This document shows, piece by piece, positions 1 to 64,000 of a stretch of 64,000 nt of DNA. Made by a program: the position numbers and the translations under genes. The number at the start of each line of letters is the position of its first letter. The first letter of the stretch is position 1. The notes beneath the pieces are model-generated. The model was not told the origin of the DNA and ran no database searches. It worked only from the letters and a program-made list of their open reading frames with translations. This DNA is from a virus (Duplodnaviria > Caudoviricetes), in the IMG/VR virus record IMGVR_UViG_3300028364_000013; one strand, 5' to 3'.

Positions 1-1591
1 TCTTATCAGTACCAATATTTGATGTCATGATGATAATAGTGTTCTTAAAATTAATTTCTCTTCCTGTAGCATCAGTTAAAATACCATCATCAAGAATTTG
101 AAGGAAGATGTTAAAAATATCTGGATGCGCCTTTTCAATCTCATCAAAAAGCAAAATAGAGTATGGCTTGTTTTTAACAGCCTCAGTAAGTATACCTCTA
201 TCTTCGTGACCTACATATCCTGGAGGTGAACCAATAAGTTTAGTTACATTGAATTTCTCCATGTACTCACTCATATCAAATCTAATAAACGCATCTTCGC
301 TGTCAAACATAAAATTAGACAATTGCTTCGCTAAGTGTGTTTTACCAACACCTGTTGAACCTAATAATAAAAATGATGCAATTGGCTTATTAGGGTCTTG
401 AATACCCAACCTCGAACGTTGTATTGCTTCGCAAACTTTTTCAACTGCTTCATTTTGACCAATAACTGTTTTTTCAAGATAGCTCTTCATGTTGATTAAT
501 CTCTCGTTTTCATTATCTGTCATCTTTGTAATAGGAACTCCAACGTGATTAGCGATTACTTCTGCGACATCCTGAACGGTTACAACCACTCTTGTTTCTC
601 TAAGCTTTTCTTCCCACTTAATAGTTTCTTCTTCTATCTTCACGAGCATTGCTCTCTCTTTGTCTCTAAACTTTGCTGCATCTTCGTATTTTTGACTCTT
701 TGCAGCATCGCTCTTCTTTTCCTGGATTCCTTCAAGCTCTTTTTCAAGTTTCTTGATTCCTTCTGGAACTGGCGTGTTATTCAACTTAACTCTTGAACCT
801 ACTTCGTCCAATGCGTCAATAGCTTTATCTGGAAAGTTTCTGTAATTAACATACCTATCAGTAAATTCAACACACTTCTCAAGAACTTCATCAGAATAAA
901 TCACATTGTGATAATTCTCATACCTTTCTCTAAGCTGCTTTAGAATCTGTAAAGTCTCTTCTGGCGAAGGGATGTCTACATAAATTTTTTGAAATCTTCT
1001 TTCAAGAGCGGAATCGCTCTCAATAATCTTCTTGTACTCATCAACCGTTGTAGCACCGATTACCTTAATCTCACCTCTGGCAAGCGCTGGCTTGATGATG
1101 TTTGATGCATCCATAGAGCCAGATGCTCCACCTGCTCCAACTACATTATGAAGCTCATCAATGAATATAATTACATCTGGACTTCCTTTTACTTCTTTTA
1201 AAAGGTCTTCCATGCGTTGCTCAAATTCGCCTCTATATTTAGTTCCAGATACAAGTGAGGTAAAATTAATCTCAACTATTCTTTTGTTAAAAAGCCATCT
1301 ATCAACTTGCTTGTTAGCGATTCTTAAAGCAAGACCTTCTGCGATAGCAGTTTTACCAACTCCAGCCTCTCCTACAAGTACAGGGTTATTTTTCTTTCTC
1401 TTATTGAGGATTTGAACTAACTTGTCAACCTCTGCATCTCTACCAACAACAGGGTCAAGTCCACCTTTAGTGGCCAACGCTGTTAAATCCTTTCCATAAT
1501 GGTCAAGGATTGGAGTTTTGCTCTTACTATTCTTTTTGATTCTATCTGTATTAGAATCATCGTCTTCTGGTCCAAAAGCTCTTCTGTCCAT
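1..1591 (-). CDS. clpC: ClpC/ClpB-family AAA+ chaperone ATPase (runs off the window edge; no N-terminal Clp repeat domain)
   Basis: Own translation from ATG at 1591: [26 protein letters not shown] (Walker A1), [25 protein letters not shown] (Walker A2), [32 protein letters not shown]. Confidence 0.93.
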
Positions 1592-1676
1592 AATTATCTC
1601 TTTAAATGTTTGTAAAATTTAAGAATTTTAATCCAAAAAACCAAGAGAAAACAAAAGGTTCTGTATATTTTTTAAA

Positions 1677-1880
1677 TTACTCCTTTAACCTTTTATATAC
1701 CAGCTCTATAAAGATTATCTTTTCATTATCTTTTAGAGCACCTATAGATTGTACATCGTATTTTTCTGTTGGATATGTTCTTCTGATTTTGTCCCAAAAG
1801 AATTCGAAACCTTTTTTCTCTATCTCATTTGTAGTAATTGAGATTACCACCTTTTCCATCGTTTTTAATACTAAATCCAT
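1677..1880 (-). CDS. Hypothetical protein (67 aa)
   Basis: ORF preceded by TATTTATA motif (1896-1903), co-oriented with neighbours. Confidence 0.65.
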   Translation of the reverse strand: MDLVLKTMEKVVISITTNEIEKKGFEFFWDKIRRTYPTEKYDVQSIGALKDNEKIIFIELVYKRLKE

Positions 1881-1949
1881 AATTTCTAAGTTTCCTATAA
1901 ATAATCAGAAGAAACCAATAAATCACTGTATAAGCAAACTAAAAAATGG

Positions 1950-2297
1950 CTAAACTCCTAAATTTGAATAAAATTGATGATTTTCTTTCAAATTGTTGAT
2001 AACTATTTCTGCTATGTCGAGAATATTAAAGAGACTTCTCTTTGCTTTTTCCACATAAATACCTTTAACAAATTCCTCCATTGGAAATCCGTATAGGTCA
2101 TTGTTTTCAGAAACTTCATCCCAATTCATCAAATAATCTTCTTTAGTGTCTATTTCCTCTGGAAGCCTTACGATGTCATCTTTCTTGTGATAAGGAAAAC
2201 TATTGTGACCACCAACTACCGAATGAGATGGGTGTTCCTGCTGCATCGCCTCATGCAACGCTCGCCTTATTTCTTCTCTTATTTCTTTTTCTTCCAT
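1950..2297 (-). CDS. Hypothetical protein with Glu-rich amphipathic N-terminal leader
   Basis: ORF; N-terminus MEEKEIREEIRRALHEAM; TATTTATA motif upstream. Confidence 0.75.
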   Translation of the reverse strand: MEEKEIREEIRRALHEAMQQEHPSHSVVGGHNSFPYHKKDDIVRLPEEIDTKEDYLMNWDEVSENNDLYGFPMEEFVKGIYVEKAKRSLFNILDIAEIVINNLKENHQFYSNLGV

Positions 2298-2322
2298 TAC
2301 CTATATAAATATGGCAAAAAAA

Positions 2323-2347
2323 AAAGGTAGACACATTGCCTACCTTT
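2323..2347 (-). terminator. Intrinsic terminator-like hairpin
   Basis: AAAGGTAG-N9-CTACCTTT followed by a U-run on the minus strand, just after the 467-aa ORF. Confidence 0.6.
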
Positions 2348-2372
2348 AATATTTTTAAACTAAAACTATTTC

Positions 2373-3776
2373 TTATTTTGACACCAAGGAAACAACGTTC
2401 TTAGCTTGCTCATAGCTCATTGTAATTTTTACATTATCCTTGTCATTCATGTCAGTAATTGATAATAGATTACAAACGGTAAGGAAATTATCTACAACCC
2501 TCTTATCATATACGATATTTCTTGACTCAATATCTTTAATCAAACCTTTTATTGGAGGTATAGTATCTCCAATAACTCTTTTACCATCTAAGAACAAAGT
2601 ATCCAATAAGCTCATGTAAATAGGATTTGACTCTATACCCTGAAGTATTGCTGCAAAACTTTTCTTTGGTTCATCTTTTTTTTCGAATTCACCATTTTCA
2701 CCTTCAACATACTCAGCTACTTCTTCGCTTTTTTCTTCTGGGAAATCATGACCAAAATCAAGAATTTCAGAGTCAGCATCCACGCTATTAATTGCATCAA
2801 CAATTTTTTTCTGCCTTTCATCAGAGTTTTCTATTGCCTCATCTAAATCGGTTTCTTCAACCAATTCTTCTATCACCTCTTCTGGTTCATGTTTTTTGAA
2901 TCTGTCTCTTAGACGGCCTAAAAACCTTTTTTTATCATCTTCTGGCAGCCTGTTTCCTTCATTGTTAGCATCATATATGTTGCTGGCAAATATAACCAAC
3001 AACACAGCCAATGGGTCAAATACAAATATAAGCATTAATATGAACCAGTTTATAATATCATCCATAGGCCTATCAAGAACTGTTGACATATATTTAAGTG
3101 GCCCTATTTCTGTAGCTATGTCTGAATTTTGAAGGTCGAGTATTTCGATGTCTAAATCTCCAATCTCTTGATTTATCACATTTACTTTTAAAGCAATAGT
3201 ATCCAGTTCAGCTTGAAGCTTTTGAATCTCCTCTGTTGACTGCTCTATAAGAATTTGTGTTTTTTTAGCACTACTGCTCCAGCCTTTATTATAAAGCGAA
3301 TCAAGACGAGCCTCCTGCTGAACCCTTGTGTCATTAAGTAAAGTAACTCTATCAGATTTTGATGTCTTGATTTCGTCAATACCAGCGATTTGAGTTTGCT
3401 TCTGCTCTTGTTGCTTCTCTATCAACTCTATTTTACCTTGAATTTTGTCTAATTGAATTGACGTTTCAGAGTAAGCTCCTGCCAGGAACCCATAAATACC
3501 TGAACTGGTAATAAGCATTACAGCCAACACCATAGCTGTTAGCGTGTATTTCATCCACCACTTTGTCTTGGTCCAATATCTGTGAAGCGCTGCTGTAGTA
3601 GCAAGCTTACCAAACTCTATAAAGGATGCCATAATGATAACCTCAAGAGCGGCACCACCAAATAATTTAGACAATCCTGAAATAGAAAAGTACGCTGCAG
3701 AACCAGCGAGACCAAGAGCCGCCAACACTATAAGTAGCGTCCAAAAGTACTTATTAAAGAATTTTTTCATATGCAA
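2373..3776 (-). CDS. Membrane protein with N-terminal TM helices, long coiled coil, further TM helix and acidic tail
   Basis: Hydrophobic segments at about aa 10-100 and 240-265 flanking a coiled coil; true start probably ATG at 3770. Confidence 0.8.
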   Translation of the reverse strand: MHMKKFFNKYFWTLLIVLAALGLAGSAAYFSISGLSKLFGGAALEVIIMASFIEFGKLATTAALHRYWTKTKWWMKYTLTAMVLAVMLITSSGIYGFLAGAYSETSIQLDKIQGKIELIEKQQEQKQTQIAGIDEIKTSKSDRVTLLNDTRVQQEARLDSLYNKGWSSSAKKTQILIEQSTEEIQKLQAELDTIALKVNVINQEIGDLDIEILDLQNSDIATEIGPLKYMSTVLDRPMDDIINWFILMLIFVFDPLAVLLVIFASNIYDANNEGNRLPEDDKKRFLGRLRDRFKKHEPEEVIEELVEETDLDEAIENSDERQKKIVDAINSVDADSEILDFGHDFPEEKSEEVAEYVEGENGEFEKKDEPKKSFAAILQGIESNPIYMSLLDTLFLDGKRVIGDTIPPIKGLIKDIESRNIVYDKRVVDNFLTVCNLLSITDMNDKDNVKITMSYEQAKNVVSLVSK

Positions 3777-3805
3777 ATTTAAGATTTTTAAACATAAAAA
3801 TCAAA
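3774..3805 (-). promoter_or_regulatory. Bacteroidota sigma-A type promoter TTTG-N20-TAAATTTG
   Basis: Plus strand CAAATTTA 3774-3781 and CAAA 3802-3805, 20-nt spacer. Confidence 0.65.
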
Positions 3806-3815
3806 TAAAAATAAC

Positions 3816-4244
3816 TTATTTTTCCCCTGGAGCAAGGTCAGTGTGAGAGTTGTCTCCTATCCCGTGCTTGCGCTTGAAGTTGCTAAGTATTTTTATAAGA
3901 AATGATGTTGGCCTACCTTGAGTTTCGCCATTAGGCCTAAGGTTATCTAAGTGTTTCATTGTCCACTTATTCGGTCTTCCATCTGGAAGTATGTATTGTT
4001 CATTATTATGATACCATCTTTGACCATCCCATACATACAAAGGATGTTGTTCTCCATAAGAATACGCTGCATACATTTGACCAAGGTCTCCCAAATCTTC
4101 ACCATAAGTGTGTGAGCCAACGAAGTTTTGTCTATTCGCAACTTCCTCTGCAGCATCTTTATTGGAAATTCTTTCTTCCTTATAAAGTTCTTCTTTGAAA
4201 ACTTTCGAAAACTCTTCGTTTACTATGTCTGTAAGCTTTTTCAT
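3816..4244 (-). CDS. Hypothetical phage protein with Glu-rich leader
   Basis: ORF; MKKLTDIVNEEFSKVFKEE; YSYGEQHPLYVWDG core; TATTTATA upstream. Confidence 0.75.
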   Translation of the reverse strand: MKKLTDIVNEEFSKVFKEELYKEERISNKDAAEEVANRQNFVGSHTYGEDLGDLGQMYAAYSYGEQHPLYVWDGQRWYHNNEQYILPDGRPNKWTMKHLDNLRPNGETQGRPTSFLIKILSNFKRKHGIGDNSHTDLAPGEK

Positions 4245-4311
4245 ACAAAAATCATTTAATATAAATAGTCTAAAAAAAAGGTGTCATAAGCCGTTATTCT
4301 ATAAAAAAGGC

Positions 4312-4336
4312 AACATTATTTTTAAATTTACGTATA
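4312..4336 (+). promoter_or_regulatory. ECF-like promoter AACATT-N13-CGTATA (copy 1)
   Basis: Exact motif 22 nt upstream of ORF 4359; four identically spaced copies in the window. Confidence 0.65.
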
Positions 4337-4358
4337 TAATATATACCTTTAAAGTAAT

Positions 4359-4754
4359 ATGGGACTAAAATACAAACTTAGAAAACTACGAGTAAGGCTC
4401 AAAAAATCTAAAGATAAAGACTTAGCTTTGGATGACGTTCAAGAAAAAGCTATTGCAGTTGTTATTCAAATGATTAACAGTAGCAGTAGCGAATTAATCA
4501 TGGACCCCAAAAATTCAAGAAAAGGCGTTAAAAATAAAGACTCATTCATCTGCATTAGAAGACATAAATTAACTATTATTAATGGAGGATACCCTTATGA
4601 TGTACCTATTGATGACAGGATTCATGACCATATTACAGAAAAATTCTACGAAAAACTAACAAGAAGATTTAATGCAATTGATTGCCAAATTGATTCTATG
4701 GTAAAAGAGAATTTAGACACCATAAAAGATAATCTAAAAAATAAAGAATCTTAA
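4359..4754 (+). CDS. Hypothetical basic protein (131 aa)
   Basis: ORF directly downstream of AACATT/CGTATA motif. Confidence 0.75.
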   Translation: MGLKYKLRKLRVRLKKSKDKDLALDDVQEKAIAVVIQMINSSSSELIMDPKNSRKGVKNKDSFICIRRHKLTIINGGYPYDVPIDDRIHDHITEKFYEKLTRRFNAIDCQIDSMVKENLDTIKDNLKNKES

Positions 4755-4762
4755 ATTTTCCA

Positions 4763-4787
4763 AACATTTTCTTTTTGTTTACGTATA
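4763..4787 (+). promoter_or_regulatory. ECF-like promoter AACATT-N13-CGTATA (copy 2)
   Basis: Exact motif 29 nt upstream of ORF 4817. Confidence 0.65.
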
Positions 4788-4816
4788 ACTTAATTGAACC
4801 AATAGAACATTAAGTT

Positions 4817-5458
4817 ATGCTATACTATTTTGATAAAGAAAAACTTGAATATAGATTTGCTAAAAAATCATTAGCAATAATTGTCACATCAACTCTATTG
4901 CTAATTGCAGTTGCTGTACTCTTTATAAGCTCGCTAATGGCTAATAAAAGAGTTGAGAAGAAAATTAATGAAAATCCGAACATTATCAACCTATCCTCAA
5001 TGGAGCCAGAGGAAATTATAGTCGTTGTCAATAACGCTGATGAATTCTCTGAAGAAAAACTTAAAAACTATATTCTTGAGTTAAATATTAAATTTCCAGA
5101 CATTGCGTTTGCACAAGCGAGATATGAAAGCGGAAACTGGGGGACCAATCCTGGCGCTAATATGTTTGAGAAAAACAATAACCTTTTTGGAATGAAGTGT
5201 GCGACCTCAAGAACAACAACTCACAAGGGAGAGCAAAATGGTCACGCTTATTATAGTCACTGGAGAGAAAGTGTTATTGACTATGCTATGTGGCAGGATG
5301 CCTACGCAAGAGATTTGAAGACCAGAGAAGATTATGTCGCTTACCTCAAGAGGGTGTATGCCGAGGGAACATATGTTTCTATCATGCAAATCGTCAAAGA
5401 GGTTAGAAAAAAATACCCAGAACTTTACGTCAAGTCTTATCCAAAATTAGATAAATAA
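4817..5458 (+). CDS. Membrane-anchored glucosaminidase (GH73-like peptidoglycan hydrolase)
   Basis: N-terminal TM helix; AFAQARYESG...NNNLFGMK and YYSHWRESVIDY motifs. Confidence 0.8.
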   Translation: MLYYFDKEKLEYRFAKKSLAIIVTSTLLLIAVAVLFISSLMANKRVEKKINENPNIINLSSMEPEEIIVVVNNADEFSEEKLKNYILELNIKFPDIAFAQARYESGNWGTNPGANMFEKNNNLFGMKCATSRTTTHKGEQNGHAYYSHWRESVIDYAMWQDAYARDLKTREDYVAYLKRVYAEGTYVSIMQIVKEVRKKYPELYVKSYPKLDK

Positions 5459-5513
5459 AAAAACCCTCCAGCATTGCTGAAAGGTTCTTTTAATTTAATA
5501 AACAAAACTTAAT

Positions 5514-6023
5514 TTAGAATGGTAAATCATCCTGTGCTTTTGCGTTAGCAAAATCATTTGTTGCAACATACTCCTTAGTTTGCGCTTGAGCCTCTGCAAC
5601 TGGTGCATTAGCTTTTTGTGCTGGAGCAGAGTTTTGTGCTGGAGCAGAGTTTTGTGCTGGAGCAGCGTCAGTACCGTTAGCTTTTGTTCCAGTGAACAAA
5701 ATTTTGTCAGCAACTACTTTAGTAGAATAAAAAGTAACCTCTTGACCATTAACTTCTTTTACGTAGCTATCAGTCTTTAATTTACCTTTTACGATAAACC
5801 CAGTTCCTTTTTTTCCATAACTTCCTAAGAAATTAGCAAGACCATTCCAAGCCTCAACCTTAACCCATTCAGTAGTTTGAACTCTATCTCCACCAGCTTT
5901 AGGCGCATAAGAGTCGTTAATTGCGATAGACATGTTTGCAACAGCCTTATCACCATCTAATTGTTTTACTTCTGCATCAGCACCTAAAGTACCCATGATA
6001 GTAACATCGTTTAATCCATTCAT
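5514..6023 (-). CDS. ssb: Single-stranded DNA-binding protein
   Basis: NDVTIMGTLGADAEV, TEWVKVEAWNGLA, VKGKLKTDSY; C-terminal DDLPF. Confidence 0.95.
   Translation of the reverse strand: MNGLNDVTIMGTLGADAEVKQLDGDKAVANMSIAINDSYAPKAGGDRVQTTEWVKVEAWNGLANFLGSYGKKGTGFIVKGKLKTDSYVKEVNGQEVTFYSTKVVADKILFTGTKANGTDAAPAQNSAPAQNSAPAQKANAPVAEAQAQTKEYVATNDFANAKAQDDLPF
5614..5666. repeat. 18-bp tandem repeat (about 3 copies; APAQNS) in the SSB linker
   Basis: TTTTGTGCTGGAGCAGAG repeated. Confidence 0.8.
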
Positions 6024-6067
6024 GATTTTTAATTTTAAATTATTATTTGTTTCACTTAATTAGACTA

Positions 6068-6099
6068 CAAATCTATGTCACTTTTAGTTAACATCCAAA
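6068..6099 (-). promoter_or_regulatory. Bacteroidota sigma-A type promoter TTTG-N20-TAGATTTG upstream of ssb
   Basis: Plus strand CAAATCTA 6068-6075 and CAAA 6096-6099. Confidence 0.7.
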
Positions 6100-6156
6100 T
6101 TTATTTTGACTTTTTTGATGTATTTATTAGAAACAACTCATTAACATTACCAAACA

Positions 6157-7557
6157 ATGAACAAAGACGTTAAAAAAATAATTTCAGAAGCATTCAATGA
6201 ACTATATAAAGATTTGATTTCTGAAGCAGAAGCTGGTATGAATCCTGCAGACAAAGCAGCAGCAGATAAAATGATTGCAAGAGTTAAAACTTATGGAGAT
6301 GCAAGTGGGTTCTCAAACAATGGAGCAAACACAAAGCAGAATGATGTTTTTAACTACATATTAGATGCGCTTATTTCTGAATACAAAAGTACAGAAGACC
6401 AAAATACTAAGCAAAAAATTAAAAATGGTATCCAGGGAGCTTTTTTCCCAGCAATGAATGCAGATGGAAGACCCAACAAGACATTAAATGTACTTATGGG
6501 AAAATGGCCAGGAAAAGATAGAGATGCAGTTCAAGATGCTGCAGCTTCAGCGTATGAATCATTCATGAAAAACTTTGATGGGTTTATAGACAAATACACA
6601 CCTGGAGCTGGAAGTAGTTTTGGTGGAATTGTTTTAAACAACTTGAATTCTAAAATGTATGATGTAATTCAAAAAGGATTTAGAGGAAAAGGCCTTGGTG
6701 GAACTCAGGATACTTATTCAAGAGCTGGAAACAGCATGGGCTCTATGGATGACCCTTATGGAGACGATAGCACACTTGGAGCGACAATGGCTGACCCAAA
6801 CTCATTAGGAGCAGACAATGACACTGAAGCATCAATATCGGAAGACCAAGATTTATTGGCAATCGTTAATGGATGGCTTAAGAATAATGTTTCAGAAAAA
6901 CAATACATCGCCTTTAGAGAACTTACAAAAGGATTTACTCCAAATGAAGTTGCTGAAGATTTCCCAGAGCATTTTGGAATTGGTAAAGATGTTTCAAGAA
7001 ATTTCGCACAATTACTTTCGAGAAAAGAAAAAGATGAAGATGGAAACACTGCCCTTACGCTTGACAGACTTAGCGACATGCTTTCTTATGCAAAGAAAAG
7101 AGATATTGACTTGAAAAACATAGTTCTTAAAAATCTTAGACAAACTATCTCTCAAGACCCAAGCTTCTCTGGGGATGGAAAACGTTCTTACGTATCTTCT
7201 CCTGAAACAAAAGCGGCTCTTAAAGATTTGAGCGATTCAATGTATGAACTTGGTCCAGATGTTTTAAGCAAACTTGGAGTTAAAGATAAAATTGATTTCC
7301 AAAATGGAGCTCAAATTTCAAAAATTATAAACAAACTTACTGTCCTTGGATTGGAAAGTGAGGTTCGTGATATTGAAGATGCTTGGGCTGATGTTAAAAG
7401 AACAAGAGATGCCTCAGCTGATTATGGTAAAGTAACTAACTATGCCGACAAAGTAGATGAAAGCGGTATCGCAGGAATGTTTGAAGGACTTGATGTCTAT
7501 GATGGTTTCGATATAGAAATTCTTATGAACAGAGTTATGCAAAGATTATCAAAATAA
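6157..7557 (+). CDS. Divergent sigma70/ECF-like protein with Glu-rich leader (putative virion-associated sigma factor)
   Basis: Region-2-like DRDAVQDAAASAYESFMKNFDGFIDKYTPGAGSSFGGIVLNNLNSKMYDVIQK; region-3.2-like SMDDPYGDDSTLGATMAD; region-4-like NVSEKQYIAFRELTKGFTPNEVAEDF. Confidence 0.55.
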   Translation: MNKDVKKIISEAFNELYKDLISEAEAGMNPADKAAADKMIARVKTYGDASGFSNNGANTKQNDVFNYILDALISEYKSTEDQNTKQKIKNGIQGAFFPAMNADGRPNKTLNVLMGKWPGKDRDAVQDAAASAYESFMKNFDGFIDKYTPGAGSSFGGIVLNNLNSKMYDVIQKGFRGKGLGGTQDTYSRAGNSMGSMDDPYGDDSTLGATMADPNSLGADNDTEASISEDQDLLAIVNGWLKNNVSEKQYIAFRELTKGFTPNEVAEDFPEHFGIGKDVSRNFAQLLSRKEKDEDGNTALTLDRLSDMLSYAKKRDIDLKNIVLKNLRQTISQDPSFSGDGKRSYVSSPETKAALKDLSDSMYELGPDVLSKLGVKDKIDFQNGAQISKIINKLTVLGLESEVRDIEDAWADVKRTRDASADYGKVTNYADKVDESGIAGMFEGLDVYDGFDIEILMNRVMQRLSK

Positions 7558-7577
7558 ACTTAATTTTATAAAATTAG

Positions 7578-7606
7578 AAAAGACACCTCATTGGGTGTCT
7601 TTTTTT
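7578..7606. terminator. Bidirectional intrinsic terminator between convergent genes
   Basis: AAAAGACACC-loop-GGTGTCTTTT with T-run. Confidence 0.75.
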
Positions 7607-7607
7607 G

Positions 7608-7826
7608 TTATAACAACAATGCTTTAAAGTTTTGATTGTCTATCTGCTGAGGAACCCCATCGACAAGTTTATAAATATTAAGGTCTGAATCAAATAGAAC
7701 TAAATCATAATTCATATCTTCTTCTGTAAGAATTTTGTCATTCTCCATATCCTTAATTCTCACGATGTGCCTCTTGAGTCTTGACGCAAACATTTTATCA
7801 ACTTTATCGTGAAATTCTTTATTCAT
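7608..7826 (-). CDS. Hypothetical protein (72 aa)
   Basis: ORF co-oriented with 7844-8392. Confidence 0.6.
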   Translation of the reverse strand: MNKEFHDKVDKMFASRLKRHIVRIKDMENDKILTEEDMNYDLVLFDSDLNIYKLVDGVPQQIDNQNFKALLL

Positions 7827-7843
7827 AAGTTAATGTACTAAAT

Positions 7844-8392
7844 TTATTTATTATCGTATTTTGATTTTTTAGCTTTTGCGTAAATACCAATCGGTAAAAT
7901 TATAATACCAATAATCAATGGTAAAGTACAGATGCCTAAAATTAACCACGCATTAGCGACATATCTTTGTGCATACCAAGGTTTTGATGCATCCATCTCA
8001 TCTTCTTTAATTTTTTGCATATTCTGTGCATATTTAACCTCAAATTCAACATCGGATAATTTAACAATTTCAGATAAGTATTTTGTTAAATCTTGGAGAT
8101 GATAATTCGCATTTTGGACCTCAATTGAGTTATCAAAAGAGCCAAGCTTACGTCTAATCTCAATTGTAATTTTCGTGCTTATATCTGAAATTTTAGTCAT
8201 ATTAAAGTCAATATAGACACCTAATGATAAACCCTCAAAGCATTCAAGAATAACTTGGTTAAGAATGTCATTCTCATCATGAATTCTATATTTACCATCG
8301 GATGTGATATAAATTTTAGAAATAGATGATTTTACTTTTTCTATTGGGAAATCAATTGTGATTTCTTTCTTTGGATTTAGAATGCTAATCAT
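7844..8392 (-). CDS. Hypothetical membrane protein (C-terminal TM hairpin)
   Basis: AWLILGICTLPLIIGIIILPIGIY hydrophobic stretch; AACATT/CGTATA promoter upstream. Confidence 0.75.
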   Translation of the reverse strand: MISILNPKKEITIDFPIEKVKSSISKIYITSDGKYRIHDENDILNQVILECFEGLSLGVYIDFNMTKISDISTKITIEIRRKLGSFDNSIEVQNANYHLQDLTKYLSEIVKLSDVEFEVKYAQNMQKIKEDEMDASKPWYAQRYVANAWLILGICTLPLIIGIIILPIGIYAKAKKSKYDNK

Positions 8393-8428
8393 TTTTACTT
8401 TTTTGTTTTTAAATTATTATTACTTATT

Positions 8429-8453
8429 TATACGTTAAATTTAAAGAAATGTT
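8429..8453 (-). promoter_or_regulatory. ECF-like promoter AACATT-N13-CGTATA (copy 3)
   Basis: Plus strand TATACG 8429-8434 and AATGTT 8448-8453. Confidence 0.65.
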
Positions 8454-8511
8454 TCATGATTTCTAAAAAATCAGTTTACAAAGATAATAAATTTTTAATT
8501 AAACGAATAAT

Positions 8512-8658
8512 TCAAAATTTATTATCTTTAGTTTTAGTATTGACATGCACAACATTAGAATAATCATACCCATCATTCCTATCATTCCTATCATTCCTAT
8601 TATTCCAGTTACCAGAGTCTTTCAGTTTCTGTAAAAATTCTTTAGTCTTGTCTGTCAT
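8512..8658 (-). pseudogene. Truncated remnant of a DUF723-type homing endonuclease N-terminus with 9-bp repeat expansion
   Basis: Own translation MTDKTKEFLQKLKDSGNWNNRNDRNDRNDGYDYSNVVHVNTKTKDNKF*; YDYSxVxxxxxKxK resembles the repeats of ORF 10163-10999. Confidence 0.55.
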
Positions 8659-8675
8659 ATATTAAGTCAATTAAA

Positions 8676-10190
8676 TTATTCATAAATCATAAAATATAGT
8701 TTATGCTTTGAGCGACTAACAGCTACGTAATGAATATTCTTAGACTCTTCATCTTTTTCAGTAAAAGAAACTCTCTCCAGGCGTTTTTTTCCAAGCTTGT
8801 CGTAAATTCCGCACTCCTGAAGAACTTCTGGAGAAACAGAATTAACAACAACACACTCATCAAACTCACGCCCTTTACTCTTGTGTATTGTAGTAATAAA
8901 TTTCTTAGACTTTTTGAACTGCTCTATGAACGTCATTAATTGGGCATCATTTTCGAAGTGACCCTTGAAGTTATTCATTTTACCTCTAAGGTGAGAATCT
9001 ACATCTCCTCCTTTGTATTTCTTAATATCAGCATCGTTGATGAAATTGAAGTACTTCATTGGAACCTTCCTCTTTAGCAGTTCTTTCTCAAGTTTTCTAA
9101 TTGTAGCATTTGTCCTAACCAGCACAACAACTTCTCCTGGTTGTTTCAACAATTCAACAAGCTCATCTAACCTAAGCATCACTTTCCTGTCAACATCACC
9201 TTTGTCTGCGCTATTTGCAGTCGCTGTAAGAGACGAATACTTATTTGAGTTCTCTACAATCAACTCATCACTTCTAAAGTTGACAGAGAGGCTCATTTCG
9301 GTAACATCACGCCTTTTCTTTAGCATTGACTCAAGTTTGCTACAGTTTGCTCCAGAGTATCCATAAATACTTTGATTACGGTCACCAATTAAATAGTAAT
9401 ACTTAGCATTTAACGAAAGAAGTGTTTGAAGCTGTATAGTACTCGTATCTTGATACTCATCTACAAATATGTAATCATACTTATCTCTAAACATCTTAAG
9501 CCACTTATTCTCTCTTAATAAATCACGAACCTCAATAAGCATGTCAGAAAAATCTCTTTTCTTTGTTACTCTTAAGAATTTTCTGTAATCATTATAAAAC
9601 TGAGGAACTGGAGCCTTTACATTATCAGCAGACTGCAACTTAAATGAACCTATAGCTGAAGACAGCTGTTCAGCATCTTCATACATGTTTGCAATAAGTT
9701 CAAAGTGAGCCTCTTTTTGTTCTTTAGTAGCGTGACTACTTGGTTTATGCTCTTGTCTGAACCAGTTTAAAAACTCATAAAATGACGCTATCGCTTTATA
9801 CTTTTTCATACTGGCAAGCAAACTATTAGAGAATGCATGTATAGTAGTAATCGTACAACCCTGTCCATGAGAACTTACTTTCTCACGAACTTGAATCCCT
9901 GCAGACGCAACCCTTTCTCTAAGCTCATCAGTGGCAGCTTTTGTGAAACTGAAAAATATAATCTTGTTTGGGTCAACACCTCTATCAACAAGAGACTTTA
10001 ACCTTTGAACACAACTGAATGACTTTCCTGAACCAGCTGTTGCCGCAAGTATTAAAGAATCTTTTTCTGAATAATTTATAAATGCACTCTGCTCATCTGT
10101 ATATTGAATCTCTGATTTTTTTGCGTGCGATGTACCTTCGAATAAATCAACTTGACCTCTGTCTATTGTAATTTCTTTCTTTTTTCCCAT
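8676..10190 (-). CDS. uvrD: UvrD/Rep-family superfamily-1 helicase
   Basis: AATAGSGKS, FSFTKAA, TIHAF, YIFVDEYQDTS, IGDRNQSIYGYSGA, NFRS, TIHKSKGREFD, YVAVSR. Confidence 0.92.
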   Translation of the reverse strand: MGKKKEITIDRGQVDLFEGTSHAKKSEIQYTDEQSAFINYSEKDSLILAATAGSGKSFSCVQRLKSLVDRGVDPNKIIFFSFTKAATDELRERVASAGIQVREKVSSHGQGCTITTIHAFSNSLLASMKKYKAIASFYEFLNWFRQEHKPSSHATKEQKEAHFELIANMYEDAEQLSSAIGSFKLQSADNVKAPVPQFYNDYRKFLRVTKKRDFSDMLIEVRDLLRENKWLKMFRDKYDYIFVDEYQDTSTIQLQTLLSLNAKYYYLIGDRNQSIYGYSGANCSKLESMLKKRRDVTEMSLSVNFRSDELIVENSNKYSSLTATANSADKGDVDRKVMLRLDELVELLKQPGEVVVLVRTNATIRKLEKELLKRKVPMKYFNFINDADIKKYKGGDVDSHLRGKMNNFKGHFENDAQLMTFIEQFKKSKKFITTIHKSKGREFDECVVVNSVSPEVLQECGIYDKLGKKRLERVSFTEKDEESKNIHYVAVSRSKHKLYFMIYE

Positions 10191-10999
10191 TTTAAAATTT
10201 CTTTTTCTAAAATCGCTTCAATATTTTTCTTATCATAATATGGTATTCTTAAAAGCTTTTTATTTGTTTTTTTGCAAAATTCATTTTTTATAGAATCATT
10301 TTCTTTAATCTTTTTAAAGTTCGAATCACTCTTTTTTGAAATTGTGAATCTGGGCTCAAAATGCTGCTCTCCATCATATTCAATGCACATATCATAATTT
10401 GGAAGGTAAAAGTCAAATGGAAGGTAGTTAATATTCTTACATTCATCAAATTTCTTTTGAGATTCATATAAAACCCTTTTGTTATCCAAGAATCTTTTGA
10501 CCTCCCTTTCTCCGTGAGACAATCTACACCTTGGACACCCTTGTCCAGCTTTATGTTTCCCTGGAGACTGTTCAAAAACGCCATGATTTTCACAAATTAT
10601 TTTAACTTTAGTTTTATCACCAACATATTCAACTAATGAATAATTATAATTATCTCCATGTACTTCTGCAAACCTTTTTATAGCATCAGATTTATCGTCT
10701 GTTTTCTCTTCTTTTGCACAACAAGGACATCCTATACCTTTTAAATGATTCCATATACATTGCTCAAAAACTCCATGTTTTTTACAAATTATCTTAGCCT
10801 TATCTTTAACTTTTTCATACCAAACCAAAGAATAGTCATATCTGCCGCTATGGACTTCAATGGCTTTGTTTATATTTTTCTCAACCCTATCTTTTTTTGA
10901 TTTTTCGTAACATATCTTACATCTGGTTCCATTGTTTGGGATAATTATCCTACCTCCATCTGGATGTAGTTTACACTTTCTTGTTCTAACTTTTTTCAT
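10163..10999 (-). mobile_element. Free-standing homing endonuclease gene (DUF723-like Zn repeats plus PD-(D/E)XK domain)
   Basis: Two YDYSLVxY...KIICxxHGVFEQ...HxxGxGCP repeats; LPFDFYLPNYDMCIEYDGEQHF. Confidence 0.8.
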
Positions 11000-11125
11000 C
11001 TTTATCCTTTTCTATAAATAGGATAAAAGATTTTAAAAGAGCCGAAAAAACTTTTTAGTGCGCAACTATGAAGGTTAATTTATAGGGTCAACCACTAAGT
11101 TTATCTTTTTCTTGGCCATAATATA

Positions 11126-11965
11126 TTAAACGTTTTGAGCCTGAGCTTGTTTTGCTTTTTCTGTGATTTTTCTAAGCAACAACTTAGTGTCTCCAGGCAT
11201 ATCTGAAGCATTAACACACCAATCATAGTAACTTGCATCAGCAAGCATCATATCGCCAATAAGATTGTTTTTGTACTTACCAAAATTAAACACTGGTCTT
11301 CCGTCATTATTTAAAATGATATTACCACGTACATCAAGAGCTTTTTTGTTTCTATTGAAGTTGTCATGAAGAGTGTTTGGGTTTGTATTTATAAACCTTG
11401 CATCCTCAGGATAAGCGGCAACCATTCCATTAAAAATGTTTACAGACTCAATATTTGCTTGCTCTGATTTAATTGGAGTATCCTCAAGAGTTTTTCCAGT
11501 ATATCTTTCGATAGCTGCTCTGAAATCTCTTCTCTCCATATTGTGATATATTGAACTTAAGTCAATAATGTTTCTACCAACAATTGTAAATTCTATACCA
11601 GCATTATTAAACTCTTCTGTTAAGAATTTAAGGTCAAAATTTGTAAGGCTAAATCCAGCAAAATCAGCATCTCCTATAAACGAATATAAAGCTGCCGCAA
11701 TTTCTTTGAAAGATTGGGCACCTGCAACATCTGCATCTGTCAAACCATTCAACAATGAAGCTTCGTCTGGAATTGACATTCCTGGATTCACCAACTTAGT
11801 AGCAATTTGAACTTGCCTTTCAGTGTCAACTTTAATTATAGAAATTTCTATGATTCTATCAGCTGGTTTGTCGCTGTCTCTTTTTTGAACTGGTTCTAAT
11901 CCAGTTGTAGCAACCTTTAAAAATACCAAAGGTTTCTTAAGGTTTAATTTTAAATCTAAACTCAT
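11126..11965 (-). CDS. DnaQ/epsilon-like DEDDh exonuclease homologue with substituted catalytic residues
   Basis: LVFLKVATTGL (normally FxDxETTG), RIIEISIIK, INFDL-like TNFDLKFLTEEF, FNFGKYK C-terminal domain. Confidence 0.75.
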   Translation of the reverse strand: MSLDLKLNLKKPLVFLKVATTGLEPVQKRDSDKPADRIIEISIIKVDTERQVQIATKLVNPGMSIPDEASLLNGLTDADVAGAQSFKEIAAALYSFIGDADFAGFSLTNFDLKFLTEEFNNAGIEFTIVGRNIIDLSSIYHNMERRDFRAAIERYTGKTLEDTPIKSEQANIESVNIFNGMVAAYPEDARFINTNPNTLHDNFNRNKKALDVRGNIILNNDGRPVFNFGKYKNNLIGDMMLADASYYDWCVNASDMPGDTKLLLRKITEKAKQAQAQNV

Positions 11966-12010
11966 CTCTTCTAAATTTTTGTTATTTATAAAGCGAATAT
12001 AGTGAAAATA

Positions 12011-12274
12011 TTACACAAACTCACCATTGATGTAATTATTTCTTTCTTTTATTTTTTCATCACTCCAATTTTCTTGTACAGATTTGACAAAATTAACCTC
12101 CGTTTTTGAGGTCCAAAACAACTTTTTATAATCACTATTATATGTTTCAAAAAAAAGAAGACCGTCCTCGTCTTCTTTTATTAAGATGAGCTCTTGGCTA
12201 TGTGGAATAACTTCGCCATCACCCATCTCTTTGTTTTTAACTAATATATAATAATCTACATTAACTTCTTTCAT
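12011..12274 (-). CDS. Hypothetical protein (87 aa)
   Basis: ORF translationally coupled to the sigma factor stop. Confidence 0.7.
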   Translation of the reverse strand: MKEVNVDYYILVKNKEMGDGEVIPHSQELILIKEDEDGLLFFETYNSDYKKLFWTSKTEVNFVKSVQENWSDEKIKERNNYINGEFV

Positions 12275-13170
12275 TATCTAATTTCACAATTTAAAAACTC
12301 TTTTAGTTTTGAACTATTATTAAACGTTCTTAACTTTTTAAGAGCAAATTCTTTAATCTGTCTAACTCTTTCGTTTGTTAGACCAATTTTATTTCCTATT
12401 TCAGCAAGAGTCATCTCTTCTCCTCCATCAAGTCCAAAATACATCTTTAAGATAACACCTTCTCTTTCTGTCAACTCATCTAAAACGTCTTCTATTTCAG
12501 TCTGAAGAGCATGTTTATTCATTCCGTTTTCCATCTCTCTTAATCCATCTCCAGCCATTGACTCGTGAAGTTCTGTAGCAGACTCATCTGACACAGTTGT
12601 GTTAAGAGAAATCTCTATGCCATTATCGGTATAAGCATTCCTAACCTCTTTTTCAGACAAAGTTGACTTCCCTTCTTCTTCATTGTAATAAAAATTACTA
12701 ATCTCTTTTATAGTCGGCTCCCTACTAAGCTCTTTAGAAAGCGCTTCCGTAGCCTTTATCACCTTATTGATTGCATTGATTCTATTCACTGGCAATCTAA
12801 CTGAACTTCCATTTTCGTATGCTGATTGCAATATAGATTGTCTAATCCACCAAACCGCATAAGAAATAAACATAAACCCCTTAGTGTCATCAAAACGCTC
12901 TACGGCTTTTATTAAACCTAAGTTACCTTCTTGAATTAAATCTTCCAGCGGCATCCCAGTATATGTGTATTCTTTTGCAACTGATAGAACAAATCTTAAA
13001 TTACTCTCAATCAATTCTTTTAAAGCCCTTTGGTCTCCGTCTCTGGCTTTTATAGCTAATTTTACTTGCTCCTTTCCATCAACCTGGTCATACCTTCTAA
13101 CTTCTTTGTAATAGCACTTAAGCGACAAGTTGTCTCTTTGCATTGTTTCATCTCCTTTCAACATATTCAT
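12274..13170 (-). CDS. rpoD: RNA polymerase sigma-70 factor (RpoD-like, short Bacteroidota type)
   Basis: LIESNLRFVLSVAKEY, DLIQEGNLGLIKAVERFD, FISYAVWWIRQSILQ, RLPVNR, MTLAEIGNKIGLTNERVRQIKEFALKKL. Confidence 0.93.
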   Translation of the reverse strand: MNMLKGDETMQRDNLSLKCYYKEVRRYDQVDGKEQVKLAIKARDGDQRALKELIESNLRFVLSVAKEYTYTGMPLEDLIQEGNLGLIKAVERFDDTKGFMFISYAVWWIRQSILQSAYENGSSVRLPVNRINAINKVIKATEALSKELSREPTIKEISNFYYNEEEGKSTLSEKEVRNAYTDNGIEISLNTTVSDESATELHESMAGDGLREMENGMNKHALQTEIEDVLDELTEREGVILKMYFGLDGGEEMTLAEIGNKIGLTNERVRQIKEFALKKLRTFNNSSKLKEFLNCEIR

Positions 13171-13181
13171 CCTATTATTTA

Positions 13182-13622
13182 TTAATCATTCCAGTTAAGC
13201 TGGGAAATGAATTTTTTGAACTTATTAAAGTCCTCTTCGTTGTCAATGTTTATAGCAGTTGTGCTTTCATTACCTTCTGAGTCAGCTCCAGTGGTATGTA
13301 CTTGAAGGAACCTGCTTTCTTGCCCTCTTTCTCTAAAGCTAATCAAATCAACTTCTATAATACCAGAAATTTGCCCTTCAGGGTTTTTTGTTTCAAGTCT
13401 TATAAAAGTATTACTACCTTCCTCTGTGAGAACGTTGTCCGCAGATTCATGATGTGATAAATTAGTAGCAGGTGCCGTAGGTGCCGTAGGTGCCACTGCA
13501 GGTATTGCTGTAATCTTTTGTTCTTCTTGTACTTCTTGTACTGGAGGCCCCGTTTGTATGCTTCCCTGCGATGGGATTGCATTGCCAGGAAACACTCCTC
13601 TGTTGTTGTTATTATTTTCCAT
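13182..13622 (-). CDS. Hypothetical protein (start probably MENNNNN)
   Basis: ORF; the promoter at 13647-13678 overlaps the longer track start, so the downstream ATG is preferred. Confidence 0.7.
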   Translation of the reverse strand: MENNNNNRGVFPGNAIPSQGSIQTGPPVQEVQEEQKITAIPAVAPTAPTAPATNLSHHESADNVLTEEGSNTFIRLETKNPEGQISGIIEVDLISFRERGQESRFLQVHTTGADSEGNESTTAINIDNEEDFNKFKKFISQLNWND

Positions 13623-13646
13623 TATTCCACAATTTTTTATTATAAA

Positions 13647-13678
13647 CAAATATAGTCAAAAAAAGAGCGGATTCCAAA
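13647..13678 (-). promoter_or_regulatory. Bacteroidota sigma-A type promoter TTTG-N20-TATATTTG
   Basis: Plus strand CAAATATA 13647-13654 and CAAA 13675-13678. Confidence 0.7.
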
Positions 13679-13728
13679 TTGGAACGCTCTAATCTCTTAT
13701 TTTTTATAAAATTATAAATTTATTTTTT

Positions 13729-14385
13729 CTACACTGCACTTTGAACCGTTACAGCGTCAATGACTTGTTCTAATATTTCTTCTTTTAAGTCATCAAAAGA
13801 TAATCTCTTTTTTGTATTCTTTGCATATATCAACTCCTCATTTGGTTCGTCAATATACCATTTTGCATTACCAATCTCAACAGTTGGAAAATCGAGCTTC
13901 ACCTTCTTTCTCTGACCCTTACCTTGTCTGTGAGATTTTTTTTCTAAAGTATCAAAATCAACAGTCCCATCAGCATTTTTATCTGCTGTATCGTAAAATT
14001 TCTTTAATTGAGAAATTGACATTTGATGGTCGGTCCTGGTATCTTGCTGCAATTGGTTTGAGTTTCTAAAAAATATTGTCGTAATAACATTATCTCTCAC
14101 AACTGCCCAAAGCTCATCCCCAACAGAAACATGCCCAGTCTCTGGGTCTTTAGATGAATATACAACTGGATATTTCTTTATCTGTATTGATGCTGATTCA
14201 TATTCAGGAAAATTAACTCTCTTAATCAAATCTACAGCACCTTTTATTTCATCGTAATTAAACTTAGGTCTTGTATACATAGTGCTTGAAAGCCTGTCAT
14301 GAACTCTATCTTTAAAGTGAGTTGATGGCGCTGCTTCATTAAACACTTCCATTATTATGTTTCTTATTTCTTGTTGAATGTCCAT
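13729..14385 (-). CDS. Hypothetical protein with Glu-rich leader
   Basis: MDIQQEIRNIIMEVFNEA; coupled to the upstream ORF. Confidence 0.8.
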   Translation of the reverse strand: MDIQQEIRNIIMEVFNEAAPSTHFKDRVHDRLSSTMYTRPKFNYDEIKGAVDLIKRVNFPEYESASIQIKKYPVVYSSKDPETGHVSVGDELWAVVRDNVITTIFFRNSNQLQQDTRTDHQMSISQLKKFYDTADKNADGTVDFDTLEKKSHRQGKGQRKKVKLDFPTVEIGNAKWYIDEPNEELIYAKNTKKRLSFDDLKEEILEQVIDAVTVQSAV

Positions 14386-14693
14386 TAAAAAGTGTCTTTA
14401 TATTTTAAGATTTGCTGCATTTTAACAGCATCCAATACAGTACCTCCTTTAAGAGTCATTGTGTATTCTTTAGATATTGCATTTTGAATCTCTTCGAAAC
14501 TCAATCTGGTGTCATCAACCAAGAAACCTCTCTCTGAAAATGTGATAACATATTCAGATTCTGTGCCGCCATTAAACCTGACTGCTTTTGGCTTCATCTT
14601 AACCTTTGGTGCTGGAGCTTGCATAGGAGGAAACTCCTCGCTCAATAATGCGCCTTTTAAAATGCTTGAAATCTCTTCTCTTAATTCGTCCAT
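14385..14693 (-). CDS. Hypothetical protein with Glu-rich leader
   Basis: Start MDELREEISSILKGALLSEE at 14693, 16 nt after the TATTTATT motif. Confidence 0.75.
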   Translation of the reverse strand: MDELREEISSILKGALLSEEFPPMQAPAPKVKMKPKAVRFNGGTESEYVITFSERGFLVDDTRLSFEEIQNAISKEYTMTLKGGTVLDAVKMQQILKYKDTF

Positions 14694-14723
14694 TGCAGAA
14701 ATACTTTCTAATAAATAGTCCAA

Positions 14724-14760
14724 AAAAAAAGGTGTTTAACTATTTTAAACACCTTTTTTT
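14724..14760 (-). terminator. Perfect 16-bp hairpin terminator
   Basis: AAAAAAAGGTGTTTAA-CTATT-TTAAACACCTTTTTTT. Confidence 0.8.
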
Positions 14761-14785
14761 AACAATTTTATTAGAAATTCTAATT

Positions 14786-14983
14786 TTAGAATTCACCTTT
14801 TAACCTGGCCTCCATCATCTTCTTCATGAATTCTTCGTACTTTTTCTTTTCAGCACGTCTCTTGTTGATTACAGCTTCTCTTGCTTTAGCAACTTTGATA
14901 CGAGACTCTCTTAAACGCTTATTTCTTTTTAAGCCTCTTTTTGCCTCTGCCTGTCTTTTTACTCTACTCTTAGGTTTTTTCAT
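14786..14983 (-). CDS. Small Lys/Arg-rich basic protein
   Basis: MKKPKSRVKRQAEAKRGLKRNKRLRE...; ATG at 14983. Confidence 0.65.
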   Translation of the reverse strand: MKKPKSRVKRQAEAKRGLKRNKRLRESRIKVAKAREAVINKRRAEKKKYEEFMKKMMEARLKGEF

Positions 14984-15025
14984 CTTTTCTATTTTTATAA
15001 AATATAAGAAACTCATTTTAATAAA

Positions 15026-15270
15026 TCAAATTTTCTCATAATGTTCTTTAAGAAACTTTACTATTTCTCTCGATGGCACCTGAACCGCTCCGTTATCAAT
15101 AGCTCTCTTAATCACATCTCCTTTGACATCATAATGAGGCCTATTCTTACCTCGCTTATTTTTCAAACCAGCATCTATTTAACCCTATCTCTTCTGCAAA
15201 CTCATGCAAAGAAGAGATAGTATCAGCAACTAAGTGACACCACCCCTTCCTTGGAAAGTCTATTAAAAAA
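15026..15270 (-). pseudogene. DUF4031-family gene broken by a single-base frameshift (or homopolymer sequencing error)
   Basis: Frame 1 LIDFPRKGWCHLVADTISSLHEFAEEIGLNRCWFE then frame 2 NKRGKNRPHYDVKGDVIKRAIDNGAV; shift in an A-run near 15160. Confidence 0.65.
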
Positions 15271-15280
15271 AACTGGTTGA

Positions 15281-17842
15281 TTAGCTTCCACACATCAAAC
15301 AATCATCTGGATTATCCAGGCTGCAGTTTAAGCCTTTTAAAGCCTCTTCTTCTGCGTCTGATAAGTCAACAGTGGGTTTTTCTATAACTGCAACTTGAGA
15401 AACCTGAGGCACCACTGGAGCCATTACTTCAGGAATTACTACAACCTCTTCTAATTTTTCAGAAGATTCTGTGTCAACTCCAAGAGATTTTCTTGCTTCA
15501 GCTTTAGCATTGCTTCTTAAGTAGTACATACCAGTTTTAAGCCCTTTTTTCCAACCATAGAACAATGCTTTGTTTAGTTTTCCAGCATTTGCATCACGAA
15601 TAAATAAATTCATTGATTGTGATTGACAGATAAAAGCACCTCTATCAGCCGACATATCAATCAAATTGCTTGCTTTCATTTCCCAAACAGTTTTGTAAAC
15701 AGACTTAATTTGGTCTGGAATGTTGCTTATAGTTTGAATTGAGCCGCTATTTTGTATCAACTTAACTCTCATCTCATCACCCCAAAGGCCAAGGTTTATT
15801 AAGTCCTCAACCAAATGTCTGTTTACAACAACAAATTCTCCAGACAAGGTATTTCTCTTGTATAAATTGTTTGTGTAAGGTTCAAAACACTCATTGTTTC
15901 CAAGTATCTGAGCAGTAGAGGCAGTTGGCATAGGAGCAAGTAAAAGTGAATTACGAACACCATATTTCATTACTGACTTTCTAAGTTTAGACCAATCCCA
16001 CATTCCAGAAAGCGTTTCCTCATTCACGCCCCATAGGTTAAATTGAAATTGACCCTCAGAAAGAGGAGAGCCACTAAATGTTTTATATGCTCCATATGCA
16101 TCTTCAAACTCTTCAGAATCTTGAAGAGTTAATTTCATTGCTTCTTTTCTAACTTTCTTAGATATATCGTTAGATGCTGTCATAGATGCAAAGTAAATGG
16201 TCTCAAAAATATCTTTATTTAACTTTTTAGCTTCATCTGATTCAAAAGGAATACCCATAAGAGCAAACGTATCCGCAAGACCCTGCACTCCAATACCAAT
16301 TGGCCTGTGTCTCATATTCGATTTCTTAGTTTCCTTAGTTGGATACCAATTAACATCAATAACCTGATTAAGGTTTAGTGTAGTTTGATATGCGACATCA
16401 TAAAGTTTTTCAAAATCATATTCTCTCAAATCCTTTTCTTTCGATTTAACTCTACCACTTGGTATTGTAACCATTTTTGGAAGCGCTATTGAAGCCAGGT
16501 TACATACAGCGGATTCATCTGGAGTCGAAACCTCTAAAATTTCTGTACACAAGTTAGAAGATTTGATTGTACCTATGTTTTTTTGATTTGACTTGTTGTT
16601 GGCCGCATCTTTATATAGAATGTAAGGAGTTCCAGTTTCAATCTGAGCCTCAAGTATTTTTGCCCACAATTCCCTTGCTGGCATTGTTTTTCTAACTTTA
16701 CCTTCTGATTCATATTTCTCATACAAAGCTGTAAACGCTTTATTGTCATGTGAATCAAAAACATCAGAAAGCCCTTGGCATTCATTTGGACACATTAAAG
16801 ACCAGCTTTTATCTTCTTCAACTCTCTGCATAAACAAATCAGGAACCCAAAGTGCTAAAAATAAGTCTCTCGCCCTAAGCTCTTCTTTACCATGATTTTT
16901 TCTAAGGTCAATAAACTGTTCAACATCAGCATGCCATGGTTCAAGATAAATAGCAAAAGAGCCTTTTCTTTTACCACCTTGATTTATCCACTTAGCAACT
17001 TCATTGTATGTTTTAAGCATTGGAAGTATACCATCAGCATATCCTCCAGTACCTTTTATGTAAGAACCTTTTGCTCTAACATTATGGATATGAAGACCTA
17101 TTCCTCCAGCCCACTTAGAAATGTTTGCAACATCCTTAACAGTATCAAACAAAGAATTAATATCGTCACCTTTGTTTGCAACCAAGAAACATGAAGACAA
17201 TTGAGGCTTCGGAGTTCCAGAGTTAAACAAAGTAGGTGTTGCGTGCGTAAATTGACCAGTTGACAATAACTCATATGTATTTTGAACTTGTTCAAAGTTA
17301 TCTCCCCAGATACCCAACGCAACCCTCATATACATGTGTTGAGGTGTTTCAGCTATGTTACCAGCTATCTTCAATAAATAGGACCTCTCAAGAGTCTTAA
17401 ATCCGAAATATTCGAAATCAAGGTCTCTATCATGAACAATCATTGATTCAATTTTTTTACCATTATTTTGAACCAGGTTATATAACTCTTCTGAAACAAG
17501 AGGCGCTGCCTCTCCAGTCTCTGGACTTATATAGTTATACAAATCTTCAACAGTCTCTTTGAAACTCTTCTTAGTTTCTTTTTTCAAAGAAGTCAATGCT
17601 ATTCTCGCTGCTAATATAGAATAGTCTGGATGGACTCTTGTCATTGCCGCTGCAGTTTCTGCTGCAAGCTCATCAAGCTCTTTAGATGTTACTCCATCAT
17701 AAACACCAGAAATAACCTTCTTGGCTATTTCCATATAATCAACATGCTCAGAATCTAATCCGTATGTTTGCTTTTTTATTCTTGCTGAAATTTTATCAAA
17801 CTTCACCGTCTCTTCTGAGCCGTCTCTTTTTATTACTTTCAT
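15281..17842 (-). CDS. nrdA: Ribonucleotide reductase class I alpha subunit (ATP cone)
   Basis: MKVIKRDG ATP cone, ATPTLFNSG, QLSSCF, GGIG, SSNLCTEI, VCNLAS, APMPTAST, KTGMYYLR. Confidence 0.97.
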   Translation of the reverse strand: MKVIKRDGSEETVKFDKISARIKKQTYGLDSEHVDYMEIAKKVISGVYDGVTSKELDELAAETAAAMTRVHPDYSILAARIALTSLKKETKKSFKETVEDLYNYISPETGEAAPLVSEELYNLVQNNGKKIESMIVHDRDLDFEYFGFKTLERSYLLKIAGNIAETPQHMYMRVALGIWGDNFEQVQNTYELLSTGQFTHATPTLFNSGTPKPQLSSCFLVANKGDDINSLFDTVKDVANISKWAGGIGLHIHNVRAKGSYIKGTGGYADGILPMLKTYNEVAKWINQGGKRKGSFAIYLEPWHADVEQFIDLRKNHGKEELRARDLFLALWVPDLFMQRVEEDKSWSLMCPNECQGLSDVFDSHDNKAFTALYEKYESEGKVRKTMPARELWAKILEAQIETGTPYILYKDAANNKSNQKNIGTIKSSNLCTEILEVSTPDESAVCNLASIALPKMVTIPSGRVKSKEKDLREYDFEKLYDVAYQTTLNLNQVIDVNWYPTKETKKSNMRHRPIGIGVQGLADTFALMGIPFESDEAKKLNKDIFETIYFASMTASNDISKKVRKEAMKLTLQDSEEFEDAYGAYKTFSGSPLSEGQFQFNLWGVNEETLSGMWDWSKLRKSVMKYGVRNSLLLAPMPTASTAQILGNNECFEPYTNNLYKRNTLSGEFVVVNRHLVEDLINLGLWGDEMRVKLIQNSGSIQTISNIPDQIKSVYKTVWEMKASNLIDMSADRGAFICQSQSMNLFIRDANAGKLNKALFYGWKKGLKTGMYYLRSNAKAEARKSLGVDTESSEKLEEVVVIPEVMAPVVPQVSQVAVIEKPTVDLSDAEEEALKGLNCSLDNPDDCLMCGS

Positions 17843-17860
17843 ATTTTAACTTATTATTTT

Positions 17861-18868
17861 TTAAAAATCATCTTCGTCACCATCGAATGATAATGAGTTA
17901 TCTTCAGCTGAATTACCAACACCAGATTTTGCGTAGTCACCAACTCTTTTTTCAAAAAAGTTAGTCTTATTTTCTAATGCAATATTAGACATAAAGTCAA
18001 ATGGATTCTTAGTTCCATAAACTACAGGACACTTTAAATCTAACAACAATCTATCAGTAACATACTCAAGGTACTCAGACATAAGAGCTGAATTCATACC
18101 AATCAAACTAACTGGTAATGACTCTAAAATAAATTCTTTTTCAATATCAAGAGCAGATTCTATAATCTCTCTAATTCTTTCTTTAGGCACCTTATCAACA
18201 ACGTGGTGATTGTGAAGGTGGACTGCAAAATCACAATGAAGAGCTTCGTCTCTTGAAATCAATTCATTAGAAAAACTAAGTCCAGGCATTAAATTTCTTT
18301 TCTTCAACCAAAATATAGAACAGAATGAACCTGAGAAAAATATTCCCTCAACCGCAGCAAATGCAATAAGTCTTTCAGCAAAACTATCTGAATCAATCCA
18401 CTTCAAAGCCCACTCAGCTTTTTTCTTAACTGCATCAATAGTATCAATCGCATTAAACAACCTCTTTTGTTCAGCGCTATCTTTAACATAAGTATCTATC
18501 AATAAAGAGTAAGTTTCAGAGTGAACGTTCTCCATCATAATTTGAAATCCGTAGAAGAACTTTGCTTCTGTATACTGAACTTCGTTTACAAAATTCTCAG
18601 CAAGATTTTCATTTACTATACCATCTGATGCTGCAAAAAATGCTAACACATTTTTAATGAAATACTTTTCATTTTCACTAAGCGTTTCCCAATCTTTTAT
18701 ATCCTGCTCAAGGTCTATCTCTTCTGCTGTCCAAATGCTTGCTTGAGACTTTTTGTAAAACTCCCAAATGTCATCATGCTCAATAGGAAACAGAACAAAT
18801 CTACCATCATTCTCTCTTAATATTGGCTCCATAAATTCACTTCCTTTTTCTTCTTTTTTTTCTTTCAT
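17861..18868 (-). CDS. nrdB: Ribonucleotide reductase class I beta subunit
   Basis: [63 protein letters not shown]; start may be 18832. Confidence 0.97.
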
Positions 18869-18956
18869 TTTTTGTTTTTTTTTAATTTTTTAGGTGACAA
18901 TTCCCTGCAGCATAACAATGGGTTACACTGAATAAATAAATGGTTTCAGCAAAAAA

Positions 18957-19085
18957 CTAATTACTTTTACTAAAATCTTCCTTTTTGTTTAAGAAAATTG
19001 ATTTGTAAATTAAAAGATGTAGTGATTGACTTTTTGAAATTGGCTCTTGAACGGGTCTGGCTCTTTTTTCTAAAATCTTTTTCAT
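18957..19085 (-). CDS. Possible small peptide (42 aa)
   Basis: Own translation MKKILEKRARPVQEP...; ATG 16 nt after a TATTTATT motif. Confidence 0.35.
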   Translation of the reverse strand: MKKILEKRARPVQEPISKSQSLHLLIYKSIFLNKKEDFSKSN

Positions 19086-19176
19086 AAACTACAATCTTTA
19101 TAATAAATAAATAACAAAATTCTTTATCCAAGAAAGATGTCAAATTAGTTTTTAACACCTCCTATACTTAAGAGGT

Positions 19177-20571
19177 TTAGCCAGAATTTGACGCTCCGTT
19201 ATCTAAAAATAACGCAATCTCATCGAGAGATTGTTCGTTTTCTGCTGGCCTACTTGCAACAACCCCTTCTTCGTTTTCGTTTGCCATTTCAATCAAAACT
19301 CTGCTCGTATCAAACAACAGTAGTTTATAAAGCCCATCTTGACCGTTTCTGTTCTTAATTATCCCAAGCATAGCTCTACTTATCTCTTTCATTTCATCTG
19401 GCCTACCAAGCCCAAAAGCAAGGTCAACCGTTGCAATAATACCCAACGACTCCCCAATGTGTCCAGTATTAATTTTCTCCTCCTGAATCGCAGAACGATT
19501 TGTTTGGTGAGCTGTCCAAACTGGTATTCTGTAATTATTAGCAATATTCCTTAACCCCTCTGCAACATCTGTTAAAGCATGTCTCATTTCAGCATAAGAA
19601 CCAAGAGGTTTCATAAGACCAAGGTAATCTACAAATATAATATCTGGAACGAAACCTTCAAGTTCAAGAGTTTTAAGATGCGCCTTAATTGTATTAACTG
19701 TAACACCGCCTTCAAGAAACTCTTTAATCTTTAATCCACCACCAAGCTTTGCAACATCTTCAAGCTTTTCTGTAATGTATTCTGGATACTCCCAAACATG
19801 CTTTAACTTAATGTCATTAATACACGCATCAAACCTCTGCCCTACCACGTCTTCTGATAACTCCATAGAATAGTAGACAACATTCTTACCTTCAAGAAGA
19901 GCTGTTGCAGCCCCTTTTACAAGCATCATCGACTTACCCCCTCCTGGAGGCGCAATCACAACTCCAAGCTCTCCTGGGGACAATCCGCCCCCAATATATT
20001 CATCAAGGTCTCTCATGAATGGAATCGGCATTCTAAAGTCTTTACTAAGCCTTTTGTTTACATCCTTAAAATAATCGTGACCAGAGTCTTTTGGCTGACC
20101 AGCCTTTAATGCTTCTTCAAAATCTTTTAAGATGCTATCCCACTTATTTTTCTTCCAATTTTCTGCTGCCCTAAGAATTACTTCTCTAACATTTCTTTTT
20201 ACAAAAAACTCCCTCGATGACTCTTGAACTTCTACTTTGTCTTCAACTTTTAAGGCTTCTATTTTATCAATAAGACCAAGAATATGCTCTCTTGGAATAC
20301 CTCTTTCTTTGAAGGATACTCTATCTCTCAGAGTTCCAAATCTGATAATAGTTCCTCTATCGTTGTAGTATTGTATACAGTAATCAACAAGAATTTTTTG
20401 GTAGCCGTCAAAATAACTACTTTCGAGAATGTCAACAATAGTCTCAGAAAAACCAGTCCTATCTTCACAAAAAACGTGAATAAATTTGTTCTGATAATTT
20501 GAGTTTAGGGCGCTATCCCCTTCGTCCTCTTGTGCAAAGGAATTGAATACATTGCTGTTCATATTACTCAT
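19177..20571 (-). CDS. dnaB: Replicative DnaB/gp41-like helicase
   Basis: GGLSPGELGVVIAPPGGGKS, YYSMEL, IFVDYL, WTAHQTNR, KNRNG. Confidence 0.92.
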   Translation of the reverse strand: MSNMNSNVFNSFAQEDEGDSALNSNYQNKFIHVFCEDRTGFSETIVDILESSYFDGYQKILVDYCIQYYNDRGTIIRFGTLRDRVSFKERGIPREHILGLIDKIEALKVEDKVEVQESSREFFVKRNVREVILRAAENWKKNKWDSILKDFEEALKAGQPKDSGHDYFKDVNKRLSKDFRMPIPFMRDLDEYIGGGLSPGELGVVIAPPGGGKSMMLVKGAATALLEGKNVVYYSMELSEDVVGQRFDACINDIKLKHVWEYPEYITEKLEDVAKLGGGLKIKEFLEGGVTVNTIKAHLKTLELEGFVPDIIFVDYLGLMKPLGSYAEMRHALTDVAEGLRNIANNYRIPVWTAHQTNRSAIQEEKINTGHIGESLGIIATVDLAFGLGRPDEMKEISRAMLGIIKNRNGQDGLYKLLLFDTSRVLIEMANENEEGVVASRPAENEQSLDEIALFLDNGASNSG

Positions 20572-20593
20572 AAGTTGTCTTTCTCTCTCCGTG

Positions 20594-20627
20594 CAAATAT
20601 AGCACTTATTTTTCTAAAGTAAGCAAA
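20594..20627 (-). promoter_or_regulatory. Bacteroidota-type promoter (TATATTTG; TTTG at 22-nt spacer) upstream of dnaB
   Basis: Plus strand CAAATATA 20594-20601 and CAAA 20624-20627. Confidence 0.55.
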
Positions 20628-20638
20628 GAAGTTTTAAA

Positions 20639-21670
20639 TTATTTCAAACTTTCTTCGTACTCTTTCTCTTTGGCCATCAGATTATAGAATGGTCCAAAGA
20701 AATTATCTGTTCCAAAAAATTGATTGAATCCGTCTTTTGCAAACATCTTCATAGCATTTTCAATAGAACCTTCATCATTGAATGTACTGACTCTGATTTT
20801 ATCTACTTCATCAATAGCTTCTTGGTTTAAGAAAGGTTTTTTAAGGTTCATTAACTCTGCGTTTCTATACAAAGTATCTTGAGCTTGAATTATTTTCTCA
20901 TAAGTTTTTAACTTCTTCTTTTTCTGCTTCTCATAACATTCTTCTACCAATCTACCATAAGTATACTTTTCAGTAATCATATCTGGAAAATGCTTAAGAA
21001 GAGTTGGCACACCGACTCCGTGAACTCCAGAAATACCATCTGAACTATCTCCTGAAAAACATTTTAAAAGCAAAGCATTGTCAACAACGTAGCCATACTT
21101 TTCTTTAAAGTTGGTCTTTGTGATTATATCCATACTGTCTGGATTAACCATTGACACATTATCTGATATAAGTTGAAAGAAATCTTGGTCTCTACTGTAG
21201 ATGTAGATATGTTCGTCAGGATTTTTGCAACCAAGTATATAATAAGCGATAAGGTCATCGGCCTCAATATAATCTAACTCCGCCTGCCTTACAAATAGTT
21301 CTTCCAGATAAACTTGAACGTCTATCTTTTGAGATAATAATTGAAAGTCTTCAGCATCTTTTTCATTGGTTATACCATGACCCTCAGTTGCAATGACTCT
21401 CGTCTCGTTCTCCCAATTCTTTTTTCTATTAGCCTTGTATGGCTTGTAGATGTTGTACCTTAGTTTTCCTGCGTGAAATCCGTCCCAAAAAACTATAACC
21501 CTGTCTGGCATCAATCTGTTTATAACAGATTTGGTACTATCTAAAAAACCAAAGGTGCCACCACAAAGCTTGCGATTGGCACCCATTAGGTCTTTTCTTT
21601 TATAAAAGTTCCTTTTAAGATTCCATTGCCCATCTATCAAAAGAGTTCTAAAATTTTTATTATTATCCAT
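20639..21670 (-). CDS. 5'-3' exonuclease / flap endonuclease (PolI 5'-exo, T4 RNase H-like)
   Basis: LLIDG, VFWDG, YKANRK, EADDLIA, SRDQDFFQL, GDSSDGISGVHGVG. Confidence 0.92.
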   Translation of the reverse strand: MDNNKNFRTLLIDGQWNLKRNFYKRKDLMGANRKLCGGTFGFLDSTKSVINRLMPDRVIVFWDGFHAGKLRYNIYKPYKANRKKNWENETRVIATEGHGITNEKDAEDFQLLSQKIDVQVYLEELFVRQAELDYIEADDLIAYYILGCKNPDEHIYIYSRDQDFFQLISDNVSMVNPDSMDIITKTNFKEKYGYVVDNALLLKCFSGDSSDGISGVHGVGVPTLLKHFPDMITEKYTYGRLVEECYEKQKKKKLKTYEKIIQAQDTLYRNAELMNLKKPFLNQEAIDEVDKIRVSTFNDEGSIENAMKMFAKDGFNQFFGTDNFFGPFYNLMAKEKEYEESLK

Positions 21671-21678
21671 TTTTTTAA

Positions 21679-22572
21679 TTATTTAAAAAATTTATTTATC
21701 CAACCATTACTTAAAGAGGCTTTATAAGCACTTTCGCTATTTTTTTGAAACTCTCCTTTTGTTTCAAATTTTTCAGCTTCAACAAAACATCTTTCTATGG
21801 TCCAATATCCATTTGGTTTTTTTGTCTTCATGTGAGGACAAAGCTCATCAAGCCAATTATTTTTAAACATTGACATATATGCTCCTGGGCTTTTTTTGTA
21901 CAACTCTTTCTTTGCTTTATACTTCAAGGCCTCTTTTTTGCACTTATCTTTCGTCCAATAACCTTTGTGTTTTTTGATGATTTTATTCATATGAACACAA
22001 ACATCATCGAGCCATCCATTTTTTCTTGCAGAATTATATGCGCTACCGCTCTCTTTTGCGAATATAGTTCTTTTTTTATAATTTATAGACTCTTCTATAC
22101 ACTTTTCTTTTGTCCACTTCAAATTTCCTCCACCAATAGCTCCAGCATCTGCTAAATTTAAAACATTATATCCATTTTTTTTATAAAACTCGATTTTATC
22201 TCCCTCCAAAATTTTAGCATCTTCAACGTCTATATAATCTGAATAAGATAATATTGGATTCATTCCAGTTTTTTTTATGTACTTAAAAACCCTACTTCTA
22301 CCATCTCTCCTGTGTTTGTTGTCTCTTTCTTCAATATTATAAGTTAACCCTACATATACAGATTTATCGCCAAATTCATATACATAAACAAGTCTTCTGT
22401 ATTTATTGCCAACAACTGACATGTGAGAACAAATTTCATTCAACCAACCATTTTTATTAGAAGCGTTATAAGCTCCTCCTGAGTTTGTTTTAAATTTAGA
22501 CCTTAATTTATACTTCAACGCCTCTTTTTCACATTTTTCTTTTGTCCAATAATTTCTGTTTTTTCTATTCAT
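21679..22572 (-). mobile_element. Free-standing GIY-YIG homing endonuclease gene with WTKEKC-type repeats
   Basis: VYVYEFGDKSVYVGLTYNIEERDNKH; four YWTxExCxxEAxKY repeats. Confidence 0.8.
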
Positions 22573-22646
22573 TTTATCTTTTTATTATAAATACCAATAA
22601 AAAATTTACAAAATATATAATAAACGTTTTCATATATTTAAGCAAA

Positions 22647-22676
22647 AAAAAGCCAAGTGTTAATACTTGGCTTTTT
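22647..22676 (-). terminator. Terminator hairpin after recA
   Basis: AAAAAGCCAAGT-GTTAAT-ACTTGGCTTTTT. Confidence 0.75.
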
Positions 22677-22680
22677 CTTT

Positions 22681-23799
22681 TTACATTTCTTCTGTTTCTT
22701 CAGATATATCTTCAACTTCCATTCCCCACTCATGTGCGTGAGCAGCTTTATAAGCATCTTTATCTGCCTTTTCGTTTAAAATGAACCCATCGTCAGTACA
22801 AACAATTTTACCTTTTGTAGGCGTGGCGTTTGTAATATGGTTTTTCATAACAATCAAATCTGTTAAAAGACCAAATCCATATTCAACCTTCTTGCTGACA
22901 GCTTTAATCTTACTTGACCTTCCAAGTATTCCTCCAGTTCTAAACACAAGAGTAGATACATAATAAACACCATCTCCACCATAAGGAACCAAAGACGACT
23001 GTCCACCTGGAAATGTTGGAGGCGCAGTGTAAGCGTGATTAATTACAATCAAAGTAGACGTATAAGGAAAACTTGCATTCCTTGTAGCATTTATTCTTGG
23101 CCCAAGGTATCTTGTTATTTCCTCACGAAGAACTCTGGCAGTAACCATCATACCTCCACCACCTGAACCATCTTCCATTTTTCCAAGTTCTTTTTCAGAA
23201 GGCGTACCTCCGATAGAATCCCAAAGAAATAAAACATCATATGGTAGGTCTCCTTTTTCCTGCGCATCAAGAATTTCTTTCACATACTTACAACCTTCCT
23301 CAATAGTTGCAACGCCATTATGCACAATAGCTTCGTCAAAATTAACACCCATCTTTTCGCCTCTTTCAAAGCTAAATTTATTTTCAGTGATAATAAATAC
23401 TGGAACTATACCTTGTTTCTGAGCGAATGCAGCAGCTTCCAGAGCCATTGTACTCTTACCTGTATCTGATTTCCCATAGTTCATTATTACGTGACCAGTT
23501 GGAATTCCAGGCAATTTTGTAACCTCTTTAAAAGCAGAGCTCATCCCAATCCACTCTTGAGGTTTATACTCAACAGATTTATGATTAACTTTCTTTTTGT
23601 AGTCACTTAATTTTGGAAACTTTTTCTTTAGTTTAGGAGCTTCTTCTTTGGTTTTTTTAACCTCTTCAAATACTTCTCCAGTAGAGATGCAGATTAAATC
23701 ATCTCCTTCTTTTGTGTACTCTTCCTTAGAAGAGGAGTGGATGATTTTACCATCCACGTCCTCGAACCCCTCAGGAAGAGAGTTCTTCTTTTTTGCCAT
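22681..23799 (-). CDS. recA: RecA/UvsX recombinase
   Basis: GIPTGHVIMNYGKSDTGKST Walker A, FLWDSIG, IVINH, PYGGDG. Confidence 0.88.
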   Translation of the reverse strand: MAKKKNSLPEGFEDVDGKIIHSSSKEEYTKEGDDLICISTGEVFEEVKKTKEEAPKLKKKFPKLSDYKKKVNHKSVEYKPQEWIGMSSAFKEVTKLPGIPTGHVIMNYGKSDTGKSTMALEAAAFAQKQGIVPVFIITENKFSFERGEKMGVNFDEAIVHNGVATIEEGCKYVKEILDAQEKGDLPYDVLFLWDSIGGTPSEKELGKMEDGSGGGGMMVTARVLREEITRYLGPRINATRNASFPYTSTLIVINHAYTAPPTFPGGQSSLVPYGGDGVYYVSTLVFRTGGILGRSSKIKAVSKKVEYGFGLLTDLIVMKNHITNATPTKGKIVCTDDGFILNEKADKDAYKAAHAHEWGMEVEDISEETEEM

Positions 23800-23819
23800 G
23801 CTTATAAAATGTTAACTGA

Positions 23820-24236
23820 TTATTGACCTTGCTGACCGTTGTTCGGTTGTTGGGTATAGTTTTGTGCTTGTTGTTGAGCAACTTGTTGAGGAGCTTGTTC
23901 TGAAGCAGGAGCTGCATTCCATTCAATTTCCTTACCAGAGTTATCAGCCTTATTTCTTGTTCTAAGGTAAAATACGTCTGGATTTTCTTGTTGTTGCCCA
24001 AAGTTAACAGAAGCTTTACATCCATTACACTTAACTGTAGTGTATTTGAATTTCCCCTGAGCTACGTGCGCATCTAACACAAGGTCATCGCTACCGCAAC
24101 ATCCACATTTGTGAACATCATAGAATGACAACTTTTTTGATTCCATTACCGCTTCATGAAGATTGCCACCTTCAACAGTAAATTCATAGGTTCTCTTACC
24201 TACTTTTTTTTCTATTTTCATTTTGAAATTTCCCAT
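23820..24236 (-). CDS. Hypothetical Zn-binding protein with Gln-rich tail
   Basis: CGCCG and CNGC motifs; tail QQVAQQQAQNYTQQ. Confidence 0.75.
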   Translation of the reverse strand: MGNFKMKIEKKVGKRTYEFTVEGGNLHEAVMESKKLSFYDVHKCGCCGSDDLVLDAHVAQGKFKYTTVKCNGCKASVNFGQQQENPDVFYLRTRNKADNSGKEIEWNAAPASEQAPQQVAQQQAQNYTQQPNNGQQGQ

Positions 24237-24347
24237 AATTTCCCATAATTTCTATTATTTTCTTTAAATTATTATAATATAATATAGAAAATTAGATTAC
24301 TAAAATCAAGTAAAAAATGAAAAAAAAGTAAAGTTTTTTATAAGTAA

Positions 24348-25985
24348 TTAGAAATAAACCCCTTCTGATGATAAATCTTTATAATTTACACCAGATTTGT
24401 AGTCAATTGAGAACATCATGCCTCTATGAAATGAAAGAATTTTAGCTATTTCTTCGACAAGAAATTTTTCATCTGGATGCATGTCAAAAACAAGAGAATC
24501 ATGAACTTGAAACAGAAAGCTGCTTGAATAGCCTTTTAGTAATTCTTTTATCTCACAAACTTTATCAATTACTATTTCAGAAGCTGTAGATTGAATGTAA
24601 TTGTTAAATCCAGCATAAGATTTTTCTGGATTTATTATTGAACCCCATTTGTTGATTATATACCCGTCAGCTTCCGCTTGAAGCATTAACTCCTTAGATT
24701 TGGAGAATAATGGGCTCAAGAATTCTTTGACCCTTAGCATCTTCTCAATTGGATATTCTTCTCCTTTAAGCTTTTTTAATACAGTAGCCTCGCTTGCTCC
24801 ATAAAGTATAGAGTGATTTACGAGTTTTGCAACATCTCTTTGCTCTGGCGTAAACTCCATTGATTCAAAAATAATCCTGGCAGTCTCAGAGTGCAAATCT
24901 TTATCATAAAACCTTTGAATAAACTCCTCGTCTTCACTAAGGTACAACGCAATTCTCACCTCAAAAGAAGTGTAGTCAAATTGATATATCCTACCATTTC
25001 TAAATTTAGAAATTATCTTTGTTCTTTCTTCGTTGCTTTTTGAAAGGTTTTGAGGATTATACCTGTCCTTGCTTGTTATCCTTCCTGTAATTGTTCTTTT
25101 GTTTGAATAGTTTATTTTGGCAAGCTTTGCGTTTTCACGATAAATGAAATCAAGATTTTTATCAAAATCATACACAAAAGGTATGTATCTTGTAGACATC
25201 CATCTTGTTATTTTGTCTCTAACGCACATTCTTTTAAAAAAGACTTCTTCATCATCATCAAGACTTAAATCATCAAGAGGTATTTTGCTCATTAGAAACG
25301 GGACATATTTACTGATGTTTACATTTGTAATTATTTGAAAATATTTCAAAGGAGTCTCTACTCCAAATTTAATCCACCTGATAATATCAAGAGTTCTGAT
25401 GTCTCCAAGAGAATCAAGGTCAACATAATCCTCTATTCCATCATGAGAATAAATTAAACAATTCATGCTATTAAAAACCTTTGATAGCTCTAATCTATAA
25501 TTACCTTCTGTAAGAAACATATTTTTTACATTTACAATGTAATTTTTGTTTCCATTCCGCATGTATAAAGCTCCTTCATTGAAGTGTATGTAAGTTATAA
25601 TTTTCTCATCTATAACATCATCAACAAACTTACTAAAGCTACCATGAACAAGTGAATCAAACAAATCATAATCCGATGGAAGCCATGCGTATAAGTTTTT
25701 GTTTACAAATTCTTCAATATTTCTATGAAAGTTTTGACCTTGTATTTCTGAAGCTTCAACAGAATTATAGGTCCAATATAGATTTTCAGAAACTTCACTG
25801 TCACTTATTTTCTGATTAGGAAAATTACTCTTCATAAAATTCCACCCCACCATTAGTGTAGCAACTTCATAATATCCATCATCTGGTATTTTTGTGGTAA
25901 TTTCAACAGGATAACCGCCTAAGAACTGTTTTAAGTCATTAGCTGATTCTATCGTGTCTACTATAATTTTGCAAATCCTAAACAT
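24348..25985 (-). CDS. polA: Divergent family-A DNA polymerase
   Basis: TITGRITS, motif A QFDYTSFEVR, DLHSETA, motif B RDVAKLVNHSILYG, NNYIQSTASE, motif C FQVHDSLVFD; TATATTTG element at 25991-25998. Confidence 0.82.
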   Translation of the reverse strand: MFRICKIIVDTIESANDLKQFLGGYPVEITTKIPDDGYYEVATLMVGWNFMKSNFPNQKISDSEVSENLYWTYNSVEASEIQGQNFHRNIEEFVNKNLYAWLPSDYDLFDSLVHGSFSKFVDDVIDEKIITYIHFNEGALYMRNGNKNYIVNVKNMFLTEGNYRLELSKVFNSMNCLIYSHDGIEDYVDLDSLGDIRTLDIIRWIKFGVETPLKYFQIITNVNISKYVPFLMSKIPLDDLSLDDDEEVFFKRMCVRDKITRWMSTRYIPFVYDFDKNLDFIYRENAKLAKINYSNKRTITGRITSKDRYNPQNLSKSNEERTKIISKFRNGRIYQFDYTSFEVRIALYLSEDEEFIQRFYDKDLHSETARIIFESMEFTPEQRDVAKLVNHSILYGASEATVLKKLKGEEYPIEKMLRVKEFLSPLFSKSKELMLQAEADGYIINKWGSIINPEKSYAGFNNYIQSTASEIVIDKVCEIKELLKGYSSSFLFQVHDSLVFDMHPDEKFLVEEIAKILSFHRGMMFSIDYKSGVNYKDLSSEGVYF

Positions 25986-26005
25986 ATTTGCAAATATAGT
26001 AAAAA

Positions 26006-26575
26006 TTATCTCTTTTTTATAACTACTATGTAATTATTTGGATTTTTAGGATATGAACCATCTGTATTAAGATTTATACGAATATCAACTTTATTTGTAT
26101 TTTCTAAGTTTCCACCAGCAAGCTTTGCTACATTTCCAATTACTTCATAAACCACATCGCTGTGAGTGTCTGTATATGAACCGCTTCTTGGTTTTCCAAG
26201 AATATCTCCAATCTGAGATAATATAGGCTCCCTCTCTCTTGAGAGTGAATAAGCTTTATATGATAATGAGCCGTTTTTATTCCTATTTTCTTTTGCTTTT
26301 AAAAAATACTCTCTGTGCGCAGAGGATTTTGGGAAAGTAGAATCAACTCTCGTCATAACATAAGATATGTAAGCAGCTGACCATGGCCACTTATTTTGAG
26401 TGGCAGTATCACTCATCTGCTCTTCTGACATGTTAAGACCCAAATTATCCCAATAATTTTTCAACATTGGGTACGCCTCTGGAACTTTTTCGTTTAAATT
26501 GCCGTTTTTCCATTTTAACGCTTCTTGTTTTATAATTGTAGTTAATTTAGAAAAGTTTACTTCACTTTTAATCAT
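26006..26575 (-). CDS. DUF2272/CHAP-like putative peptidoglycan amidase
   Basis: PWSAAYISYVM, SSAHREY, GDILGKPR, THSDVV, GGNLENT. Confidence 0.7.
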   Translation of the reverse strand: MIKSEVNFSKLTTIIKQEALKWKNGNLNEKVPEAYPMLKNYWDNLGLNMSEEQMSDTATQNKWPWSAAYISYVMTRVDSTFPKSSAHREYFLKAKENRNKNGSLSYKAYSLSREREPILSQIGDILGKPRSGSYTDTHSDVVYEVIGNVAKLAGGNLENTNKVDIRINLNTDGSYPKNPNNYIVVIKKR

Positions 26576-26587
26576 AATAAAATTTTT

Positions 26588-29500
26588 TTATATATCTAAT
26601 CCAGATTCAATGTCAATCATTACATTAGTTCCTTGAGCCACTGCTGCACCTGCCGCAACTGATGCTGCCGTAGGTTTATCAATAGGTATTCCAAGCTTAT
26701 CTGGAAGCCCGTACCACTTAGAGCCTTTTCTGCTATCATATTGAAATTGCGCTTTCCCTGGTCTATATTCCCAGTGCCATTCTTCAGAAGTCACAGTTCT
26801 TACGAACCCAAACTTATAAGCATTTAAAACAAGCCATTCATAAATAGGCATTATAACACCTCCAAATTTAGCACCCTTACAGTTGAGGTCAATTGCAAGT
26901 CCTGAATTGTGATTAGAATATCCTGGACGTGCTGTTGCTGGGTCGAAATTACCAGAACTTGCAGTTCTTAGATAATTATCATCATTCTTTTTGTTTTTAT
27001 TTATTACGTTCTGTTTTCTTAAATTATACTGAGCAGTAGATATAAACCTTCCATTACCATCTATAACATTATTAAAAGGGTCTCTATACCCACTACTAAG
27101 ATGTAAGTCAATTCCATCTGCTACCGCAGCTATTTGCATAGCTTTATATGCAGACAATATCTGAGCGGTTAATGGATATTTGTCAAAAATATATAATTGT
27201 TCAGAACCGATAACAGCACCACCCGACCATAGGTCTCTAACCCCAAGAGAAGTATCATAAGAAGATGTCAATTCATTCAATGGTAATTTTGGCACAGAAA
27301 GAGCCACTGGTCCTCCTGAATTTCCATTTACAAATTCTTGACCAAGATAATCTGCTGCATTTGCAGAGAAACTACCAGTCACAGCAACAAGAGCTTCTGT
27401 AAAGTTCTTTAAAGCATCTCTTGCAGCTTGGTCAAACCCTTGAGGAATAGCAAGAGGAGCTTCTGATTCTCCAAGCGCCCTAAATGTATCAAGCGTTACT
27501 GGCTTAATAGAACCATATCCACTACCAGGAGAGAATCTCATTCTAATCCCCTCTAAAGATGTGTCCATATTATTTGGTGATATAGAGTGCTTAACTTTCA
27601 TAACTTGATAAAGGCCTCCAAACAATGGAGAATTTTCAAGGAAGAAAAATTGCATTGGATAAACTTGAGAATTACCAAGAACATCAATAGTCGCTTTGTA
27701 TGAACGACCAGCAAGAACAGGAAGCATTGAACAGTCTGTTGTTACTTTTTTGTTCTGATTTTCATTGTCAACCAACCTTTGAAGGTTGACGATGCTTTCG
27801 GCAGTAACTTTATTATCTTCAGTTCCAACTGATATGTTTTTTACGATTTGATTATCTGGATGACCATACTTAATAACATATGAACCAACATTGTAGGCTT
27901 TTTGCTTATCACTAAAAGCAATTGAAGTTCCGTCAGCATTCTTTGTCTTAGTCCTTGATTCTGGGGTTGGAGTAAATAATACGTGAAAGAAATTTCTAAC
28001 CTGAAGATTTGCAAGTTTTGAGCTTGGGCTCCAAATGTTAGCAACATCCAAGTATCCTGGATTTCCAGGAATTGGAATAAATAAAAAGTTATTCTTGGAA
28101 CACACCTGTTGTATTATATTCAAAATACTTGTATTAGCATTTGGCTTATAAAGCGGTTCTAAATTTATAATAGAATCTCTTACAACAATTGGCTCCCCTG
28201 GATTGTTAATCCTTTGCATAGGATAATCATATACAAAAGTTCCGTTTGGAACTCCTTGAGCGCTTTGTGAACTTCCTATGTTTACAGAAACCTGGTCTGT
28301 TCCTGGTGGAAATAGTTCAACTAAATCTTCTGCAGTAGCATCTGTACCCTCAGCATATTCTTCTTTAGTTACCCAAACTTTTTCATCCCTTAAAAGGTCT
28401 ACGTGATTATCTCCAAACCTTGCCTCAAGAGCTTCAGCTACATTAAACACCTTAGCTTTGGCATCATCCCCTTCTGCCCCCTTGTGTTCATCAACATCTC
28501 CACATAAAGCTCCGTTGCTATCTATGTTATCGCTATAGGATAGCGACTGCCATTGATGGAACAATACGTGCATTTGCTTATAAATAGCAGCCTCGCTATC
28601 TCCAGCCTTACCTAATACTTCTCCAATAATTTGATTTCTCTTATCAATAATGTCATCCAACTTCTGAAGAAGAACGTCACACGCCTTTCTAACAAAAGCT
28701 CTATGATTTCTCCCACTTTGACTTGGGCTAAAAATTCCAAATACAAGACCAGAATCTGGGTCAGTACCACTATGTGCCGCAATTGTATACCCTATGTTTC
28801 CAGTGTAATCAACACCGTCTTGATTTGTTGTTTGGTTTGGGTTATCTTGCGGATTTTCTTTAATAGAATTATTCCATTTAATATTTGTTGCCGCAAAAAG
28901 CGTAACCAAAGGGTCTTTAGAGCCGAAAAAACCTGGAGCTGGGTCTTTCATCTCATCAAAATCAACTACATTTCCAGCTCTACTTTGAGTCGTACCATCT
29001 CTATATCCCACAAGAGACCCTATTCTGTTAAGTATAAACTTAGGAGAGTTATCTAAAGCAGTAGTTTTATCTCCCTCATCTCCGTATTTAGCATTAATAG
29101 GGACATATCCAAGCGGTTCATTTTGACCAGCATCAGTAATGTCTTTATCTGAATTTTTAAACTCACCATCTGTTGGTGCAGAATTAGCCTCTTGAGCTCT
29201 TTTGTTGTCTTCTCCTCTAAAAAACACAGCCATGTATTCATTGCCATTTGATGTCGGGAATGTATAGCCAATTCTATTATTTACTATTCTTGTTGCTGTA
29301 TATTTACTGTCAACAAAAGATAGTGGATTTTGAGCATTTCTAATTCCAGAAGGAGAAAGACTTTTAGCGTCAGACAGCGAATTACTTTGATTGTTTGCTA
29401 AATTTTGAGCTTCGTTTTGAACTGCCTGTATTTGGTCTTCTCTTTTAGACTCTTCTTCCTCATAAGTATTAAATACAAGATTTCCATTTACAAGAGTCAC

Positions 29501-31609
29501 ATTATCTCCTAAAAAAACCTCAGGAACAGCAAGCTCTCCCCATATCTGCTTGAATGTGAGTGTCTCATATCCAAGAGCTGCATTCTCTTCTTTTGTTCTT
29601 AATTGTATCTCATCATCTTCGCTGGCTTCAAAAGCGTCTAAAACATTAGGAAACCCATCATCTCCAGCAGGGTCTGAAGGGCTTTGTAAAACTACTTGCC
29701 AATCATCTGGGCTTTGGTTTCCAAAATAACTCATTCCAGACCCAAGAAATGCTGTTGTAGCTGCTGCATCTGCAAACCCAAATCCTCCTGGAACTATTTG
29801 AAGGCCTGAATCCCCATTTGGATGCGCCATTGATGCTGCGTCTTGAGTAAATGCGTTGGACATAAAAAGGCAATACCTTCTTAATAATAAAAAATCAACA
29901 TCAGAAAGGTTTCCAAGTATTGAATCAGTTATGTTCTGAATATCCCTCTCTGCAAGCTCTTCAATTGACGAAACATCATCTCTATCAACTTTCCAAATAT
30001 CTCCACCAAAATCTCCTGGTAAATTTGGGTCACTACTTCTTGTCATATAAGCAACAATGCCACCCCTAACAAGTATGTTTGATGCTATGTTTGGATAATA
30101 TGATTTATAAGGATTTGAGGATGACATTTCAATGTTATTAATCCTTTGCTTGAGTGCTGCATCATCTTGTCCAGACTGAGCGTTATTTACAAGCAAATCT
30201 TTTGCAATACCCTCACTAATAGCAATGATAAAATTTTTTACAAACTCCATTTCGTGTTCGTCAACACCAATTTCAACACCGTCAGCACCTTGTGCTCCTT
30301 CTAAATTCTTCTTTGTTGCTGGAAGTTCATCTCCATCATCATTCAAAACCAAAGGAAATGATTCTCCAATAAGAATTTGCTTATTTACTAACAACTCATC
30401 TCTGGCCGCTTGTCTGTCACTACTCCCTCTGTATCCATCAAGTCCAGCATCAAGAATACTTCCCATTAAAAAGGCAGAATCTTTTGCTATTTGTGAAAAT
30501 ATTTCTCCTATAGTAATTTTCTCAAGCTTCTTTTCTGATGAAGCAAAAACTCTCCTTTTTATTTCATCATCAATCTTTTGAAGATTGTCTGATATAAGAC
30601 CGAGAGTTTGAGTCTTAGCTGAATCAATTGGAATTCTAAGCGTAGGATTATTAAACGCCTTATTAAATGAAGCGAAATTACTTGTTACAACACCAAACCT
30701 CGTAAATCCATTAACATTTACTCCGTTTGCATTTATCTTAAGAGATAATAACAAATAAGTATTTAATGCATTTAAGGTTGTTGCCTCTTTAAGCTTGCTC
30801 TCAATAAGTGGTATTGAATTTACGTCATCTCCAAAATCAGCTATATTAGGAATTGTAATAGTTTGAAATCCTACTACCGACTGATTGTTTACAGAGCCAA
30901 TAACTTCTTCTCCAGGTTCTAAAATATTTGTAACAGTAAGAGCTCTACCTAAGTTAGACTTCATGCTACCCAGTTTCTTAACCAGGTCATCAAACTCTTT
31001 TGTTGTATCCTGTGTTTTAACCTCAACCTGCTTACCTATTTTAATAAGGTCAAAGATGCTTGTTACAGCATCATCATTTCCTGGTCCAAGCCTATCTTTT
31101 CTTAATCTTTTTGCTGCAAGCAAATATAAGAAAGGTAAATCAGCAAAGAATCCCCATTGATTTGGTACAAACTCGCATTTAACGTCATAAGAGCCATCGC
31201 TTCCATTAAATGAAGTAGATGTCCTCTTTAGGTTAAGTAACCACGTAGACGGCTCCCCAAGGTATCCCTTGTAGGAAAATAAGAACTTTGGTGGTGGCCA
31301 GTTGAATAATACAGAATAGTCAATAGAAACATTGCTATCTGTTGGATGCCTGTCTTGACCTCCGAAAATAGTTTGACCATACAAATCTTTAAACACAATT
31401 GTTACAAGAGGTTGTAGTGAAGTGTTAATCTCAATATCAATTGATGTGATACCAAAACCAACGCTTTGTCTGAAGAATTCTGCACTAAACAGTTTTCTTC
31501 CAAGAAAATCAAACGTACTCCCTCCAACGCAAGCTTCAAGCCTAACGTCAATAAAGAGGTCTTTCATACGAAAACCATCTGGCTGTGGATTTACTGGTGC
31601 TCTTCCCAT
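26588..31609 (-). CDS. Large baseplate hub / tail-associated protein with C-terminal M15 (VanY-like) peptidase
   Basis: 1673 aa in the tail cluster; N-terminal GITSIDIE..QPLVTIVFKDLYG; C-terminal SGYRD...Q, ARPGYSNHNSGLAIDL, WLVLNAYKFGFVRTVTSEEWHWEY. Confidence 0.78.
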   Translation of the reverse strand: MGRAPVNPQPDGFRMKDLFIDVRLEACVGGSTFDFLGRKLFSAEFFRQSVGFGITSIDIEINTSLQPLVTIVFKDLYGQTIFGGQDRHPTDSNVSIDYSVLFNWPPPKFLFSYKGYLGEPSTWLLNLKRTSTSFNGSDGSYDVKCEFVPNQWGFFADLPFLYLLAAKRLRKDRLGPGNDDAVTSIFDLIKIGKQVEVKTQDTTKEFDDLVKKLGSMKSNLGRALTVTNILEPGEEVIGSVNNQSVVGFQTITIPNIADFGDDVNSIPLIESKLKEATTLNALNTYLLLSLKINANGVNVNGFTRFGVVTSNFASFNKAFNNPTLRIPIDSAKTQTLGLISDNLQKIDDEIKRRVFASSEKKLEKITIGEIFSQIAKDSAFLMGSILDAGLDGYRGSSDRQAARDELLVNKQILIGESFPLVLNDDGDELPATKKNLEGAQGADGVEIGVDEHEMEFVKNFIIAISEGIAKDLLVNNAQSGQDDAALKQRINNIEMSSSNPYKSYYPNIASNILVRGGIVAYMTRSSDPNLPGDFGGDIWKVDRDDVSSIEELAERDIQNITDSILGNLSDVDFLLLRRYCLFMSNAFTQDAASMAHPNGDSGLQIVPGGFGFADAAATTAFLGSGMSYFGNQSPDDWQVVLQSPSDPAGDDGFPNVLDAFEASEDDEIQLRTKEENAALGYETLTFKQIWGELAVPEVFLGDNVTLVNGNLVFNTYEEEESKREDQIQAVQNEAQNLANNQSNSLSDAKSLSPSGIRNAQNPLSFVDSKYTATRIVNNRIGYTFPTSNGNEYMAVFFRGEDNKRAQEANSAPTDGEFKNSDKDITDAGQNEPLGYVPINAKYGDEGDKTTALDNSPKFILNRIGSLVGYRDGTTQSRAGNVVDFDEMKDPAPGFFGSKDPLVTLFAATNIKWNNSIKENPQDNPNQTTNQDGVDYTGNIGYTIAAHSGTDPDSGLVFGIFSPSQSGRNHRAFVRKACDVLLQKLDDIIDKRNQIIGEVLGKAGDSEAAIYKQMHVLFHQWQSLSYSDNIDSNGALCGDVDEHKGAEGDDAKAKVFNVAEALEARFGDNHVDLLRDEKVWVTKEEYAEGTDATAEDLVELFPPGTDQVSVNIGSSQSAQGVPNGTFVYDYPMQRINNPGEPIVVRDSIINLEPLYKPNANTSILNIIQQVCSKNNFLFIPIPGNPGYLDVANIWSPSSKLANLQVRNFFHVLFTPTPESRTKTKNADGTSIAFSDKQKAYNVGSYVIKYGHPDNQIVKNISVGTEDNKVTAESIVNLQRLVDNENQNKKVTTDCSMLPVLAGRSYKATIDVLGNSQVYPMQFFFLENSPLFGGLYQVMKVKHSISPNNMDTSLEGIRMRFSPGSGYGSIKPVTLDTFRALGESEAPLAIPQGFDQAARDALKNFTEALVAVTGSFSANAADYLGQEFVNGNSGGPVALSVPKLPLNELTSSYDTSLGVRDLWSGGAVIGSEQLYIFDKYPLTAQILSAYKAMQIAAVADGIDLHLSSGYRDPFNNVIDGNGRFISTAQYNLRKQNVINKNKKNDDNYLRTASSGNFDPATARPGYSNHNSGLAIDLNCKGAKFGGVIMPIYEWLVLNAYKFGFVRTVTSEEWHWEYRPGKAQFQYDSRKGSKWYGLPDKLGIPIDKPTAASVAAGAAVAQGTNVMIDIESGLDI

Positions 31610-31611
31610 AT

Positions 31612-31917
31612 TTATCCTCTATCTCTTGTTGCAACAATTTTTATATTCACTTCATTCAATACATCCTGAAGCGGGAACGGAACCCTAATCGCAGTATTGT
31701 CTGGAATATCAAACTCCATAAAGTATTCTGGATTGGCCCAAAGTATTAACCTCCAAAACGTTTCATCTCTATATATATCTCCAGCAATAGTATCTAACCT
31801 ATTTTTTTGTTGATTGTATATAATGACTCTATCGGTATGTCTCTTTTTTATTAAAACAGGAGGCATATCTTTTAATTTGTCGTTTGACTTTAATAGACTG
31901 TAGAAATTGAATGGCAT
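31612..31917 (-). CDS. Baseplate LysM/tail-X-like protein
   Basis: RLDTIAGDIYRDETFWRLILWANP...IRVP. Confidence 0.78.
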   Translation of the reverse strand: MPFNFYSLLKSNDKLKDMPPVLIKKRHTDRVIIYNQQKNRLDTIAGDIYRDETFWRLILWANPEYFMEFDIPDNTAIRVPFPLQDVLNEVNIKIVATRDRG

Positions 31918-31978
31918 AATTATTTACTTTTCTATAAATAATAAGAATAAAAAAAGTGAAAACAAAGCCTATTACAGA

Positions 31979-34900
31979 TTATAATCCACGAAGTGGACTA
32001 TACATACCTCCAGCATCAGTTGCAAGAGGCGGAGCTGCATTGAATGACTTGTATGGCCCAATCATATTGAAGTTAAGAGAAACAAGAACCCACATAGGCT
32101 GAACTCTTCCACCCTCAAGTGTCCATGGAGCATCTGCATAATCAAAACTAACGCTGTTTACAACAATATCATGGTTCCACCAATCACCAAGGTGAATGTG
32201 ACAAATAGGAGGAGTAGTAAATGAGAATCCAGTTTCTGAACCATTATCATTTGCAGCTGGCCTTGTAAGTTTAGACAAGAACTCAACTTTTCTTACGAAG
32301 TCAATCTTATCTCCAGAGAAATAGGCAGGCTGGAACATCAGATTCTTTTTCATCGTATTTATTCTCTTTATAGTATCTTCAGGCTTACAAGCTGTCTCTC
32401 CATTAATAAACTCTTTCTTTATTACATCTATATTATAAACGTTTCCAGCATTCGTGTTACTCTCAGAATAATCTGTAAGACCATTAAATTTATTATCAGC
32501 TTCCCCTATTGCATCATTAACTTTTCCAGCTTCTGTCTTAAGTTCTTGAGCTCTTTTATCCAGAATACCAGACTCAACCTCATTATTTTTCTTCTGCTCT
32601 TTATTAAAAATTGCATCTTGAGCATTTTTGGCCTTATTCTTAGCAGCAATAGTCTTTGTTTGAAACCATCCGAAAAAATCGTCTTGTTCTGTAGATTGCT
32701 CTATTTCTTCTTGTTTTGATTCAATAGCTGCTCCTTCATTTTGATTTTCGTCAATTTTTTTAGAAAGCTCTATAGCATCATCTTTTTGCTTATTTTGTTC
32801 AGCCTTAAGAGCTTCAATTTGATTTATTATATTTGTGTTTTGAGCCTTATCGCTATCAGTAAAGTGTTTATCGAAAGTTGCAGCAACCTTTTCCATACCT
32901 TCACTGTCCCAATCTCTACCAACATCAACACTTTGAGCGTAATCTGTTAATACGAAAAAAGAAATAGACGCATCTCTACTTGAATTGTTGTATGTATACA
33001 CAGCCTCTGGTCTACCAAGGAAATTAACTGAATTCCAGTTGGCGTTCTCAGTATTTTGCATACTCATAATATAAGGAGGAAAATGAAACTGTTCCTCACT
33101 TGCATAATTTTTTATAAAGAAAACAAGCTTACCAGCATCTGAAGGCGCATAAGGATTCGCTACTGTATATCTTTGTCTTGAGATTCTTGGGCTACCATCT
33201 CTCTTAACACCTGTTATGTAAGCTCTATTGTTTTGTGGGTCAAAGTTTGGAGCAAGAGGTTCGTTACTTGCCTTAATAGTGTTCACAATATGTTTTACAC
33301 CTCTTTTTCCAAGGAAGAAATCTTCATCCTCATAAGGGTTTCCAATAGATGTCTTAGCCATCATTGATTGCGCACTACCAAGTACTGCATCGTTTGCAGT
33401 TGGTCTCAATAAATCCATATTACCACCACCACCTTGATAGTAGGCGCCTCCATTTGCTTGTATTACTGAAGCTGGAGTTGTATTTGTTCTCAATTGAGAC
33501 AACCCTCTAAATGAACCAATTGTATTTGAAATCAACTCCTGGAAACCATCTTGATTGAATGATTCTAACTCTCCAAGAGAAGAAGGGTCTCCCGCTTGAA
33601 GTCTGTATAAATTAAACGCACTTCTTTCTAAACTATAATTTCTAATAGTTGAAGTTACTTGACCCTCTTTAAATGGTACGTATGTTTGTCTCTTAAAGAA
33701 TGAATCTTCAAATTGACCACCTTTTTCTCCTATTGGATTAACAGAATAAAGAGCATCACTAATCACTCTTGGCCTTCTTCCAGTTGGAAAATCTACTTTT
33801 TGACTGGTTCCATATAAACCTTGAATTTCGTTACCTTTCGTGACGATATAATCGTCAGTTGAGAAAATAGCCTTTGCTGTAGGCGTGTAGTATGGGTCAA
33901 GACGTGTATAATCAACTTTGTTAGTGTTTATACTACCTTGAGTAATTCTTCCTAAAGTCCAGTTTTCATTGCTCGATGTATATTCATTATTTGAAACTTG
34001 CCATCTATTTGAAATCTTATTGTTATCTCTAAATACTTCTGAGTCTGTTTCTAAATTTGTGTTCTTAGAAACATTCTTAGAAAGCAATAATTGTCTTAAA
34101 ATTATACCTTGAGTAAATACTCTTGATATACCCAAGAATGCGCTGGTCCCAGCTCCATTAACATTTACTCCAAGCAATCCATATCCAGCATTTTTTGCAA
34201 TAGCATCTGTTCTATATGTTGACGAATCTGTAAGAAGATTTTGAGCCAACGGAACATTAGAAGAAACAGCGTTATCTCTAAATGCAACAGAATCAGCAAG
34301 TATACTTGAATTATTTGGAACGTTAGCCGCAAGGTCTGTAGCTCTATGAATAGCAGAATCAACACCAAGGTCACTTGTACTTGGGACGTTAGCTGATAAA
34401 TCATCATCTCTAAAATCTTCTGAGTCAGTTAAAAGATTTGAACTATTAGGAACATTAGCAGAAAGGTCATCAGTTCTAAAAGGAGCTGAGTCATCTAAAA
34501 GGTCACTAAAGTTTGGTACATTTGTCGCTAAGTCATCATTTCTAAACGGAACTGAATCTACCTCCAGGTCACTAAAATTTGGCGAGTTAGCAGAAAGGTC
34601 ATCAGCTCTAAATGGAACTGAGTCTACTTCTAAATCCGTATCAATTGGTGAATTAGCAGAAAGGTCATCTAATCTAAAGTTTGCTGAATCTATCTCAAGG
34701 TCGCTTAAATTTGGAGTGTTCAACGACAAGTCATCATCTCTGAAGACAACTGAGTCTGTTTCTAAATCTGTAAAACTTGGAGTATTAAAAGAAAGGTCAT
34801 CGCTTCTAAATGGAATTGAATCTGTTTCTAAACTACTTTGAACTGGTTTATTTAACGACAAGTCATCAGCTCTAAATTGAGTTGAGTCTTTTTCAAGGTC

Positions 34901-36337
34901 TGATTGAATTGGTTTGTTTACAGACAGGTCATCAGCTCTAAATTGAACTGAGTCTGTTTCTAAACTACTTTCGCTCGGCTTGTTTGCAGAAAGGTCGTCA
35001 GCTCTAAATTGAACTGAGTCTGTTTCTAAATCGCTTAAATTAACTTTATTTGCTGACAGGTCGCTATCTCTAAATGGAACTGAGTCAAATTCTAAATTGC
35101 TTGTATTTGGTTTGTTTGCCGAAAGGTCATCGCTTCTAAATCTCTCAGAATCTTTTTCAAGGTCTGAATTTTTGTTAGGATTTAAAGCCAGGTCATCTTC
35201 TCTAAACTGAGCTGAGTCTGTTTCTAAATTTGTAGGATTAGGTCCGTTTTTAGAAAGTAGTTCAATTCTTTTTTCATCACCAATTTCATCTAATCCAATA
35301 GAGCCTTCTCCGCCTTTTGAAAGATTATTGTTTCTATATATTTCAGAATCAGCTTTAAGGTCAGAATCGTTTGGAACATTCTTATGAATATTATCTCTTC
35401 TGTAAAGTTCGTTATCTCTTTCTATATCAGTTTTGTTTGGAACATTTCTGTTCAAATCTTTCTCTCTATACTGATTTCTAATATCTTCAGTATCTCTAAG
35501 AAGGTCTTGGTCCTTTGGTGGATTCTTACTTAAATCACCTTTTCTAAATGCACCAGAGTCTTTTTCAAGGTCTGAATCATTAGGAGTATTCTTTGCAATA
35601 GATTGGTCTCTCTTAGCTTTAGAAATATCGTCTATATCTTGCTTCTTAATACCTTCAACATTTTTATGAAGGTTTCTTAACCTAAATGATTCAGAGTCCT
35701 TCTCAAGGTCTGTATCTATAGGTACGTTCTTATGAACATCATTCTTTCTATATTGATTTCTAAATGATTCAGAATCTTGAAGTAAATCTTGGTCCTTTGG
35801 TGAATTTTTTGCAATAGCATTCTCTCTAAAAGCTTGGCTATTTTTATCAATATCATCGTTGAATGATAAATTAGGGTTGTTCTTCGCTAAATTGGTTCTT
35901 CTTAATTGTTCTGAATCTTTTTCAATATCAGATTTCTTAGGAGAGTTTTTTGCAATAAGATTATTTCTATAAGCCTCTCCAGACCTCATTAGATTATTTT
36001 TGTCATCTTGTATTTTTGCTCTTGCAAGCATTGAGTTTCTAAAATCTTCAGAAATTTTTGCAAGGTCAGTTTCATCAGTAACCAACTTAGCAATCAATTT
36101 ATCTCTTATAATTTTTGCATCCTCTTCAAGATTTGACTTAAATGGAGTATTTTTAGACAATAGAGTTTCCCTTGTTCTTGGATAAAGAACATCATAAACG
36201 CTGGATGGTCTGACAATAGTTTTAGCAAGAAGTCTTTGTCTTGCGTTAGCCGAAAATTCTTCATAGTATTCTCTTAGCTTCTCCTCTTGTCTGGCAGCAT
36301 CATCGTTTGGGTCAAATAAAGGGAATCCGTCTTCCAT
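31979..36337 (-). CDS. Tail/baseplate protein with a long 22-aa repeat region and a C-terminal tube-cap-like domain
   Basis: FHFPPYIMSMQNTENANWNSVNFLGRPEAVYTYNNSSRD and IVVNSVSFDYADAPW resemble contractile-tail tube initiators; lies between tape measure and LysM genes. Confidence 0.65.
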   Translation of the reverse strand: MEDGFPLFDPNDDAARQEEKLREYYEEFSANARQRLLAKTIVRPSSVYDVLYPRTRETLLSKNTPFKSNLEEDAKIIRDKLIAKLVTDETDLAKISEDFRNSMLARAKIQDDKNNLMRSGEAYRNNLIAKNSPKKSDIEKDSEQLRRTNLAKNNPNLSFNDDIDKNSQAFRENAIAKNSPKDQDLLQDSESFRNQYRKNDVHKNVPIDTDLEKDSESFRLRNLHKNVEGIKKQDIDDISKAKRDQSIAKNTPNDSDLEKDSGAFRKGDLSKNPPKDQDLLRDTEDIRNQYREKDLNRNVPNKTDIERDNELYRRDNIHKNVPNDSDLKADSEIYRNNNLSKGGEGSIGLDEIGDEKRIELLSKNGPNPTNLETDSAQFREDDLALNPNKNSDLEKDSERFRSDDLSANKPNTSNLEFDSVPFRDSDLSANKVNLSDLETDSVQFRADDLSANKPSESSLETDSVQFRADDLSVNKPIQSDLEKDSTQFRADDLSLNKPVQSSLETDSIPFRSDDLSFNTPSFTDLETDSVVFRDDDLSLNTPNLSDLEIDSANFRLDDLSANSPIDTDLEVDSVPFRADDLSANSPNFSDLEVDSVPFRNDDLATNVPNFSDLLDDSAPFRTDDLSANVPNSSNLLTDSEDFRDDDLSANVPSTSDLGVDSAIHRATDLAANVPNNSSILADSVAFRDNAVSSNVPLAQNLLTDSSTYRTDAIAKNAGYGLLGVNVNGAGTSAFLGISRVFTQGIILRQLLLSKNVSKNTNLETDSEVFRDNNKISNRWQVSNNEYTSSNENWTLGRITQGSINTNKVDYTRLDPYYTPTAKAIFSTDDYIVTKGNEIQGLYGTSQKVDFPTGRRPRVISDALYSVNPIGEKGGQFEDSFFKRQTYVPFKEGQVTSTIRNYSLERSAFNLYRLQAGDPSSLGELESFNQDGFQELISNTIGSFRGLSQLRTNTTPASVIQANGGAYYQGGGGNMDLLRPTANDAVLGSAQSMMAKTSIGNPYEDEDFFLGKRGVKHIVNTIKASNEPLAPNFDPQNNRAYITGVKRDGSPRISRQRYTVANPYAPSDAGKLVFFIKNYASEEQFHFPPYIMSMQNTENANWNSVNFLGRPEAVYTYNNSSRDASISFFVLTDYAQSVDVGRDWDSEGMEKVAATFDKHFTDSDKAQNTNIINQIEALKAEQNKQKDDAIELSKKIDENQNEGAAIESKQEEIEQSTEQDDFFGWFQTKTIAAKNKAKNAQDAIFNKEQKKNNEVESGILDKRAQELKTEAGKVNDAIGEADNKFNGLTDYSESNTNAGNVYNIDVIKKEFINGETACKPEDTIKRINTMKKNLMFQPAYFSGDKIDFVRKVEFLSKLTRPAANDNGSETGFSFTTPPICHIHLGDWWNHDIVVNSVSFDYADAPWTLEGGRVQPMWVLVSLNFNMIGPYKSFNAAPPLATDAGGMYSPLRGL
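34160..36200 (-). repeat. Degenerate 66-bp / 22-aa tandem repeat array (DLExDSxxFRxDDLSxNxPxxS)
   Basis: Units such as DLETDSVQFRADDLSANKPSES and SLETDSVQFRADDLSVNKPIQS; roughly 25-30 degenerate units; boundaries approximate. Confidence 0.85.
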
Positions 36338-36396
36338 TAATTAGTGTTTCTTATAAATAATAAAAGAAAAAAATTCAGGCATTAAATTAAAGCCTT

Positions 36397-39300
36397 TTAT
36401 GTAACAATCGTTGTATCATCAACAATAATACTCTGAAGGTCTCTACCATTAAGCTTAAGGTCAATTTGAATCTTTTGAGTTCCACCGCTCTTTCCGCCAC
36501 CTTCTCCAACTTTACTAAGTTTAGCAAGAGCTTCAGCGATTTTATTAATTGAGTCTCCCATAAGACCTCCTCCTATAGCGCCAATTGCCATAGACCAAGA
36601 AAGATTTCTAAGCATCTCAAGTTTTTCAAGGTCAAGACTGCTTGTTGCAGACATCAACCTTTCAAGACCTTCAGCCATCCTATCCAACCCATCTGCAGCA
36701 GCAGGAAGCGTTTCTCCAAGCGGAGCCATTACAGCGGCAAGACCAGAAAGGGTTCCAATCATCATAAGCATACCAAGAAGTAATATTGGATTAAGGAACA
36801 TAAGCCCAGCAAATCCAAATCCAATTAAACCTGGAACTATGCCGAGAAGAGCGTCTCCCATTTTTGAGAAAGCTGTCCAATCCACAGCAGAAACCATAGT
36901 AGCCGCAACAGCAATGCCCATAAGCCCTAAAGAACCAAGCATCAACGCTGGAGCTGCCATCATAAGAGCAAGCCCACCAAGCAATAAACCTGGCGCTGCT
37001 AATAATAAATTCCAACCAAGGTCACCAAGCCACCCGAACTCCATTCCCTGCATTGCTGCAGCTGCAGCAGAAAATACCATAAGAGAAGCTCCAAACGCCA
37101 TCAAAGCAATACCAACAGCGACTAAACCAAGAGCTCCAATTAATAAAAACATTCCAGCTGGAGTTGATAATAATAGACCAAGACCTATCAAGGTGACAAC
37201 TGTTCCTAATAACATTAACACCGCCATACCAACAGCACTCCAGTTAACTTCTGTAAATAACCCAAGAGCAAATGCAAACGGAATCAAAGACGCTCCAATT
37301 AAGACCATCATAAGTGCCCCTTTCATAATACCCTTAGCCCTACCAAGCGTTGATATACCTCTTGCGAGAGATTGAAATCCGAATACCACCAATTTACCTA
37401 ACGCTCCAACAGCAGCCATAAGAAAAAGAGTTGGCATACCTGGAAGCATCATTAACAATGCTGGCCCAGCAAGCGCTGTAGCAAGCACACCTTTCATTAC
37501 AGTTCCAAAATCTGTACCCATTGCTTTAAGACCTTTAGCAAGCCTTTCTAATCCTGTCTCACCTTTTCCTTGTGGTGCAGAATCTGTAGCGCCAGCGCCA
37601 GGAACCTCAGGAGCCGCACTTTGCGCCATCTCTTTTCCTTTTCCGATTCCCAATTTACCCATAAGACTTTTTCCGCCAGATGCCATAGCTTTAAATCCAT
37701 CAAGAGATTTTCCAAGCATAGGAGCTGCGGCTACAAACGCAAGAAGAGCTGCGGCCACATACTTAAGAGGCCCTGGCATTCCCATAATACCTTGAATGAA
37801 CGATGTCAAAACGTCCAGCACTGGCTGAAACAAAGTAAACATATTCATTATAGTATTTTTAAACGCATCTATACTCTCTTGGAACGATTGATTTGCTTTA
37901 GCTTGCTCTTCAAGCGTTTTGGTGTCATCCATTTTTTTCTGAATAAGCTGTTGTGCCTGGTCTGCTGTCAAATCTTCAAGACTTGCTATTCCCATTTCAT
38001 CAAGCATACCGCCTTCAAGAGCTTTACCATTAACATCTACAGAATCAAGAAGCATATTATTCATCATATCTTGGTCAAGAGGCTTTCCGTCTGGACCCAT
38101 AACTTCTTCCAGCTGCATATCTGGTAAGAAATCCATTTTCTTATTATCTTCCGCATTCTTTTGAATCATCTTCTGAATAGAATCCATTGACTGACCTGTT
38201 GCGTCAGCAACTATTTGAAGACGGTCAACATCAATTGCATCAAAAGAGAATGTTCCATCTTCTGCAAACGAACCTATGTCATCACCCATTGTAGTAAGAA
38301 TCTTTTGAAGCTCTTCTGGGCCTTTACGAGCTGCAGAAAGCAAATCCATTGGATTAATAGCCGCAAACGAACCACCAGCAAGCTGAAGTTGTGATGCCAT
38401 ATCCATGGCTCCTTCTATATTTCTTGCCTTAGCTGCAACATCAAATATCTCATCAACATTCATACGAAGCCTTTCAGCAGTTGCAACCATTCTTGTCAAA
38501 GACTCTTCGCCACCCTGGAATCCCATCTGACGCATTTTATCAATATTTCTTGCAACACCTTGCAGGACTTTTTTGGTATTAACTCCAAACAACTTAGCCA
38601 TCTTATTTGAACCTTCCATATATTCTTCCACTTCTCCTGCAGACTGCCCAGCTCTCATCATCTCTCCTGCAATCTTAGAAACCTCTTCAGAAGAAATTCC
38701 AGTAGCCTTTTGAATTGCTACAAAGTGCTCAGTTGCCGAAGCTAAATATTGAGTATCAATTGTTCTAAGTTCTTCACCAAGAGCTCCCATTAATGCGACT
38801 GTATCTTTAGTTGACATATTAAACTCAGCAGCCTTACTGGTAAGCTCTGTCATCTGAACTACATTGGAACTATCGAATACAAGACCAAAATCCTTTTGAG
38901 CATCCTTAAATGCTTGATTGGTTTGTTTCATGTGGTCAAATATAGACTTAAACGCATTTCCAGAGTTTTTTTCGACCATGCTCCACATGTTCTTTCTAAT
39001 GCTTGTTTCGGTCTTCATTTGATTTGCAGACTCAGCTTGTAAATTATTTAACACAGCTTGTCCGTCAGACATTTGTTGAGTCAATCCAAGCAATTCTTGT
39101 TTTGCCTTAGCATCAAGAGAGTCGGTTGCAAGTATTTGCTCTACAGCATCAAGCTCTCCGTTTCTAAGACTTTCTATCATAGACATCTTATCTGCAATAG
39201 AACTAAGAGGTAATTCGTCTAATATATCGCTTATTTCTTTGTTTGCATCAAGCCAATCGTTAAAATGGGTTTCATTTTTACTATTAAAATCCTCTTTGTT

Positions 39301-39777
39301 TTTATGAAAATCATCATGAAGTTTTACCAGCTGTTCGAATTCATCCTTTTGGTCTCCTTGTAATTTGTTTATATCACCCCCAAGAGTTTTCATTCTATCT
39401 TGAACTTCTGATATATTAGTAAACTCTTGAGAAAGTTTTGATGCGTCAATAGAATTAAGAGATGCGGCAAATAAATCAGAAGATGATTTAACAGTCTTAA
39501 ATGCGCCTTCTAAATTTAGAATTTGATTTGCCGCTTCAGATATGGCAGCTTTTTGACCTTCTATTGACTTCTTAGCGTCATTGATTAATTTAATTTCTTT
39601 TAATCTTTCTTCTTGAGTCTTTTTGGTTTGAGTCATGAAACCGCTAAAAGCAATACCCATTTCATTAGCAAGACTCGAAGCGGCCTGCTCTTGAGATTGA
39701 ATTCTTTTGTTTATTGCATCGAGTGAATCTTGATAGGCTTTTGCCTTTTTCAGATTATCGTCCATATTGTCAGCCAT
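36397..39777 (-). CDS. Tail tape measure protein
   Basis: 1126 aa, helical Ala/Gln/Met-rich N-half and Ala/Gly/Leu hydrophobic C-half; ends IQIDLKLNGRDL; sits upstream of baseplate genes. Confidence 0.82.
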   Translation of the reverse strand: MADNMDDNLKKAKAYQDSLDAINKRIQSQEQAASSLANEMGIAFSGFMTQTKKTQEERLKEIKLINDAKKSIEGQKAAISEAANQILNLEGAFKTVKSSSDLFAASLNSIDASKLSQEFTNISEVQDRMKTLGGDINKLQGDQKDEFEQLVKLHDDFHKNKEDFNSKNETHFNDWLDANKEISDILDELPLSSIADKMSMIESLRNGELDAVEQILATDSLDAKAKQELLGLTQQMSDGQAVLNNLQAESANQMKTETSIRKNMWSMVEKNSGNAFKSIFDHMKQTNQAFKDAQKDFGLVFDSSNVVQMTELTSKAAEFNMSTKDTVALMGALGEELRTIDTQYLASATEHFVAIQKATGISSEEVSKIAGEMMRAGQSAGEVEEYMEGSNKMAKLFGVNTKKVLQGVARNIDKMRQMGFQGGEESLTRMVATAERLRMNVDEIFDVAAKARNIEGAMDMASQLQLAGGSFAAINPMDLLSAARKGPEELQKILTTMGDDIGSFAEDGTFSFDAIDVDRLQIVADATGQSMDSIQKMIQKNAEDNKKMDFLPDMQLEEVMGPDGKPLDQDMMNNMLLDSVDVNGKALEGGMLDEMGIASLEDLTADQAQQLIQKKMDDTKTLEEQAKANQSFQESIDAFKNTIMNMFTLFQPVLDVLTSFIQGIMGMPGPLKYVAAALLAFVAAAPMLGKSLDGFKAMASGGKSLMGKLGIGKGKEMAQSAAPEVPGAGATDSAPQGKGETGLERLAKGLKAMGTDFGTVMKGVLATALAGPALLMMLPGMPTLFLMAAVGALGKLVVFGFQSLARGISTLGRAKGIMKGALMMVLIGASLIPFAFALGLFTEVNWSAVGMAVLMLLGTVVTLIGLGLLLSTPAGMFLLIGALGLVAVGIALMAFGASLMVFSAAAAAMQGMEFGWLGDLGWNLLLAAPGLLLGGLALMMAAPALMLGSLGLMGIAVAATMVSAVDWTAFSKMGDALLGIVPGLIGFGFAGLMFLNPILLLGMLMMIGTLSGLAAVMAPLGETLPAAADGLDRMAEGLERLMSATSSLDLEKLEMLRNLSWSMAIGAIGGGLMGDSINKIAEALAKLSKVGEGGGKSGGTQKIQIDLKLNGRDLQSIIVDDTTIVT

Positions 39778-39812
39778 GCTCTTCTTTTATTATAAATAAA
39801 TAATAAAAAAAA

Positions 39813-39836
39813 AGCTGCCCAAATTAAAGGGCAGCT
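39813..39836 (-). terminator. Terminator hairpin
   Basis: AGCTGCCC-N8-GGGCAGCT followed by a U-run on the minus strand. Confidence 0.7.
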
Positions 39837-39858
39837 GACTATATTATATTTATATTTT

Positions 39859-40347
39859 TTAAGAATTCATAAAACCTTTATACACTTTAGCTGGGTTGCT
39901 GTTTCCAACTGTGGCGTTAAAACCTGTTACCGCTTTTTTAAACACTGGACTTCCAGACTTAGCGCCATCCCTCATAACGTCAAGGTTAGCTGTTTTTTGG
40001 TAAATATTAAAAGCTTCCTTGTCGTCTTTGTGAGACATGATATTGTCTCTATGAGCAATAACTCTATCTAAAGAATTAGTGTCTGCTCTATTTTCTGAAT
40101 CTCCAAACATTCTGAAGAAAGAAATAAAGTAAGGAATTCCAAATGGCAAAAGAAAACCTAAAGTCATGCCAATACCATTATCTTCAAGTACTGATTGGAT
40201 AACCTTTGGGTCAATAGCTCCGAATATAAAATAAATCATTAAATTATATCCAATAAAAGCAATTATTGTAAGATTAAAAGGAATTACATAAAACCAGTAC
40301 ATAAGCACTTTAGCAATTGTAAGTAATATATTTTTAATAGTATTCAT
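39859..40347 (-). CDS. Hypothetical membrane protein
   Basis: Two to three hydrophobic N-terminal helices; AACATT/CGTATA promoter upstream. Confidence 0.75.
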   Translation of the reverse strand: MNTIKNILLTIAKVLMYWFYVIPFNLTIIAFIGYNLMIYFIFGAIDPKVIQSVLEDNGIGMTLGFLLPFGIPYFISFFRMFGDSENRADTNSLDRVIAHRDNIMSHKDDKEAFNIYQKTANLDVMRDGAKSGSPVFKKAVTGFNATVGNSNPAKVYKGFMNS

Positions 40348-40376
40348 AACATTTTTAATTATTGGTTCTATATTCT

Positions 40377-40401
40377 TATACGATAAAACTTTAAAAATGT
40401 T
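40377..40401 (-). promoter_or_regulatory. ECF-like promoter AACATT-N13-CGTATA (copy 4)
   Basis: Plus strand TATACG 40377-40382 and AATGTT 40396-40401. Confidence 0.65.
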
Positions 40402-41908
40402 CTAAATTTTGTGAAATAATTTCACGAACAGCCTCTTGAAGGGTTCTTGCTTTCTTTTTTACTGGGTTTGTTTTATTTGACGCAGCAGAGCTTGCGCCTG
40501 GTACAACAGGTTGATTTTCATCTTCAATTCCTAAAAACCTCTTAATTCCAGACTTAGCCATATTTTTCACCTCATCATTAGAAACATCATGAATTCCATC
40601 CTTCTTCCTAACCTTAAGAACCATAGTGTCTACGAAGTTTTTAAGCATAGATTCAATACGAAACATTGAGCCGTCAAGATTTTGGTCTAATACAGACTTT
40701 TCTTTTTCTTTTGATGCTGGTCCTATTAAATTTGAAAGATATGGATATTTAGCTGGAGCGCCATCTAACACGTTATTTTTAAGAGCAGACTTAAGAGTTG
40801 TAAGGTCTGCTCTTAATATTTTATTCTCAAGATTTTTTACAGTATCCTTATACCCTTTTAGTTGGTCATTGTTTGTAAAGTTAAAAAATACTTTACCTAA
40901 ATTATTTTTATATTGACCTCTCTTTCCTTTTATGGCAATAGGTTGTCCTGGAATATCTTTGATTCCGAACAAAGGAGCTTTAATCAGCTCAAAACTCTCT
41001 TGGTGAGCAGCAAGCTCTTCTGGAGACATTTCTTTTTCTCCACCAGCCGTAACAACCTCTGGCTCATAAGAAGTGTTTTCATCAACCACAACTTTTATTA
41101 CAGAAGATGTAAAATCAAGCTTAAACTTTTCTTTAAATAAAACTGGTATCTGTGTGTTACTAAAAACAGTATTGCTTACAAACTCTCCTTTTGTATTACC
41201 TCTCAAATAAGGCCACTTAACAGCAAGCTTAAACACCTCTTTTGTTATTCCATTTTTAACTTGGAATTGGAAAATAGAATTTTTATCATCCAACCTCTTT
41301 ATGACAGCTATTTCATGAACAGTTCCATCTTTTAATTGAATGGTGATTTTACTGCCTGGCAGCACTCTAATAATGTTAAATTCGAACTTATTCTGATTGA
41401 ATATTTTCATGTTTTTTTGCCCAAGAATTGTTTCAGACTCCTTAGTTGTCCCGTCTACAAAAGCAAATGGCGTAGTTAACCACTCAGCTCCTGGTCCAAA
41501 TTGACCAACAAACGAATCTCCAGCAAACTTACCTCTAATGAATTTTCCACCTCTAAAGTTTCCAGATTCAAAAAGACAATTCTTAACAGAAGTTATTGCT
41601 CTACTACTTCCTTTTCCCTCTATTTGGATTGCGTCCGCCTTAAAAGTAGAATTAGATAACCAATTTATGTTTTTGTTTGACCAGTCCAACTTAGTCCATG
41701 CACCATAATTAGGCAAAGGGTTGGCAATCATACTTTTTGTATTAGGGAAAATAATTTTATGGTCAGGAGATATTACAATCACATCATCATGATATAAAGC
41801 CTCAGATGAACCCGTTTCTTTTTTCTTAAAAGGGTTACTAAAAACCTCTTCAAACGCTTGATTTGCGCTCTCTCTTAAATTTTGTAGTTTATTTGATTGT
41901 TCTTCCAT
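40391..41908 (-). CDS. Hypothetical probable virion protein (505 aa)
   Basis: TATTTATT upstream; Glu-rich ends (LRESANQAFEEVF; LQEAVREIISQ); FxxGxF repeats. Confidence 0.75.
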   Translation of the reverse strand: MEEQSNKLQNLRESANQAFEEVFSNPFKKKETGSSEALYHDDVIVISPDHKIIFPNTKSMIANPLPNYGAWTKLDWSNKNINWLSNSTFKADAIQIEGKGSSRAITSVKNCLFESGNFRGGKFIRGKFAGDSFVGQFGPGAEWLTTPFAFVDGTTKESETILGQKNMKIFNQNKFEFNIIRVLPGSKITIQLKDGTVHEIAVIKRLDDKNSIFQFQVKNGITKEVFKLAVKWPYLRGNTKGEFVSNTVFSNTQIPVLFKEKFKLDFTSSVIKVVVDENTSYEPEVVTAGGEKEMSPEELAAHQESFELIKAPLFGIKDIPGQPIAIKGKRGQYKNNLGKVFFNFTNNDQLKGYKDTVKNLENKILRADLTTLKSALKNNVLDGAPAKYPYLSNLIGPASKEKEKSVLDQNLDGSMFRIESMLKNFVDTMVLKVRKKDGIHDVSNDEVKNMAKSGIKRFLGIEDENQPVVPGASSAASNKTNPVKKKARTLQEAVREIISQNLEHF

Positions 41909-41963
41909 TTCAAAGAATAGTTTAATAATAAATAGGTTATTTTTTTAAATAAACACCTAATCA

Positions 41964-43037
41964 TTATCTACTCTTTGACTTTGATTTAGCTGCTCTGTGC
42001 GCTTTTTCTTCAGCTTCTTTTTTCTTAGTAAGCTCTTCGTTAATTCTATTTAGCAACCATCGCCTTTCTGTAACTGGCATTTTCTTTGCACTCTCATGAC
42101 TAATTCCTTTTCCATAATATGAAACAAGAAAACACTCTTCTTGAACGTTTTCTCTAAATGTTGGCGGAAATGCAAGGAAGCTATGTGTTCCCCCAAAGTT
42201 TATCGCATTCTCTTTACCGCAAGAACCACACCTATGCTTAATAACAGTGTCTACTCCTGGAGTTGCTTTTTCAACAAACTTCTTAACTCTCCTTATTTGA
42301 GGAATAGTAAGCTTTCTGCACACTTGAGATATAACCATTTTGTCTTCGCAGTCATTTATTGAATGTGTCATGTAAATTAACTTATCCAAACTACTTAGAT
42401 TTGCTTTTTCCATCCCAACTTCTTCAAAGTAAGTAAGCGGCTTAAACATAAATATAAGCTCAGTGTCAGCCAGCAACATTGGTATTAGACCATTCTCTGG
42501 AGGAGCGACTATATCTTTCATCTGAAATGATGACAACCTAATTGGAACTTCCTCTTCAAAGCTGCAGTGATGACAATTAAGTTCAAGCTCAAGAGTGTCG
42601 CCATAAGCATATGAACGCAAGAACAACCCAATAGCTTGAACGTCTCCAGCTAATAAATCTTTTGGGTCTATATTTTGCTCCACAAGAATATTCTTAAGAA
42701 CAAACTCCATTGCCTTTCCAGACTCCACAAGGAACTCGCTGGTGAGAAGATTTTCCTCAACGTAAGTCAATTGATTTAAAAGAAGGTGGTTTTCTTTGCT
42801 TGGATAAAAAAGGCCTCTTGAGGGTATGAATAACATCTCAAAAGGCCTCTCTATATTTTTGTCTTTTTTCTCTTGTTGAATTAGAGCTGAAAGATTTCTT
42901 ACTTCATCTGTGTTCTCACTAAACTTTTGCTTCAGTTCATCAAGAGAAACTAAAATGTTAGTATCCTTATTTTTTTCTACAACCTCTTTTAAATCATCAA
43001 TTGACTTTATTACCTTATCTTGATGATTCTCTGACAT
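41964..43037 (-). CDS. T4 gp26-like baseplate/tail assembly protein, paralogue B with C-terminal extension
   Basis: IPSRGLFYP, LTYVEENLL, CxxC...CxxC; extension EECFLVSYYGKGISHESAKKMPVTERRWLL. Confidence 0.7.
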   Translation of the reverse strand: MSENHQDKVIKSIDDLKEVVEKNKDTNILVSLDELKQKFSENTDEVRNLSALIQQEKKDKNIERPFEMLFIPSRGLFYPSKENHLLLNQLTYVEENLLTSEFLVESGKAMEFVLKNILVEQNIDPKDLLAGDVQAIGLFLRSYAYGDTLELELNCHHCSFEEEVPIRLSSFQMKDIVAPPENGLIPMLLADTELIFMFKPLTYFEEVGMEKANLSSLDKLIYMTHSINDCEDKMVISQVCRKLTIPQIRRVKKFVEKATPGVDTVIKHRCGSCGKENAINFGGTHSFLAFPPTFRENVQEECFLVSYYGKGISHESAKKMPVTERRWLLNRINEELTKKKEAEEKAHRAAKSKSKSR

Positions 43038-43038
43038 A

Positions 43039-43968
43039 TTAATCTAAGTCTGGGTAGAACAATTTAGGAGTAATTGGAATATCTTTAATATCTAATTCTC
43101 CGCACACTGGACACTCGAACTCATAAGAAAGGTCTAATCCTGGCTCAATTCTTCTTACGTATTCTCTAAAGAATCCAGAATCCTTCATTGGCATTGCAGC
43201 GATAAACTTTTTAATATAAAGCTTATCTCTATTTCCATTTACTTCCATTATTTGCATAATGTACTTTTCAGTTACAAGCTTAGAAACTCTAATTCCACCA
43301 CTTTTTCCACCTTTTACTTCAGAAAGTTTTGCTAACCTTTTTTCATCAGTTCCAGTAAGCAATCTAAATCTTATTCTCATTTTCATAAGAGGAAGTTCTA
43401 CTTCGTATTCTCCATCTGAGTCTGGCATAATCTCAAGAGGCTTTGATTTAAGCTTAGAAAGATTAATTGTTGGCTCATGCACTTGTCCACAAGAAGGGCA
43501 AGTAATTTCTCCTGGAACATAATCGTTTCCAAGTCCAGTCTTTCTTATTTCAACAAGAAGAAAGTTTCTGTCACCAGAAAGCATGCTTTCAGGTCTAAGG
43601 TCTTTATCCATAACAGCTTTGTCAAGAAGTACATCTAATACTTTTCCTGACTTAATAAGGTCTGGAGAATAAAGAATATCATCTTCCTCTGCTGTAAGAT
43701 ACTTAATTGTAACTGTTTTTTTACCATTTGCATAGAATGCTCCACCTGATGGTAATTCTACCTCTTCGGTTGGAACTTGAAATTCCATGTCAAGATATTC
43801 ATCTGGGATATTGTGCTCCTTAGCAACTTCTTGCTTTTTTTCAATTGGAGCTTGCTCGTTTTGATTTGTTGGAATGTTTGTTCCAGCAGTTTCTCTTCCT
43901 GGAATTTCTTTCCCTGAAGGTTGTGTGTTGGAGTTAGTTCCTCCTAATCTTATTTGGTCATCGGCCAT
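43039..43968 (-). CDS. T4 gp26-like baseplate/tail assembly protein, paralogue A
   Basis: VELPSGGAFY, YLTAEEDDIL, CPSCG, IRFRLLTGTDE, FECPVCG, PITPKLFYP. Confidence 0.75.
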   Translation of the reverse strand: MADDQIRLGGTNSNTQPSGKEIPGRETAGTNIPTNQNEQAPIEKKQEVAKEHNIPDEYLDMEFQVPTEEVELPSGGAFYANGKKTVTIKYLTAEEDDILYSPDLIKSGKVLDVLLDKAVMDKDLRPESMLSGDRNFLLVEIRKTGLGNDYVPGEITCPSCGQVHEPTINLSKLKSKPLEIMPDSDGEYEVELPLMKMRIRFRLLTGTDEKRLAKLSEVKGGKSGGIRVSKLVTEKYIMQIMEVNGNRDKLYIKKFIAAMPMKDSGFFREYVRRIEPGLDLSYEFECPVCGELDIKDIPITPKLFYPDLD

Positions 43969-44048
43969 TACTTATCAGTTTTATGATTTCTAATAAATAA
44001 TAAGCAATAAAAAAGTTAAACTAAATAAAAAATTATTTTTTGTTTCTC

Positions 44049-44408
44049 TTAGATTTGAGGGCTCGTTTGTGACTGACCATCAGTTTGAGTTTGTATCTGA
44101 CTTTGCATTTGAGAAAACTTGACAGCATTTATTTCTGACTGCTTAGACATATCAAGCTCTTTCTTTTTCATTTCAAGCCTATCTTTTACAACTTTAGCCT
44201 GAGCAACTCTCGCATCTCTCTCGTCTCTTGGTAATCCAGAAACTCTTGAGTCAGCTTCTCTATATTTAAGTTCAATCTCAAGGTCTTTAATATATTCCTC
44301 ATCAGATTTAATCATATCCTGACTTAGTTGCATTGGGTCTTCTTCCCCTATTTCCATCATAACCTTGTAGACTTCCTCTTTGATTATTTCTCTTAGTTGC
44401 TTATTCAT
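44049..44408 (-). CDS. Hypothetical coiled-coil protein with Glu-rich leader
   Basis: MNKQLREIIKEEVYKVMMEIGEE. Confidence 0.75.
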   Translation of the reverse strand: MNKQLREIIKEEVYKVMMEIGEEDPMQLSQDMIKSDEEYIKDLEIELKYREADSRVSGLPRDERDARVAQAKVVKDRLEMKKKELDMSKQSEINAVKFSQMQSQIQTQTDGQSQTSPQI

Positions 44409-44880
44409 CTTTCAATAATTTTTTAAATCTCTTCCTTTGTGTTTTGTAATCATTATTAAGGTCATGCTCCCACACTCTCTCAATACTAAAACCATTTCCC
44501 TTTGCAAGTACGTCTTTAAACTTGTCGTTCTTTACGTTTCTAATTTGCATTTTATTCAAATCCTTTGACTCGTATATTAATGGGTTTGCGTGATAATAAT
44601 CCCCATCAACCTCAACCATCATATTCTTTGATGGTATGTAAAAGTCATATATCTTGTTTCCAAGAACTTTTTGTGTTTCAAATTTAATGTCAAGCTCTTC
44701 CATCATATCAGAAAAAATTCTCTCAGGAGCCGTCATTTTATTTGCCATTTTCTTGGCTTGTGACTCCAGTTTCTTTTTTTTCATCAACTTAGCAGCTTCA
44801 GGGCTTGCTTCCCTTCTGGCTTTTGCCATCGCCTTCTTGACCATTTGAGCATATGTCAACTTCTTTCTTTTCTTAGCCAT
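44401..44880 (-). CDS. DUF559/Vsr-like PD-(D/E)XK nuclease with basic N-terminus
   Basis: IYDFYIPSKNMMVEVDGDYYH, RVWEHD. Confidence 0.78.
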   Translation of the reverse strand: MAKKRKKLTYAQMVKKAMAKARREASPEAAKLMKKKKLESQAKKMANKMTAPERIFSDMMEELDIKFETQKVLGNKIYDFYIPSKNMMVEVDGDYYHANPLIYESKDLNKMQIRNVKNDKFKDVLAKGNGFSIERVWEHDLNNDYKTQRKRFKKLLKDE

Positions 44881-45674
44881 TAAGCAAATCCTAATTTAGG
44901 AAGTATATTGCCTATATTTGCAAGACTAAACTCTCCAAGCTCTGCGCCTTTTGCTCCTGTTAAAATACCTGGGTGCGCCAATCCGCCTGCGAACATAATA
45001 GCAACTCCTCCCATGAAAATACCATTTGCAGCCTTGTGAATTTGCGCCTTGTCAGCATTAGGCATAAATGGAGCAATAGCCTTTTCTATAATAGCAATAT
45101 ACTTGTGATGTATTTTTTCTCCAGCCTTTGCTGTTTTTCCACCCCACTTCTGAAGCCACTGTGAATTCATTTTCTTCCCTGTCCATTCTGCAGCTTTTCC
45201 GCCATACTTTAAGATAGCTGGAACTGCCATAGCTAAACCAAGAATACCACCTTCATTTAGGTCTTCTTCATTTAACCCTTCTCCTATTGCTCCCATGAAC
45301 ATAGACTCATTGAATGTTATTTCACTAATCATTCCTTCTTGAATTGGTTGAGCCCCAGTTTGTGCTGGCTGCGCTTGAGCATTGTTGTCATAAACGCCTG
45401 GAGCATCCAATGCACCATCCTTATCTCCTCCAGATTTTGCAAACTTAGCAAGAACAGAAGGAAGACCTTGTACTAACTTAGCCATTGCCTGGTCCATAGT
45501 TGCATCAATGTTTTGACCTATCTTTTGGTCTCTCTGTGGGTCTACAGCAGGTTTTTGAGCTTGCGCAGGCGCAGCGGGTGCTGCAGGAGCAACCTGTGCT
45601 TCATTAATTTTTGATTCTAATAAAGTTTTCATTTTATTAAAAGATTCCTCTACTATTTTCTTTTTATTATTCAT
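44880..45674 (-). CDS. Hypothetical Ala/Gly-rich probable virion protein
   Basis: Start MNNKKKIVEES, 14 nt after TATTTATA; INE/IQE/LNE motifs; hydrophobic Gly-rich helices. Confidence 0.75.
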   Translation of the reverse strand: MNNKKKIVEESFNKMKTLLESKINEAQVAPAAPAAPAQAQKPAVDPQRDQKIGQNIDATMDQAMAKLVQGLPSVLAKFAKSGGDKDGALDAPGVYDNNAQAQPAQTGAQPIQEGMISEITFNESMFMGAIGEGLNEEDLNEGGILGLAMAVPAILKYGGKAAEWTGKKMNSQWLQKWGGKTAKAGEKIHHKYIAIIEKAIAPFMPNADKAQIHKAANGIFMGGVAIMFAGGLAHPGILTGAKGAELGEFSLANIGNILPKLGFA

Positions 45675-45794
45675 GCGTATAACTTTATTATAAATATGAA
45701 ATAAAAAGGTGTTCAATTACTAAAAAACGTATTTTATGCAAAAAAAAACCATATTTACATAAAAGGAACAAAACTCTTTAAACACAACAGCACA

Positions 45795-45971
45795 ATGGAA
45801 ATAATGGACACAGATTTTGATGATAATGCAAAATTAATCATAAAAGAATTGACTGAGGCTAACGAAAACTTTGAAAAAGTTATCAAAAAATTACAACAGG
45901 CCAGAAACAAATTTATAAAAAAACACGAACCCATAGAAGCCTTAAAAACAAGTATTAAAAACAAAAGCTAA
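45795..45971 (+). CDS. Small coiled-coil protein (58 aa; not in the ORF track)
   Basis: Own translation MEIMDTDFDDNAKLIIKELTEANENFEKVIKKLQQARNKF...; stop overlaps next ATG (TAATG). Confidence 0.6.
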   Translation: MEIMDTDFDDNAKLIIKELTEANENFEKVIKKLQQARNKFIKKHEPIEALKTSIKNKS

Positions 45972-46495
45972 TGAATTCTGATGAAAATAAAGACATAAAA
46001 GGAAAATTAGACAGCGGACTAAATAGCCCAAAAAGCCTGAAAGCTTTAACTGAAAAACTAAACAACAGAGATAAAGATTTAGAAGAAGAAAGAGAAGTTT
46101 ATAAATTCTTAGCAGAAAATTCTAACGATGGCTATTGGGACTGGAAAATGGATAAAGACATACCTTTTGAAGAGCAATATGAATATATGTCTCCAAGATT
46201 TTGGGAAATATTTGGATACTCGCCAGAAGAAAAAGAACACAAAGTTAAAGCGTGGATGGACATGATTAACAAAGAAGATGGAGAGGCTGCTGTAGAAAAT
46301 CTTAATAAGCACATAAAATCAAAAGGAAAAACGCCTTATAAACAAACAGTAAGGTACACACATAAAGACGGAAGTACGGTTTGGGTACTTTGCAAGGGAG
46401 CGGTTGTAAAATGGAACGAAGATGGTAGTGCATCAAGAATGATTGGCACTCACACTGACGTTACTGAAATAATGAATTCAAAAAACAATAAGTAA
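45971..46495 (+). CDS. Stand-alone PAS/PAC domain protein
   Basis: FLAENSNDGYWDW, YMSPRFWEIFGYSPEE, WMDMINKED, RYTHKDGSTVWVLCKG, DGSASRMIGTHTDVT. Confidence 0.9.
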   Translation: MNSDENKDIKGKLDSGLNSPKSLKALTEKLNNRDKDLEEEREVYKFLAENSNDGYWDWKMDKDIPFEEQYEYMSPRFWEIFGYSPEEKEHKVKAWMDMINKEDGEAAVENLNKHIKSKGKTPYKQTVRYTHKDGSTVWVLCKGAVVKWNEDGSASRMIGTHTDVTEIMNSKNNK

Positions 46496-46923
46496 TGGCA
46501 GAAAAAGATGAAAACCAAGGGTGGAAAGAATGGTCTAACCACGTCCTTAAAGAACTTGAGCGTTTGAATAGCAACTATGAAAACCTTAAAGATGAAGTTA
46601 TTAAAACAAATCAAGAATTAGTTAAGACTTCTGGAATGAGGTACGCTCTTAATGAACTTAAAGAATGGAAGAAGGATGTCGAAAAAGTTGTTAATGAGAC
46701 AGACCTCAAGGAAATGAAAAAAAGTGTTGCAGAAATTAAGACAAACACAGAAAATATTGAGAAAAATAAAGGCAAAATAACAGAAGTTGACAAAGAAAAA
46801 GATGCCAACAAAAAAGACATTGATGACCTTAGAACTTTTAAAACAAAAGTAGTTACGGCTGGAGTCATTTCTTTTTTCATTCTAACTACAGCAATTACTA
46901 TTCTTGGTTGGTATCTGTCTTAG
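46495..46923 (+). CDS. Coiled-coil protein with a single C-terminal TM helix (holin/XhlA-like topology)
   Basis: Heptad-rich body; VVTAGVISFFILTTAITILGWYLS at the C-terminus. Confidence 0.65.
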   Translation: MAEKDENQGWKEWSNHVLKELERLNSNYENLKDEVIKTNQELVKTSGMRYALNELKEWKKDVEKVVNETDLKEMKKSVAEIKTNTENIEKNKGKITEVDKEKDANKKDIDDLRTFKTKVVTAGVISFFILTTAITILGWYLS

Positions 46924-47380
46924 AAGCTTTTTTAGCCATACCATCAACCATTCTTATGAATTTTGTAGTATTGCGTTTTACATGAAAGAAATTGACTGTA
47001 TGGTTTTCAACCACTTCAATTAATCTTTCCCAAGCCTGTTGATTTTCTACAGGTTTTTTTTTGTTGTTAAGCCACCCGTTAGCTACCCATTTATCATACC
47101 ACCTATCCTTCAGGCAATTTATAACATAAGCACTGTCTGAGTAAAGATTTATCATTTCACTGCCTTTTCCATTCAGAGCCTCAAACGCTTGAGCTACAGC
47201 AATTATTTCCATTTCTTGATTTGTTGTTCCTGCAACGTGCCCAGAACCTTGAAGTGTTATCTCCATATTTTTGCCTGGTTCATTTTCTAAAATTAGAAAA
47301 GCCCATCCACCTTTTCCTTCTGCAGTTCCATCTTCTTGCCTGTTATTGTCTTTGCAGGCTCCATCTGTGTATATATTCAT
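46898..47380 (-). CDS. rnhA: Ribonuclease HI
   Basis: IYTDGAC, TTNQEME, LYSDSAYV, W..NGW, PVENQQAW, FFHVK. Confidence 0.92.
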   Translation of the reverse strand: MNIYTDGACKDNNRQEDGTAEGKGGWAFLILENEPGKNMEITLQGSGHVAGTTNQEMEIIAVAQAFEALNGKGSEMINLYSDSAYVINCLKDRWYDKWVANGWLNNKKKPVENQQAWERLIEVVENHTVNFFHVKRNTTKFIRMVDGMAKKASKTDTNQE

Positions 47381-47763
47381 TTTCTGTATTTTTCAAAAGG
47401 TTTAACTGGTTTTAAATCTTCTCCTATCGTTTTCGCCTTTACATTCTTAACAGCTGGCAATTTTATTTCTGACCAATCAATTGGCTTATGCTCCAATTTA
47501 GGCATCTCTACAAAAACACCATCTTTAAGCTCATAATCGTTTCCGCCAATTACCCAACAGCTTTCATAATCAGTTGCCTGAACCCCGCTCTTAGTTACAT
47601 ATTTTAAAAACCAACCATGAACAAAATCATGACCTGAGCCAATTTCATACAAATCCTCTCCTTTAAATTTAAAGTCAGATTTTTTGTCTTCTGTAAGATT
47701 TGAAATTGTTTCTTCTAACTCTTTTTTTAAATCTTCTCCTGTTACATGAACAAGTTCGAACAA
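47377..47763 (-). CDS. Hypothetical protein (128 aa)
   Basis: ORF with TTG start; an ATG at 47780 would be in frame with one more A in the A7 run. Confidence 0.65.
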   Translation of the reverse strand: MFELVHVTGEDLKKELEETISNLTEDKKSDFKFKGEDLYEIGSGHDFVHGWFLKYVTKSGVQATDYESCWVIGGNDYELKDGVFVEMPKLEHKPIDWSEIKLPAVKNVKAKTIGEDLKPVKPFEKYRK

Positions 47764-47785
47764 ACCCTTTTTTTACTCATCTTAT

Positions 47786-48388
47786 TTATCTATTTGATGG
47801 TACATAATTTTCATTTATAGTACCATCGTCATTTAACTTACAATGCACTACTCCGTGGCAATTTGAACAAAGTAAAATACATTTATTTAATTCAGGCAAT
47901 AAATTAATCCAAGATTTTTTTCTCATCTTATTCCAATTCATTTCTTTTTCTTCTGGCTTTTCGTGGTGAAATTCAAAACTTGCATAATGTCCTTTAAACC
48001 CACAATCTACACAACGCCCACCCAAATGCTCTATTGCCCTTTTTTTAAAAACCCTTGCTCTTTCAATATCGTGCTTTCCACTACAGTCTCTACATCTACC
48101 ATAGACTTTCAAACTATTGGGTGAAAAATCATCCTTTATTCTATATGTCTCACAATCATAACACCATTGATGCTCATCTGGACATTCTCCTCTTTTTTCT
48201 AAATTTTCTCTATACTCTAAAATCTTCTTAGCGTGCTCTGGATTTTCCTTTTTAATTCTATTTAATCTCCTCTCTTTCTCTGCTAATCTAAAACACACTT
48301 TACAATCCAACCTCCAACTTCTATTATGCTTATGATACTCTTCTAAATCCTTTACCTCATTACAAGTTCTGCATTTTCTTTCTTCCAT
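47786..48388 (-). mobile_element. HNH endonuclease with Zn-ribbon repeats (probable homing endonuclease)
   Basis: CRTC..CKVC, CYDC..CRDC, GGRCVDCG...FEFHH...CILLCSNCHGVVH. Confidence 0.78.
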
Positions 48389-48444
48389 TTTTTATTTATA
48401 AATAGAAAGAAATATGTTTTACCATAGTTTGTTTGATAACAGGC

Positions 48445-48882
48445 TTATTCACCCTTTTCTAAAAATGATATATCAAGAGTCCATTTTTTCTTACTTCTTT
48501 CTTCCCAAATATTAAACACTTCCTCAATATAATCATCTGCCTGCTTATCAGTTAAACAATTTATTTTCATCATATGTGCTTTAATTTCTTTTTCTTTTCC
48601 AGAAATTCTTGCATATCCAAAATGCTTTGTAGAATGACAATTTGGACAAAGCGCAATTAATCCCTTAAGAGTCTGCTCACAAGACTCATCATCATAATTC
48701 CAAATTTCGTGACACTCCACGGGATGCTTCGGGCCCTTACCGCTGCAAACTTCACATTTATATTCTGCTTTCTTATAGCAGTCTTTTCTAAGGACATCCC
48801 ACTCTGCTTGTGATACATTGGAGCGCACGTTATTATAAAAAGAAGATGCAGGCACAAGTTCTATAGTTAAAATCATAATCAA
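48445..48882 (-). CDS. HNH-like endonuclease
   Basis: CEVCSG...VECHEIWNYD...LIALCPNCHSTKHFG. Confidence 0.78.
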   Translation of the reverse strand: MIMILTIELVPASSFYNNVRSNVSQAEWDVLRKDCYKKAEYKCEVCSGKGPKHPVECHEIWNYDDESCEQTLKGLIALCPNCHSTKHFGYARISGKEKEIKAHMMKINCLTDKQADDYIEEVFNIWEERSKKKWTLDISFLEKGE

Positions 48883-49847
48883 TTAAATTTATCCCATTTA
48901 TGTGTACAAATAAACTTATTTTCCTTAATAAATCCAATTAAATAATCAATAACAATTGGATTATATATTCTAAGTCTAAAATAGGAATCTTTTTGTTTTA
49001 AAGCTTTTTTACTCAAAGTTACATTAAAAATATCTTCTAAGCGTTTTATCCAATATTTTAATATTAACTTCCAATTTTCATGAGAAGTAATAGTTATACA
49101 TCTCGAATTTTTCTTGCTTAAATATAAACTACCATCTCCATCAATGAATCCTATTAAAAAACTTAAAAAATTTTCATCTGACATTTTATTAAAAACACTC
49201 AAAGAAGGCGGGAAATATGTTTTAGTTTTTTCTCCCTTTTTATAATTTATATCATACTTTTTATTTATCAAAGGAATTACTTTTGAATCTTTTAAATAAC
49301 ATATAGCGCTCCCATTACTAACTGTATCAACTCCTAATATATTTACTTTTTTCACTTCATCGTATAGTTTAATATTTTTACAACCAATATAATTAGCAAA
49401 ACCAATAACAACTTCCTTATTTTTCATACACTGATTCAGTTGTATCTTTTTATTTGTAAAATATCCATCAGCAAATAATAGACCTATGTAATAATATGTT
49501 TTAACACTCTCATTCAATAGAATTTCAACATTAGAGTCTCTCATTGTTGAATATTGGTATTCTGCTCTTTTTAATTTTAATTTTTTAGCTTTTGCTAAAA
49601 TAGAGCTCCAACTTCTGTTTTCCAAAAGTTTCAATAATTTTTCAGAAGAAGAGTTTGAATAGTATTTTATTATAATATTCTCTTCCATTTCTGACCATAA
49701 ATTTTCTTCTGTTATTCCAAGTGCTTTTTTTCTATTTTTTACAGAGGGAATTGTTCTTCCAACTAATTCAGCTAAATACTTAATTGGAGATTCTATATTG
49801 TTTTTTAAAATAAAATCCTCCTGCTCTGTCCATCTTTTGTTTTTCAT
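48879..49847 (-). mobile_element. Free-standing LAGLIDADG homing endonuclease gene
   Basis: YYIGLLFADGYF and FLIGFIDGDGSL; N-terminal WTxxED repeats. Confidence 0.85.
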
Positions 49848-49909
49848 ATTACATGTATTTTATTATAAATACATGAAAATTTTTAAACCAAGCCGTCTGT
49901 GGTACTAAT

Positions 49910-52249
49910 TCAATTGTTAGCTTCATCTTCTTTTTTACTTAAATCTTTATCAACTCGAACGATTCTCGTTCCTCTCTTAAAATTAACATAACCTTTTTCG
50001 TTCTTTTCAAACTCAGCAACATAAATGCCATTGGCAGCAAGGAGTGGTTGTAGAGATTTCGCAACTGGGTCGAAAGCTCTAAGTGTTGTGAAACTAATTC
50101 CATCACCAACTCTCATTGTTAAATATTCTTTTCCATTCTTACTCATAGAAACCTTAAAGGTATCTACCACAAAAATGTAGAAATCATTATCATCAAAATT
50201 AATAATTGTCTCAACAAGCTTATCTCTCTTAGCTCTCTTGTTTACATCAGCCTTTATGTCCTGAATGTACTTTATTTTTTCAAGGTCAAAATTACACACC
50301 TCAAGGAAATCTGTTCTTTTCGATGCCCAGTTTGTTGGAGGATATTTGTTCTCTTCTTTTTTAACTGGAATGTCAAAAGCTTCGTCATTCATATCAAACA
50401 AAACAGTTTGATTTGCGTTTACTTTCTTTTTCTTTTTTGTCTTAGACTTAAGGTCAGCAAGCTGTTCTCTTGAATCGCTCCAATCATCAAATACGCCAGC
50501 TTTAAGGCAAGCTTCAAAAGCACTTTTATTAAACTTGCTAAACGGCAATCTAAAGAACAAACTCATACTCACAGTCTCAAGGGTTTTTTTCTCCTGACCT
50601 TCTTTGACTTTTATTTCTTTAATCAAATCAAGCATCTCTTCGTATGCAATTGGGCCCAATCCGTTAATACCAGAGAATCCCATAGAAATTTCGTGCTCAC
50701 CAGTCATTGTCCATCTCCATCCAGACTTTCTTGATGGCATCTTTATCTCAATCCCTTTTGACATCGCAGAAGCAATTGCAGAACCAATCCAAGCTTGCTG
50801 TTTTTCTTTGTTACCAGACTTAGGGTGATTTAGAAGGGCGGTATAAAACTCGGTTGGGTAGTAGTGTTTTAAATACAAAGTTTGCATCGCCAAATAACTA
50901 TATGAAAGTGCATGAGACTTATTGAATGAGTATCCAAGGTATTGAATTACCCAATCTTTAATTTTATCTACATCACCTTTGTCATAACCTTGAGCTGCAG
51001 CCCCATCTAAGAACATGTTCCAATACTGCTGGAAACCTTTCCAGTTCTTGTCGTTTTTCTCTGTATCAGTTAGCGTCTCTCCCGCTGAATTTCTTGCAAT
51101 AATTTTAGATGCCTTATCCATATACCTTCTAAGCATATCTCCTTTACCAAGACCCATTCCACCAATCTTATCAGCAATAAACATAAGTTGTTCCTGAAAC
51201 ACAAGTACTCCATTCGTTTCTCCAAGAATCGGCTTCAACGCAGGGTGGATATATTTAATCTTCTCTGGGTTGAATTTGTTTACGATAAACTCTTCGTGTG
51301 CGCCAATTCCCATTGGGCCTGGACGATACAGTGCGTTGGCAGCAACAAGTTCTTCAAATTTATCAACTGCAATACCTCTAATAAGATTGTTCATACCATG
51401 ACTCTCAAACTGAAATATCCCATGATTAAGACCAAGCCTTAATTCTGTAAATAACTTTGGGTCTTCAAGGTCAACGTAATCAACTTTTTGAGAAATATCT
51501 TCTCCCGTTGTTCTTTTTACAATGTCAACAGTTTCCTTAATTACATTTAAGGTTTCTAATTTTAATCTATCCAATTTTAGAATCCCAAGTGCTGAAAGGT
51601 CTTTTCCAGACTTATCCGCCTCCTGAAACGCTGTAACAACACTTCCGTTGGATGTGATTACATTGGTTGGAATATAATCCCAAGATAACCCTGGTGTAAT
51701 TACAACTCCTGCAGCATGCTGTCCAATACCTCTAATGTTTCCATGAAGCTGGAGAGCAGTCTCAATCATCTCCTTATTTTTTGGCTCTCTAATCCAATTT
51801 CTAACTTCTGGACTACACTCTGGTTTATCTGGCCAAGTTTCAAACCAATGCCTAAGAGTGTCGTTGTAATTTAAGAAGTTCGGCATCTCCTTTGTTAATT
51901 TAAACACTCCAGAATCAAACCCAGTAGCATCGCTTCCACGATATGCACGAACAACATCCTTAATTGTATTCTTCTCAGAAAATGTAGAAAAAGTAGCAAC
52001 AGACATAACACGTTCTTTTCCATACTTGTCTTGTAGGAATTGATTTGTTACATCATCTGTACCTGTCATAAAATCAATATCAATATCGGGAGGAGAATTG
52101 TGAATTAAAACACTTGAAATCAATGAGTTATAGCAATCATCTAAAGTTTTACTTGAACTGTAAAAAAGATTATCTTTATCAAAAGATAAATCATAAACCT
52201 TATTTTTATAATCAATTTTATTTATTGATTTTATTTTTGATAATCTCAT
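49910..52249 (-). CDS. dnaE: DNA polymerase III alpha, C-terminal fragment led by a split-intein C half
   Basis: IntC ending LIHN then SPPDIDIDF, HAAGVVI, GIFQFES, LYRPGP, YSFNKSHA. Confidence 0.93.
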   Translation of the reverse strand: MRLSKIKSINKIDYKNKVYDLSFDKDNLFYSSSKTLDDCYNSLISSVLIHNSPPDIDIDFMTGTDDVTNQFLQDKYGKERVMSVATFSTFSEKNTIKDVVRAYRGSDATGFDSGVFKLTKEMPNFLNYNDTLRHWFETWPDKPECSPEVRNWIREPKNKEMIETALQLHGNIRGIGQHAAGVVITPGLSWDYIPTNVITSNGSVVTAFQEADKSGKDLSALGILKLDRLKLETLNVIKETVDIVKRTTGEDISQKVDYVDLEDPKLFTELRLGLNHGIFQFESHGMNNLIRGIAVDKFEELVAANALYRPGPMGIGAHEEFIVNKFNPEKIKYIHPALKPILGETNGVLVFQEQLMFIADKIGGMGLGKGDMLRRYMDKASKIIARNSAGETLTDTEKNDKNWKGFQQYWNMFLDGAAAQGYDKGDVDKIKDWVIQYLGYSFNKSHALSYSYLAMQTLYLKHYYPTEFYTALLNHPKSGNKEKQQAWIGSAIASAMSKGIEIKMPSRKSGWRWTMTGEHEISMGFSGINGLGPIAYEEMLDLIKEIKVKEGQEKKTLETVSMSLFFRLPFSKFNKSAFEACLKAGVFDDWSDSREQLADLKSKTKKKKKVNANQTVLFDMNDEAFDIPVKKEENKYPPTNWASKRTDFLEVCNFDLEKIKYIQDIKADVNKRAKRDKLVETIINFDDNDFYIFVVDTFKVSMSKNGKEYLTMRVGDGISFTTLRAFDPVAKSLQPLLAANGIYVAEFEKNEKGYVNFKRGTRIVRVDKDLSKKEDEANN
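52097..52249 (-). mobile_element. Split intein C-terminal half (51 aa)
   Basis: MRLSKIKSINKIDYKNKVYDLSF...SSVLIHN followed by Ser+1. Confidence 0.85.
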
Positions 52250-53325
52250 AATTTACTTGCTTCTATTTGACTTTTTATATATACTAAAACATTTTCTTTA
52301 TTATCCTTCCAGTCTTTTTCCCAAATTTCTATATAACTACAATTAATAACACTTATAATTTCATTCTTTCTTTTTCTATCATCTCTCCAAATCTCAGATG
52401 CCAATCTTTTTTTGTTTTTATGATAAAAATCATGACTATAAATCATTGGATTACAATGCCAATAATCACCCATAATTTCAATAGCTATATTGTGTTCATT
52501 ATTATAATAATCAAGTTTATAAAATTTACTTTTGTTTACAATTAAAACTTTTTGACCAAATTCAGAATTATAATGATAAGAATCGTTTAATCCTAAATTT
52601 TGTAATTCTAAAATAATTTCCCTCTCCAAGTTAGAGGATTCTCCTAAGTTTTTATTTGTTTTTTTAGCATTTTCCATTTGCCACTCTTTATCCATAAACA
52701 AATTATCTACTCCAAACTTATCCTGCATAGTCATTGTTACAGCTGAATAATGACAACCACGCTCCAAGAACCAACTCACACCATACCTATCATCCATGGT
52801 CTTAGAAATCTTATCCTTAATCTTCTTATATTGAATTGGTGCCTTAAGACCAGTTGTTCCAAGATTTTTATTCAAAGACTTTTCATATTGACTTCTATAC
52901 TCTTTAGTCTTATAATAAAGTGATTTATAATCTTTCTCAGATAATACGTGTCCATTAGACCAGAATTTAATACCCTTTCTTGATGGGTGTAGGTCTATTA
53001 GCTCATCTTTCTCGGAAAACTTATTGTACATTTTAACCTTTGACTCAGTTAATGAATAATCCTGGTTTCCACACTTAATAAGAACAGCACTGTGTCCTCT
53101 TGGTCCTTTTCCAAAATAGCAATCTTCAACAATTCCGATAAAACTTTCTTTATTGTACAATTCTTTTCCAATTAAATTTTCAATAGAAACCGATAATTTA
53201 CTTTTATATGGCCATATTTCTATTTCGTTATTATCAGCTTTTTTAAAGTCAAAAAACTCACACAACCCAGCAACTAAATCACTCTGACCATCGAACTCAA
53301 TATTTAACAACTCTTCTTTTTTCAT
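52246..53325 (-). mobile_element. Free-standing PD-(D/E)XK-type endonuclease gene between the split-intein halves
   Basis: TMDDRYGVSWF/TMQDKFGVDN repeats, YKLDYYNNEHNIAIEIMGDYWHCNP, EIWEKDW; start MKKEELL at 53325 after TATTTATA. Confidence 0.75.
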
Positions 53326-53382
53326 AATTATAAAATCTGTATCTATAAATATAGATAAAAACTTCAAACGATATTTGTATTT

Positions 53383-55584
53383 TTAAAACACAAACAATTG
53401 GTCGCTCTCCATAATACCATCTACACGAACTTCAATTCTCTCGCCATCCCTAAAAACAGGAACAATATGGCACCCAGTCAACTCAACTATAGCTCCATCT
53501 TCAGTTTCAATTTCATAAACATTCTCGTTTTCCTTAAGCTCTCTCTCGTGCTTTTGAACCAAGGTTCCAAGTCCGTGTTCTGTCTGAACTGGGTCTCCAA
53601 CCTCTACTTCAACGATGTTCTTATAAGAGCCATCTTTCATCATGACATTGCAGTTTGATGTTAAACAGTTTCTTTCTGGATTTAGGAAACGCTCAAAATA
53701 AAGATTAAACCTTATTGGGTCAATCTTTGTAATATCAAGACACCACGACAATAGACTTCCTGCTGCAGAACCTCTGGCTGGGCCAATGTCATGACCTTCG
53801 TTTCTGTAGAAATTAATAATCTCCCAGTTTACAAGAAAGTAATCAAGCATCTTCTTTGATTCAATAATACTAATCTCATAATTAAGACGGTCAACATACT
53901 CATTAACCTTTTCATCGGTCATCTCAACGATTCCATTTTTCTTATATATCTCAACTTTTTGCTTTAACTTAATAAACGCAAGTTTTACAATAATCTCCTC
54001 TGGCTTATCTGTGCCAAAATATTCTATTATTTTTTCAGTTGGCTCATATCTTGGATATTTCTCAGTACCAGTATCAAATTCAAAATTACACCTATCAGCT
54101 ATAATGTTTGTATTTTTCATACAAAGTTCAAGAAACTTTTCAGGATACTTAAATCCATACTTTTCGTTCATTTCTCTATAGTCATCGCTATTGAAGTAGT
54201 ATAACTCTCTGTTTTCTTTCAGAGAACAATAGGCAAGCATACGATGTTGCTTAATAGATGTAACTACATCTTGAAGCTTTGAATCCTCTCTTCTTGGATA
54301 GTAGGTGTCATTGCTCATTACTGGAAGCAATTTATACTTACTCATCATTTTAATCAAGAAGTTGTTATACTGCTTCTGAGTGGCGAACTTACTAAACTTA
54401 AACTCCACTATCAAATCTTCTCCAAACTCGCTCCTAAGCATGTTAAGATAGTTCTCTGCGTCAATAACCTTTCCTTTAAGAACCAGGTTTGCTAATTTAC
54501 TATCAAGACCTGAGGTAGATATTATTAAACCCTCTTTATATTTCAAAAGCCACTCTGTAGTTATTCTTGATTCTTTCTTAAATAACCCCTCTGTGTTTGC
54601 GAGGTATATCAAATGATTCAGATTTCTATATCCAATTTCATTTTTTATGAAAATCTTTATTTTATAATTATCTCCCTCAAGCTCTCTGTCTTCAAATTTT
54701 CCAATATTGTCATTCAAGAAAGACTCGACACCAAAAACTGGTTTAATCCCTTTTGACTTACATTTATTGAAGAATTCAAATGAACCAGATAATGTTGAGT
54801 TATCTGTTATTGCCATTGAGGTGTGGCCATACTCTTTTGCAAGCTTAATATACTCGTCTACAGAACCAGCTCCATCAAGAATAGAGTGAAATGTATGGAG
54901 ACCAAGTGGAGTTACTCGGATTGAATCGCCCGCTTGCATAGGTTTCTCTTCTGCAACTTTAGTAAGAGAATCCATTAAATCTTCTGCGCCCTCTTCTTCT
55001 TTGAATCCAAGGATGCCTATTCTTTGAAGTTCGAAAAAACATTTTGCAAGCGCAGTAACATCCGCAAGTGCATCGTGAGCATCTTCGAATCCTTTGTCAA
55101 ATAATTTTTGGTGAAGTTCTGTTTGAGAAGGAAATTTCATCCCACTCCTACCTCTTTTGTTTGGAATTGCCACGAAGTCAGTTGTGAGCTTCATGGTGTC
55201 AATGTGATTTATGTCTGGAATGCAGTTGTACATTCCCTCTCTAAGGAATTCACAGCCTGTTACATTTTCATCAAAGGAAATGTTGTGAGCAATAAGATGC
55301 TTATTGTTCTTTACAGCTTCTGAAAACTTTTCAAGCGCCTGCCTCAAAGGAACTCCATCCTCTTTAGCTCTCTCGTTTGTAATCCTATGAATCGCTATTG
55401 CTTCATCAGGAATCCTAAACCCTTGAGGTTTAATAATTAAATTCTGAGAATCTGTCTCTACACCATTCGCATCAAAGATTTTCCAAGCAATCTGAACCAT
55501 TCTTGGCCAGTTGTTAAAATCAGTAATTGGTGCGCTAAAATTCTTTGCCTTACCAGTTGTTTCGGTATCAAATACTATATACAT
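53383..55584 (-). CDS. dnaE: DNA polymerase III alpha, N-terminal fragment (DEDDh exonuclease + PHP + polymerase start) ending in a split-intein N half
   Basis: MYIVFDTETTG...HDALADV, LHTFHS, GPARGSAAGSLL, LYFERFLNPERN then CLT. Confidence 0.93.
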   Translation of the reverse strand: MYIVFDTETTGKAKNFSAPITDFNNWPRMVQIAWKIFDANGVETDSQNLIIKPQGFRIPDEAIAIHRITNERAKEDGVPLRQALEKFSEAVKNNKHLIAHNISFDENVTGCEFLREGMYNCIPDINHIDTMKLTTDFVAIPNKRGRSGMKFPSQTELHQKLFDKGFEDAHDALADVTALAKCFFELQRIGILGFKEEEGAEDLMDSLTKVAEEKPMQAGDSIRVTPLGLHTFHSILDGAGSVDEYIKLAKEYGHTSMAITDNSTLSGSFEFFNKCKSKGIKPVFGVESFLNDNIGKFEDRELEGDNYKIKIFIKNEIGYRNLNHLIYLANTEGLFKKESRITTEWLLKYKEGLIISTSGLDSKLANLVLKGKVIDAENYLNMLRSEFGEDLIVEFKFSKFATQKQYNNFLIKMMSKYKLLPVMSNDTYYPRREDSKLQDVVTSIKQHRMLAYCSLKENRELYYFNSDDYREMNEKYGFKYPEKFLELCMKNTNIIADRCNFEFDTGTEKYPRYEPTEKIIEYFGTDKPEEIIVKLAFIKLKQKVEIYKKNGIVEMTDEKVNEYVDRLNYEISIIESKKMLDYFLVNWEIINFYRNEGHDIGPARGSAAGSLLSWCLDITKIDPIRFNLYFERFLNPERNCLTSNCNVMMKDGSYKNIVEVEVGDPVQTEHGLGTLVQKHERELKENENVYEIETEDGAIVELTGCHIVPVFRDGERIEVRVDGIMESDQLFVF
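53386..53667 (-). mobile_element. Split intein N-terminal half (94 aa)
   Basis: CLTSNCNVMMKDGSYKNIVEVEVGD (block A) and VYEIETEDGAIVELTGCHIV (block B TxxH). Confidence 0.88.
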
Positions 55585-55629
55585 ATGTTTTTTTTGTTTG
55601 TTGGATTACTTTCTAACTCCAACGTTATG

Positions 55630-55661
55630 CAAAACTATGTACTTTTTATTTACTAAACAAA
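55630..55661 (-). promoter_or_regulatory. Bacteroidota sigma-A type promoter TTTG-N20-TAGTTTTG upstream of dnaE-N
   Basis: Plus strand CAAAACTA 55630-55637 and CAAA 55658-55661. Confidence 0.7.
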
Positions 55662-55665
55662 CTTT

Positions 55666-55914
55666 TTACTCATAATCACTTTCATAATCTTGCTTTGTCA
55701 TCTGAATTTTAGATTGTATTTCTTTTAAAATACCTATCATTCTCCTACAACTACGCCTTGCATCAACGCCTGCGGCTTTGACTTTATTAGGTCCAAAAAA
55801 CTTTTTTATTCGCTCGTCAAACCCTTCAAGTTCGTCAAGAAAATTTACAACATCTTTCTTTGCTCCGTACTCGTCATTCTTATTCCAACCTTCATAATAA
55901 CTCTTATCAAGCAT
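55666..55914 (-). CDS. Small helical protein of the Bacteroidota 'histone H1-like' type
   Basis: ELEGFDERIKKFFGPNKVKAAGVDARRSCRRMIGILKEIQ resembles the KF...N.AAG.R.RK family. Confidence 0.55.
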   Translation of the reverse strand: MLDKSYYEGWNKNDEYGAKKDVVNFLDELEGFDERIKKFFGPNKVKAAGVDARRSCRRMIGILKEIQSKIQMTKQDYESDYE

Positions 55915-57922
55915 TGTTGTTGTTTTTCCTGTTTCTTAAGAATATTTCAATATCATTCATGAGTATTCCGCTATCTTTTGATACCTTGTCAGAACCATCA
56001 ATAAGAGGGTTTGCTTTTTTAACAACCTCTTGGATTACGGTTCTACCTATTCCAGTAGAGCTACTATTCATGCTGTCAATTAACCTCTTAGACTCAAGAT
56101 TCATTGATTTACTTCTCTTTATCAAAGCGTTGTCTTCAACGTCAACCTTTTTGCTCGAAACCTCATCTGGGCCCAATAGTTCATTAAGCATGTTTCCAAC
56201 ATATTTGTCAGAAACTCTTTGTGCTTTTCTAAATCTATTTTCAGCAATAGGAACTTCTTCGGCTGCAGCGTCTTCTCCGCCTTCAGCGCCCATGTCAAGC
56301 TCATCAGCTCCGCCCATGTCCATTCCACCAAGGTCGCCTCCAAGACCTCCGCCTCCGCCACCAAGGTCGCCTCCGCCATCTTCATCTCCACCTTCTTGTT
56401 GAGCTTGCATCATTTCCTCAGCGCCTTCAATTTCAAATTTGTCATCAAGGTCTTTGAAAAGTCCAATTTTCTTATACATTTCAACGGCTGAATCAATTTC
56501 TGCAAATATTTTCTTCTCAACTTTTTTCTGCTTAAGAATAAGTTTGATTTCAGATTTAGAAAATCCAAGTATGTTTTCCATCGCCCAAACATAAGACACT
56601 GGTGATGTCGCTTCAGCAGAGAACATTTCCTTAAATACCTCAAGACGAGCTTTCATTGTTTCCAACTTCAACAACTCTTGCTGAGTCGATGGATTGGTTA
56701 ATGTAAGTGTAAAATTATCTATATCATCCTTAAACCCGTTAAAGTAAAGGTGGATGTTTGCAATCCTTTTAAGCTCAGCAAGCACTGCTTGTTGAATTGT
56801 ATTAATTGTTCTTGCAAACCTAAGGTCTTGTTGAGACAAAGTTGAACCTCCTGGCATAGACTCTCCATAGTTCAAATAATTCTTAGGAACCTGAAGTGAT
56901 GCAAACAATTTATTTTGCAAGTATTCAATATCTTGAATATCTCCAAGATTAGATGCTCCTGGAAGTGTTTCAATTCTTGATGACCTGTCAGCTCTCATTG
57001 GAATAAAGTAATCCTCAGTTACGTTCATTGGATTGTACTTCAAATTCATGTTACCAGTCTTCTGGTCAACGATAGGCTGTTTCTTAAGTTGTATCTGGAA
57101 TTGTTGTACGAATTGTGCAACATCAGCGTGCTCTAAGTTACCTACATCAATATAAAACACTCTTCTCTCTGGTGCTCTTGTAATTCTGTATACAAGCATA
57201 GAATCTTCGGCCAATTGTAATTGTTTCCAAAGTTTTCTCGCTGGGTCAAGAATAGAACGCCCATAAGGAAGTTGCCCTGTATCTTCAAGAAGTCTAAAGT
57301 GTGCAACTTGCCAATCTTCAAAATAATCTCCAGTAGTTTCCCATCTAAATCTTGTGTTATCTGTTTTACCATCAAAACCTTCTTCTCTATGAATTTCTTG
57401 TGACGGCAAGGCCATAACTTCATAAATACCTTCGTCTTTATCAATATGAAGGTGAAGAAAGAAATCTCCATACTTAAGTAAGTCTCTAATCCATAATTTA
57501 AGAGCAAAATCTATATCAATCCTGTTATAAAACAAATCTTCAAGAACCGTCTTTACTCTTGAATTCTCTGAAAATATATCAAGAATTTTACCTTTTTCTC
57601 CTCTGGTAATACACTCATCTCTAATAATATTAAGAGCTGCCGCAATCTCTGGAGATTGGTCCATTGCTCTAAAATCCTGATAAGCATTAATCCTATCGGT
57701 ATCGTAGTATATAGTTCTCGTATAAAGGTCATTGGCTATTTTATTAACCTGCCAATCAAGAAATTGTTGCTGAACGTTTTCAACACTATTACCTTGGTTG
57801 ATTAGTCCGTTACCAACATTTTGAACCACACCTGGTTGTTGAACTTGTGGAGTTCTTTTTTTATTTCTATTGATTGCGTCAGTTACACCGCCAAATACAC
57901 TGTTTAAATTATCGTTTGCCAT
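55907..57922 (-). CDS. Portal protein (T4 gp20-like)
   Basis: MDQSPEIAAALNII, YGDFFL, QLQLAEDSMLVYRITRAPERRVFYIDVGNL, EDYFIP, IETLPGASNLGDIQDIEY. Confidence 0.95.
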   Translation of the reverse strand: MANDNLNSVFGGVTDAINRNKKRTPQVQQPGVVQNVGNGLINQGNSVENVQQQFLDWQVNKIANDLYTRTIYYDTDRINAYQDFRAMDQSPEIAAALNIIRDECITRGEKGKILDIFSENSRVKTVLEDLFYNRIDIDFALKLWIRDLLKYGDFFLHLHIDKDEGIYEVMALPSQEIHREEGFDGKTDNTRFRWETTGDYFEDWQVAHFRLLEDTGQLPYGRSILDPARKLWKQLQLAEDSMLVYRITRAPERRVFYIDVGNLEHADVAQFVQQFQIQLKKQPIVDQKTGNMNLKYNPMNVTEDYFIPMRADRSSRIETLPGASNLGDIQDIEYLQNKLFASLQVPKNYLNYGESMPGGSTLSQQDLRFARTINTIQQAVLAELKRIANIHLYFNGFKDDIDNFTLTLTNPSTQQELLKLETMKARLEVFKEMFSAEATSPVSYVWAMENILGFSKSEIKLILKQKKVEKKIFAEIDSAVEMYKKIGLFKDLDDKFEIEGAEEMMQAQQEGGDEDGGGDLGGGGGGLGGDLGGMDMGGADELDMGAEGGEDAAAEEVPIAENRFRKAQRVSDKYVGNMLNELLGPDEVSSKKVDVEDNALIKRSKSMNLESKRLIDSMNSSSTGIGRTVIQEVVKKANPLIDGSDKVSKDSGILMNDIEIFLRNRKNNNNA

Positions 57923-57972
57923 CTATGCACGTTTTTATAAAATATAAATAATTGATATTGTAAAATAAATAG

Positions 57973-59718
57973 TTATCCCAATAACCAACTTAAATCATCG
58001 TCATCTTCCATGTTTGAGCCTCCCCCGTTAACGTTGCTACCAACGTCTCCATTAAATATGAACAAACCACCTCCTCCTTTGGAGCTTGTCTCTTTGTTTA
58101 TAGGTTTTTTTATTGCTCCTACAGATGAGTTTGCGTTTAACATCATTGCGTTAAGCATACTTTTGGTCATCTCAGTAGATGATGTAACGTTTTCAAATTC
58201 TGTATCCCTAATATAAAGAGCGATACCAAGCGCCATAATTAAATCATCATTAGCACCTTTCTCATGTTCTGGCTTGTCTCCATTCATAATAAATGTCTGG
58301 AACTCAAGCATAAGTTTTTTAGAGTGAAGAATAAGAGAACCTTCTCTCATGTGTTCAATAATAGCTTTCACAAGAAGCACTCTGTTTTTTCTCGATGTTT
58401 GGAATCCTGGGATTTCAGTTCCTTCATTAACTTTGTAGCTATAATGCCTTACGTGAATGTCTTTTATATTTTTAGAAAAATATAACCTATTTCTTGGGTA
58501 CTTGAATTTATCTCTAACATCAAAACAAACACCAAGTCCGAATGAGTTTGCCTCAATTACAACATAAGCTGTTCCATACATTTTTCCAACTGCATTGATT
58601 ACAAATGGAAATAGGTCGGGCCCTATCTTGTCTCTATACTCCGCAACTTGCTCTAATGTTTCTACATCAAGAACTTGTATTGTGGAGTAATCCTGACCAT
58701 CACCCCTGGCGACATCAGCTGCAAGTATATATCTCGCCCCTTCTTCTGGTCTCTTAAAAATTGAAAGCGTGGTTTGTTCAGTTGTAAGATTTGCAAACTT
58801 AGAAACATCATCCTTTTCCATGAAGTCAAATCTAATATAAGCCTCTGGAGTACAATCTTTTTCAACAAGCGCATGATATTTAGAAACAAGCTGAGCATCA
58901 ACAGCAAGCCTTTTCGACCCTTCAAACGAAAGGTCAAGCTCTTGTGCAATCTGAACTGAATCCCAAGTAAGCCTTTTACACTGAGCTTCATACCAAGGGC
59001 TCCAAGGTACATCGTTTCCGTTTGAGTCTTTTTTGTATTCTAATCCTGCAGCACTATTTGGATTTTCTGTCCAGTGAACCGTTTGAGCATGAAAGTCACT
59101 ATCTCCATTAACTGTTTCACGCCAAGTTTTATAATACAATCCAGATGTACCATTTGGTGTAGAAATCATAATACACTTTCCACCCGTAGCAGAAAGTGCC
59201 ATACCAGCTCCCATCCAAATTGCCTCGTCATCTTTAATAAAAGCAGTTTCATCAAGAATCAACATTGTAAGTGAATCTCCACGACCAGCATTCGGACTTG
59301 ACGCTTTTGCTTCTGCATAAGAGTTATTTGAAAACGCAATCTTTTTTTGATTATCTTGTTCAATAGCTTCTGGTTTAAGCCAAATAGGAGTATGCTCAAT
59401 AAATTGCTTTACAGTTTCAAGGAAACGAACAGCTCCAGCGCCATCATTGGCAATGATTAGAATTTTTTCATCATATCTAAACAAAAGCCTCCAAGCAACA
59501 TATCCTGCAGTAATAACCGAAAGACCTGTTTGTCTGGACTTTAAAATAATATTATTTTGATATTCGTGAAAGTTTCTTAGACAATCGTTTTGATATTCGA
59601 AACACGTCATTTGTGTAACCTGCTTTTCTTTTGCATTAAACACATATCCATATGTATTCATATAATACACTGGGTCTGCCGCACACTTTGCGAATTCTAA
59701 CATTTGATTATTAACCAT
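57973..59718 (-). CDS. terL: Terminase large subunit (T4 gp17-like)
   Basis: IILKSRQTGLS, LILDETAF, MISTPNG, ADVARGDGQDYS, VIEANSFG, NDDLIMALGI. Confidence 0.95.
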   Translation of the reverse strand: MVNNQMLEFAKCAADPVYYMNTYGYVFNAKEKQVTQMTCFEYQNDCLRNFHEYQNNIILKSRQTGLSVITAGYVAWRLLFRYDEKILIIANDGAGAVRFLETVKQFIEHTPIWLKPEAIEQDNQKKIAFSNNSYAEAKASSPNAGRGDSLTMLILDETAFIKDDEAIWMGAGMALSATGGKCIMISTPNGTSGLYYKTWRETVNGDSDFHAQTVHWTENPNSAAGLEYKKDSNGNDVPWSPWYEAQCKRLTWDSVQIAQELDLSFEGSKRLAVDAQLVSKYHALVEKDCTPEAYIRFDFMEKDDVSKFANLTTEQTTLSIFKRPEEGARYILAADVARGDGQDYSTIQVLDVETLEQVAEYRDKIGPDLFPFVINAVGKMYGTAYVVIEANSFGLGVCFDVRDKFKYPRNRLYFSKNIKDIHVRHYSYKVNEGTEIPGFQTSRKNRVLLVKAIIEHMREGSLILHSKKLMLEFQTFIMNGDKPEHEKGANDDLIMALGIALYIRDTEFENVTSSTEMTKSMLNAMMLNANSSVGAIKKPINKETSSKGGGGLFIFNGDVGSNVNGGGSNMEDDDDLSWLLG

Positions 59719-59766
59719 ACTTATTTATTTTATAATAAATAGGGGTAAAAAATGAGTTCGAGATAA

Positions 59767-60075
59767 TTAAATACCTATGTATATGTTTGTGCTAACTTCT
59801 TCATCAAGCTTGACAGATACGTTATTTGCTACAAAAACTACTGATGTAATGTTGTTTTTTGCGTACAATTGATAGTCTCCAATTGTACTTGCTGACCAAG
59901 ATGCTGTAAACACACCTCTCGCTGCATCAGATAACGCAACGTTTATGGTAGCTCCAGTGTACGCAACCCCGTCTCTATACATTGTTGTATCAAATGTTGC
60001 GCCAGCGACAGGATTGTTATCTAAGTCGAGAGACACTATTTGTTCATACACGGTTTGCCCTGTTCCAATTATCAT
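59767..60075 (-). CDS. Small beta-rich (Ig-like) hypothetical protein
   Basis: ORF with TATTTATA upstream; alternating hydrophobic strands. Confidence 0.65.
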   Translation of the reverse strand: MIIGTGQTVYEQIVSLDLDNNPVAGATFDTTMYRDGVAYTGATINVALSDAARGVFTASWSASTIGDYQLYAKNNITSVVFVANNVSVKLDEEVSTNIYIGI

Positions 60076-60108
60076 ACTAAGTCTTTTATATAAATAGAAC
60101 TAAAAAGA

Positions 60109-61047
60109 TTATTCTTCCACCTCTTTGAATACATTCGACCTGGTAATCTTATATTTTTTAACATTTCCAGATTTTGCATTAATATAACCTTCTTTCCACC
60201 ACTTAAGCATTTGCTCTTTATCAAATATCAAAGAATTCTCTGTCAATCCATATGGTGTGTAATAAATATTTATTGAGATTTCTCTCCCATGTGACTCAAG
60301 CTTATTAAGGTCAATATTATCCTTAGCTATCTTTCTCATCAAAATCTCTATCAGCCTAACAAAGTATTGAAATAAATTATTAATCATAGCTCTCTTAACA
60401 ACACCAAAGCCTTCTGGGCTTAACACAATTACATCAATTTCAGTTGCCCCATTCTCAATAGCTACTTGAATTGGTATATGTTGATGAATTGCTCCATCAG
60501 CATATTGGTTCCCGTCTTTTTCTAAAATAGATGTGTATATTGGAGCATTACAAGATGCCCAGAGCCAATCAACGAAATCCTCATACGAATTATCGTTTGA
60601 AGATTTGAACTCAGCCCTTTTGTCTGTAAGGTTTGAAACCACTGCGATAACTTCTTTATCGGATTTATAAAGTCTTTCAAAATGTTTTTCAGTAAAATGT
60701 TTCTTTATTAAATTCCTTAAGTTATCAGTTTCTCCAATAGTTTTTTTGGATGTAATTAACCTTTTGATTGCATTCCACCTTCTAACACTGCCATCTTCGT
60801 TAAAGGGGTTTATTGAGAATATATCTTCAGTTGTAATGCTTGTATATCCCTCTTTTAGTATGCTTAATTCTCGTATAGATGACAATGGAGCAAGAAGACT
60901 TCCTGTTGATGTTCCCACGTAAAGGTCATAATCTTTGTCTTGGTCTTCGAGAAGATGTTGTATTACTCCACCAGCCCAAGCGCCTTTTGCCCCTCCACCA
61001 GAAATACACAAAGCTCGTTTTCTTTTTTTTACCCCTTTACTTCCCAT
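60109..61047 (-). CDS. Patatin-like phospholipase 1
   Basis: ISGGGAKG, GTSTG nucleophile elbow, ASCNAP, YADGA. Confidence 0.9.
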   Translation of the reverse strand: MGSKGVKKRKRALCISGGGAKGAWAGGVIQHLLEDQDKDYDLYVGTSTGSLLAPLSSIRELSILKEGYTSITTEDIFSINPFNEDGSVRRWNAIKRLITSKKTIGETDNLRNLIKKHFTEKHFERLYKSDKEVIAVVSNLTDKRAEFKSSNDNSYEDFVDWLWASCNAPIYTSILEKDGNQYADGAIHQHIPIQVAIENGATEIDVIVLSPEGFGVVKRAMINNLFQYFVRLIEILMRKIAKDNIDLNKLESHGREISINIYYTPYGLTENSLIFDKEQMLKWWKEGYINAKSGNVKKYKITRSNVFKEVEE

Positions 61048-61655
61048 ATATATCCTTTACACTTAAATGTCCCTCTTCTTATACAATTTTGGATTGCTGA
61101 TGTATTAACGCCTATATTTCTTGCAGCCTCTCCATAGCTATTAAATTCTTTTATCAAACTCCCTTCTAAATCGTATTGATTGACTTTTTTAGAATTTACT
61201 GGTATTTGTCCTTTTTTAAATTCAGTTTTAGGACTTAACCTTTCTCCTTTTTTTATTCTTGTCTCTTTTCCGATTTCATTTCCCTTTTTAAAAGTTGTTT
61301 TGTTTGACTTAATAGAACCAATAACACCTTTATTCCATGGTACATTTCCCTTATCTACGCCATCTCCACCAGAAGTCTCATTGGTCAAATTAAATCCCCA
61401 GCACTTAAACTGTTCAATCCAATAACTCTCCCAAAACCTCCAATCTTCTTCTAAAATCTCGTCAATAACTTCTATAGCTGGTTCTAAATCTCTTTTTAGA
61501 AGACTTTTAATCCAAGCCTTCTTGTGTGATGTAGTTGATTTTTTGCTTTCATTTATATGTCTATTTAATCTTTTTGCAATATTTGTAGTTTTTCCAACAT
61601 ACTTAACATCATTTGTTAATGGGTCAATCAACACATATATAATTACAGTCCTCAT
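61029..61655 (-). mobile_element. Free-standing GIY-YIG homing endonuclease gene with NUMOD-type C-terminus
   Basis: IIYVLIDPLTNDVKYVGKT...RLNRH, GFNLTN, PWNKG, KKVNQYDLEG...FNSYGEAAR. Confidence 0.88.
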
Positions 61656-61669
61656 AACTATAAATAGTT

Positions 61670-61738
61670 AAAATTTTTGCCCCCACCACTAATTACAAAA
61701 TTTTTTAAGTTTTCCTGGTATGTTTTTTCTTCTGCCAT
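61670..61738 (-). pseudogene. Orphaned patatin N-terminal remnant (23 codons)
   Basis: Own translation MAEEKTYQENLKNFVISGGGKKF*, matching the ISGGG loop of the downstream patatin. Confidence 0.5.
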
Positions 61739-61742
61739 AAAA

Positions 61743-61771
61743 AAAGGAGTTATAAAAAATATAACTCCTTT
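61743..61771 (-). terminator. Terminator hairpin after patatin 2
   Basis: AAAGGAGTTATA-AAAAA-TATAACTCCTTT with U-run. Confidence 0.75.
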
Positions 61772-61793
61772 CTATGATAAAATCAATTTTATC

Positions 61794-62834
61794 TTATTTC
61801 TTTTTATTTGTCTTTCTTGCCTTCATCTTGATGACCTTGCAGCAACCTTCTTTGTGTGCATGATTGTTTTCCATATATTCATAACCCTCTTGCCACCAAT
61901 TAGTCATCTGTTCCTTATTAAAGTACATTGCATTATCAGTAAGGTGTCTTGGTGCGTAGTATATTTTTAAAGTAACATCTTTATCTTTGGCCATATTTTT
62001 TGCATTATCAATATCTCTTTCCATTGCCTCACGAAGAGAAATATCAAACATTCTGGCAAGTAATTTAAGAGGGTTTGCTCCAAATTCTGGCTCCATATCT
62101 CCCATGTACTCTTCCGTGTTTGTAGAAATTGCGTCAATTTCAGTTGCTCCATTAGAAATAGCTTGAGAAATTGGCATATGCTCTTTAAATCCACCGTCAG
62201 CATAATAATCAGAATAAATCGTTGGATGTTCTCCGTTATGAATTATGTTTCCATTTTCATCAACAACCTTTCTTGAAATAGAGGTGAATGGAACTGCGCA
62301 TGCAGAAGTCCATGTCCATTCTACAAAATCCTCATATCCTTTTCTGTTTCTACCAAGAGACTTCATGTCAAAATACATCGTCTTATTTTTTGACATGTTT
62401 GTAACAGTTGATGTCATGTTGATTCCGCTGTCATATGCAAGAAGATATTTCTCGTAAGGAAAAAACTTTTTAATTGTTTCTTTAAACTTTTTATTGTCTC
62501 CAAAAGTAGGTTCTTTTCTAAAAAGAATCATTCTCACTACAGACCATAAATTAATATCTGCCTGCCCTGACTTTTTTGGGTCTTTTACTTTTTTGAATGG
62601 GCTTACGTCATACATACCTTTAATGTCCATGGAAGTGTAACCCTCCTTTAGAGCTGTAAAGTCATTGATTGATGCAAGCATTTGTAGAAGTGTTCCAGTT
62701 GATGTGCTGAGATACATATCATACTCTCTACCTTCTTTGAGTTTCATATGCTCCAGCATCCCTCCTGTGAATGCTCCCTTAGATGCTCCACCACTTAAGC
62801 AAAGAGCTCTTTTTATTTCGCTTTTTACAATCAA
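61794..62834 (-). CDS. Patatin-like phospholipase 2
   Basis: LSGGASKG, STSTG variant elbow, SACAVPF, YADGGF. Confidence 0.85.
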   Translation of the reverse strand: MIVKSEIKRALCLSGGASKGAFTGGMLEHMKLKEGREYDMYLSTSTGTLLQMLASINDFTALKEGYTSMDIKGMYDVSPFKKVKDPKKSGQADINLWSVVRMILFRKEPTFGDNKKFKETIKKFFPYEKYLLAYDSGINMTSTVTNMSKNKTMYFDMKSLGRNRKGYEDFVEWTWTSACAVPFTSISRKVVDENGNIIHNGEHPTIYSDYYADGGFKEHMPISQAISNGATEIDAISTNTEEYMGDMEPEFGANPLKLLARMFDISLREAMERDIDNAKNMAKDKDVTLKIYYAPRHLTDNAMYFNKEQMTNWWQEGYEYMENNHAHKEGCCKVIKMKARKTNKKK

Positions 62835-62837
62835 TTT

Positions 62838-63752
62838 CTATATGTTAATTTTTGAAACTATATAGTCTCTTATTGTTACTTTATCATTTGTTTTTGGCAC
62901 AAAATTGTCCAACCTTGAATAGGTGGAATTTAATACTTTTTCCACCAACAAAACATTCGATTTTTGAGAATCTTTTTTGTTTCCGTATTCATAGTAATCT
63001 GAAATTCCGCTTGATATATCTTTCATAAAAGGCATAGCATCAGACTCAGCTTCCAATATGCCACTCAAATCTGCAGAGGTTAAAATAATTAATCCAACAG
63101 TTTCTATTATCAATTTATTTATTAAATTTCTTCTCCTCCTTTTTCCTTCATCTCTCGCTCGAATACCATCGTAAAATTTTTCTGTTACCTTAGCATTGTT
63201 AGATATGGTGCCATCTTTTAGATACCAACTTCTAGTTACAGTACGTTTTTTAACATGCCCTGTATCATGCAGTTCGTAAACAGCTACATATTTTAAAATT
63301 TGATTTGAATAATTGAAGACTGTAAAACCATTGTAATCTATACTAACGCTTAAATCTGTATAATAATTACACTCGACTAAAAAACCTAATTCATCAAATA
63401 TATACTCTGGATGTAATTTGGTATTAACATCTTTTTTGTAATCCAAACTATGTGGTGTAATGTATTTATTTCTAACATTTTTTTGAGATATAGTATCCAT
63501 AGATAAATAATCATATATTTTGTAATAATTACCATCCCCGATACTATCAAAAAAGTCATCCCCTAAACCATCGTCTAATGATTGCATATAATCCAGATAA
63601 CCCTGTGGTGCTGTTTCATAATAAACCCAGCCATCAACTGGATAACTCCAAGCATCCTTTAGATTTATATCTAATTCATAATTCGGACCAGATATTTTAT
63701 TGTTAGCATAATACCATTGTTCATTATTTTCTTTATAAAATCCTCTTTCCAT
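62838..63752 (-). CDS. Hypothetical tail-fibre-associated protein
   Basis: Start MERGFYKE at 63752; N-terminal ...WSYPVDGWVYY module; follows a fibre-like gene. Confidence 0.65.
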   Translation of the reverse strand: MERGFYKENNEQWYYANNKISGPNYELDINLKDAWSYPVDGWVYYETAPQGYLDYMQSLDDGLGDDFFDSIGDGNYYKIYDYLSMDTISQKNVRNKYITPHSLDYKKDVNTKLHPEYIFDELGFLVECNYYTDLSVSIDYNGFTVFNYSNQILKYVAVYELHDTGHVKKRTVTRSWYLKDGTISNNAKVTEKFYDGIRARDEGKRRRRNLINKLIIETVGLIILTSADLSGILEAESDAMPFMKDISSGISDYYEYGNKKDSQKSNVLLVEKVLNSTYSRLDNFVPKTNDKVTIRDYIVSKINI

Positions 63753-63765
63753 ATTTAATATTTTT

Positions 63766-64000
63766 TTAAGATAACACCGTAAAACCTTTACCAGTTGCAA
63801 TTGACGGGGTACAAGTTGCTGCACCAGGGTTATTCCTTACATCAATTGTTTGAGAGCCCGCAGCTGTTCCAAGGCTCGTAAAAAAAGCGTTTATAGCTGC
63901 TTCAGTAAGTAAATTATTTTGAACAGAGACACCTCGTGTCAGTCCTGGCATTATTATTTTTTGAATTGAAAAACAGTCCCTAAACATATCATCAGCGTCG
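63766..64000 (-). CDS. C-terminal part of a leucine-rich/surface-repeat tail-fibre-like protein (partial)
   Basis: Open to the window edge; VSVQNNLLTEAAINAFFTSLGTAAGSQTIDVRNNPG. Confidence 0.6.
   Translation of the reverse strand, partial: DADDMFRDCFSIQKIIMPGLTRGVSVQNNLLTEAAINAFFTSLGTAAGSQTIDVRNNPGAATCTPSIATGKGFTVLS

Follow-up and report, generated by a model that had tools for sequence, protein, structure and literature searches.

Sigma-W/ECF-type sites as likely promoters of small accessory cassettes in a huge lake-water phage

The window analyzed here is a stretch of 64,000 nucleotides from the 81-kb contig of a virus (Duplodnaviria; Caudoviricetes; IMG/VR record IMGVR_UViG_3300028364_000013), a huge phage from lake water. 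The public runs listed for it are all DNA runs. Within it, the sequence AACATT-N13-CGTATA occurs in four exact copies, treated here as putative promoters of one class (class B, sigma-W/ECF-type). Behind each copy lies a compact cassette, and a terminator hairpin closes three of these. Copy 1 (4312–4336, plus strand; AAC at 4312–4314, CGTATA at 4331–4336) ends 22 nt 5' of the ATG at 4359, the start of an ORF of 131 aa (4359–4754, plus strand) whose product is soluble, has a basic N-terminus and matches no family. Copy 2 (4763–4787, plus strand) ends 29 nt 5' of the ATG at 4817 and precedes an ORF of 213 aa (4817–5458, plus strand). The product has an N-terminal transmembrane (TM) anchor (residues 14–46) and a glucosaminidase/endolysin-like GH73 domain, as indicated by Pfam (PF01832, 2.7e-10), a PHROG endolysin match and hydropathy; a search for its relatives in viral contigs returned none. 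At this copy, AACCAATA sits 9 nt 3' of CGTATA; it is found 3' of some copies and hints at additional signals. The GH73 gene converges with the SSB gene, and a 17-bp hairpin (5456–5492) separates the two. It was called as a minus-strand terminator, and the A-run 5' and T-run 3' of its stem suggest that it may also stop plus-strand transcripts.

The other two copies are on the minus strand. Copy 3 (8429–8453) reads TGAAAC-N16-CGTATA, the full sigma-W consensus, and lies 36 nt 5' of the ATG at 8392. It is followed by an ORF of 182 aa (7844–8392, minus strand), encoding a tail-anchored protein with a C-terminal TM segment within residues 143–175, and by a second gene of 72 aa (7608–7826, minus strand), which has a 72% identical homologue in a related phage (G005); an intrinsic-terminator-like hairpin (7578–7603, minus strand) closes the cassette. 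Copy 4 (40377–40401) overlaps the stop codon of a 505-aa gene and lies 29 nt 5' of the ATG at 40347. Its ORF of 162 aa (39859–40347, minus strand), with two to three N-terminal TM segments by hydropathy, forms a promoter-gene-terminator insert between two genes carrying a late-type motif, and is closed by a terminator-like hairpin with a T-run (39813–39836, minus strand). The first-pass annotation had placed the four copies 22–36 nt upstream of a start codon on the gene's strand and had described three of the four products as membrane-anchored. Both statements agree with our findings, the latter on the basis of hydropathy (the GH73 protein, ORF182 and ORF162).

The four exact copies at identical spacing, as first described, compare with none in 100 dinucleotide-preserving shuffles of the window. 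When two mismatches were allowed, the additional matches in the window were at chance level (11 found, 6.7 expected). The other 17 kb of the contig contain a fifth exact copy (G000:C1:71888-71912) and two near copies, which differ by an N14 spacer and by CGTAGA, respectively. All seven contig copies (five exact and two variants) are non-coding, though approximately 95% of the contig is ORF, and all point toward the next ORF, ending 13–36 nt 5' of an ATG. The four copies are a window-limited sample of a larger putative promoter class.

The conserved unit is wider than the two hexamers and can be written as tGaAACnTTTt-N11-CGTAtaa. The -35 AAC is present in 7/7 contig copies, its context being tGaAAC for the clade of this phage and tg(a/t)AAC for G002, and the -10 CGTA is likewise present in 7/7, as CGTATA in six and CGTAGA in one. 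AAC and CGT are separated by 16 nt in six of the seven copies and by 17 nt in the remaining one. The extended AACnTTTt, including the -35-proximal T-tract, is kept in this phage, G002 and G005. The motif had been called invariant; this is too strong, as the fourth position of the first hexamer varies in relatives (AACT, AACC) and the -10 of one contig copy deviates as given above. AAC and CG are mutually dependent and informative: among AACnTT-N13-xxTATA sites, xx is CG in 5/7 (this contig), 6/9 (G005) and 25/42 (G002), and among nTT-N13-CGTATA sites the -35 trinucleotide is AAC in 5/7, 6/8 and 25/34 in the three genomes. CG is the favored dinucleotide 5' of TATA in these three genomes, which have 31–35% G+C.

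The published B. subtilis sigma-W (ECF01) promoter combines tGAAACnTTTt, including a -35-proximal T-tract, with CGTA as the -10, and the phage motif has the -35 core, the -10, the T-tract and the 16-nt distance from AAC to CGT in common with it (PMC5758882). The phage sites differ in that the -10 is extended to CGTATAA, and in that they are putative phage promoters with a host that is probably a member of the Bacteroidota, not the Firmicutes. As all sequence hallmarks are present, the ECF-type reading proposed at first pass is upheld, and the four sites are most likely sigma-W/ECF01-type promoters with the consensus given above.

Other promoter types were found elsewhere in the phage and its relatives. 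An E. coli-type sigma-70 scan of the window gave only chance-level matches. The TAnnTTTG box of the Bacteroidota primary sigma (-7) is found before SSB, DnaB, PolIII and sigma-operon genes, and a late-like cTATTTATa motif before portal, terminase, baseplate and large structural genes; both are absent from all four sites, which are neither Bacteroidota primary-sigma promoters nor T4-like late promoters. A second phage-specific class, CCTCTT-N17-TATATA (class A), is present in relatives.

To assess conservation, AAC-N16-CGTATA was counted in related phages against a reversed-pattern control. The motif outnumbered the control in G002 (30 against 4), G004 (16 against 3) and G005 (6 against 0), and 27 of the 30 copies in G002 are non-coding, with 23 positioned no more than 100 nt 5' of an ORF in the same orientation. 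Copy 4 is retained in G005 and in G001 (70% DNA identity), in the latter at an unchanged gene junction but with a spacer that has diverged, and the G005 homologues of ORF131 and ORF162 (31 and 41% identity, respectively) keep the promoter. A megablast search of positions 4000–12000 against phage records gave no match. The motif is common to phages differing as much as 59% in portal identity, and different hosts are therefore probable for them. The class is conserved across this lineage of huge phages, which probably infect Bacteroidota, and is placed before phage genes; position, orientation and conservation in relatives support the view that the element behaves as a promoter class.

Among the ORFs downstream of the motif, 14 of 35 encode membrane proteins, against 79 of 561 (three genomes; odds ratio 4.1, p = 3e-4). 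A PTH2-like gene and a DUF723 gene likewise lie behind the motif, as does a leader ORF with tRNA genes approximately 0.5 kb further on, and in relatives the class heads dozens of unrelated small genes too. The earlier suggestion of an envelope-modifying or superinfection-exclusion regulon is thus borne out as to membrane enrichment; the notion of a regulon dedicated to it is not, since unrelated types of gene are headed as well.

We searched for a sigma factor that could read these sites. On the 81 kb of contig examined no ECF sigma gene was found, and the sole sigma gene there encodes an RpoD-like protein of 298 aa (12274–13170, minus strand) with regions 1.2, 2, 3 and 4, which is conserved in G001, G002 and G005, all motif-bearing. 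A host-type TAtaTTTG box precedes ORF 13182–13649, upstream of the RpoD-like sigma gene; such a box lies one gene upstream both in the window and in G002. The latter genome (91% complete) also encodes a 223-aa ECF sigma, the best solved match of which is B. subtilis SigW (2e-18 alone, 2.5e-41 as a profile), with a close region 2 (FSTWLF..N.FID.LRKKK), and so combines two phage sigmas with two phage-specific promoter classes. Motif type and likeness to SigW make this ECF sigma most likely the partner of class B, and a phage sigma is accordingly the best candidate reader, in line with the dedicated sigma postulated at first pass. In this clade, an island of class A promoters contains the ECF sigma genes, and the promoter before them is of class A, not class B, so that self-activation, the usual direct clue, is not seen. 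Unlike in the sigma-W system, no RsiW-type anti-sigma gene was seen adjoining them. In G004 (16 copies) no ECF sigma was found on its 59% of the genome, and the peptide FSTWLYKIANN did not occur in the viral contigs scanned or in any of the 120 highest-ranking homologues of the G002 sigma. A 388-kb genome (G003) encodes an ECF sigma 30% identical to that of G002, but has neither promoter class and is therefore uninformative.

The probable reader of the sites, in our view, is a SigW-like ECF sigma that the phage itself would encode and that would act on host core RNA polymerase as the middle step of a sigma cascade. Its gene would lie outside the 81 kb examined of a genome of approximately 364 kb. 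From the sequence features we infer the reader, the timing and the start sites of the class, with transcription expected to begin some 6–9 nt 3' of CGTA and each site heading a short cassette of small accessory genes, many of them for membrane proteins. Host sigma-A, through TAnnTTTG boxes, would first give rise to the phage RpoD-like sigma; the CCTCTT-N17-TATATA class would then yield the ECF sigma, which would in turn read the AAC/CGTA class, and structural genes would depend on the separate cTATTTATa motif. In relatives, the counterparts of the likely reader sit behind another phage-specific promoter class, which suggests a middle stage for the genes that it would read and does not favor the early timing first assigned to them. 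As a more tentative extension, huge Bacteroidota phages may have built a three-tier cascade from two captured cellular sigmas, leading from host sigma-A through the RpoD-like sigma to a 40-kb CCTCTT-N17-TATATA island that includes an ECF sigma without anti-sigma, and from there to scattered sigma-W-type promoters and small membrane cassettes that would remodel or guard the envelope before the cTATTTATa late genes.

It is unlikely, in our view, that a host ECF sigma reads the sites instead, be it a SigW-like ECF sigma of Bacteroidota or an envelope-stress ECF sigma released on infection. The motif is the generic sigma-W/ECF01 consensus, and ECF sigmas of Bacteroidales and Flavobacteriales, 35–39% identical to those of the phage clade, might read the same sites; the cellular ECF genes are embedded in a conserved tgt-GT2-ECF-rsmG neighborhood. 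The operons of these cellular SigW-like homologues showed no class-B-like motif in their upstream regions, however, and the phage motif is kept across phages that probably infect different hosts. PrsW activates sigma-W in B. subtilis, and release might perhaps be aided by an early phage PrsW-family membrane protease, FtsH-like protease or Clp-like ATPase: proteins of all three kinds are encoded on the contig (a PrsW-family protease at 5.9e-21, one protease resembling FtsH, and an ATPase resembling ClpB), next to its lack of an ECF sigma gene over 81 kb. Against this, G002, with its 30 copies, encodes a SigW-like sigma itself and lacks a PrsW homologue.

Still less likely is a reading by another phage sigma, either the RpoD-like protein, for which TATAA would serve as the -10, or the divergent sigma-like product of a 466-aa ORF (6157–7557, plus strand), both of which had been put forward at first pass. 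The RpoD-like protein is the only sigma encoded on the contig, it is conserved in the motif-bearing relatives named above, and TATAA is contained in CGTATAA. The informative positions are nevertheless CG and AAC, as in ECF and not group 1 promoters, and for an RpoD-type sigma the 18-nt spacer fits badly and the match to TTGACA is poor, while the CCTCTT-N17-TATATA class fits better; the motif thus suits an ECF sigma better than the RpoD-like one. ORF 6157 is located among three of the copies, and its weak matches are mostly sigma factors (Atlas structural neighbors; hhalign E 0.0023; Foldseek top E 0.03–0.3). These signals are suggestive, but none is significant (hhalign probability 12.5%, no PDB sequence match, model pLDDT 59), the ORF carries a late-type TATTTAT motif upstream, and its homologue was not found in G002, a 91%-complete relative with 30 copies, which makes it an improbable reader. 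It is very unlikely that the element is no promoter at all and serves as an operator bound by a protein, a remnant of cassette insertion or duplication, or a signal at the RNA level. The sites do mark the borders of compact, moron-like cassettes, and AACCAATA may point to further signals, but dyad symmetry is absent and no Rfam family matched in the window. The copies strictly follow the orientation of the downstream ORF and keep a tight distance to its ATG, and their layout corresponds exactly to that of ECF promoters. Conservation is confined to the two boxes and the T-tract, with divergent spacers and flanks, which argues against duplication.

Reading by a phage-encoded ECF sigma, the interpretation we prefer, has parallels in known systems. 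Phage sigmas with private bipartite promoters include gp47 of Salmonella phage 7-11 (GTAAtg-N16-aCTA) and gp36 of phiEco32, and these share the logic of a phage sigma that redirects host core RNA polymerase to a phage-only class, with a 16-nt bipartite geometry (PMC8948821). In contrast to them, the present sites have the canonical AAC/CGTA consensus, belong to a far larger genome with two or more phage sigmas and three or four promoter classes, and head accessory cassettes in place of late structural genes; the pairing in 7-11 is proven biochemically, that proposed here is putative. Sigma cascades of large phages are exemplified by SPO1, with gp28 followed by gp33/34, and by the gp55/gp33 late promoters of T4. 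There, too, temporal classes are set by different motifs and phage sigmas, and here as well a single-element late motif (cTATTTATa) precedes structural genes. Unlike in SPO1 and T4, the middle-step sigma would be a true ECF member acquired from Bacteroidota-like cells, with the order of steps that we infer above. A phage sigma with its own promoters is a well-known strategy, and these sites are a good example of it, not a new principle.

For these uncultured huge phages, promoter classes are the only handle on the infection program, and a recognizable class with a candidate sigma provides a usable map of gene timing. The class also points to those cassettes for which an action on the host envelope is most likely. 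In addition, it offers a candidate orthogonal pair of ECF sigma and promoter in a Bacteroidota setting, which can be tested in vitro without the phage.

The bipartite motif AACATT-N13-CGTATA (class B) is present in four exact copies in the window, at 4312–4336 (+), 4763–4787 (+), 8429–8453 (−) and 40377–40401 (−), as the first-pass annotation had reported, compared to none in 100 shuffles. The distance from the end of each copy to an ATG on its strand is 22, 29, 36, and 29 nt, respectively. Reverse-complemented, the window corresponds to bases 1–63997 of an 81,256-bp IMG/VR viral contig, whose other 17 kb contains three further copies: a fifth exact copy preceding a PTH2-like gene, one with a spacer longer by one base preceding a DUF723 gene, and a CGTAGA variant preceding a 38-aa leader ORF, with tRNA genes starting approximately 0.5 kb further downstream. 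All seven copies are non-coding, though approximately 95% of the 81-kb contig is ORF. Spacers and flanks differ among the copies, which are therefore not duplications, and no dyad symmetry was found in them.

Alignment of the copies yields the consensus tGaAACATTTT-N11-CGTATAA, with 16 nt from AAC to CGT. In the first of the two hexamers originally described, "ATT" is made up of one variable base and the first bases of a T-tract. The informative positions are AAC and CG: when one half of the motif is fixed, the other is recovered at most sites (three genomes, 31–35% G+C). Neither a TAnnTTTG box nor the late-type motif cTATTTATa was found at the four window sites. Judged by its sequence, class B is the published Bacillus subtilis sigma-W promoter type, as it matches the −35 core, the T-tract and the CGTA −10; the −35 of sigma-W is tGAAACnTTTt with a −35-proximal T-tract, and selectivity is conferred by the −10 CGTA (PMC5758882).

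The motif is conserved in related phages. In the syntenic 49-kb contig G001 (approximately 70% DNA identity), copy 4 is kept at the same gene junction, where it overlaps the upstream gene's stop codon, with both boxes intact and a diverged spacer. Homologues of ORF131 (31% identity) and ORF162 (41%) in the 95-kb contig G005 both retain a class B promoter. A survey of 42 contigs with related portal sequences counted 30 AAC-N16-CGTATA sites in G002 (control 4), 16 in G004 (control 3) and 6 in G005 (control 0); many small fragments carry one or two. In G002 (291 kb, 91% complete) the consensus is tg(a/t)AACtTTTt...tttCGTATAA; 27 of the 30 sites fall outside coding sequence, and for 23 a co-oriented ORF begins within 100 nt downstream. 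The sequence AACCAATA(A) is located exactly 9 nt past CGTATA in copies 2 (4797–4804) and 4 (40361–40368) and at the G001 and G005 sites matching copy 4, and "ACCAA" is found downstream of many promoters in G002, of class B and of the second class described below; these may be start-region or leader signals.

Every window copy heads one compact unit. The promoter at 4312 precedes ORF131 (4359–4754, +), and that at 4763 a TM-anchored GH73 gene (4817–5458, +) followed by a hairpin (5456–5492). The promoter at 8453 heads the tail-anchored ORF182 (7844–8392, −) and ORF72 (7608–7826, −) up to a terminator (7603–7578); the one at 40401 heads ORF162 (39859–40347, −; 2–3 TM segments) up to a terminator (39836–39813), a unit inserted between two late-motif genes. 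The suggested bias toward membrane proteins is real, because a TM-like segment was detected in 14/35 first ORFs after a class B site vs 79/561 other ORFs (odds ratio 4.1, p = 3e-4; crude hydropathy test and crude gene calls on the 81-kb contig, G005 and G002), but the targets are not exclusively membrane genes. In the ORFs after copies 5 and 6 (L006:8050 onward and L006:6767 onward), the third codon of the PTH2-like ORF and the fifth codon of the DUF723 ORF are in-frame TAGs; the DUF723 ORF begins with a duplicate of the PTH2 5′ end. The contig encodes an amber-suppressor tRNA with a CUA anticodon (L006:9394–9466). In the standard code, the large structural ORFs are uninterrupted.

The 81,256-bp contig is 25% complete (CheckV). 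The protein of ORF 6157 (6157–7557, +) is recorded identically on a 364,053-bp contig, so that the full genome should be of similar length, which makes this a huge phage. The sequencing runs containing its DNA are lake-water metagenomes. Gene content is that of a large T4-like myovirus, with portal, terminase and baseplate proteins, and ribonucleotide reductase, PolA, DnaB, RecA-like protein and SSB. The PolIII alpha gene (exonuclease, PHP, polymerase) occupies two ORFs (48445–55584, −), separated by an intein and homing endonucleases: a Hint/intein fragment ends the first ORF, and HNH, LAGLIDADG and DUF7487 ORFs lie between both halves. Two patatin-like phospholipase genes (60109–61047 and 61794–62834, −) flank a GIY-YIG homing endonuclease, and a stand-alone PAS-domain protein is encoded on the opposite strand (45971–46495, +). 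A Bacteroidota host is probable, as suggested by start codons without Shine-Dalgarno sequences and by TAnnTTTG boxes upstream of the SSB, DnaB, PolIII and sigma-operon genes. Two comparisons also speak for it: by portal sequence, the closest isolates comprise a Microcystis phage and Flavobacterium phages (both 40–42% identity), and the ECF sigma of the lineage has its closest cellular relatives in Bacteroidales and Flavobacteriales.

The only sigma gene on the accessible 81 kb encodes an RpoD-like sigma-70 family protein (12274–13170, −; 298 aa; regions 1.2, 2, 3, and 4). G002 encodes two sigmas, an RpoD-like one and an ECF sigma of 223 aa that contains regions 2 and 4_2. Among solved structures, the ECF sigma matches B. 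subtilis SigW best (E 2e-18). A profile built from the ECF clade of phages and Bacteroidota matches SigW at 2.5e-41, seven orders of magnitude ahead of the next chain, and region 2 closely resembles that of SigW. The simplest pairing would join a SigW-like sigma to a sigma-W-type promoter.

A host ECF sigma is a less probable reader of class B. Bacteroidota possess a conserved ECF relative (35–39% identity) in a tgt/GT2 glycosyltransferase/ECF/rsmG order conserved across loci L124–L129, where no adjoining anti-sigma gene was found. In addition, the contig encodes a PrsW-family intramembrane protease (L006:1042–1869, −), besides an FtsH-like AAA+/M41 protease (L006:12157–14268, +) and a ClpB/ClpC-like ATPase (window 2–1591, −); in Bacillus, the sigma-W pathway uses PrsW as its site-1 protease, and the PrsW family frees sigma-W. 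However, no class-B-like motif lies upstream of the cellular ECF homologues, and G002 has the motif and its own ECF sigma but no PrsW homologue, nor was one found in G005 or G001. The ORF 6157 protein (466 aa, 12 relatives in metagenome and assembly records) is a weak candidate: its repeated weak structural and profile matches are mostly to sigma factors, but none is significant, it has no family match, the AlphaFold model of the protein is of poor quality (pLDDT 59), and G002 yielded no homologue.

A phage ECF sigma as the reader of class B also fits into a cascade. A second phage-specific promoter class in G002, class A (TCCCTCTT-N14-CTTTATATA, equivalent to CCTCTT-N17-TATATA), has 51 same-strand copies within a 42-kb island of small genes (G002:C1:41400-83900; L101–L103), some of them arranged in tandem overlap with class B promoters. 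The G002 ECF sigma gene lies inside this island with a class A promoter upstream, as at three further ECF sigma loci (L121, L122, L123). The 17-bp geometry of class A would suit an RpoD-type sigma, and a host-type TAnnTTTG box precedes the ORF directly before the RpoD-like gene in both the window and G002. From these features together we infer that host sigma-A would drive the RpoD-like sigma, which would activate the class A island including the ECF sigma, which in turn would activate class B. Class B would then belong to the middle stage, not the early stage proposed initially. The motif cTATTTATa, found 4–29 nt upstream of most structural genes and many others in the window (e.g., 10999–11020, 31917–31940, 36337–36360, 39777–39800, 57922–57945, and 59718–59740), with 25/39 occurrences intergenic vs 5% expected, is probably the late promoter.

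A phage sigma with its own promoters is a principle already known, both from 7-11 gp47 and phiEco32 gp36 (PMC8948821) and, more generally, from the sigma factors of jumbo phages (PMC7824862). Class B is thus a genuine sigma-W/ECF-type class of promoters, conserved in a lineage of huge phages, and its most likely reader is a phage ECF sigma.

What the first reader, a model, noticed from the sequence alone, without database searches (positions are those of the whole stretch)
6157..7557. Candidate virion-packaged, injected sigma factor
Seen: the 466-aa ORF has sigma-like segments in the correct order (region 2, region 3.2 SMDDPYGDDSTLG, region 4 HTH). It carries the Glu-rich leader shared with many late genes (MNKDVKKIISEAFNELYKDLISE) and is preceded by the late-type TATTTATT motif (6121-6128). 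Inference: it is made late, loaded into the head, matured by the prohead protease and injected to redirect host RNA polymerase to immediate-early promoters, plausibly AACATT-N13-CGTATA. A packaged sigma (rather than a packaged RNA polymerase) would be an unusual way to start a phage programme; I do not know of it being described, but could not search.
Basis: partly seen in the sequence, partly recalled or inferred. Interest (0 to 1): 0.88.

Follow-up and report, generated by a model that had tools for sequence, protein, structure and literature searches.

The report
Phage sigma factor with capsid-targeting leader
A giant lake-water phage encodes a very divergent sigma factor that is made late and carries the short N-terminal tag that T4-type phages use to load proteins into the head, so it may be delivered with the DNA, though this is unproven.

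Summary
ORF 6157-7557 (466 aa) has no Pfam or PHROG match. Its predicted fold has a sigma2 domain (aa 50-175) and a sigma4 domain (aa 225-314), joined by a region-3.2-like linker. The sigma2 part is modelled on the beta' clamp helices of a Flavobacterium RNA polymerase (0.62; best control 0.00).

The gene is a single-gene unit behind TATTTATTAGAAAC. That box sits at the same distance from the start codon in all five lineages, exact in three and slightly varied in two.

The N-terminal leader is the best-conserved part of the family (ISE|A in 28 of 33). It resembles the T4 capsid-targeting sequence. In related phages such leaders crowd the gene cluster around the gp21-type protease and the gp23 capsid gene.

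The AACATT-N13-CGTATA promoters are real: 4 found, 0.04 expected. They occur in the two phage records that carry this protein (6 each). Five records without it (1.08 Mb) have none, and the complete immuto genome has one atypical hit.

Packaging and injection remain untested. The promoter's targets are mostly envelope proteins and a cell-wall hydrolase, which would also fit a very-late class.

Verdict: sigma identity about 0.9; the full packaged-and-injected model about 0.4.

The scan had noted this same stretch in two overlapping windows, not on other DNA.

The parts
6095..6134 (+). Late-type promoter region: conserved T-rich upstream stretch and the box TATTTATTAGAAAC (6121-6134), 28 nt before the start codon
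   Evidence: the box is conserved at the same distance in five family lineages
6157..7557 (+). CDS of the 466-aa divergent sigma-like protein (P0001), stop codon included
   Evidence: family of about 27 cluster representatives
6157..6225 (+). N-terminal leader, aa 1-23: amphipathic helix with two Phi-x-E sites (ISE|A at aa 9-12; Phi-x-E at aa 21-23). It is the best-conserved segment of the family
   Evidence: column conservation 0.72 against 0.44-0.48 for the sigma domains; ISEA in 28 of 33; resembles the T4 CTS
6304..6681 (+). sigma2-like domain, aa 50-175
   Evidence: VIA-align: T4 gp55 7d7d_F Z 7.8, rmsd 2.8, 96 aligned; pro-sigmaK 8vjl_B Z 7.4; RpoS and ECF region 2. Modelled interface with the beta' clamp helices through aa 90-102 and 123-138
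6682..6834 (+). Low-confidence linker, aa 176-226, holding the region-3.2-like motif S-M-D-D-P-Y-G-D-D-S-T-L-G (aa 196-208, nt 6742-6780); no sigma3 domain
   Evidence: pLDDT below 50; the profile aligns to region 3.2 of RpoD/RpoS
6835..7098 (+). sigma4-like helix-turn-helix domain, aa 227-314
   Evidence: VIA-align: SigH 3mzy_A Z 7.4; SigR region 4 5fgm_A Z 6.3, rmsd 2.5; RpoS region 4 and SigF
7144..7554 (+). C-terminal helical extension, aa 330-466, of unknown role. It holds the conserved G-M-F-E-G (aa 440-444) and a conserved terminal helix
   Evidence: only generic helical-bundle matches; C-terminal conservation 0.56; MFEG in 17 of 33
7578..7603 (.). Hairpin with an A-run and a T-run between P0001 and the convergent gene 7608-7826; read as a two-way terminator that closes the single-gene unit
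5456..5492 (.). Terminator-like hairpin between 4817-5458 (+) and the SSB gene (-), which isolates P0001 from upstream plus-strand transcription
4312..4336 (+). ECF-type promoter AACATT-N13-CGTATA before ORF 4359-4754
4763..4787 (+). ECF-type promoter before ORF 4817-5458 (membrane-anchored glucosaminidase)
8429..8453 (-). ECF-type promoter before ORF 7844-8392 (protein with a C-terminal membrane anchor)
40377..40401 (-). ECF-type promoter before ORF 39859-40347 (multi-pass membrane protein); the orthologue in the 95-kb relative has the same promoter

Best explanation
P0001 is a highly divergent sigma-70-family factor of a T4-like jumbo phage from lake water, whose host is probably a member of the Bacteroidota. 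It has a sigma2 and a sigma4 domain joined by a region-3.2-like linker, with no sigma3 domain. It also has a 23-aa N-terminal leader and a C-terminal extension of about 140 aa. It is transcribed as a single-gene unit from a conserved late-type promoter. The leader is of the same kind as the T4 capsid-targeting sequence: about 10-20 residues ending in hydrophobic-x-Glu, the gp21-type cleavage motif. I infer that the protein is made late as a pro-form, taken into the prohead core, trimmed by the gp21-type protease and delivered with the DNA. In the next cell it would bind host core RNA polymerase and direct it to the phage's ECF-type promoters AACATTTT-N11-CGTATA. Shown in silico: the sigma fold, the modelled beta' interface, the conserved late-type box, the shared leader, and co-occurrence with the promoter class. 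Inferred only: late timing, packaging, cleavage, injection, and promoter specificity.
For: Sigma identity. The sigma2 and sigma4 folds appear in the right order (the Foldseek list is dominated by sigma factors). The structural neighbours of the Atlas's own model are all sigma-70 families. A family profile hits only RpoD/RpoS in the PDB, on region 3.2. The modelled complex with F. johnsoniae beta' residues 1-420 scored 0.62 against a best control of 0.00; 51 of 78 solved complexes and 2 of 108 mismatched pairs reached that mark. The three runs share at least 40% of their contacts and the partner's pLDDT is at least 74. The interface lies on beta' 292-319, where the clamp helices are expected by analogy with E. 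coli.

Late expression. TATTTATTAGAAAC is the same box as before baseplate and other late genes. It is conserved 28-29 nt upstream in five lineages whose proteins are down to 28% identical. The unit is isolated by terminators.

Leader. It is the most conserved segment. It is enriched at N-termini in two genomes. T4 IPII/IPIII begin MKTYQEFIAE|A and T4 gp22 begins MLKEQLIAEA, and their CTS role is reviewed in PMC9026906. The phage has a Portal_T4 portal. All five leader-using relatives searched have Peptidase_S77. In two related records, 8-10 genes around the protease and gp23 open with the leader, including the scaffold-position gene, which begins ...KSIIDEA(F/L), close to KIISEAF here. Three of 15 leader-tagged proteins carry a lysozyme domain and one a SprT-like peptidase domain, cargo typical of ejected proteins.

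Promoter pairing. The AAC/CGT architecture fits a two-domain sigma. There are 6 copies in each of the two P0001-bearing records. There are none in 1.08 Mb of five records that lack P0001 yet encode RpoD-like sigmas, and one atypical hit in the complete immuto genome. Three of the four window copies lie within 2.3 kb of the gene.
Against: There are no virion, cleavage or expression data; no RNA runs hold the locus. No prohead protease or capsid gene lies in the 81 kb of this genome that is held, about 25% of it. The promoter's targets are mostly membrane or secreted proteins plus a membrane-anchored peptidoglycan hydrolase. That hydrolase is replaced by a different hydrolase family at the same position in a relative, which looks like a lysis or envelope class that could be very late. 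Replication genes have host-type TAnnTTTG boxes, so no injected sigma is needed. Earlier unchecked notes report another phage ECF sigma elsewhere in the genome that could serve the AAC/CGT promoters. Sequence-level homology to sigma is weak (hhalign probability 1.5%; no Pfam hit in any of 33 members). The complex score may reflect likeness to solved sigma-beta' structures. The co-occurrence rests on few and related genomes.
Confidence: 0.4

Rival explanations
1. Same sigma factor, but not packaged. It is made late and acts in the same cell, switching host RNA polymerase to a very-late class of AACATTTT-N11-CGTATA promoters that drive envelope and lysis genes. The leader would be a pro-sequence or autoinhibitory segment, as in Bacillus pro-sigmaE and pro-sigmaK.
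For: The gene has a late-type promoter. The targets include a membrane-anchored glucosaminidase with an endolysin PHROG hit. A relative has an SLT-type hydrolase at the same position behind the same promoter. Small membrane proteins are also targets. Pro-sigmaK is among the best structural matches.
Against: It does not explain why the same leader opens many unrelated proteins, nor why it crowds the prohead-core cluster next to the gp21-type protease in relatives. It also does not explain why the leader is more conserved than the sigma domains.
Confidence: 0.3
2. A sigma mimic rather than a working sigma. It binds the beta' clamp helices to displace or block host sigma factors (host shut-off) without recognising promoters of its own. 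It could be delivered from the virion or made late.
For: The sigma2 domain and the beta' interface are the best-supported features. The protein is too divergent for Pfam and has an unexplained C-terminal domain.
Against: A complete sigma4 HTH and a region-3.2-like finger are retained and conserved. A phage-specific promoter class co-occurs with the gene.
Confidence: 0.1
3. It is the phage's late sigma, the counterpart of T4 gp55 (or gp55 plus gp33), recognises TATTTAT(A/T) and activates its own gene.
For: T4 gp55 is the top structural match for aa 53-174 (Z 7.8, tied with other sigmas). Its own promoter is of the late type.
Against: The complete genome of Flavobacterium phage immuto uses the same CTATTTATA box before portal, terminase and other structural genes. 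Yet it has no homologue even at E 10 with the family profile. The gene has only a late-type promoter, so the loop would have no starter.
Confidence: 0.05
4. The AAC-N16-CGTATA promoters are served by a host ECF sigma, or by the other phage ECF sigma, released through the phage's PrsW-family protease. P0001 would then have some other RNA-polymerase-linked role.
For: A PrsW-family intramembrane protease is conserved near the locus in four lineages. From established knowledge, in B. subtilis PrsW starts the degradation of the anti-sigma of sigmaW, whose promoters are TGAAAC-N16-CGTA. Earlier unchecked notes report a 213-aa phage ECF sigma elsewhere in the genome.
Against: The promoter class tracks P0001 across the records compared. 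Whether PrsW and the other sigma track it equally well was not tested.
Confidence: 0.1

Closest known systems
T4 internal proteins IPI-III and Alt (capsid-targeting sequence, gp21 cleavage, ejection with the DNA)
   Same: Both have a short N-terminal leader ending in hydrophobic-x-Glu followed by Ala (T4 MKTYQEFIAE|A; here MNKDVKKIISE|A). Both belong to a T4-type head lineage, are late genes, and share one leader among unrelated proteins. Alt also acts on host RNA polymerase, and both of its termini are processed; here both termini are conserved.
   Different: The cargo would be a sigma factor, not an ADP-ribosyltransferase or a restriction inhibitor. No proteomic or genetic evidence exists here. 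The leader consensus differs from that of T4.
Virion RNA polymerases (N4 vRNAP, phiKZ/AR9 virion multisubunit RNAP, crAss-like phage vRNAP)
   Same: Transcription machinery made late, packaged, and injected to transcribe the first genes from phage-specific promoters.
   Different: Those phages deliver a whole polymerase and do not depend on the host enzyme. Here only a specificity subunit would be delivered, and host core enzyme would be used. I found no description of a packaged sigma in the reviews and searches read.
ECF (group 4) sigma factors such as B. subtilis sigmaW
   Same: Two-domain sigma2-sigma4 build. The associated promoters have AAC at -35 and CGT at -10, with the sigmaW-like AAC-N16-CGT spacing (from established knowledge).
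   Different: There is no Pfam or ECF signature match. The linker carries a group 1-3 style region-3.2 motif. There is a long C-terminal extension and an N-terminal leader. No anti-sigma gene is seen next to it.
Bacillus pro-sigmaE and pro-sigmaK
   Same: A sigma made as an inactive precursor with a 20-30 aa N-terminal pro-sequence that a dedicated protease removes. Pro-sigmaK is a top structural match (Z 7.4).
   Different: The protease would be a capsid maturation protease and the compartment a prohead. Processing has not been shown.
T4 gp55 late sigma
   Same: A phage sigma2-like domain in a T4-like phage; best single structural match (Z 7.8).
   Different: gp55 is a sigma2-only protein of about 185 aa. 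This protein has a sigma4 domain and extra domains, and it does not co-occur with the late promoter motif.

Membership tests
sigma-70 family | sigma2 domain fold (regions 1.2-2.4) | tested here: met
   aa 50-175 align to T4 gp55 (Z 7.8, rmsd 2.8, 96 residues), pro-sigmaK, RpoS and ECF region 2. The Z values are middling for helical proteins, but the hits are consistent and the Atlas neighbours agree.
sigma-70 family | sigma4 helix-turn-helix domain C-terminal to sigma2 | tested here: met
   aa 225-314 align to SigH, SigR region 4 (rmsd 2.5, 64 residues), RpoS region 4 and SigF.
sigma-70 family | match to the curated sequence models (Sigma70_r2, r3, r4) | tested here: not met
   No Pfam hit for P0001 at E 10. 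None of the 33 members matches r2 or r4, and one matches r3 at E 0.12. hhalign against an RpoD-like alignment finds only the 3.2 motif, probability 1.5%.
sigma-70 family | region 3.2 linker motif | tested here: inconclusive
   The family profile aligns S-x-D-x-P-x-G-D-D...L-G-D to region 3.2 of RpoD/RpoS. These are the only PDB hits, but the E-values are 0.1-1.2.
sigma-70 family | binds the beta' clamp helices of core RNA polymerase | tested here: met
   In silico only. Score 0.62, best control 0.00; the mark was reached by 51 of 78 solved complexes and 2 of 108 mismatched pairs. The runs agree in at least 40% of contacts and the partner's pLDDT is at least 74. The interface is on beta' 292-319. 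The pass may come from likeness to solved holoenzymes, and the host polymerase is a stand-in.
sigma-70 family | promoter-specific initiation with core enzyme | not testable with these tools
   This needs in vitro transcription. Only co-occurrence with AACWTT-N12-14-CGTATA was shown.
ECF (group 4) sigma | sigma2 and sigma4 only, no sigma3 domain | tested here: met
   The model has a disordered linker at aa 175-226 between the two domains.
ECF (group 4) sigma | ECF sequence signature (Sigma70_r4_2, ECF-type region 2) | tested here: not met
   No Pfam match.
ECF (group 4) sigma | cognate anti-sigma factor next to the gene | not tested
   The gene is a single-gene unit between terminators. The neighbours are an SSB gene and a 72-aa ORF of unknown function.
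T4-type capsid-targeted, gp21-processed head proteins | N-terminal leader of about 10-20 aa ending in (L/I/V)-x-E | tested here: met
   I-S-E|A at aa 9-12 in 28 of 33 members; hydrophobic-x-E at aa 21-23 in nearly all. Compared with T4 IPII/IPIII/gp22.
T4-type capsid-targeted, gp21-processed head proteins | the phage has the T4-type head machinery (gp20 portal, gp21 protease, gp23 capsid) | tested here: inconclusive
   Portal_T4 is present in this genome (E 8e-81). Peptidase_S77 and Gp23 are not in the 81 kb held, about 25% of the genome. S77 is present in all five relatives searched.
T4-type capsid-targeted, gp21-processed head proteins | the leader is shared with prohead-core proteins | tested here: met
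   This was shown in relatives only. There, 8-10 genes around S77 and Gp23, including the scaffold-position gene, open with the leader. In this genome the leader is on at least 5 unrelated late proteins.
T4-type capsid-targeted, gp21-processed head proteins | found in virions in processed form and ejected | not testable with these tools
   This needs virion proteomics. The phage is known only from lake metagenomes.
T4 gp55-type late sigma | co-occurs with, and recognises, the late promoter box | tested here: not met
   Phage immuto has the late box but no homologue.

The most novel reading that the evidence does not exclude
A virion-delivered pro-sigma. The phage makes a private sigma factor late and keeps it as a pro-form. 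It loads it into the prohead through a T4-type capsid-targeting leader, matures it with the capsid protease and injects it with the DNA. Host core RNA polymerase would then be reprogrammed to phage ECF-type promoters at time zero, without new protein synthesis. This would lie between phages that inject a whole RNA polymerase and phages that inject only a modifier such as Alt.
Probability: 0.35. Interest if true: 0.85.

Novelty: new variant of a known kind. Interest (0 to 1): 0.68.

Why it matters
Phages are known to start their programme in three ways. They use host holoenzyme on host-like promoters, inject a complete RNA polymerase (N4, phiKZ, crAss-like phages), or inject an enzyme that modifies the host polymerase (T4 Alt). 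An injected specificity subunit would be a fourth and cheaper route. It would also show that the T4-type capsid-targeting tag is a general delivery system whose cargo includes regulators.

Even without packaging, this is a new sigma-70 lineage that current family models cannot see. It is linked to a defined promoter class in large freshwater phages. The leader itself could also serve as a protein-delivery tag in Bacteroidota phages.

Tried and rejected
- Sequence models: Pfam, PHROGs and PDB searches with the single protein found nothing useful. Pfam on all 33 members found no sigma domain. hhalign against the phage's own RpoD-like sigma and against an alignment of 18 such sigmas gave only the 3.2 motif at low probability.
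- Cultured phages: tblastn of the protein found no match and megablast of 20 kb found no relative.
- Head genes in this genome: the searches for Peptidase_S77 and Gp23 in the 81-kb and 95-kb contigs were empty. Both contigs are fragments, so this says nothing about absence.
- The rest of the 364-kb genome could not be fetched. It holds the reported early ECF-promoter island, the 213-aa ECF sigma and the run of tagged enzymes. Those notes therefore stay unchecked.
- A leader HMM run over the six-frame translation gave only weak hits (E 0.15-5), although the best ones were at true N-termini. A simpler motif count was used instead.
- PHROGs gave no names for the leader-tagged head-module proteins of the relative, so 'scaffold' is assigned by position only.
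- Expression: no RNA holder was listed for the locus, so expression could not be examined and read laying was not used.
- P0001 homologues were sought in five leader-using IMG/VR records and none was found. The leader system is therefore wider than this protein.
- Literature searches for a packaged or virion-associated sigma found none described. The library is not exhaustive.
- The reading 'late sigma of gp55 type' was considered and rejected on the immuto comparison.
Full report
**What is there.** ORF 6157-7557 (+) encodes a 466-aa protein, P0001. The window belongs to a large T4-like myophage known from lake-water metagenomes. The same protein is on a 364-kb contig. The window encodes a Portal_T4 portal (E 8e-81), a large terminase, T4-type baseplate proteins, ribonucleotide reductase, DnaB, a split DnaE and many homing endonucleases. 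The nearest cultured relative by portal is Flavobacterium phage immuto, at 40% identity. Replication genes carry the Bacteroidota-type -7 box TAnnTTTG. A Bacteroidota host is therefore likely.

**Is it a sigma factor?**
- Single-sequence searches find nothing.
- The family is small, about 27 cluster representatives, all from metagenomes. None of its 33 aligned members matches a Pfam sigma domain.
- A profile of the family finds only RpoD and RpoS in the PDB. The alignment runs from S-x-D-x-P-x-G-D-D...L-G-D onto region 3.2 and into region 4. The E-values are weak, 0.1-1.2.
- The AlphaFold model has mean pLDDT 70, and 80-90 in the two domains. Residues 50-175 match sigma2: T4 gp55 Z 7.8 with rmsd 2.8 over 96 residues, pro-sigmaK Z 7.4, also RpoS and ECF region 2. 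Residues 225-314 match sigma4: SigH Z 7.4, SigR region 4 with rmsd 2.5, RpoS region 4, SigF.
- Foldseek's list is almost entirely sigma factors. The structural neighbours of the ESM Atlas's own model are sigma-70 families.
- There is no sigma3 domain. The two domains are joined by a disordered linker that carries the 3.2-like motif.
- A modelled complex of residues 45-180 with residues 1-420 of F. johnsoniae beta' scored 0.62 against 0.00 for the best control. The mark was reached by 51 of 78 solved complexes and 2 of 108 mismatched pairs. The runs share at least 40% of their contacts and the partner's pLDDT is at least 74. The interface is on beta' 292-319, where the clamp helices are expected by analogy with E. 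coli, and on helices 90-102 and 123-138 of P0001. Like complexes are solved, so this shows likeness to a sigma-core interface, not binding.

Taken together I put sigma-70-family ancestry and core binding at about 0.9.

**When is it made?**
- The box TATTTATTAGAAAC (6121-6134) is the same as before a baseplate gene and another late gene. The shorter (C)TATTTAT(A/T) lies 13-28 nt before portal, terminase, the very large structural-module genes (one with a tape-measure-like match) and homing-endonuclease genes.
- In five family lineages, with proteins down to 28% identical, the box and a T-rich stretch before it sit 28-29 nt upstream of the start codon.
- The gene is isolated by terminator-like hairpins at 5456-5492 and 7578-7603.
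- It is therefore a conserved single-gene unit with a late-type promoter. 'Late' is inferred from the company the box keeps; there are no expression data.

**Which promoters might it serve?**
- AACATT-N12-14-CGTATA occurs four times in the window against 0.04 expected. Each copy lies 22-36 nt before a start codon, and three lie within 2.3 kb of P0001.
- AAC at -35 and CGT at -10, 19 nt apart, is the ECF signature (established knowledge; sigmaW is TGAAAC-N16-CGTA). That fits a two-domain sigma.
- The 81-kb and 95-kb records that carry P0001 have six copies each, before orthologous genes. Two further P0001 contigs have one copy each next to the locus.
- The complete immuto genome, which has no P0001, has one atypical hit.
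- Five other records have none. They total 1.08 Mb and include a complete 380-kb genome. They lack P0001 but encode RpoD-like sigmas.
- The class therefore tracks P0001 and not the RpoD-like sigma.
- Caveats: the genomes are few and related. Unchecked notes also say the full genome holds a 213-aa ECF sigma and other AAC/CGT classes.
- Immuto also uses the late box before its structural genes. P0001 is therefore not the late, gp55-type sigma.

**The leader.**
- Residues 1-24 are the best-conserved part of the family: 0.72 column conservation against 0.44 for sigma2 and 0.48 for sigma4. I-S-E-A sits at 9-12 in 28 of 33 members, and hydrophobic-x-E at 21-23 in nearly all.
- The C-terminus (G-M-F-E-G plus a terminal helix) is the next best conserved segment.
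- A Phi-Phi-x-E-x-Phi motif opens 5 of 83 genes in the 81-kb contig (1.1 expected) and 8 of 89 in the 95-kb relative (0.86 expected). These proteins are otherwise unrelated and sit mostly behind late boxes.
- T4 IPII and IPIII begin MKTYQEFIAE|A and T4 gp22 begins MLKEQLIAEA. The first ten residues of IPIII suffice for capsid targeting, gp21 cuts after the Glu, and Alt is processed at both ends (PMC9026906).
- A scan of IMG/VR for M-(N/D)-I-R-(K/Q)-I-I-(K/R)-E-E found 35 loci.
- The commonest tagged family lies between the Peptidase_S77 protease and the Gp23 capsid gene.
- In a 72-kb record and in the complete 380-kb genome, 8-10 genes of that cluster open with the leader. They include the acidic gene just before gp23, which begins ...KSIIDEA(F/L), close to KIISEAF here.
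- Immuto has a leader-like 73-aa gene between portal and protease.
- Three of 15 tagged proteins have lysozyme domains and one is SprT-like.
- All five relatives searched have the S77 protease. In this genome the protease was not in the quarter that is held.

I read the leader as a T4-type prohead-core targeting and cleavage signal, probability about 0.65.

**Putting it together.** If the leader does what it does in T4, a sigma factor that carries it ends up in the prohead. It has no plausible scaffolding role, so it would be cargo, delivered like Alt and the internal proteins.

The main rival, about 0.3, is that the sigma acts late in the same cell. Its promoter's targets are small membrane proteins, a lipoprotein and a membrane-anchored glucosaminidase. 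A relative has an SLT-type hydrolase in that position behind the same promoter. Such a swap is typical of lysis cassettes. Membrane proteins could equally be early superinfection-exclusion functions, so target identity does not decide between the two.

A packaged sigma is also not needed to start replication-gene expression.

Minor rivals are a sigma mimic that blocks host sigma, and service of the AAC/CGT promoters by a host or other phage ECF sigma released through the conserved phage PrsW protease.

**Novelty.** I found no described virion-packaged sigma in two jumbo-phage reviews, the T4 head review or three full-text searches. The protein is a new, model-invisible branch of the sigma-70 family. 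The proposed delivery route would be a new variant of the known theme of virion-delivered transcription machinery. Overlapping windows of this scan noted the same stretch twice; it was not noted on other DNA.

Noticed in passing
window 12274-13170 (-): A second, canonical phage sigma with regions 1.2, 2, 3 and 4. It is 52-55% identical to Bacteroidota-type primary sigma factors of about 290 aa. It lies in an operon behind a host-type TAnnTTTG box. Similar RpoD-like genes occur in five other leader-using phage records.
   Followed up: partly
L002:1042-1869 (-), about 1-2 kb beyond the window's start; also L010, L011, L012: A PrsW-family intramembrane metalloprotease is conserved next to a ClpB-like AAA+ gene in four lineages. 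In B. subtilis PrsW triggers release of sigmaW, whose promoters look like the phage's AAC-N16-CGTATA class.
   Followed up: partly
window 4817-5458 (+) and L012:7230-8039: A membrane-anchored glucosaminidase behind the ECF-type promoter. In a relative a different peptidoglycan hydrolase (SLT-like) takes its place at the same position behind the same promoter. This looks like a lysis-cassette style swap.
   Followed up: partly
window 3816-4244 (-), 13729-14385 (-), 14385-14693 (-), 44049-44408 (-), 44880-45674 (-), 1950-2297 (-): Other unrelated late proteins that open with the same amphipathic Phi-Phi-x-E leader. None has a Pfam match. The 142-aa protein is a conserved neighbour of P0001 in all lineages seen.
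   Followed up: partly
L064:8701-19223 and G003:C1:152592-160249: In T4-like relatives the genes between the S77 prohead protease and gp23, and just after gp23, nearly all open with the leader. Some begin with a longer form, M-K-K-R-I-V-K-L-x-E-x-D-L-E-x-L-V-K-K-I-I-K-E.
   Followed up: yes
IMG/VR loci L027-L061: The exact leader M-(N/D)-I-R-(K/Q)-I-I-(K/R)-E-E opens proteins in 35 viral loci. Three of 15 sampled proteins carry a Phage_lysozyme domain and one a SprT-like peptidase domain, so these look like tagged enzymes.
   Followed up: partly
L009 (Flavobacterium phage immuto, MW353176.1): The cultured phage uses the same late box CTATTTATA(A) before portal, terminase and other head genes. 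It has no Sigma70_r2 gene and no P0001 homologue, so another unidentified factor must read this box.
   Followed up: partly
window 2-1591 (-) with L002:12157-14268, and L003:2228-6448: A phage-encoded ClpB/ClpA-like AAA+ ATPase. In the 95-kb relative it is interrupted by an endonuclease gene, apparently with intein-like inserts.
   Followed up: no
window 49910-55584 (-): The replicative polymerase gene (PHROG 'DNA polymerase'; read here as DnaE-type) is split in two by an endonuclease gene that has its own late box.
   Followed up: no

Follow-up and report, generated by a model that had tools for sequence, protein, structure and literature searches.

Two small adjacent genes recur together in many otherwise unrelated phages: one for a protein with a C-terminal membrane anchor and, immediately upstream, one for a probable cytoplasmic partner, whose C-terminal domain differs from one locus to the next. 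The cassette described in this paper is, we propose, one case of this widespread two-gene module. In this explanation, to which we give slightly less than an even chance, the membrane protein (the product of the third gene, ORF3) is lysis-associated and XhlA-like, and is regulated by swappable cytoplasmic partners. The cassette has three genes; sequence comparisons nevertheless indicate that the conserved unit is a pair, not a trio. Because the pair lies within the cell-lysis gene block in some phages, it may tie the timing of lysis to intracellular conditions.

Layout and genomic setting of the cassette

The cassette was found in a stretch of 64,000 nucleotides, here called 'the window', taken from the Caudoviricetes record IMGVR_UViG_3300028364_000013. 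The source is an 81-kb IMG/VR record with a GC content of 34.5%, and its completeness is estimated by CheckV at 25%. The same proteins are encoded on a 364-kb contig, and the virus is therefore a jumbo phage. Three plus-strand ORFs stand between minus-strand genes. ORF1 (45795-45971) encodes a helical protein of 58 aa; ORF2 (45971-46495) a stand-alone PAS protein of 174 aa, which we class as a PAS-type partner; and ORF3 (46495-46923) an all-helical protein of 142 aa with a C-terminal transmembrane (TM) segment, a 'long-type' member of the family described below. Both junctions read TAATG, in which the stop codon and the start codon share one A; the stop of ORF2 and the start of ORF3 overlap, that is, by 1 nt. 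An earlier sequence-only reading of this DNA had described three TAATG-joined plus-strand ORFs amid minus-strand genes, encoding a 58-aa coil, a stand-alone PAS domain and a protein with a C-terminal TM helix. The ORF coordinates confirm the first part of this description, and the helical character of ORF1, the Pfam match of ORF2 and the hydropathy of ORF3 confirm the second.

The same reading placed the cassette inside the morphogenesis region, and here it must be amended. To the left lie two T4_baseplate matches (41964-43968), a DUF559 endonuclease gene and a gene for a 278-aa product without assigned function. To the right lies a convergent RNase H gene, which overlaps the 3' end of ORF3 by 26 nt, and then the gene for Pol III alpha. 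Because of these flanking genes we place the cassette at the border between the baseplate and replication modules, and not within a morphogenesis block. The divergent intergenic region 5' of ORF1 (45717..45794, plus strand) is conserved in DNA alignments with the related loci L004 and L009, and may contain the promoter and leader of the cassette. It is called a presumed promoter only, because a scan for sigma-70-type promoters and terminators found such sites to be no commoner than in shuffled controls.

At the level of DNA, the cassette was unmatched in a blastn search of isolated phage genomes. Judged by their homologues in other phage contigs, and by their substitution rates, all three ORFs are real genes. 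For ORF1 and ORF3, comparison with the related loci L004 and L009 gave dN/dS values of 0.23 and 0.12-0.21, respectively; the dN of ORF2 is given later, together with the history of that gene.

ORF3 and its protein family

The structural model of ORF3 consists of two long helices (residues 3-65 and 68-141). A Kyte-Doolittle scan reveals a hydrophobic segment at residues 118-142 (46846..46920, plus strand), which together with the family alignment marks the predicted C-terminal TM segment. Relatives of ORF3 are plentiful: there are 39 close cluster matches, and 117 representative clusters at 50% identity, and we located 22 family loci in IMG/VR and 73 in metagenomes. Elsewhere the searches came back empty. 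ORF3 was unmatched by tblastn against isolated phage genomes, and a search for the pattern HVLKELERL in one genome for each of approximately 185,000 prokaryote species found no ORF3 relatives. As far as such searches can tell, the family is restricted to phage and metagenome sequence.

What unites the family is its N-terminus. When 30 diverse members were aligned, residues W10, W13, S14, H16, V17, L18 and E20-N25 proved to be invariant, giving the motif W-x-E-W-S-x-H-V-L-K-E-L-E-R-L-N. In the ORF3 of the window this reads W-K-E-W-S-N-H-V-L-K-E-L-E-R-L-N (residues 10-25; 46522..46569, plus strand). The motif is followed, in order, by a variable coiled coil, a conserved juxtamembrane motif, L-x-T-F-K-T, and the C-terminal TM. 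Members come in two subtypes: 'long' (105-150 aa), to which the ORF3 of the window belongs, and 'short' (69-88 aa), in which the TM is rich in glycine. Their N-terminal domains are homologous according to hhalign (probability 99.5%, E 1e-22); the short-type profile matches the ORF3 of the window with an E-value of 6e-13, and the two tryptophans and HVLKELER are invariant in the 17 short-type members too. With its N-terminal motif, its C-terminal TM and a same-strand gene that abuts it upstream, the ORF3 of the window fits the definition of the family in full. Whether or not its output is lysis, the invariance of a 16-residue helix across phages that range from 35% to 62% GC would imply a strongly constrained interaction.

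Sizeable as it is, at 117 clusters, the family is yet without a Pfam or PHROG model. ORF3 itself gave no Pfam match at E<=0.1, and 30 family members were likewise without a Pfam or PHROG family of their own; some members have weak matches to PHROG holins or hemolysins. When the PDB was searched by sequence, the ORF3 profile picked up coiled-coil noise only.

ORF2, a stand-alone PAS protein

ORF2 matches PAS_3 (PF08447) with a score of 78.3 bits, against a cut-off of 25.6 bits (E 5.3e-22, residues 72-161). A profile search returned only PAS families, and found no second domain. The AF2 model (pLDDT 88.9) consists of a helix (residues 20-50) and then the PAS core (residues 54-163; 46130..46459, plus strand), with the antiparallel beta-sheet and flanking helices of solved PAS structures. 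The nearest solved structure to this model by Foldseek is 3mr0, the PAS domain of a Burkholderia sensor kinase (E 2e-10; TM 0.78 by target), which is 24% identical to ORF2, and many LOV and PAS chains come after it. The sequence-only reading is supported on this point: ORF2 is a sensor-type domain that stands alone, with no enzymatic output.

Two more specific identities were tried and rejected. ORF2 is not a LOV photosensor: the flavin motif of these proteins, G-X-N-C-R-F-L-Q, is absent, and the corresponding region reads S-P-R-F-W-E-I-F-G-Y, with no N-C-R-F-L. The dependence on light or redox envisaged in the sequence-only reading finds no support. Nor is ORF2 a sensor histidine kinase, whole or in part: it has neither HisKA nor HATPase_c, and the next ORF, ORF3, has no similarity to kinases.

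Homologues of ORF2 occur on many phage contigs as stand-alone genes of 136-190 aa. Among isolated phage genomes the sole PAS match by tblastn was a weak one, in Pseudomonas phage Y10. One homologue, 58% identical to ORF2 and carried by a 656-kb phage, adjoins a phage histidine kinase and a response regulator; no ORF3 homologue was found immediately downstream of it. Cellular PAS-containing proteins, some of them with HisKA, are 45-52% identical to ORF2.

Upstream partners and the conserved pair

Among 68 distinct members of the ORF3 family, 56 have an upstream ORF on the same strand that abuts or overlaps them. A motif, L-x-x-L-[KR]-x-[LM]-T-x-x-L, occurs within the first 70 residues of 37 of these 56 abutting partners, compared with 1.2% of 1,442 background ORFs, a statistic that overstates independence because the loci are themselves related. 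In ORF2 the motif is represented by L-K-A-L-T-E-K-L (residues 23-30; 46037..46060, plus strand), which lies where the long pre-PAS helix begins and aligns with the other partners. The partners fall into several classes: PAS (15 partners), helix-only (18, of 57-87 aa), cupin-type (6), a domain of the type seen at locus L011 (5), and ORF1-type (about 6). Pfam, applied to 15 partners, identified PAS in nine and Cupin_2 in two (with Cupin_1 and Cupin_6 in one each). The helix-only and PAS classes share the N-terminal motif, and their alignments (A9 and A3) match one another by hhalign with an E-value of 7.6e-5 and a probability of 62%. Fused PAS-ORF3 proteins were not found among the 117 representative matches. 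The combination of PAS protein and ORF3-type membrane protein, which the sequence-only reading had noticed at this one locus, turns up again in several phage contexts that are unrelated (L002, L007, L022, L025, L027, L040, L048, L050, L068 and L090).

ORF1 stands apart from these classes. It lies directly 5' of ORF3 in L004, L009, L010, L031 and L032, and to the eye its sequence I-K-E-L-T-E-A-N suggests the partner motif. Its relatives read I-K-E-L-I-E, and hhalign detected no homology between the ORF1 family (A8) and the helix-only partner family (A9), at a probability of 0.4%. On these two results, membership of ORF1 in the partner-helix family is not supported. It is better described, from its distribution, as an apparently clade-specific small protein in the position that the partner gene has in other clades, a positional equivalent only.

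The PAS protein might, alternatively, have nothing to do with ORF3, and act on its own as a decoy for, or modulator of, the two-component signalling of the host or the phage. The resemblance of ORF2 to cellular PAS proteins, some with HisKA, would suit such a role, as would the kinase and response regulator beside its homologue in the 656-kb phage. We consider it very unlikely, and the host decoy put forward in the sequence-only reading is not supported. Many unrelated phages have a PAS partner with the common N-terminal helix directly abutting an ORF3 homologue, and the overlap between the stop of ORF2 and the start of ORF3 is consistent with translational coupling. Moreover, the position of PAS is taken in other loci by cupin or helix-only partners; since these replace PAS, what the loci have in common is ORF3, and not kinase signalling.

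History of the PAS gene

The nearest relatives of the cassette (L004-L006 and L008-L010) have the same flanking genes and an ORF3 that is 67-73% identical to that of the window. Their gene order is ORF1, a spacer of 5-6 bp, and ORF3; they have no PAS gene. In the DNA alignment, the PAS gene of the window stands out as a clean indel of 524 bp, with a TAATG junction at either end. The three genes are thus not conserved as a trio, an outcome that the sequence-only reading had listed as counting against it, and because the closest relatives lack the PAS gene, the core function can do without it. The PAS genes to which ORF2 is 68% identical are those of L002, a T4-like contig from another phage lineage, in which the genes for portal and prohead protease are separated by two tandem PAS genes and an ORF3 homologue. 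ORF3 is 36% identical to this L002 homologue, and 73% identical to the homologue in L004. That the two proteins differ so in their identity to L002 (68% versus 36%) argues for separate histories, and for partners that are exchangeable.

A gene that lacks an output domain, and that is missing from the closest relatives, could also be a decaying, functionless fragment of a captured host sensor kinase, a fate that the sequence-only reading had itself raised. We find this scarcely credible, and regard it as refuted. The domain is intact, confidently folded and under purifying selection, and against its homologues it has a dN of 0.28 with dS saturated. The gene has been kept, as a stand-alone gene of 136-190 aa, on many phage contigs, and in the window it is placed exactly between a stop codon and a start codon.

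Genomic context and the case for lysis

Two short-type relatives of ORF3 are situated directly 5' of endolysin genes. In L023 the order of genes is tail fibre, cupin partner, ORF3 homologue of 70 aa, and M15/VanY endolysin (VanY 4e-6; phrog_2649 2e-9), the start of the endolysin overlapping the stop of the homologue. In L098, which belongs to a different lineage (56% GC), the order is cupin partner, homologue of 70 aa, endolysin (phrog_465 4e-27), and a product of 143 aa. A single match to GTA_holin_3TM (1e-8) was obtained among 55 downstream neighbours, and it is a reading of the sequences, not the match itself, that assigns it to this 143-aa product. On that assignment L098 has a separate gene of a holin family, and the ORF3 family need not be the hole-former. 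Other loci have neighbours of related kinds: a weakly Holin-X-like one in L088, small proteins with two TMs in L026 and L092, and two coiled-coil proteins with N-terminal TMs in L087.

Only short-type relatives were seen to adjoin endolysins. Lysis genes adjoining the cassette were not found in the window, or in most long-type members, and when five carrier records were searched for Amidase_2, Phage_lysozyme and Peptidase_M15_4 the endolysin of L023 was the only one detected. The downstream neighbours of long-type members are mixed, and include a trypsin-like lipoprotein, a PRTase, a metallophosphatase, a patatin, a nuclease and unknowns. The proposal in the sequence-only reading that ORF3 is a holin-like partner of the PAS protein thus survives in part: the short homologues upstream of endolysins speak for it, indirectly, and the neighbourhood of the cassette itself does not. 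Lysis regulators are sometimes encoded far from the lysis cassette, according to one preprint (bioRxiv 10.64898/2026.08.27.747656).

Contexts as varied as these invite other explanations. ORF3 could be a membrane tether, or recruitment platform, for some process other than lysis—assembly of the prohead or portal at the membrane, anchoring of replication, or sequestration by the invariant helix of a conserved host factor—with its partners as modulators. Long-type members do occur among head genes, in L002 and in L018 (in the latter, between terminase and portal), those of the window and of L007 stand where two modules meet, and most have no lysis genes nearby; yet the short homologues, which have the same N-terminal domain, are directly 5' of endolysins in two lineages, and lysis is the only consistent functional neighbourhood to have emerged. 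The motif of ORF3 is far more conserved than the helix of the partners, as would fit the binding of some third, conserved molecule, for instance a host protein, but no candidate host target was identified. On balance we think a tether unlikely, while taking it seriously.

Alternatively, the pair could be a moron-like cassette used in competition between phages, either for superinfection exclusion or as a sensor-triggered membrane effector with an abortive or anti-defence action. A sensor combined with a TM effector is a common architecture among defence systems, and the pair is built in this way. No family was matched by PADLOC at a meaningful level, however. The pair is a self-contained unit of two genes that appears at many genomic positions, often on the strand opposite to its neighbours, and its partner genes have been swapped between lineages; against this, throughout a phage clade it stays at one position and is under purifying selection, as a core gene would be, and the place of the short types in lysis cassettes points elsewhere. 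A role in competition seems to us distinctly improbable.

A model for the module

Our preferred explanation, a lysis-associated membrane protein under the control of exchangeable partners, can be set out as follows. ORF3 would be the constant part: an inner-membrane protein with a single C-terminal TM anchor and a predicted N-in topology. Its cytoplasmic N-terminus would comprise the invariant helix, which is amphipathic and docking-like, and then a coiled-coil spacer whose length varies. The variable part would be the small cytoplasmic partner, encoded by the gene immediately upstream and usually overlapping that of ORF3. Each partner would possess the conserved N-terminal helix and an interchangeable C-terminal part, which may be nothing at all, a PAS domain, a cupin or some other domain. 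In the phage of the window, the resident partner of the clade, ORF1, has been retained, and ORF2, whose nearest counterparts are those of the T4-like lineage, lies exactly between ORF1 and ORF3.

The N-terminal helix of the partner may pack against the invariant helix of ORF3 and, by so doing, control either the oligomerisation of ORF3 or its activity in the membrane; a PAS domain would then make that control dependent on an intracellular cue. The most likely output would be control of the timing of host lysis, or of membrane permeabilisation. ORF3 would be a holin-accessory or holin-like protein, comparable to XhlA of PBSX, and its partner a cytoplasmic, antiholin-like regulator, comparable to RIII of T4. 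A more elaborate form of this model, which we advance tentatively and would not call probable, is a general plug-in sensor device carried by many uncultured phages. In this form, interchangeable partners on the docking helix (helix-only, PAS, cupin and others) gate lysis or permeabilisation in response to intracellular metabolites or redox state, and the PAS gene of the window was captured from another lineage and added to a sensor-less partner.

The timing of lysis largely sets the fitness of a phage. What known antiholins (e.g. lambda S107, and T4 RI and RIII) answer to is the energisation of the membrane or superinfection, and they do not do so by way of small-molecule sensor domains. If the model is true, a conserved membrane effector with exchangeable PAS and cupin partners would allow a phage to read the internal state of its host in reaching the lysis decision, and in the more elaborate form of the model the pair would constitute a ligand-controlled antiholin of a form not described before.

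Comparison with known systems

XhlA, from the xhlA-xhlB-xlyA genes of PBSX in Bacillus subtilis (PF10779), resembles ORF3 in build: it is small, with a cytoplasmic coiled coil at its N-terminus and one TM at its C-terminus. Its gene belongs to a lysis cassette with holin and endolysin; the short relatives of ORF3 in L023 and L098 have a setting of this kind, and the copy in the window and most long-type members do not. XhlA clusters are also the nearest named Atlas clusters among protein-language-model look-alikes, at 0.91 for the long type and 0.94 for the short type, although such look-alikes serve as leads only. Homology is another matter. PF10779 was not among the 25 families listed for 30 ORF3-family members at E<=0.05; a six-frame search with the XhlA profile found no match in the 81-kb record that holds the window; and hhalign of the short type against an alignment of four XhlA proteins from relatives of Enterococcus phage 9181 gave a probability of 0.7%. 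ORF3 had no significant match to holin families, either. On the negative Pfam and hhalign results, homology of ORF3 to XhlA is not supported, and the likeness between them is one of 'works like', and not of family membership. XhlA is without the W-x-E-W-S-x-H-V-L-K-E-L-E-R-L-N motif and, to our knowledge, lacks a dedicated upstream sensor partner. A membrane protein, it is predicted to work in synergy with the holin XhlB, and in an assay of induced membrane vesicles none of the three PBSX genes could be spared, in agreement with an earlier report on lysis (PMC5589764); all three are also cited as essential for lysis in a further paper (PMC10630273).

The T and RIII proteins of T4, together with the periplasmic RI, resemble the pair in logic: a soluble cytoplasmic protein acts on the N-terminus of a single-TM lysis protein, as we suppose by analogy for the partners and ORF3. 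RIII is a cytoplasmic antiholin that acts with the single-TM holin T (PMC8385771), and the cytoplasmic region of T has been described as the site at which RIII acts in lysis timing (PMC12162936). The two systems differ in that the periplasmic domain is large in T and all but missing in ORF3, and in that RIII is without a ligand-binding domain, whereas ORF2 has PAS.

ORF2, for its part, is similar to short LOV and stand-alone PAS proteins (e.g. PpSB1-LOV and 3mr0) in that a PAS core is flanked by helices and no effector is fused to it. In both, signalling presumably takes place through protein–protein contacts of the flanking helix. Unlike the short LOV proteins, ORF2 has no flavin-cysteine motif, is encoded by a phage, and is paired with a membrane protein. 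We found no paper in the literature that ties PAS or cupin domains to antiholins or XhlA-like proteins in phages.

Finally, membrane-anchored regulators with swappable sensors, such as one-component systems and those that work by anti-sigma-type sequestration, provide a general analogy, in that a constant membrane part is combined with a soluble sensor that varies among lineages. The pair departs from these regulators in that none of its partners has a DNA-binding or sigma-like domain, and, since some partners consist of a helix only, its output is unlikely to be transcriptional. Provided that the lysis reading holds, the pair would be a holin-associated membrane protein and its cytoplasmic regulator: a known kind of system, in a new form.

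Variation of the cassette at other loci

At a few loci, the N-terminal motif of the tail-anchored membrane protein and the helix motif of its upstream partner both depart from their usual forms. At loci L025 and L027, the membrane protein carries E-R-Q-N rather than E-R-L-N, and the partners read I-R-x-M-T rather than L-[KR]-x-L-T. E-R-Q-N is likewise found at L094 and L102, where the partners are truncated or lack the helix motif. The co-occurrence of E-R-Q-N and I-R-x-M-T may reflect covariation of the membrane protein and its partner, but is seen in a single lineage only.

On the T4-like contig L002, two PAS partner genes lie in tandem (5001-5973), upstream of a single ORF3 homologue and within a block of T4-like head genes. 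Their identity of 75% and dN/dS of 0.84 suggest that the pair arose recently by duplication and that selection on it is relaxed or diversifying.

A stand-alone PAS gene (58% identical) also occurs at L003 (2693-5498). Running divergently from it are genes for a membrane histidine kinase (HATPase_c), a response-regulator receiver and a coiled-coil protein with multiple TM segments. The contig matches a 656-kb 'uncultured marine phage', and the arrangement looks like a two-component system encoded by a phage.

Other genes in the window

The following genes are all on the minus strand. A DUF559/Vsr-like endonuclease gene (44401-44880) lies between the baseplate genes and a 278-aa gene, a position kept in the relatives L004-L010. 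The 119-aa protein encoded at 44049-44408 begins with the motif Q-L-R-x-[LI]-I-[KR]-E-E-[VI], which also starts many otherwise unrelated proteins, of 84-696 aa, on a group of marine phage contigs (L013-L015, L045, L046, L051, L059, L063 and L064). Found in 15 of the 1,192 distinct ORFs from all loci, and concentrated in this group, it could be a common targeting or processing leader. The 1,673-aa protein (26588-31609), with a VanY/M15 peptidase domain at its C-terminus, probably acts as a cell-wall hydrolase associated with the virion rather than as the endolysin.

Finally, the Pol III alpha gene (region 48879-55584) looks to have been split and invaded. The C-terminal alpha, finger and HHH domains are all that a 779-aa ORF carries; next to this ORF is a LAGLIDADG-like ORF (48879-49847), and upstream are ORFs of 373 and 733 aa. 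In the relatives L004 and L005, RNase_T, PHP and Pol III alpha form one protein of 1,367 aa.

Follow-up and report, generated by a model that had tools for sequence, protein, structure and literature searches.

The locus described here is a "fractured" dnaE gene of a giant T4-type phage from lake water. It is very probably functional, with its product trans-spliced by a split intein and with a free-standing homing endonuclease encoded between the two halves. Fractured genes were described in GOS metagenomes by Dassa, London, Stoddard, Schueler-Furman and Pietrokovski in 2009, who included three incomplete loci, DnaE-1, -2 and -3 (PMC2677866). The locus in our window (the whole 64-kb stretch of DNA that was analysed, from an 81-kb viral record) is real and is probably a functional further case of this class, with splicing and cleavage predicted from sequence. 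An earlier note on the same DNA had proposed that dnaE is fractured here, with an endonuclease ORF separating the halves of a natural split intein, and its open reading frames, coordinates and junctions agree with ours to the base.

The divided polymerase gene and its alleles

All parts of the locus lie on the minus strand, in the order dnaE-N with IntN, endonuclease, and IntC with dnaE-C. The first reading frame (55584..53386) encodes 733 aa, of which 639 aa are extein (53668..55584) and the following 94 aa are IntN, in frame (53386..53667); its stop is a TAA at 53385-53383. The extein runs from a DnaQ-like 3'-5' exonuclease through a PHP domain into the catalytic domain of Pol III alpha, of which it has the first part (Pfam matches RNase_T at residues 3-183 and PHP at 229-395) and ends in FERFLNPERN. 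A 57-nt non-coding spacer (53326..53382) separates it from the homing-endonuclease gene (52249..53325, stop TGA 52248-52246). The last frame (52249..49913, stop 49912-49910) encodes 779 aa, with a 51-aa IntC (52097..52249) in frame ahead of a 728-aa extein (49913..52096). This extein begins with Ser+1 in SPPDIDIDF, which carries the catalytic aspartates, and continues through the remaining palm, the fingers and an HhH domain, with Pfam matches to DNA_pol3_finger and HHH_6. The endonuclease stop shares 4 nt with the IntC start codon as ATGA, and translation of IntC-dnaE-C would start at this overlap.

Jointly, the two same-strand frames give a full polymerase. The Pfam DNA_pol3_alpha profile is covered from 15 to 99 in the first half (residues 555-639) and from 99 to 259 in the second, the halves abutting exactly, and the DNA polymerase family phrog_405 is divided between profile positions 34-440 on dnaE-N and 441-1025 on dnaE-C. 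The whole 81-kb record holds one dnaE-C match and no second. When the exteins are joined (1367 aa) and compared with nine uninterrupted dnaE products of related phages (1362-1383 aa), the alignment is gapless at the junction and identity reaches 90.9%. Alignment to PDB chains 2hnh and 2hpi places the junction at V397|S398 in E. coli and V459|S460 in Taq, three residues N-terminal of the first catalytic Asp; the catalytic pair we take to be D401/D403 in E. coli and D463/D465 in Taq. This placement supports the proposal in the earlier note that splicing would rebuild NPERN-SPPDIDIDF beside the catalytic aspartates. In the mechanism we propose, the polymerase would be made as two polypeptides, DnaE-N-IntN and IntC-DnaE-C. 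IntN and IntC would come together as a class 1 HINT fold, and trans-splicing via Cys1 and Ser+1 would yield a Pol III alpha of 1367 aa with FLNPERNSPPDIDIDF as the junction peptide of the ligated polymerase.

The related viral contigs that span the insertion site comprise 12 empty and 4 occupied alleles. The insertion is absent from the nearest relatives (L001-L003) and present in the more distant L004, L013 and L015/L016; the fractured layout is retained in lineages with just ~51% extein identity. The Vsr-like endonuclease is presumed to cleave, close to this site, the intein-free dnaE of co-infecting relatives, after which repair would copy the whole IntN-endonuclease-IntC cassette into the empty allele. 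The natural empty-site alleles, at ~90% identity, could be used as homing substrates. A blastn search of a phage collection with a 7.5 kb query gave no match, and the relatives found among cultured phages by protein search are all below 32% identity, with matches beginning after IntC.

The split intein

IntN starts with CLTSNC, supplying Cys1, and its block B is LTGCH (Thr-x-x-His). In IntC, an insert of ~12 aa separates block F (VYDLSFDKDNLF) from block G, which ends in VLIHN (His-Asn). The class 1 (HINT) residue set is complete (C1, LTGCH, the block F Asp of VYD, HN and S+1) and shows little or no variation among 17 relatives: the Cys1 and block B His of IntN do not vary, nor do Y19, D20, H50 and N51 of IntC, and Ser+1 is nearly, not fully, invariant. 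IntN is under purifying selection, with dN/dS of 0.05-0.06 against L004 and L013 at saturated dS. The IntC values are higher than those of IntN (0.17-0.68) and come from very few sites. In L015 the intein halves share ~76% protein identity with ours, compared with 51% for the exteins.

In profile searches IntN matches Hint/hedgehog and intein models. Its family profile finds the gp41-1 split intein (6qaz) as the best solved relative, with E 6.5e-6 and ~68 IntN residues aligned, and gives a weak match to 7qil, a "DnaE intein" (E 0.025). Like the intein here, gp41-1 (6qaz, 6riz) is a phage-metagenome split intein of a fractured gene, and it uses Cys1 and Ser+1. The two differ in that the gp41-1 host is a helicase and in the IntC insert between blocks F and G found here; the gp41-1 IntC has ~37 aa, compared with 51 aa in this phage. 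In a search of 1.8 billion proteins, IntN lies at the C-terminal end of the protein in each of the top 10 clusters, so the IntN family is habitually split. A full-text literature search with the intein peptide strings found no paper.

The earlier note had described the IntC as carrying an extra loop, and three observations support this. IntC is 48-51 aa long across the family of this intein. Its block F matches archaeal inteins (E ~2e-3), and matches to solved-intein profiles are confined to residues 5-35. Finally, residues 35 and 37-43 are the sole internal residues absent from the predicted interface with IntN. The predicted IntN/IntC complex has an ipSAE of 0.63 (three runs, 0.60-0.66) compared with 0.00 for the best control, and passes a mark that 58 of 80 solved complexes and 2 of 110 mismatched pairs reached. 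Agreement of contacts between the runs is at least 94%, and partner pLDDT is 66 or higher. Because solved structures of split-intein complexes exist, part of this result may be due to resemblance to them.

In the subclade of this locus, CLTSNC and the TGCH of block B each contribute an extra cysteine (Cys6 and Cys68), and a third, Cys39, lies within the insert of IntC. The insert could thus serve as a regulatory loop on which trans-splicing depends, responding for instance to redox state or zinc, and in this way set the time in infection at which active polymerase is assembled. A second idea is that IntN and IntC may form a fast Ser+1 split intein that is orthogonal to Npu and gp41-1. We regard these ideas as speculative and unlikely to hold.

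The endonuclease and its upstream element

The endonuclease most likely starts at the ATG at 53325 (MKKEELL), which gives 359 aa. The ORF-finder listing begins instead at a TTG at 53367, which falls within the conserved non-coding spacer. The protein has an N-terminal small β-barrel, a helical DUF7487-like middle and, at approximately residues 229-359, a C-terminal Vsr-like nuclease domain of the EDxHD type. It matches the homing endonuclease family phrog_3339. Sequence searches of the PDB, with the single sequence or a profile, returned nothing useful, and it was comparison of folds alone that found Vsr and I-Bth0305I. The AlphaFold model (pLDDT 88.9), compared using VIA-align, matched 3hrl (Z 11.7), Vsr 1cw0 (Z 11.5) and the catalytic domain of I-Bth0305I, 3r3p (Z 10.9, with 97 of 97 crystal-domain residues aligned at 19% identity). 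The motif residues of this fold, E283, D287, H290 and D316, show little or no variation across 35 homologues. Down to 34-38% identity, every homologue lies between dnaE halves, and dN/dS of the gene is 0.09 against L004.

I-Bth0305I is the prototype EDxHD (Vsr-like) homing endonuclease; its gene lies within a recA group I intron, and the enzyme carries NUMOD/HTH motifs (Taylor et al. 2011, PMC3239194). The two enzymes share the conserved Glu, Asp, His and Asp and a two-part build, with an N-terminal region presumed to bind DNA. That region differs in the phage enzyme, which is known here from sequence and model: its N-terminal 225 residues form the β-barrel and DUF7487-like helices, with weak structural matches (Z 4-5), a weak Pfam match to DUF7487 and none to NUMOD.

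The spacer contains a conserved 25-nt palindromic element (53364..53340), which includes the motif TATTTATA at 53351..53344, 18 nt 5' of the endonuclease ATG. The element is identical in four lineages (this locus, L004, L015 and L024/L025), despite saturation of synonymous sites in the genes on either side. A hairpin predicted here at -9.5 kcal/mol is not better than shuffled sequences (z -0.83), and its energy alone is not significant. The motif itself is recurrent, with 17 sense-strand copies in the 64-kb window, mostly 3-20 nt before start codons. It precedes 16 open reading frames, among them structural genes and other nuclease genes. The endonuclease would have its own upstream control element in the conserved palindrome with TATTTATA. 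The motif that the earlier note had assigned to the endonuclease is present in this form; that it is a "late" motif we infer from its context, which suggests late, restricted expression of the endonuclease, as for mobE of phage Aeh1. Scans for sigma-70 promoters (33 promoter-like sites, 23 expected) and for terminators (none between the three genes) were both uninformative. We also considered read-through of the TAA, or an alternative code, fusing IntN to the endonuclease. This was rejected, as IntC does not share the frame and it is the DNA of the spacer, rather than a protein sequence, that is conserved.

Alternative readings and related systems

The intein could be a relic whose halves no longer splice and merely hold the polymerase pieces together non-covalently. 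In block F, Asn (DKDNLF) takes the place of the His found at that position in many inteins, and this substitution or the ~12 aa IntC insert could each slow splicing. A relic would, however, be expected to lose its splicing residues, whereas Cys1, TxxH, the block F Asp, His-Asn and Ser+1 are all present and are conserved among the 17 relatives despite saturated synonymous divergence; we consider a relic improbable. It is less probable still that insertion of the endonuclease disabled dnaE and that another polymerase replicates the genome, as both halves are full-length open frames with all Pfam domains, the exteins evolve at dN/dS 0.08-0.09 against L004, and the same fractured layout occurs across lineages at ~51% extein identity.

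The earlier note had named an assembly artefact of one contiguous intein as what would overturn its proposal. IntN does share a reading frame with the middle ORF as listed from its TTG, with one TAA between them, as a contiguous intein-endonuclease insert with an assembly or sequencing error would have it. But the reading frame of IntC is not that of the endonuclease, which it overlaps at ATGA; the TAA, spacer and ATG are conserved in L004, L015 and L024, which come from other samples; and IntN forms the end of the protein in the clusters described above. Independent assemblies also reproduce the locus. Single contigs in two sequencing runs, which may be the source of the window, cover the full 5.9 kb at identity. 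An independent salt-lake run contains a 4.6-kb contig that covers dnaE-C and the cassette's IntN end in unchanged order; on this contig the stretch 52094-52695 (IntC and the endonuclease 3' end) is too diverged to place. Because the same architecture is found in independent metagenome contigs and in relatives from other samples, we consider an artefact extremely unlikely. Short contigs in runs X1 and X2 join the extein flanks through 15 other letters (read as NPERVS); they were not used as evidence and are probably from another organism's dnaE, because only 18-25 nt match on each side. The uncovered parts in runs X3 and X5 were taken as uninformative.

As the earlier note had also recognized, this architecture was already known from phage metagenomes, and the layout matches the fractured genes of Dassa et al. 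point by point (PMC2677866). Both have the same-strand order of host N-terminus with IntN, short spacer, free-standing endonuclease and IntC with host C-terminus, with a palindrome or late-promoter-like element 5' of the endonuclease and an endonuclease 3' end that overlaps the IntC start. Fractured-gene endonucleases are GIY-YIG or Vsr-like, and the reported ranges are 88-105 aa for IntN and 33-54 aa for IntC (PMC2677866), which include the 94 aa and 51 aa found here. Further points in common with that study are a dnaE host, a Vsr-like endonuclease and an aquatic phage source. There are small differences from the reported loci: the spacer is 57 nt rather than 27-51, the overlap 4 nt rather than 6-69, and the sense-strand motif TATTTATA rather than TATAAATA. 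The novelty of the intein pair is modest, because DnaE fractured loci with IntC parts of up to 54 aa had already been reported. Full IntN/IntC pairs, though, were given only for gp41-1, gp41-8, IMPDH-1, NrdJ-1 and NrdA-2 (PMC2677866), and the DnaE loci were incomplete. Here, a complete polymerase and both intein halves are present on an 81-kb phage contig, and empty-site alleles are available at ~90% identity.

The naturally split DnaE inteins of cyanobacteria (Ssp, Npu) are likewise class 1 inteins in Pol III alpha that trans-splice. In these, the C-extein starts Cys-Phe-Asn (PMC3585056), with insertion at Tyr|Cys-Phe-Asn-Lys-Ser-His. The corresponding YSFNKSH of the phage dnaE-C is uninterrupted, and its own junction, NPERN|SPPDID, lies before the catalytic Asp-x-Asp, ~390 residues upstream; the site thus differs from the cyanobacterial one, in agreement with the earlier note. 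The +1 residue is Ser rather than Cys, and the halves lie next to each other, on either side of an endonuclease gene, instead of at distant loci. A different comparison is offered by phage Aeh1, in which, according to the work of Gibb and Edgell as cited in PMC2677866, the HNH endonuclease gene mobE splits nrdA and the halves assemble non-covalently without an intein. As summarized there, mobE is also a free-standing endonuclease gene that splits an essential replication-related phage gene. In that account its late-promoter element lies inside a hairpin just 5' of the endonuclease start, where our locus has the motif-bearing palindrome. By the same account Aeh1 has no intein and an HNH enzyme, whereas our phage has a split intein and a Vsr-like one.

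This locus introduces no new principle and leaves the existing understanding of such elements unchanged. Its value is as a full-length, in-context example of a DnaE fractured gene, known only as fragments in the 2009 paper, that is complete in its polymerase halves, intein halves, endonuclease and control element. The Cys1/Ser+1 intein pair, with its unusual IntC insert, is a candidate tool for protein engineering, and the family offers a good natural setting in which to study gene breaking by homing endonucleases. Across this family, intervening elements are present or absent at three dnaE sites, dnaE occurs in up to four pieces, and a sister intein is found six codons downstream.

Architecture of the fractured dnaE

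The dnaE locus of the window (55584..49910, minus strand) consists of three co-oriented genes. The first encodes 733 aa, in which a DnaQ-like exonuclease and a PHP domain are followed by the opening part of the Pol III alpha catalytic domain; its extein, DnaE-N, ends in ...FERFLNPERN and runs into a 94-aa IntN, the N-terminal half of a split intein, with Cys1, a block B LTGCH and a TAA stop immediately after it. A 57-nt spacer separates this stop from a 359-aa endonuclease ORF on the same strand (53325..52249), for which ATG 53325 is the most likely start. The TGA stop of the endonuclease overlaps the ATG of a 51-aa IntC, which terminates in His-Asn and is fused directly to the 728-aa dnaE-C extein, also on the minus strand, beginning Ser-Pro-Pro-Asp-Ile-Asp-Ile-Asp-Phe.

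The earlier note read this as a fractured dnaE with a split intein and an endonuclease between its halves, and the abutting profiles bear out the two halves. The first extein finishes with a match to Pfam DNA_pol3_alpha profile positions 15-99 and the second opens with a match to 99-259, and PHROG 405 ends at 440 in the first half and restarts at 441 in the other. On solved Pol III alpha chains the junction aligns at E. coli 397|398 or Taq 459|460, three residues before the first catalytic aspartate. Joined in silico, the exteins give a product of 1367 aa that aligns with no gap at the junction to nine full-length uninterrupted alleles, with 90.3-90.9% identity to the three closest (related viral-contig loci L001-L003).

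As the earlier note stated, the architecture is already known from phage metagenomes. The arrangement is exactly the one that Dassa et al. 2009 defined in GOS data (PMC2677866), so the window's locus is a clean, complete further example of a described class. Their fractured genes include Vsr-like endonucleases, upstream hairpins with late-promoter elements, endonuclease/IntC overlaps, IntC parts of at most 54 aa, and three DnaE loci with integration points unlike the cyanobacterial one (PMC2677866). Those DnaE loci are incomplete, whereas the one here is complete.

The window belongs to an 81-kb IMG/VR virus record, and the runs bearing it are lake-water and salt-lake metagenomes. Together with a 364-kb contig encoding an identical endonuclease protein and a T4-type portal in the window's relatives, this marks the source as a giant T4-like aquatic phage. 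The T4-type portal of one relative also seems to carry inteins: its gene (L021:1-1011) is called with a product of 1487 aa that has two Intein_splicing matches.

The split intein and its endonuclease

IntN matches Hint and hedgehog domains, and among solved structures its family profile comes closest to the gp41-1 split intein (6qaz, E 6.5e-6); block F of IntC matches archaeal inteins. Searching IntN against 1.8 billion representative proteins returned 13 clusters with E < 1e-10. Since IntN forms the C-terminal end of the protein in the top 10 of these, the family is habitually split. A contiguous mini-intein relative with ~30% identity (P0084) occupies the equivalent FERF...R|C point. The predicted IntN/IntC complex scored an ipSAE of 0.63 (runs 0.60-0.66; best of three controls 0.00), which indicates likeness rather than proof of binding because split-intein complexes have already been solved. 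Among solved complexes, 58 of 80 reach the ipSAE mark, compared with 2 of 110 mismatched pairs; contacts agreed to at least 94%, and partner pLDDT was no lower than 66. The only internal IntC residues outside the predicted interface are 35 and 37-43, and solved-intein profiles match only residues 5-35. Both fit the extra IntC loop proposed previously, lying between blocks F and G, and since IntC is 48-51 aa long throughout the family, the loop is a family trait.

By sequence, the endonuclease matched nothing beyond phrog_3339, "homing endonuclease", and, weakly, DUF7487. Among 40 homologues, one is named a very-short-patch-repair endonuclease and the remainder carry no functional name. In an AlphaFold model built with 35 homologues as input (pLDDT 88.9), residues ~229-359 superpose on three solved structures: 3hrl, a DUF559-like protein (Z 11.7); Vsr of E. 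coli (Z 11.5); and the I-Bth0305I homing endonuclease, over its catalytic domain (Z 10.9, 97/97 residues aligned). Residues E283, D287, H290 and D316, invariant or nearly so, are the counterparts of EDxHD, the signature of the I-Bth0305I-type family (PMC3239194). Homologues with identity down to 34-38%, on dozens of contigs, always lie between dnaE halves, and dN/dS against the related locus L004 is 0.09.

The halves could be the relic of a dead intein, which is unlikely because every catalytic residue is retained under strong constraint. Cys1, the block B His, the block F Asp and the terminal His-Asn do not vary among the 17 aligned relatives, and Ser+1 hardly varies; IntN dN/dS against L004 and L013 is 0.05-0.06, with synonymous sites saturated. 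A disabled dnaE is likewise unlikely, given an extein dN/dS of 0.08-0.09 and a layout that persists through deep divergence. Between the window and L015, the intein halves share ~76% protein identity and the exteins only 51%.

An assembly artefact of one contiguous intein, raised earlier as a possible refutation, is excluded by recurrence of the layout in loci from different samples (L004, L013, L015/L016, L021, L022/L023, L024/L025) and on a 4.6-kb contig from an independent salt-lake run (X5), on which dnaE-C and the cassette's IntN end are arranged in the window's order. Contigs from two runs also cover the full 5.9 kb identically; those runs may be the window's own source.

Occupied, empty and mosaic alleles

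The viral-contig scan recovered 19 related loci, and in 12 of them dnaE is uninterrupted across the site. One allele (L008:6001-10098) is otherwise uninterrupted, with an in-frame stop at codon 741 that could be a sequencing error or a different kind of break. In some relatives (L013:5971-12882, also L021, L022, L024 and L007) dnaE lies in three or four pieces, broken by up to three split inteins at GPARG|SAAGS, NPERN|S(S/P)PDID and YSFNK|SHS, and every site has an intervening ORF of its own. Four residues separate the third site from the cyanobacterial Y|CFNKSH point. Because L007 has the third-site intein and is empty at NPERN|S(S/P)PDID, the sites are occupied independently. Six codons downstream of the window's insertion point, within the catalytic motif …ADID|CDF…, L022:2402-6602 and P0064 carry a homologous intein (IntN 93 aa, IntC 44 aa) with Cys+1 rather than Ser+1 and a homologous endonuclease of 34% identity. 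One intein-endonuclease family thus occupies two neighboring insertion points.

The X5 contig is 97.4% identical to the window over IntN and the endonuclease 5' part (28 differences in 1075 nt) and 84-86% identical over its dnaE-C parts, and its counterpart of 52094-52695 (IntC and the endonuclease 3' end) is too diverged to align. This suggests that part of the cassette was recently exchanged. In salt-lake metagenomes (runs X3 and X5), window positions 52696-53770, IntN and the endonuclease 5' part, are 97-100% identical; the adjacent dnaE sequence is ~85% identical or too diverged, and contig breaks recur near 52696 and 53682-53770. The surroundings of the cassette are a recombination mosaic.

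A shared upstream element and nearby endonuclease genes

The spacer holds a 25-nt palindromic element that does not differ between the window, L004, L015 and L024/L025, even though synonymous sites are saturated in the adjoining genes. It contains the octamer TATTTATA, which the window carries 17 times on the sense strand (22 times on both strands vs 7 expected), mostly 3-20 nt upstream of start codons. The octamer stands before, among others, the portal gene and a tape-measure-like gene, two very large ORFs and five nuclease-like genes (the dnaE-cassette endonuclease, a LAGLIDADG ORF and two or three that are HNH-like). DnaE-N has no such motif of its own, and the hairpin at the 25-nt element is no more stable than shuffles. 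This distribution fits a putative late-type promoter, the timing of which we infer. The earlier note had given the endonuclease its own late motif; a motif does lie upstream of the ORF, and "late" would describe only its presumed timing. Such a promoter would be analogous to the TATAAATA late-promoter motif set in a hairpin in fractured genes and Aeh1 mobE (PMC2677866). In L022, a more distant locus, the palindrome is another one and does include TATAAATA.

This genome region is rich in free-standing homing-endonuclease genes. A 322-aa LAGLIDADG-type ORF (48882-49847, minus strand) with TATTTATA upstream separates the dnaE stop from the gene that follows (145 aa, MIMILTIELVP...). In L001-L003, L005, L009 and L017 the counterpart of that gene overlaps the dnaE stop directly, so the ORF is a second free-standing endonuclease insertion, immediately behind dnaE. 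Three HNH-like or Cys-rich nuclease-like ORFs (47789-48388, 10166-10999 and 61032-61655, all minus strand) have TATTTATA 3-13 nt before their starts; the 200-aa ORF among them has a counterpart in just one relative, L017.
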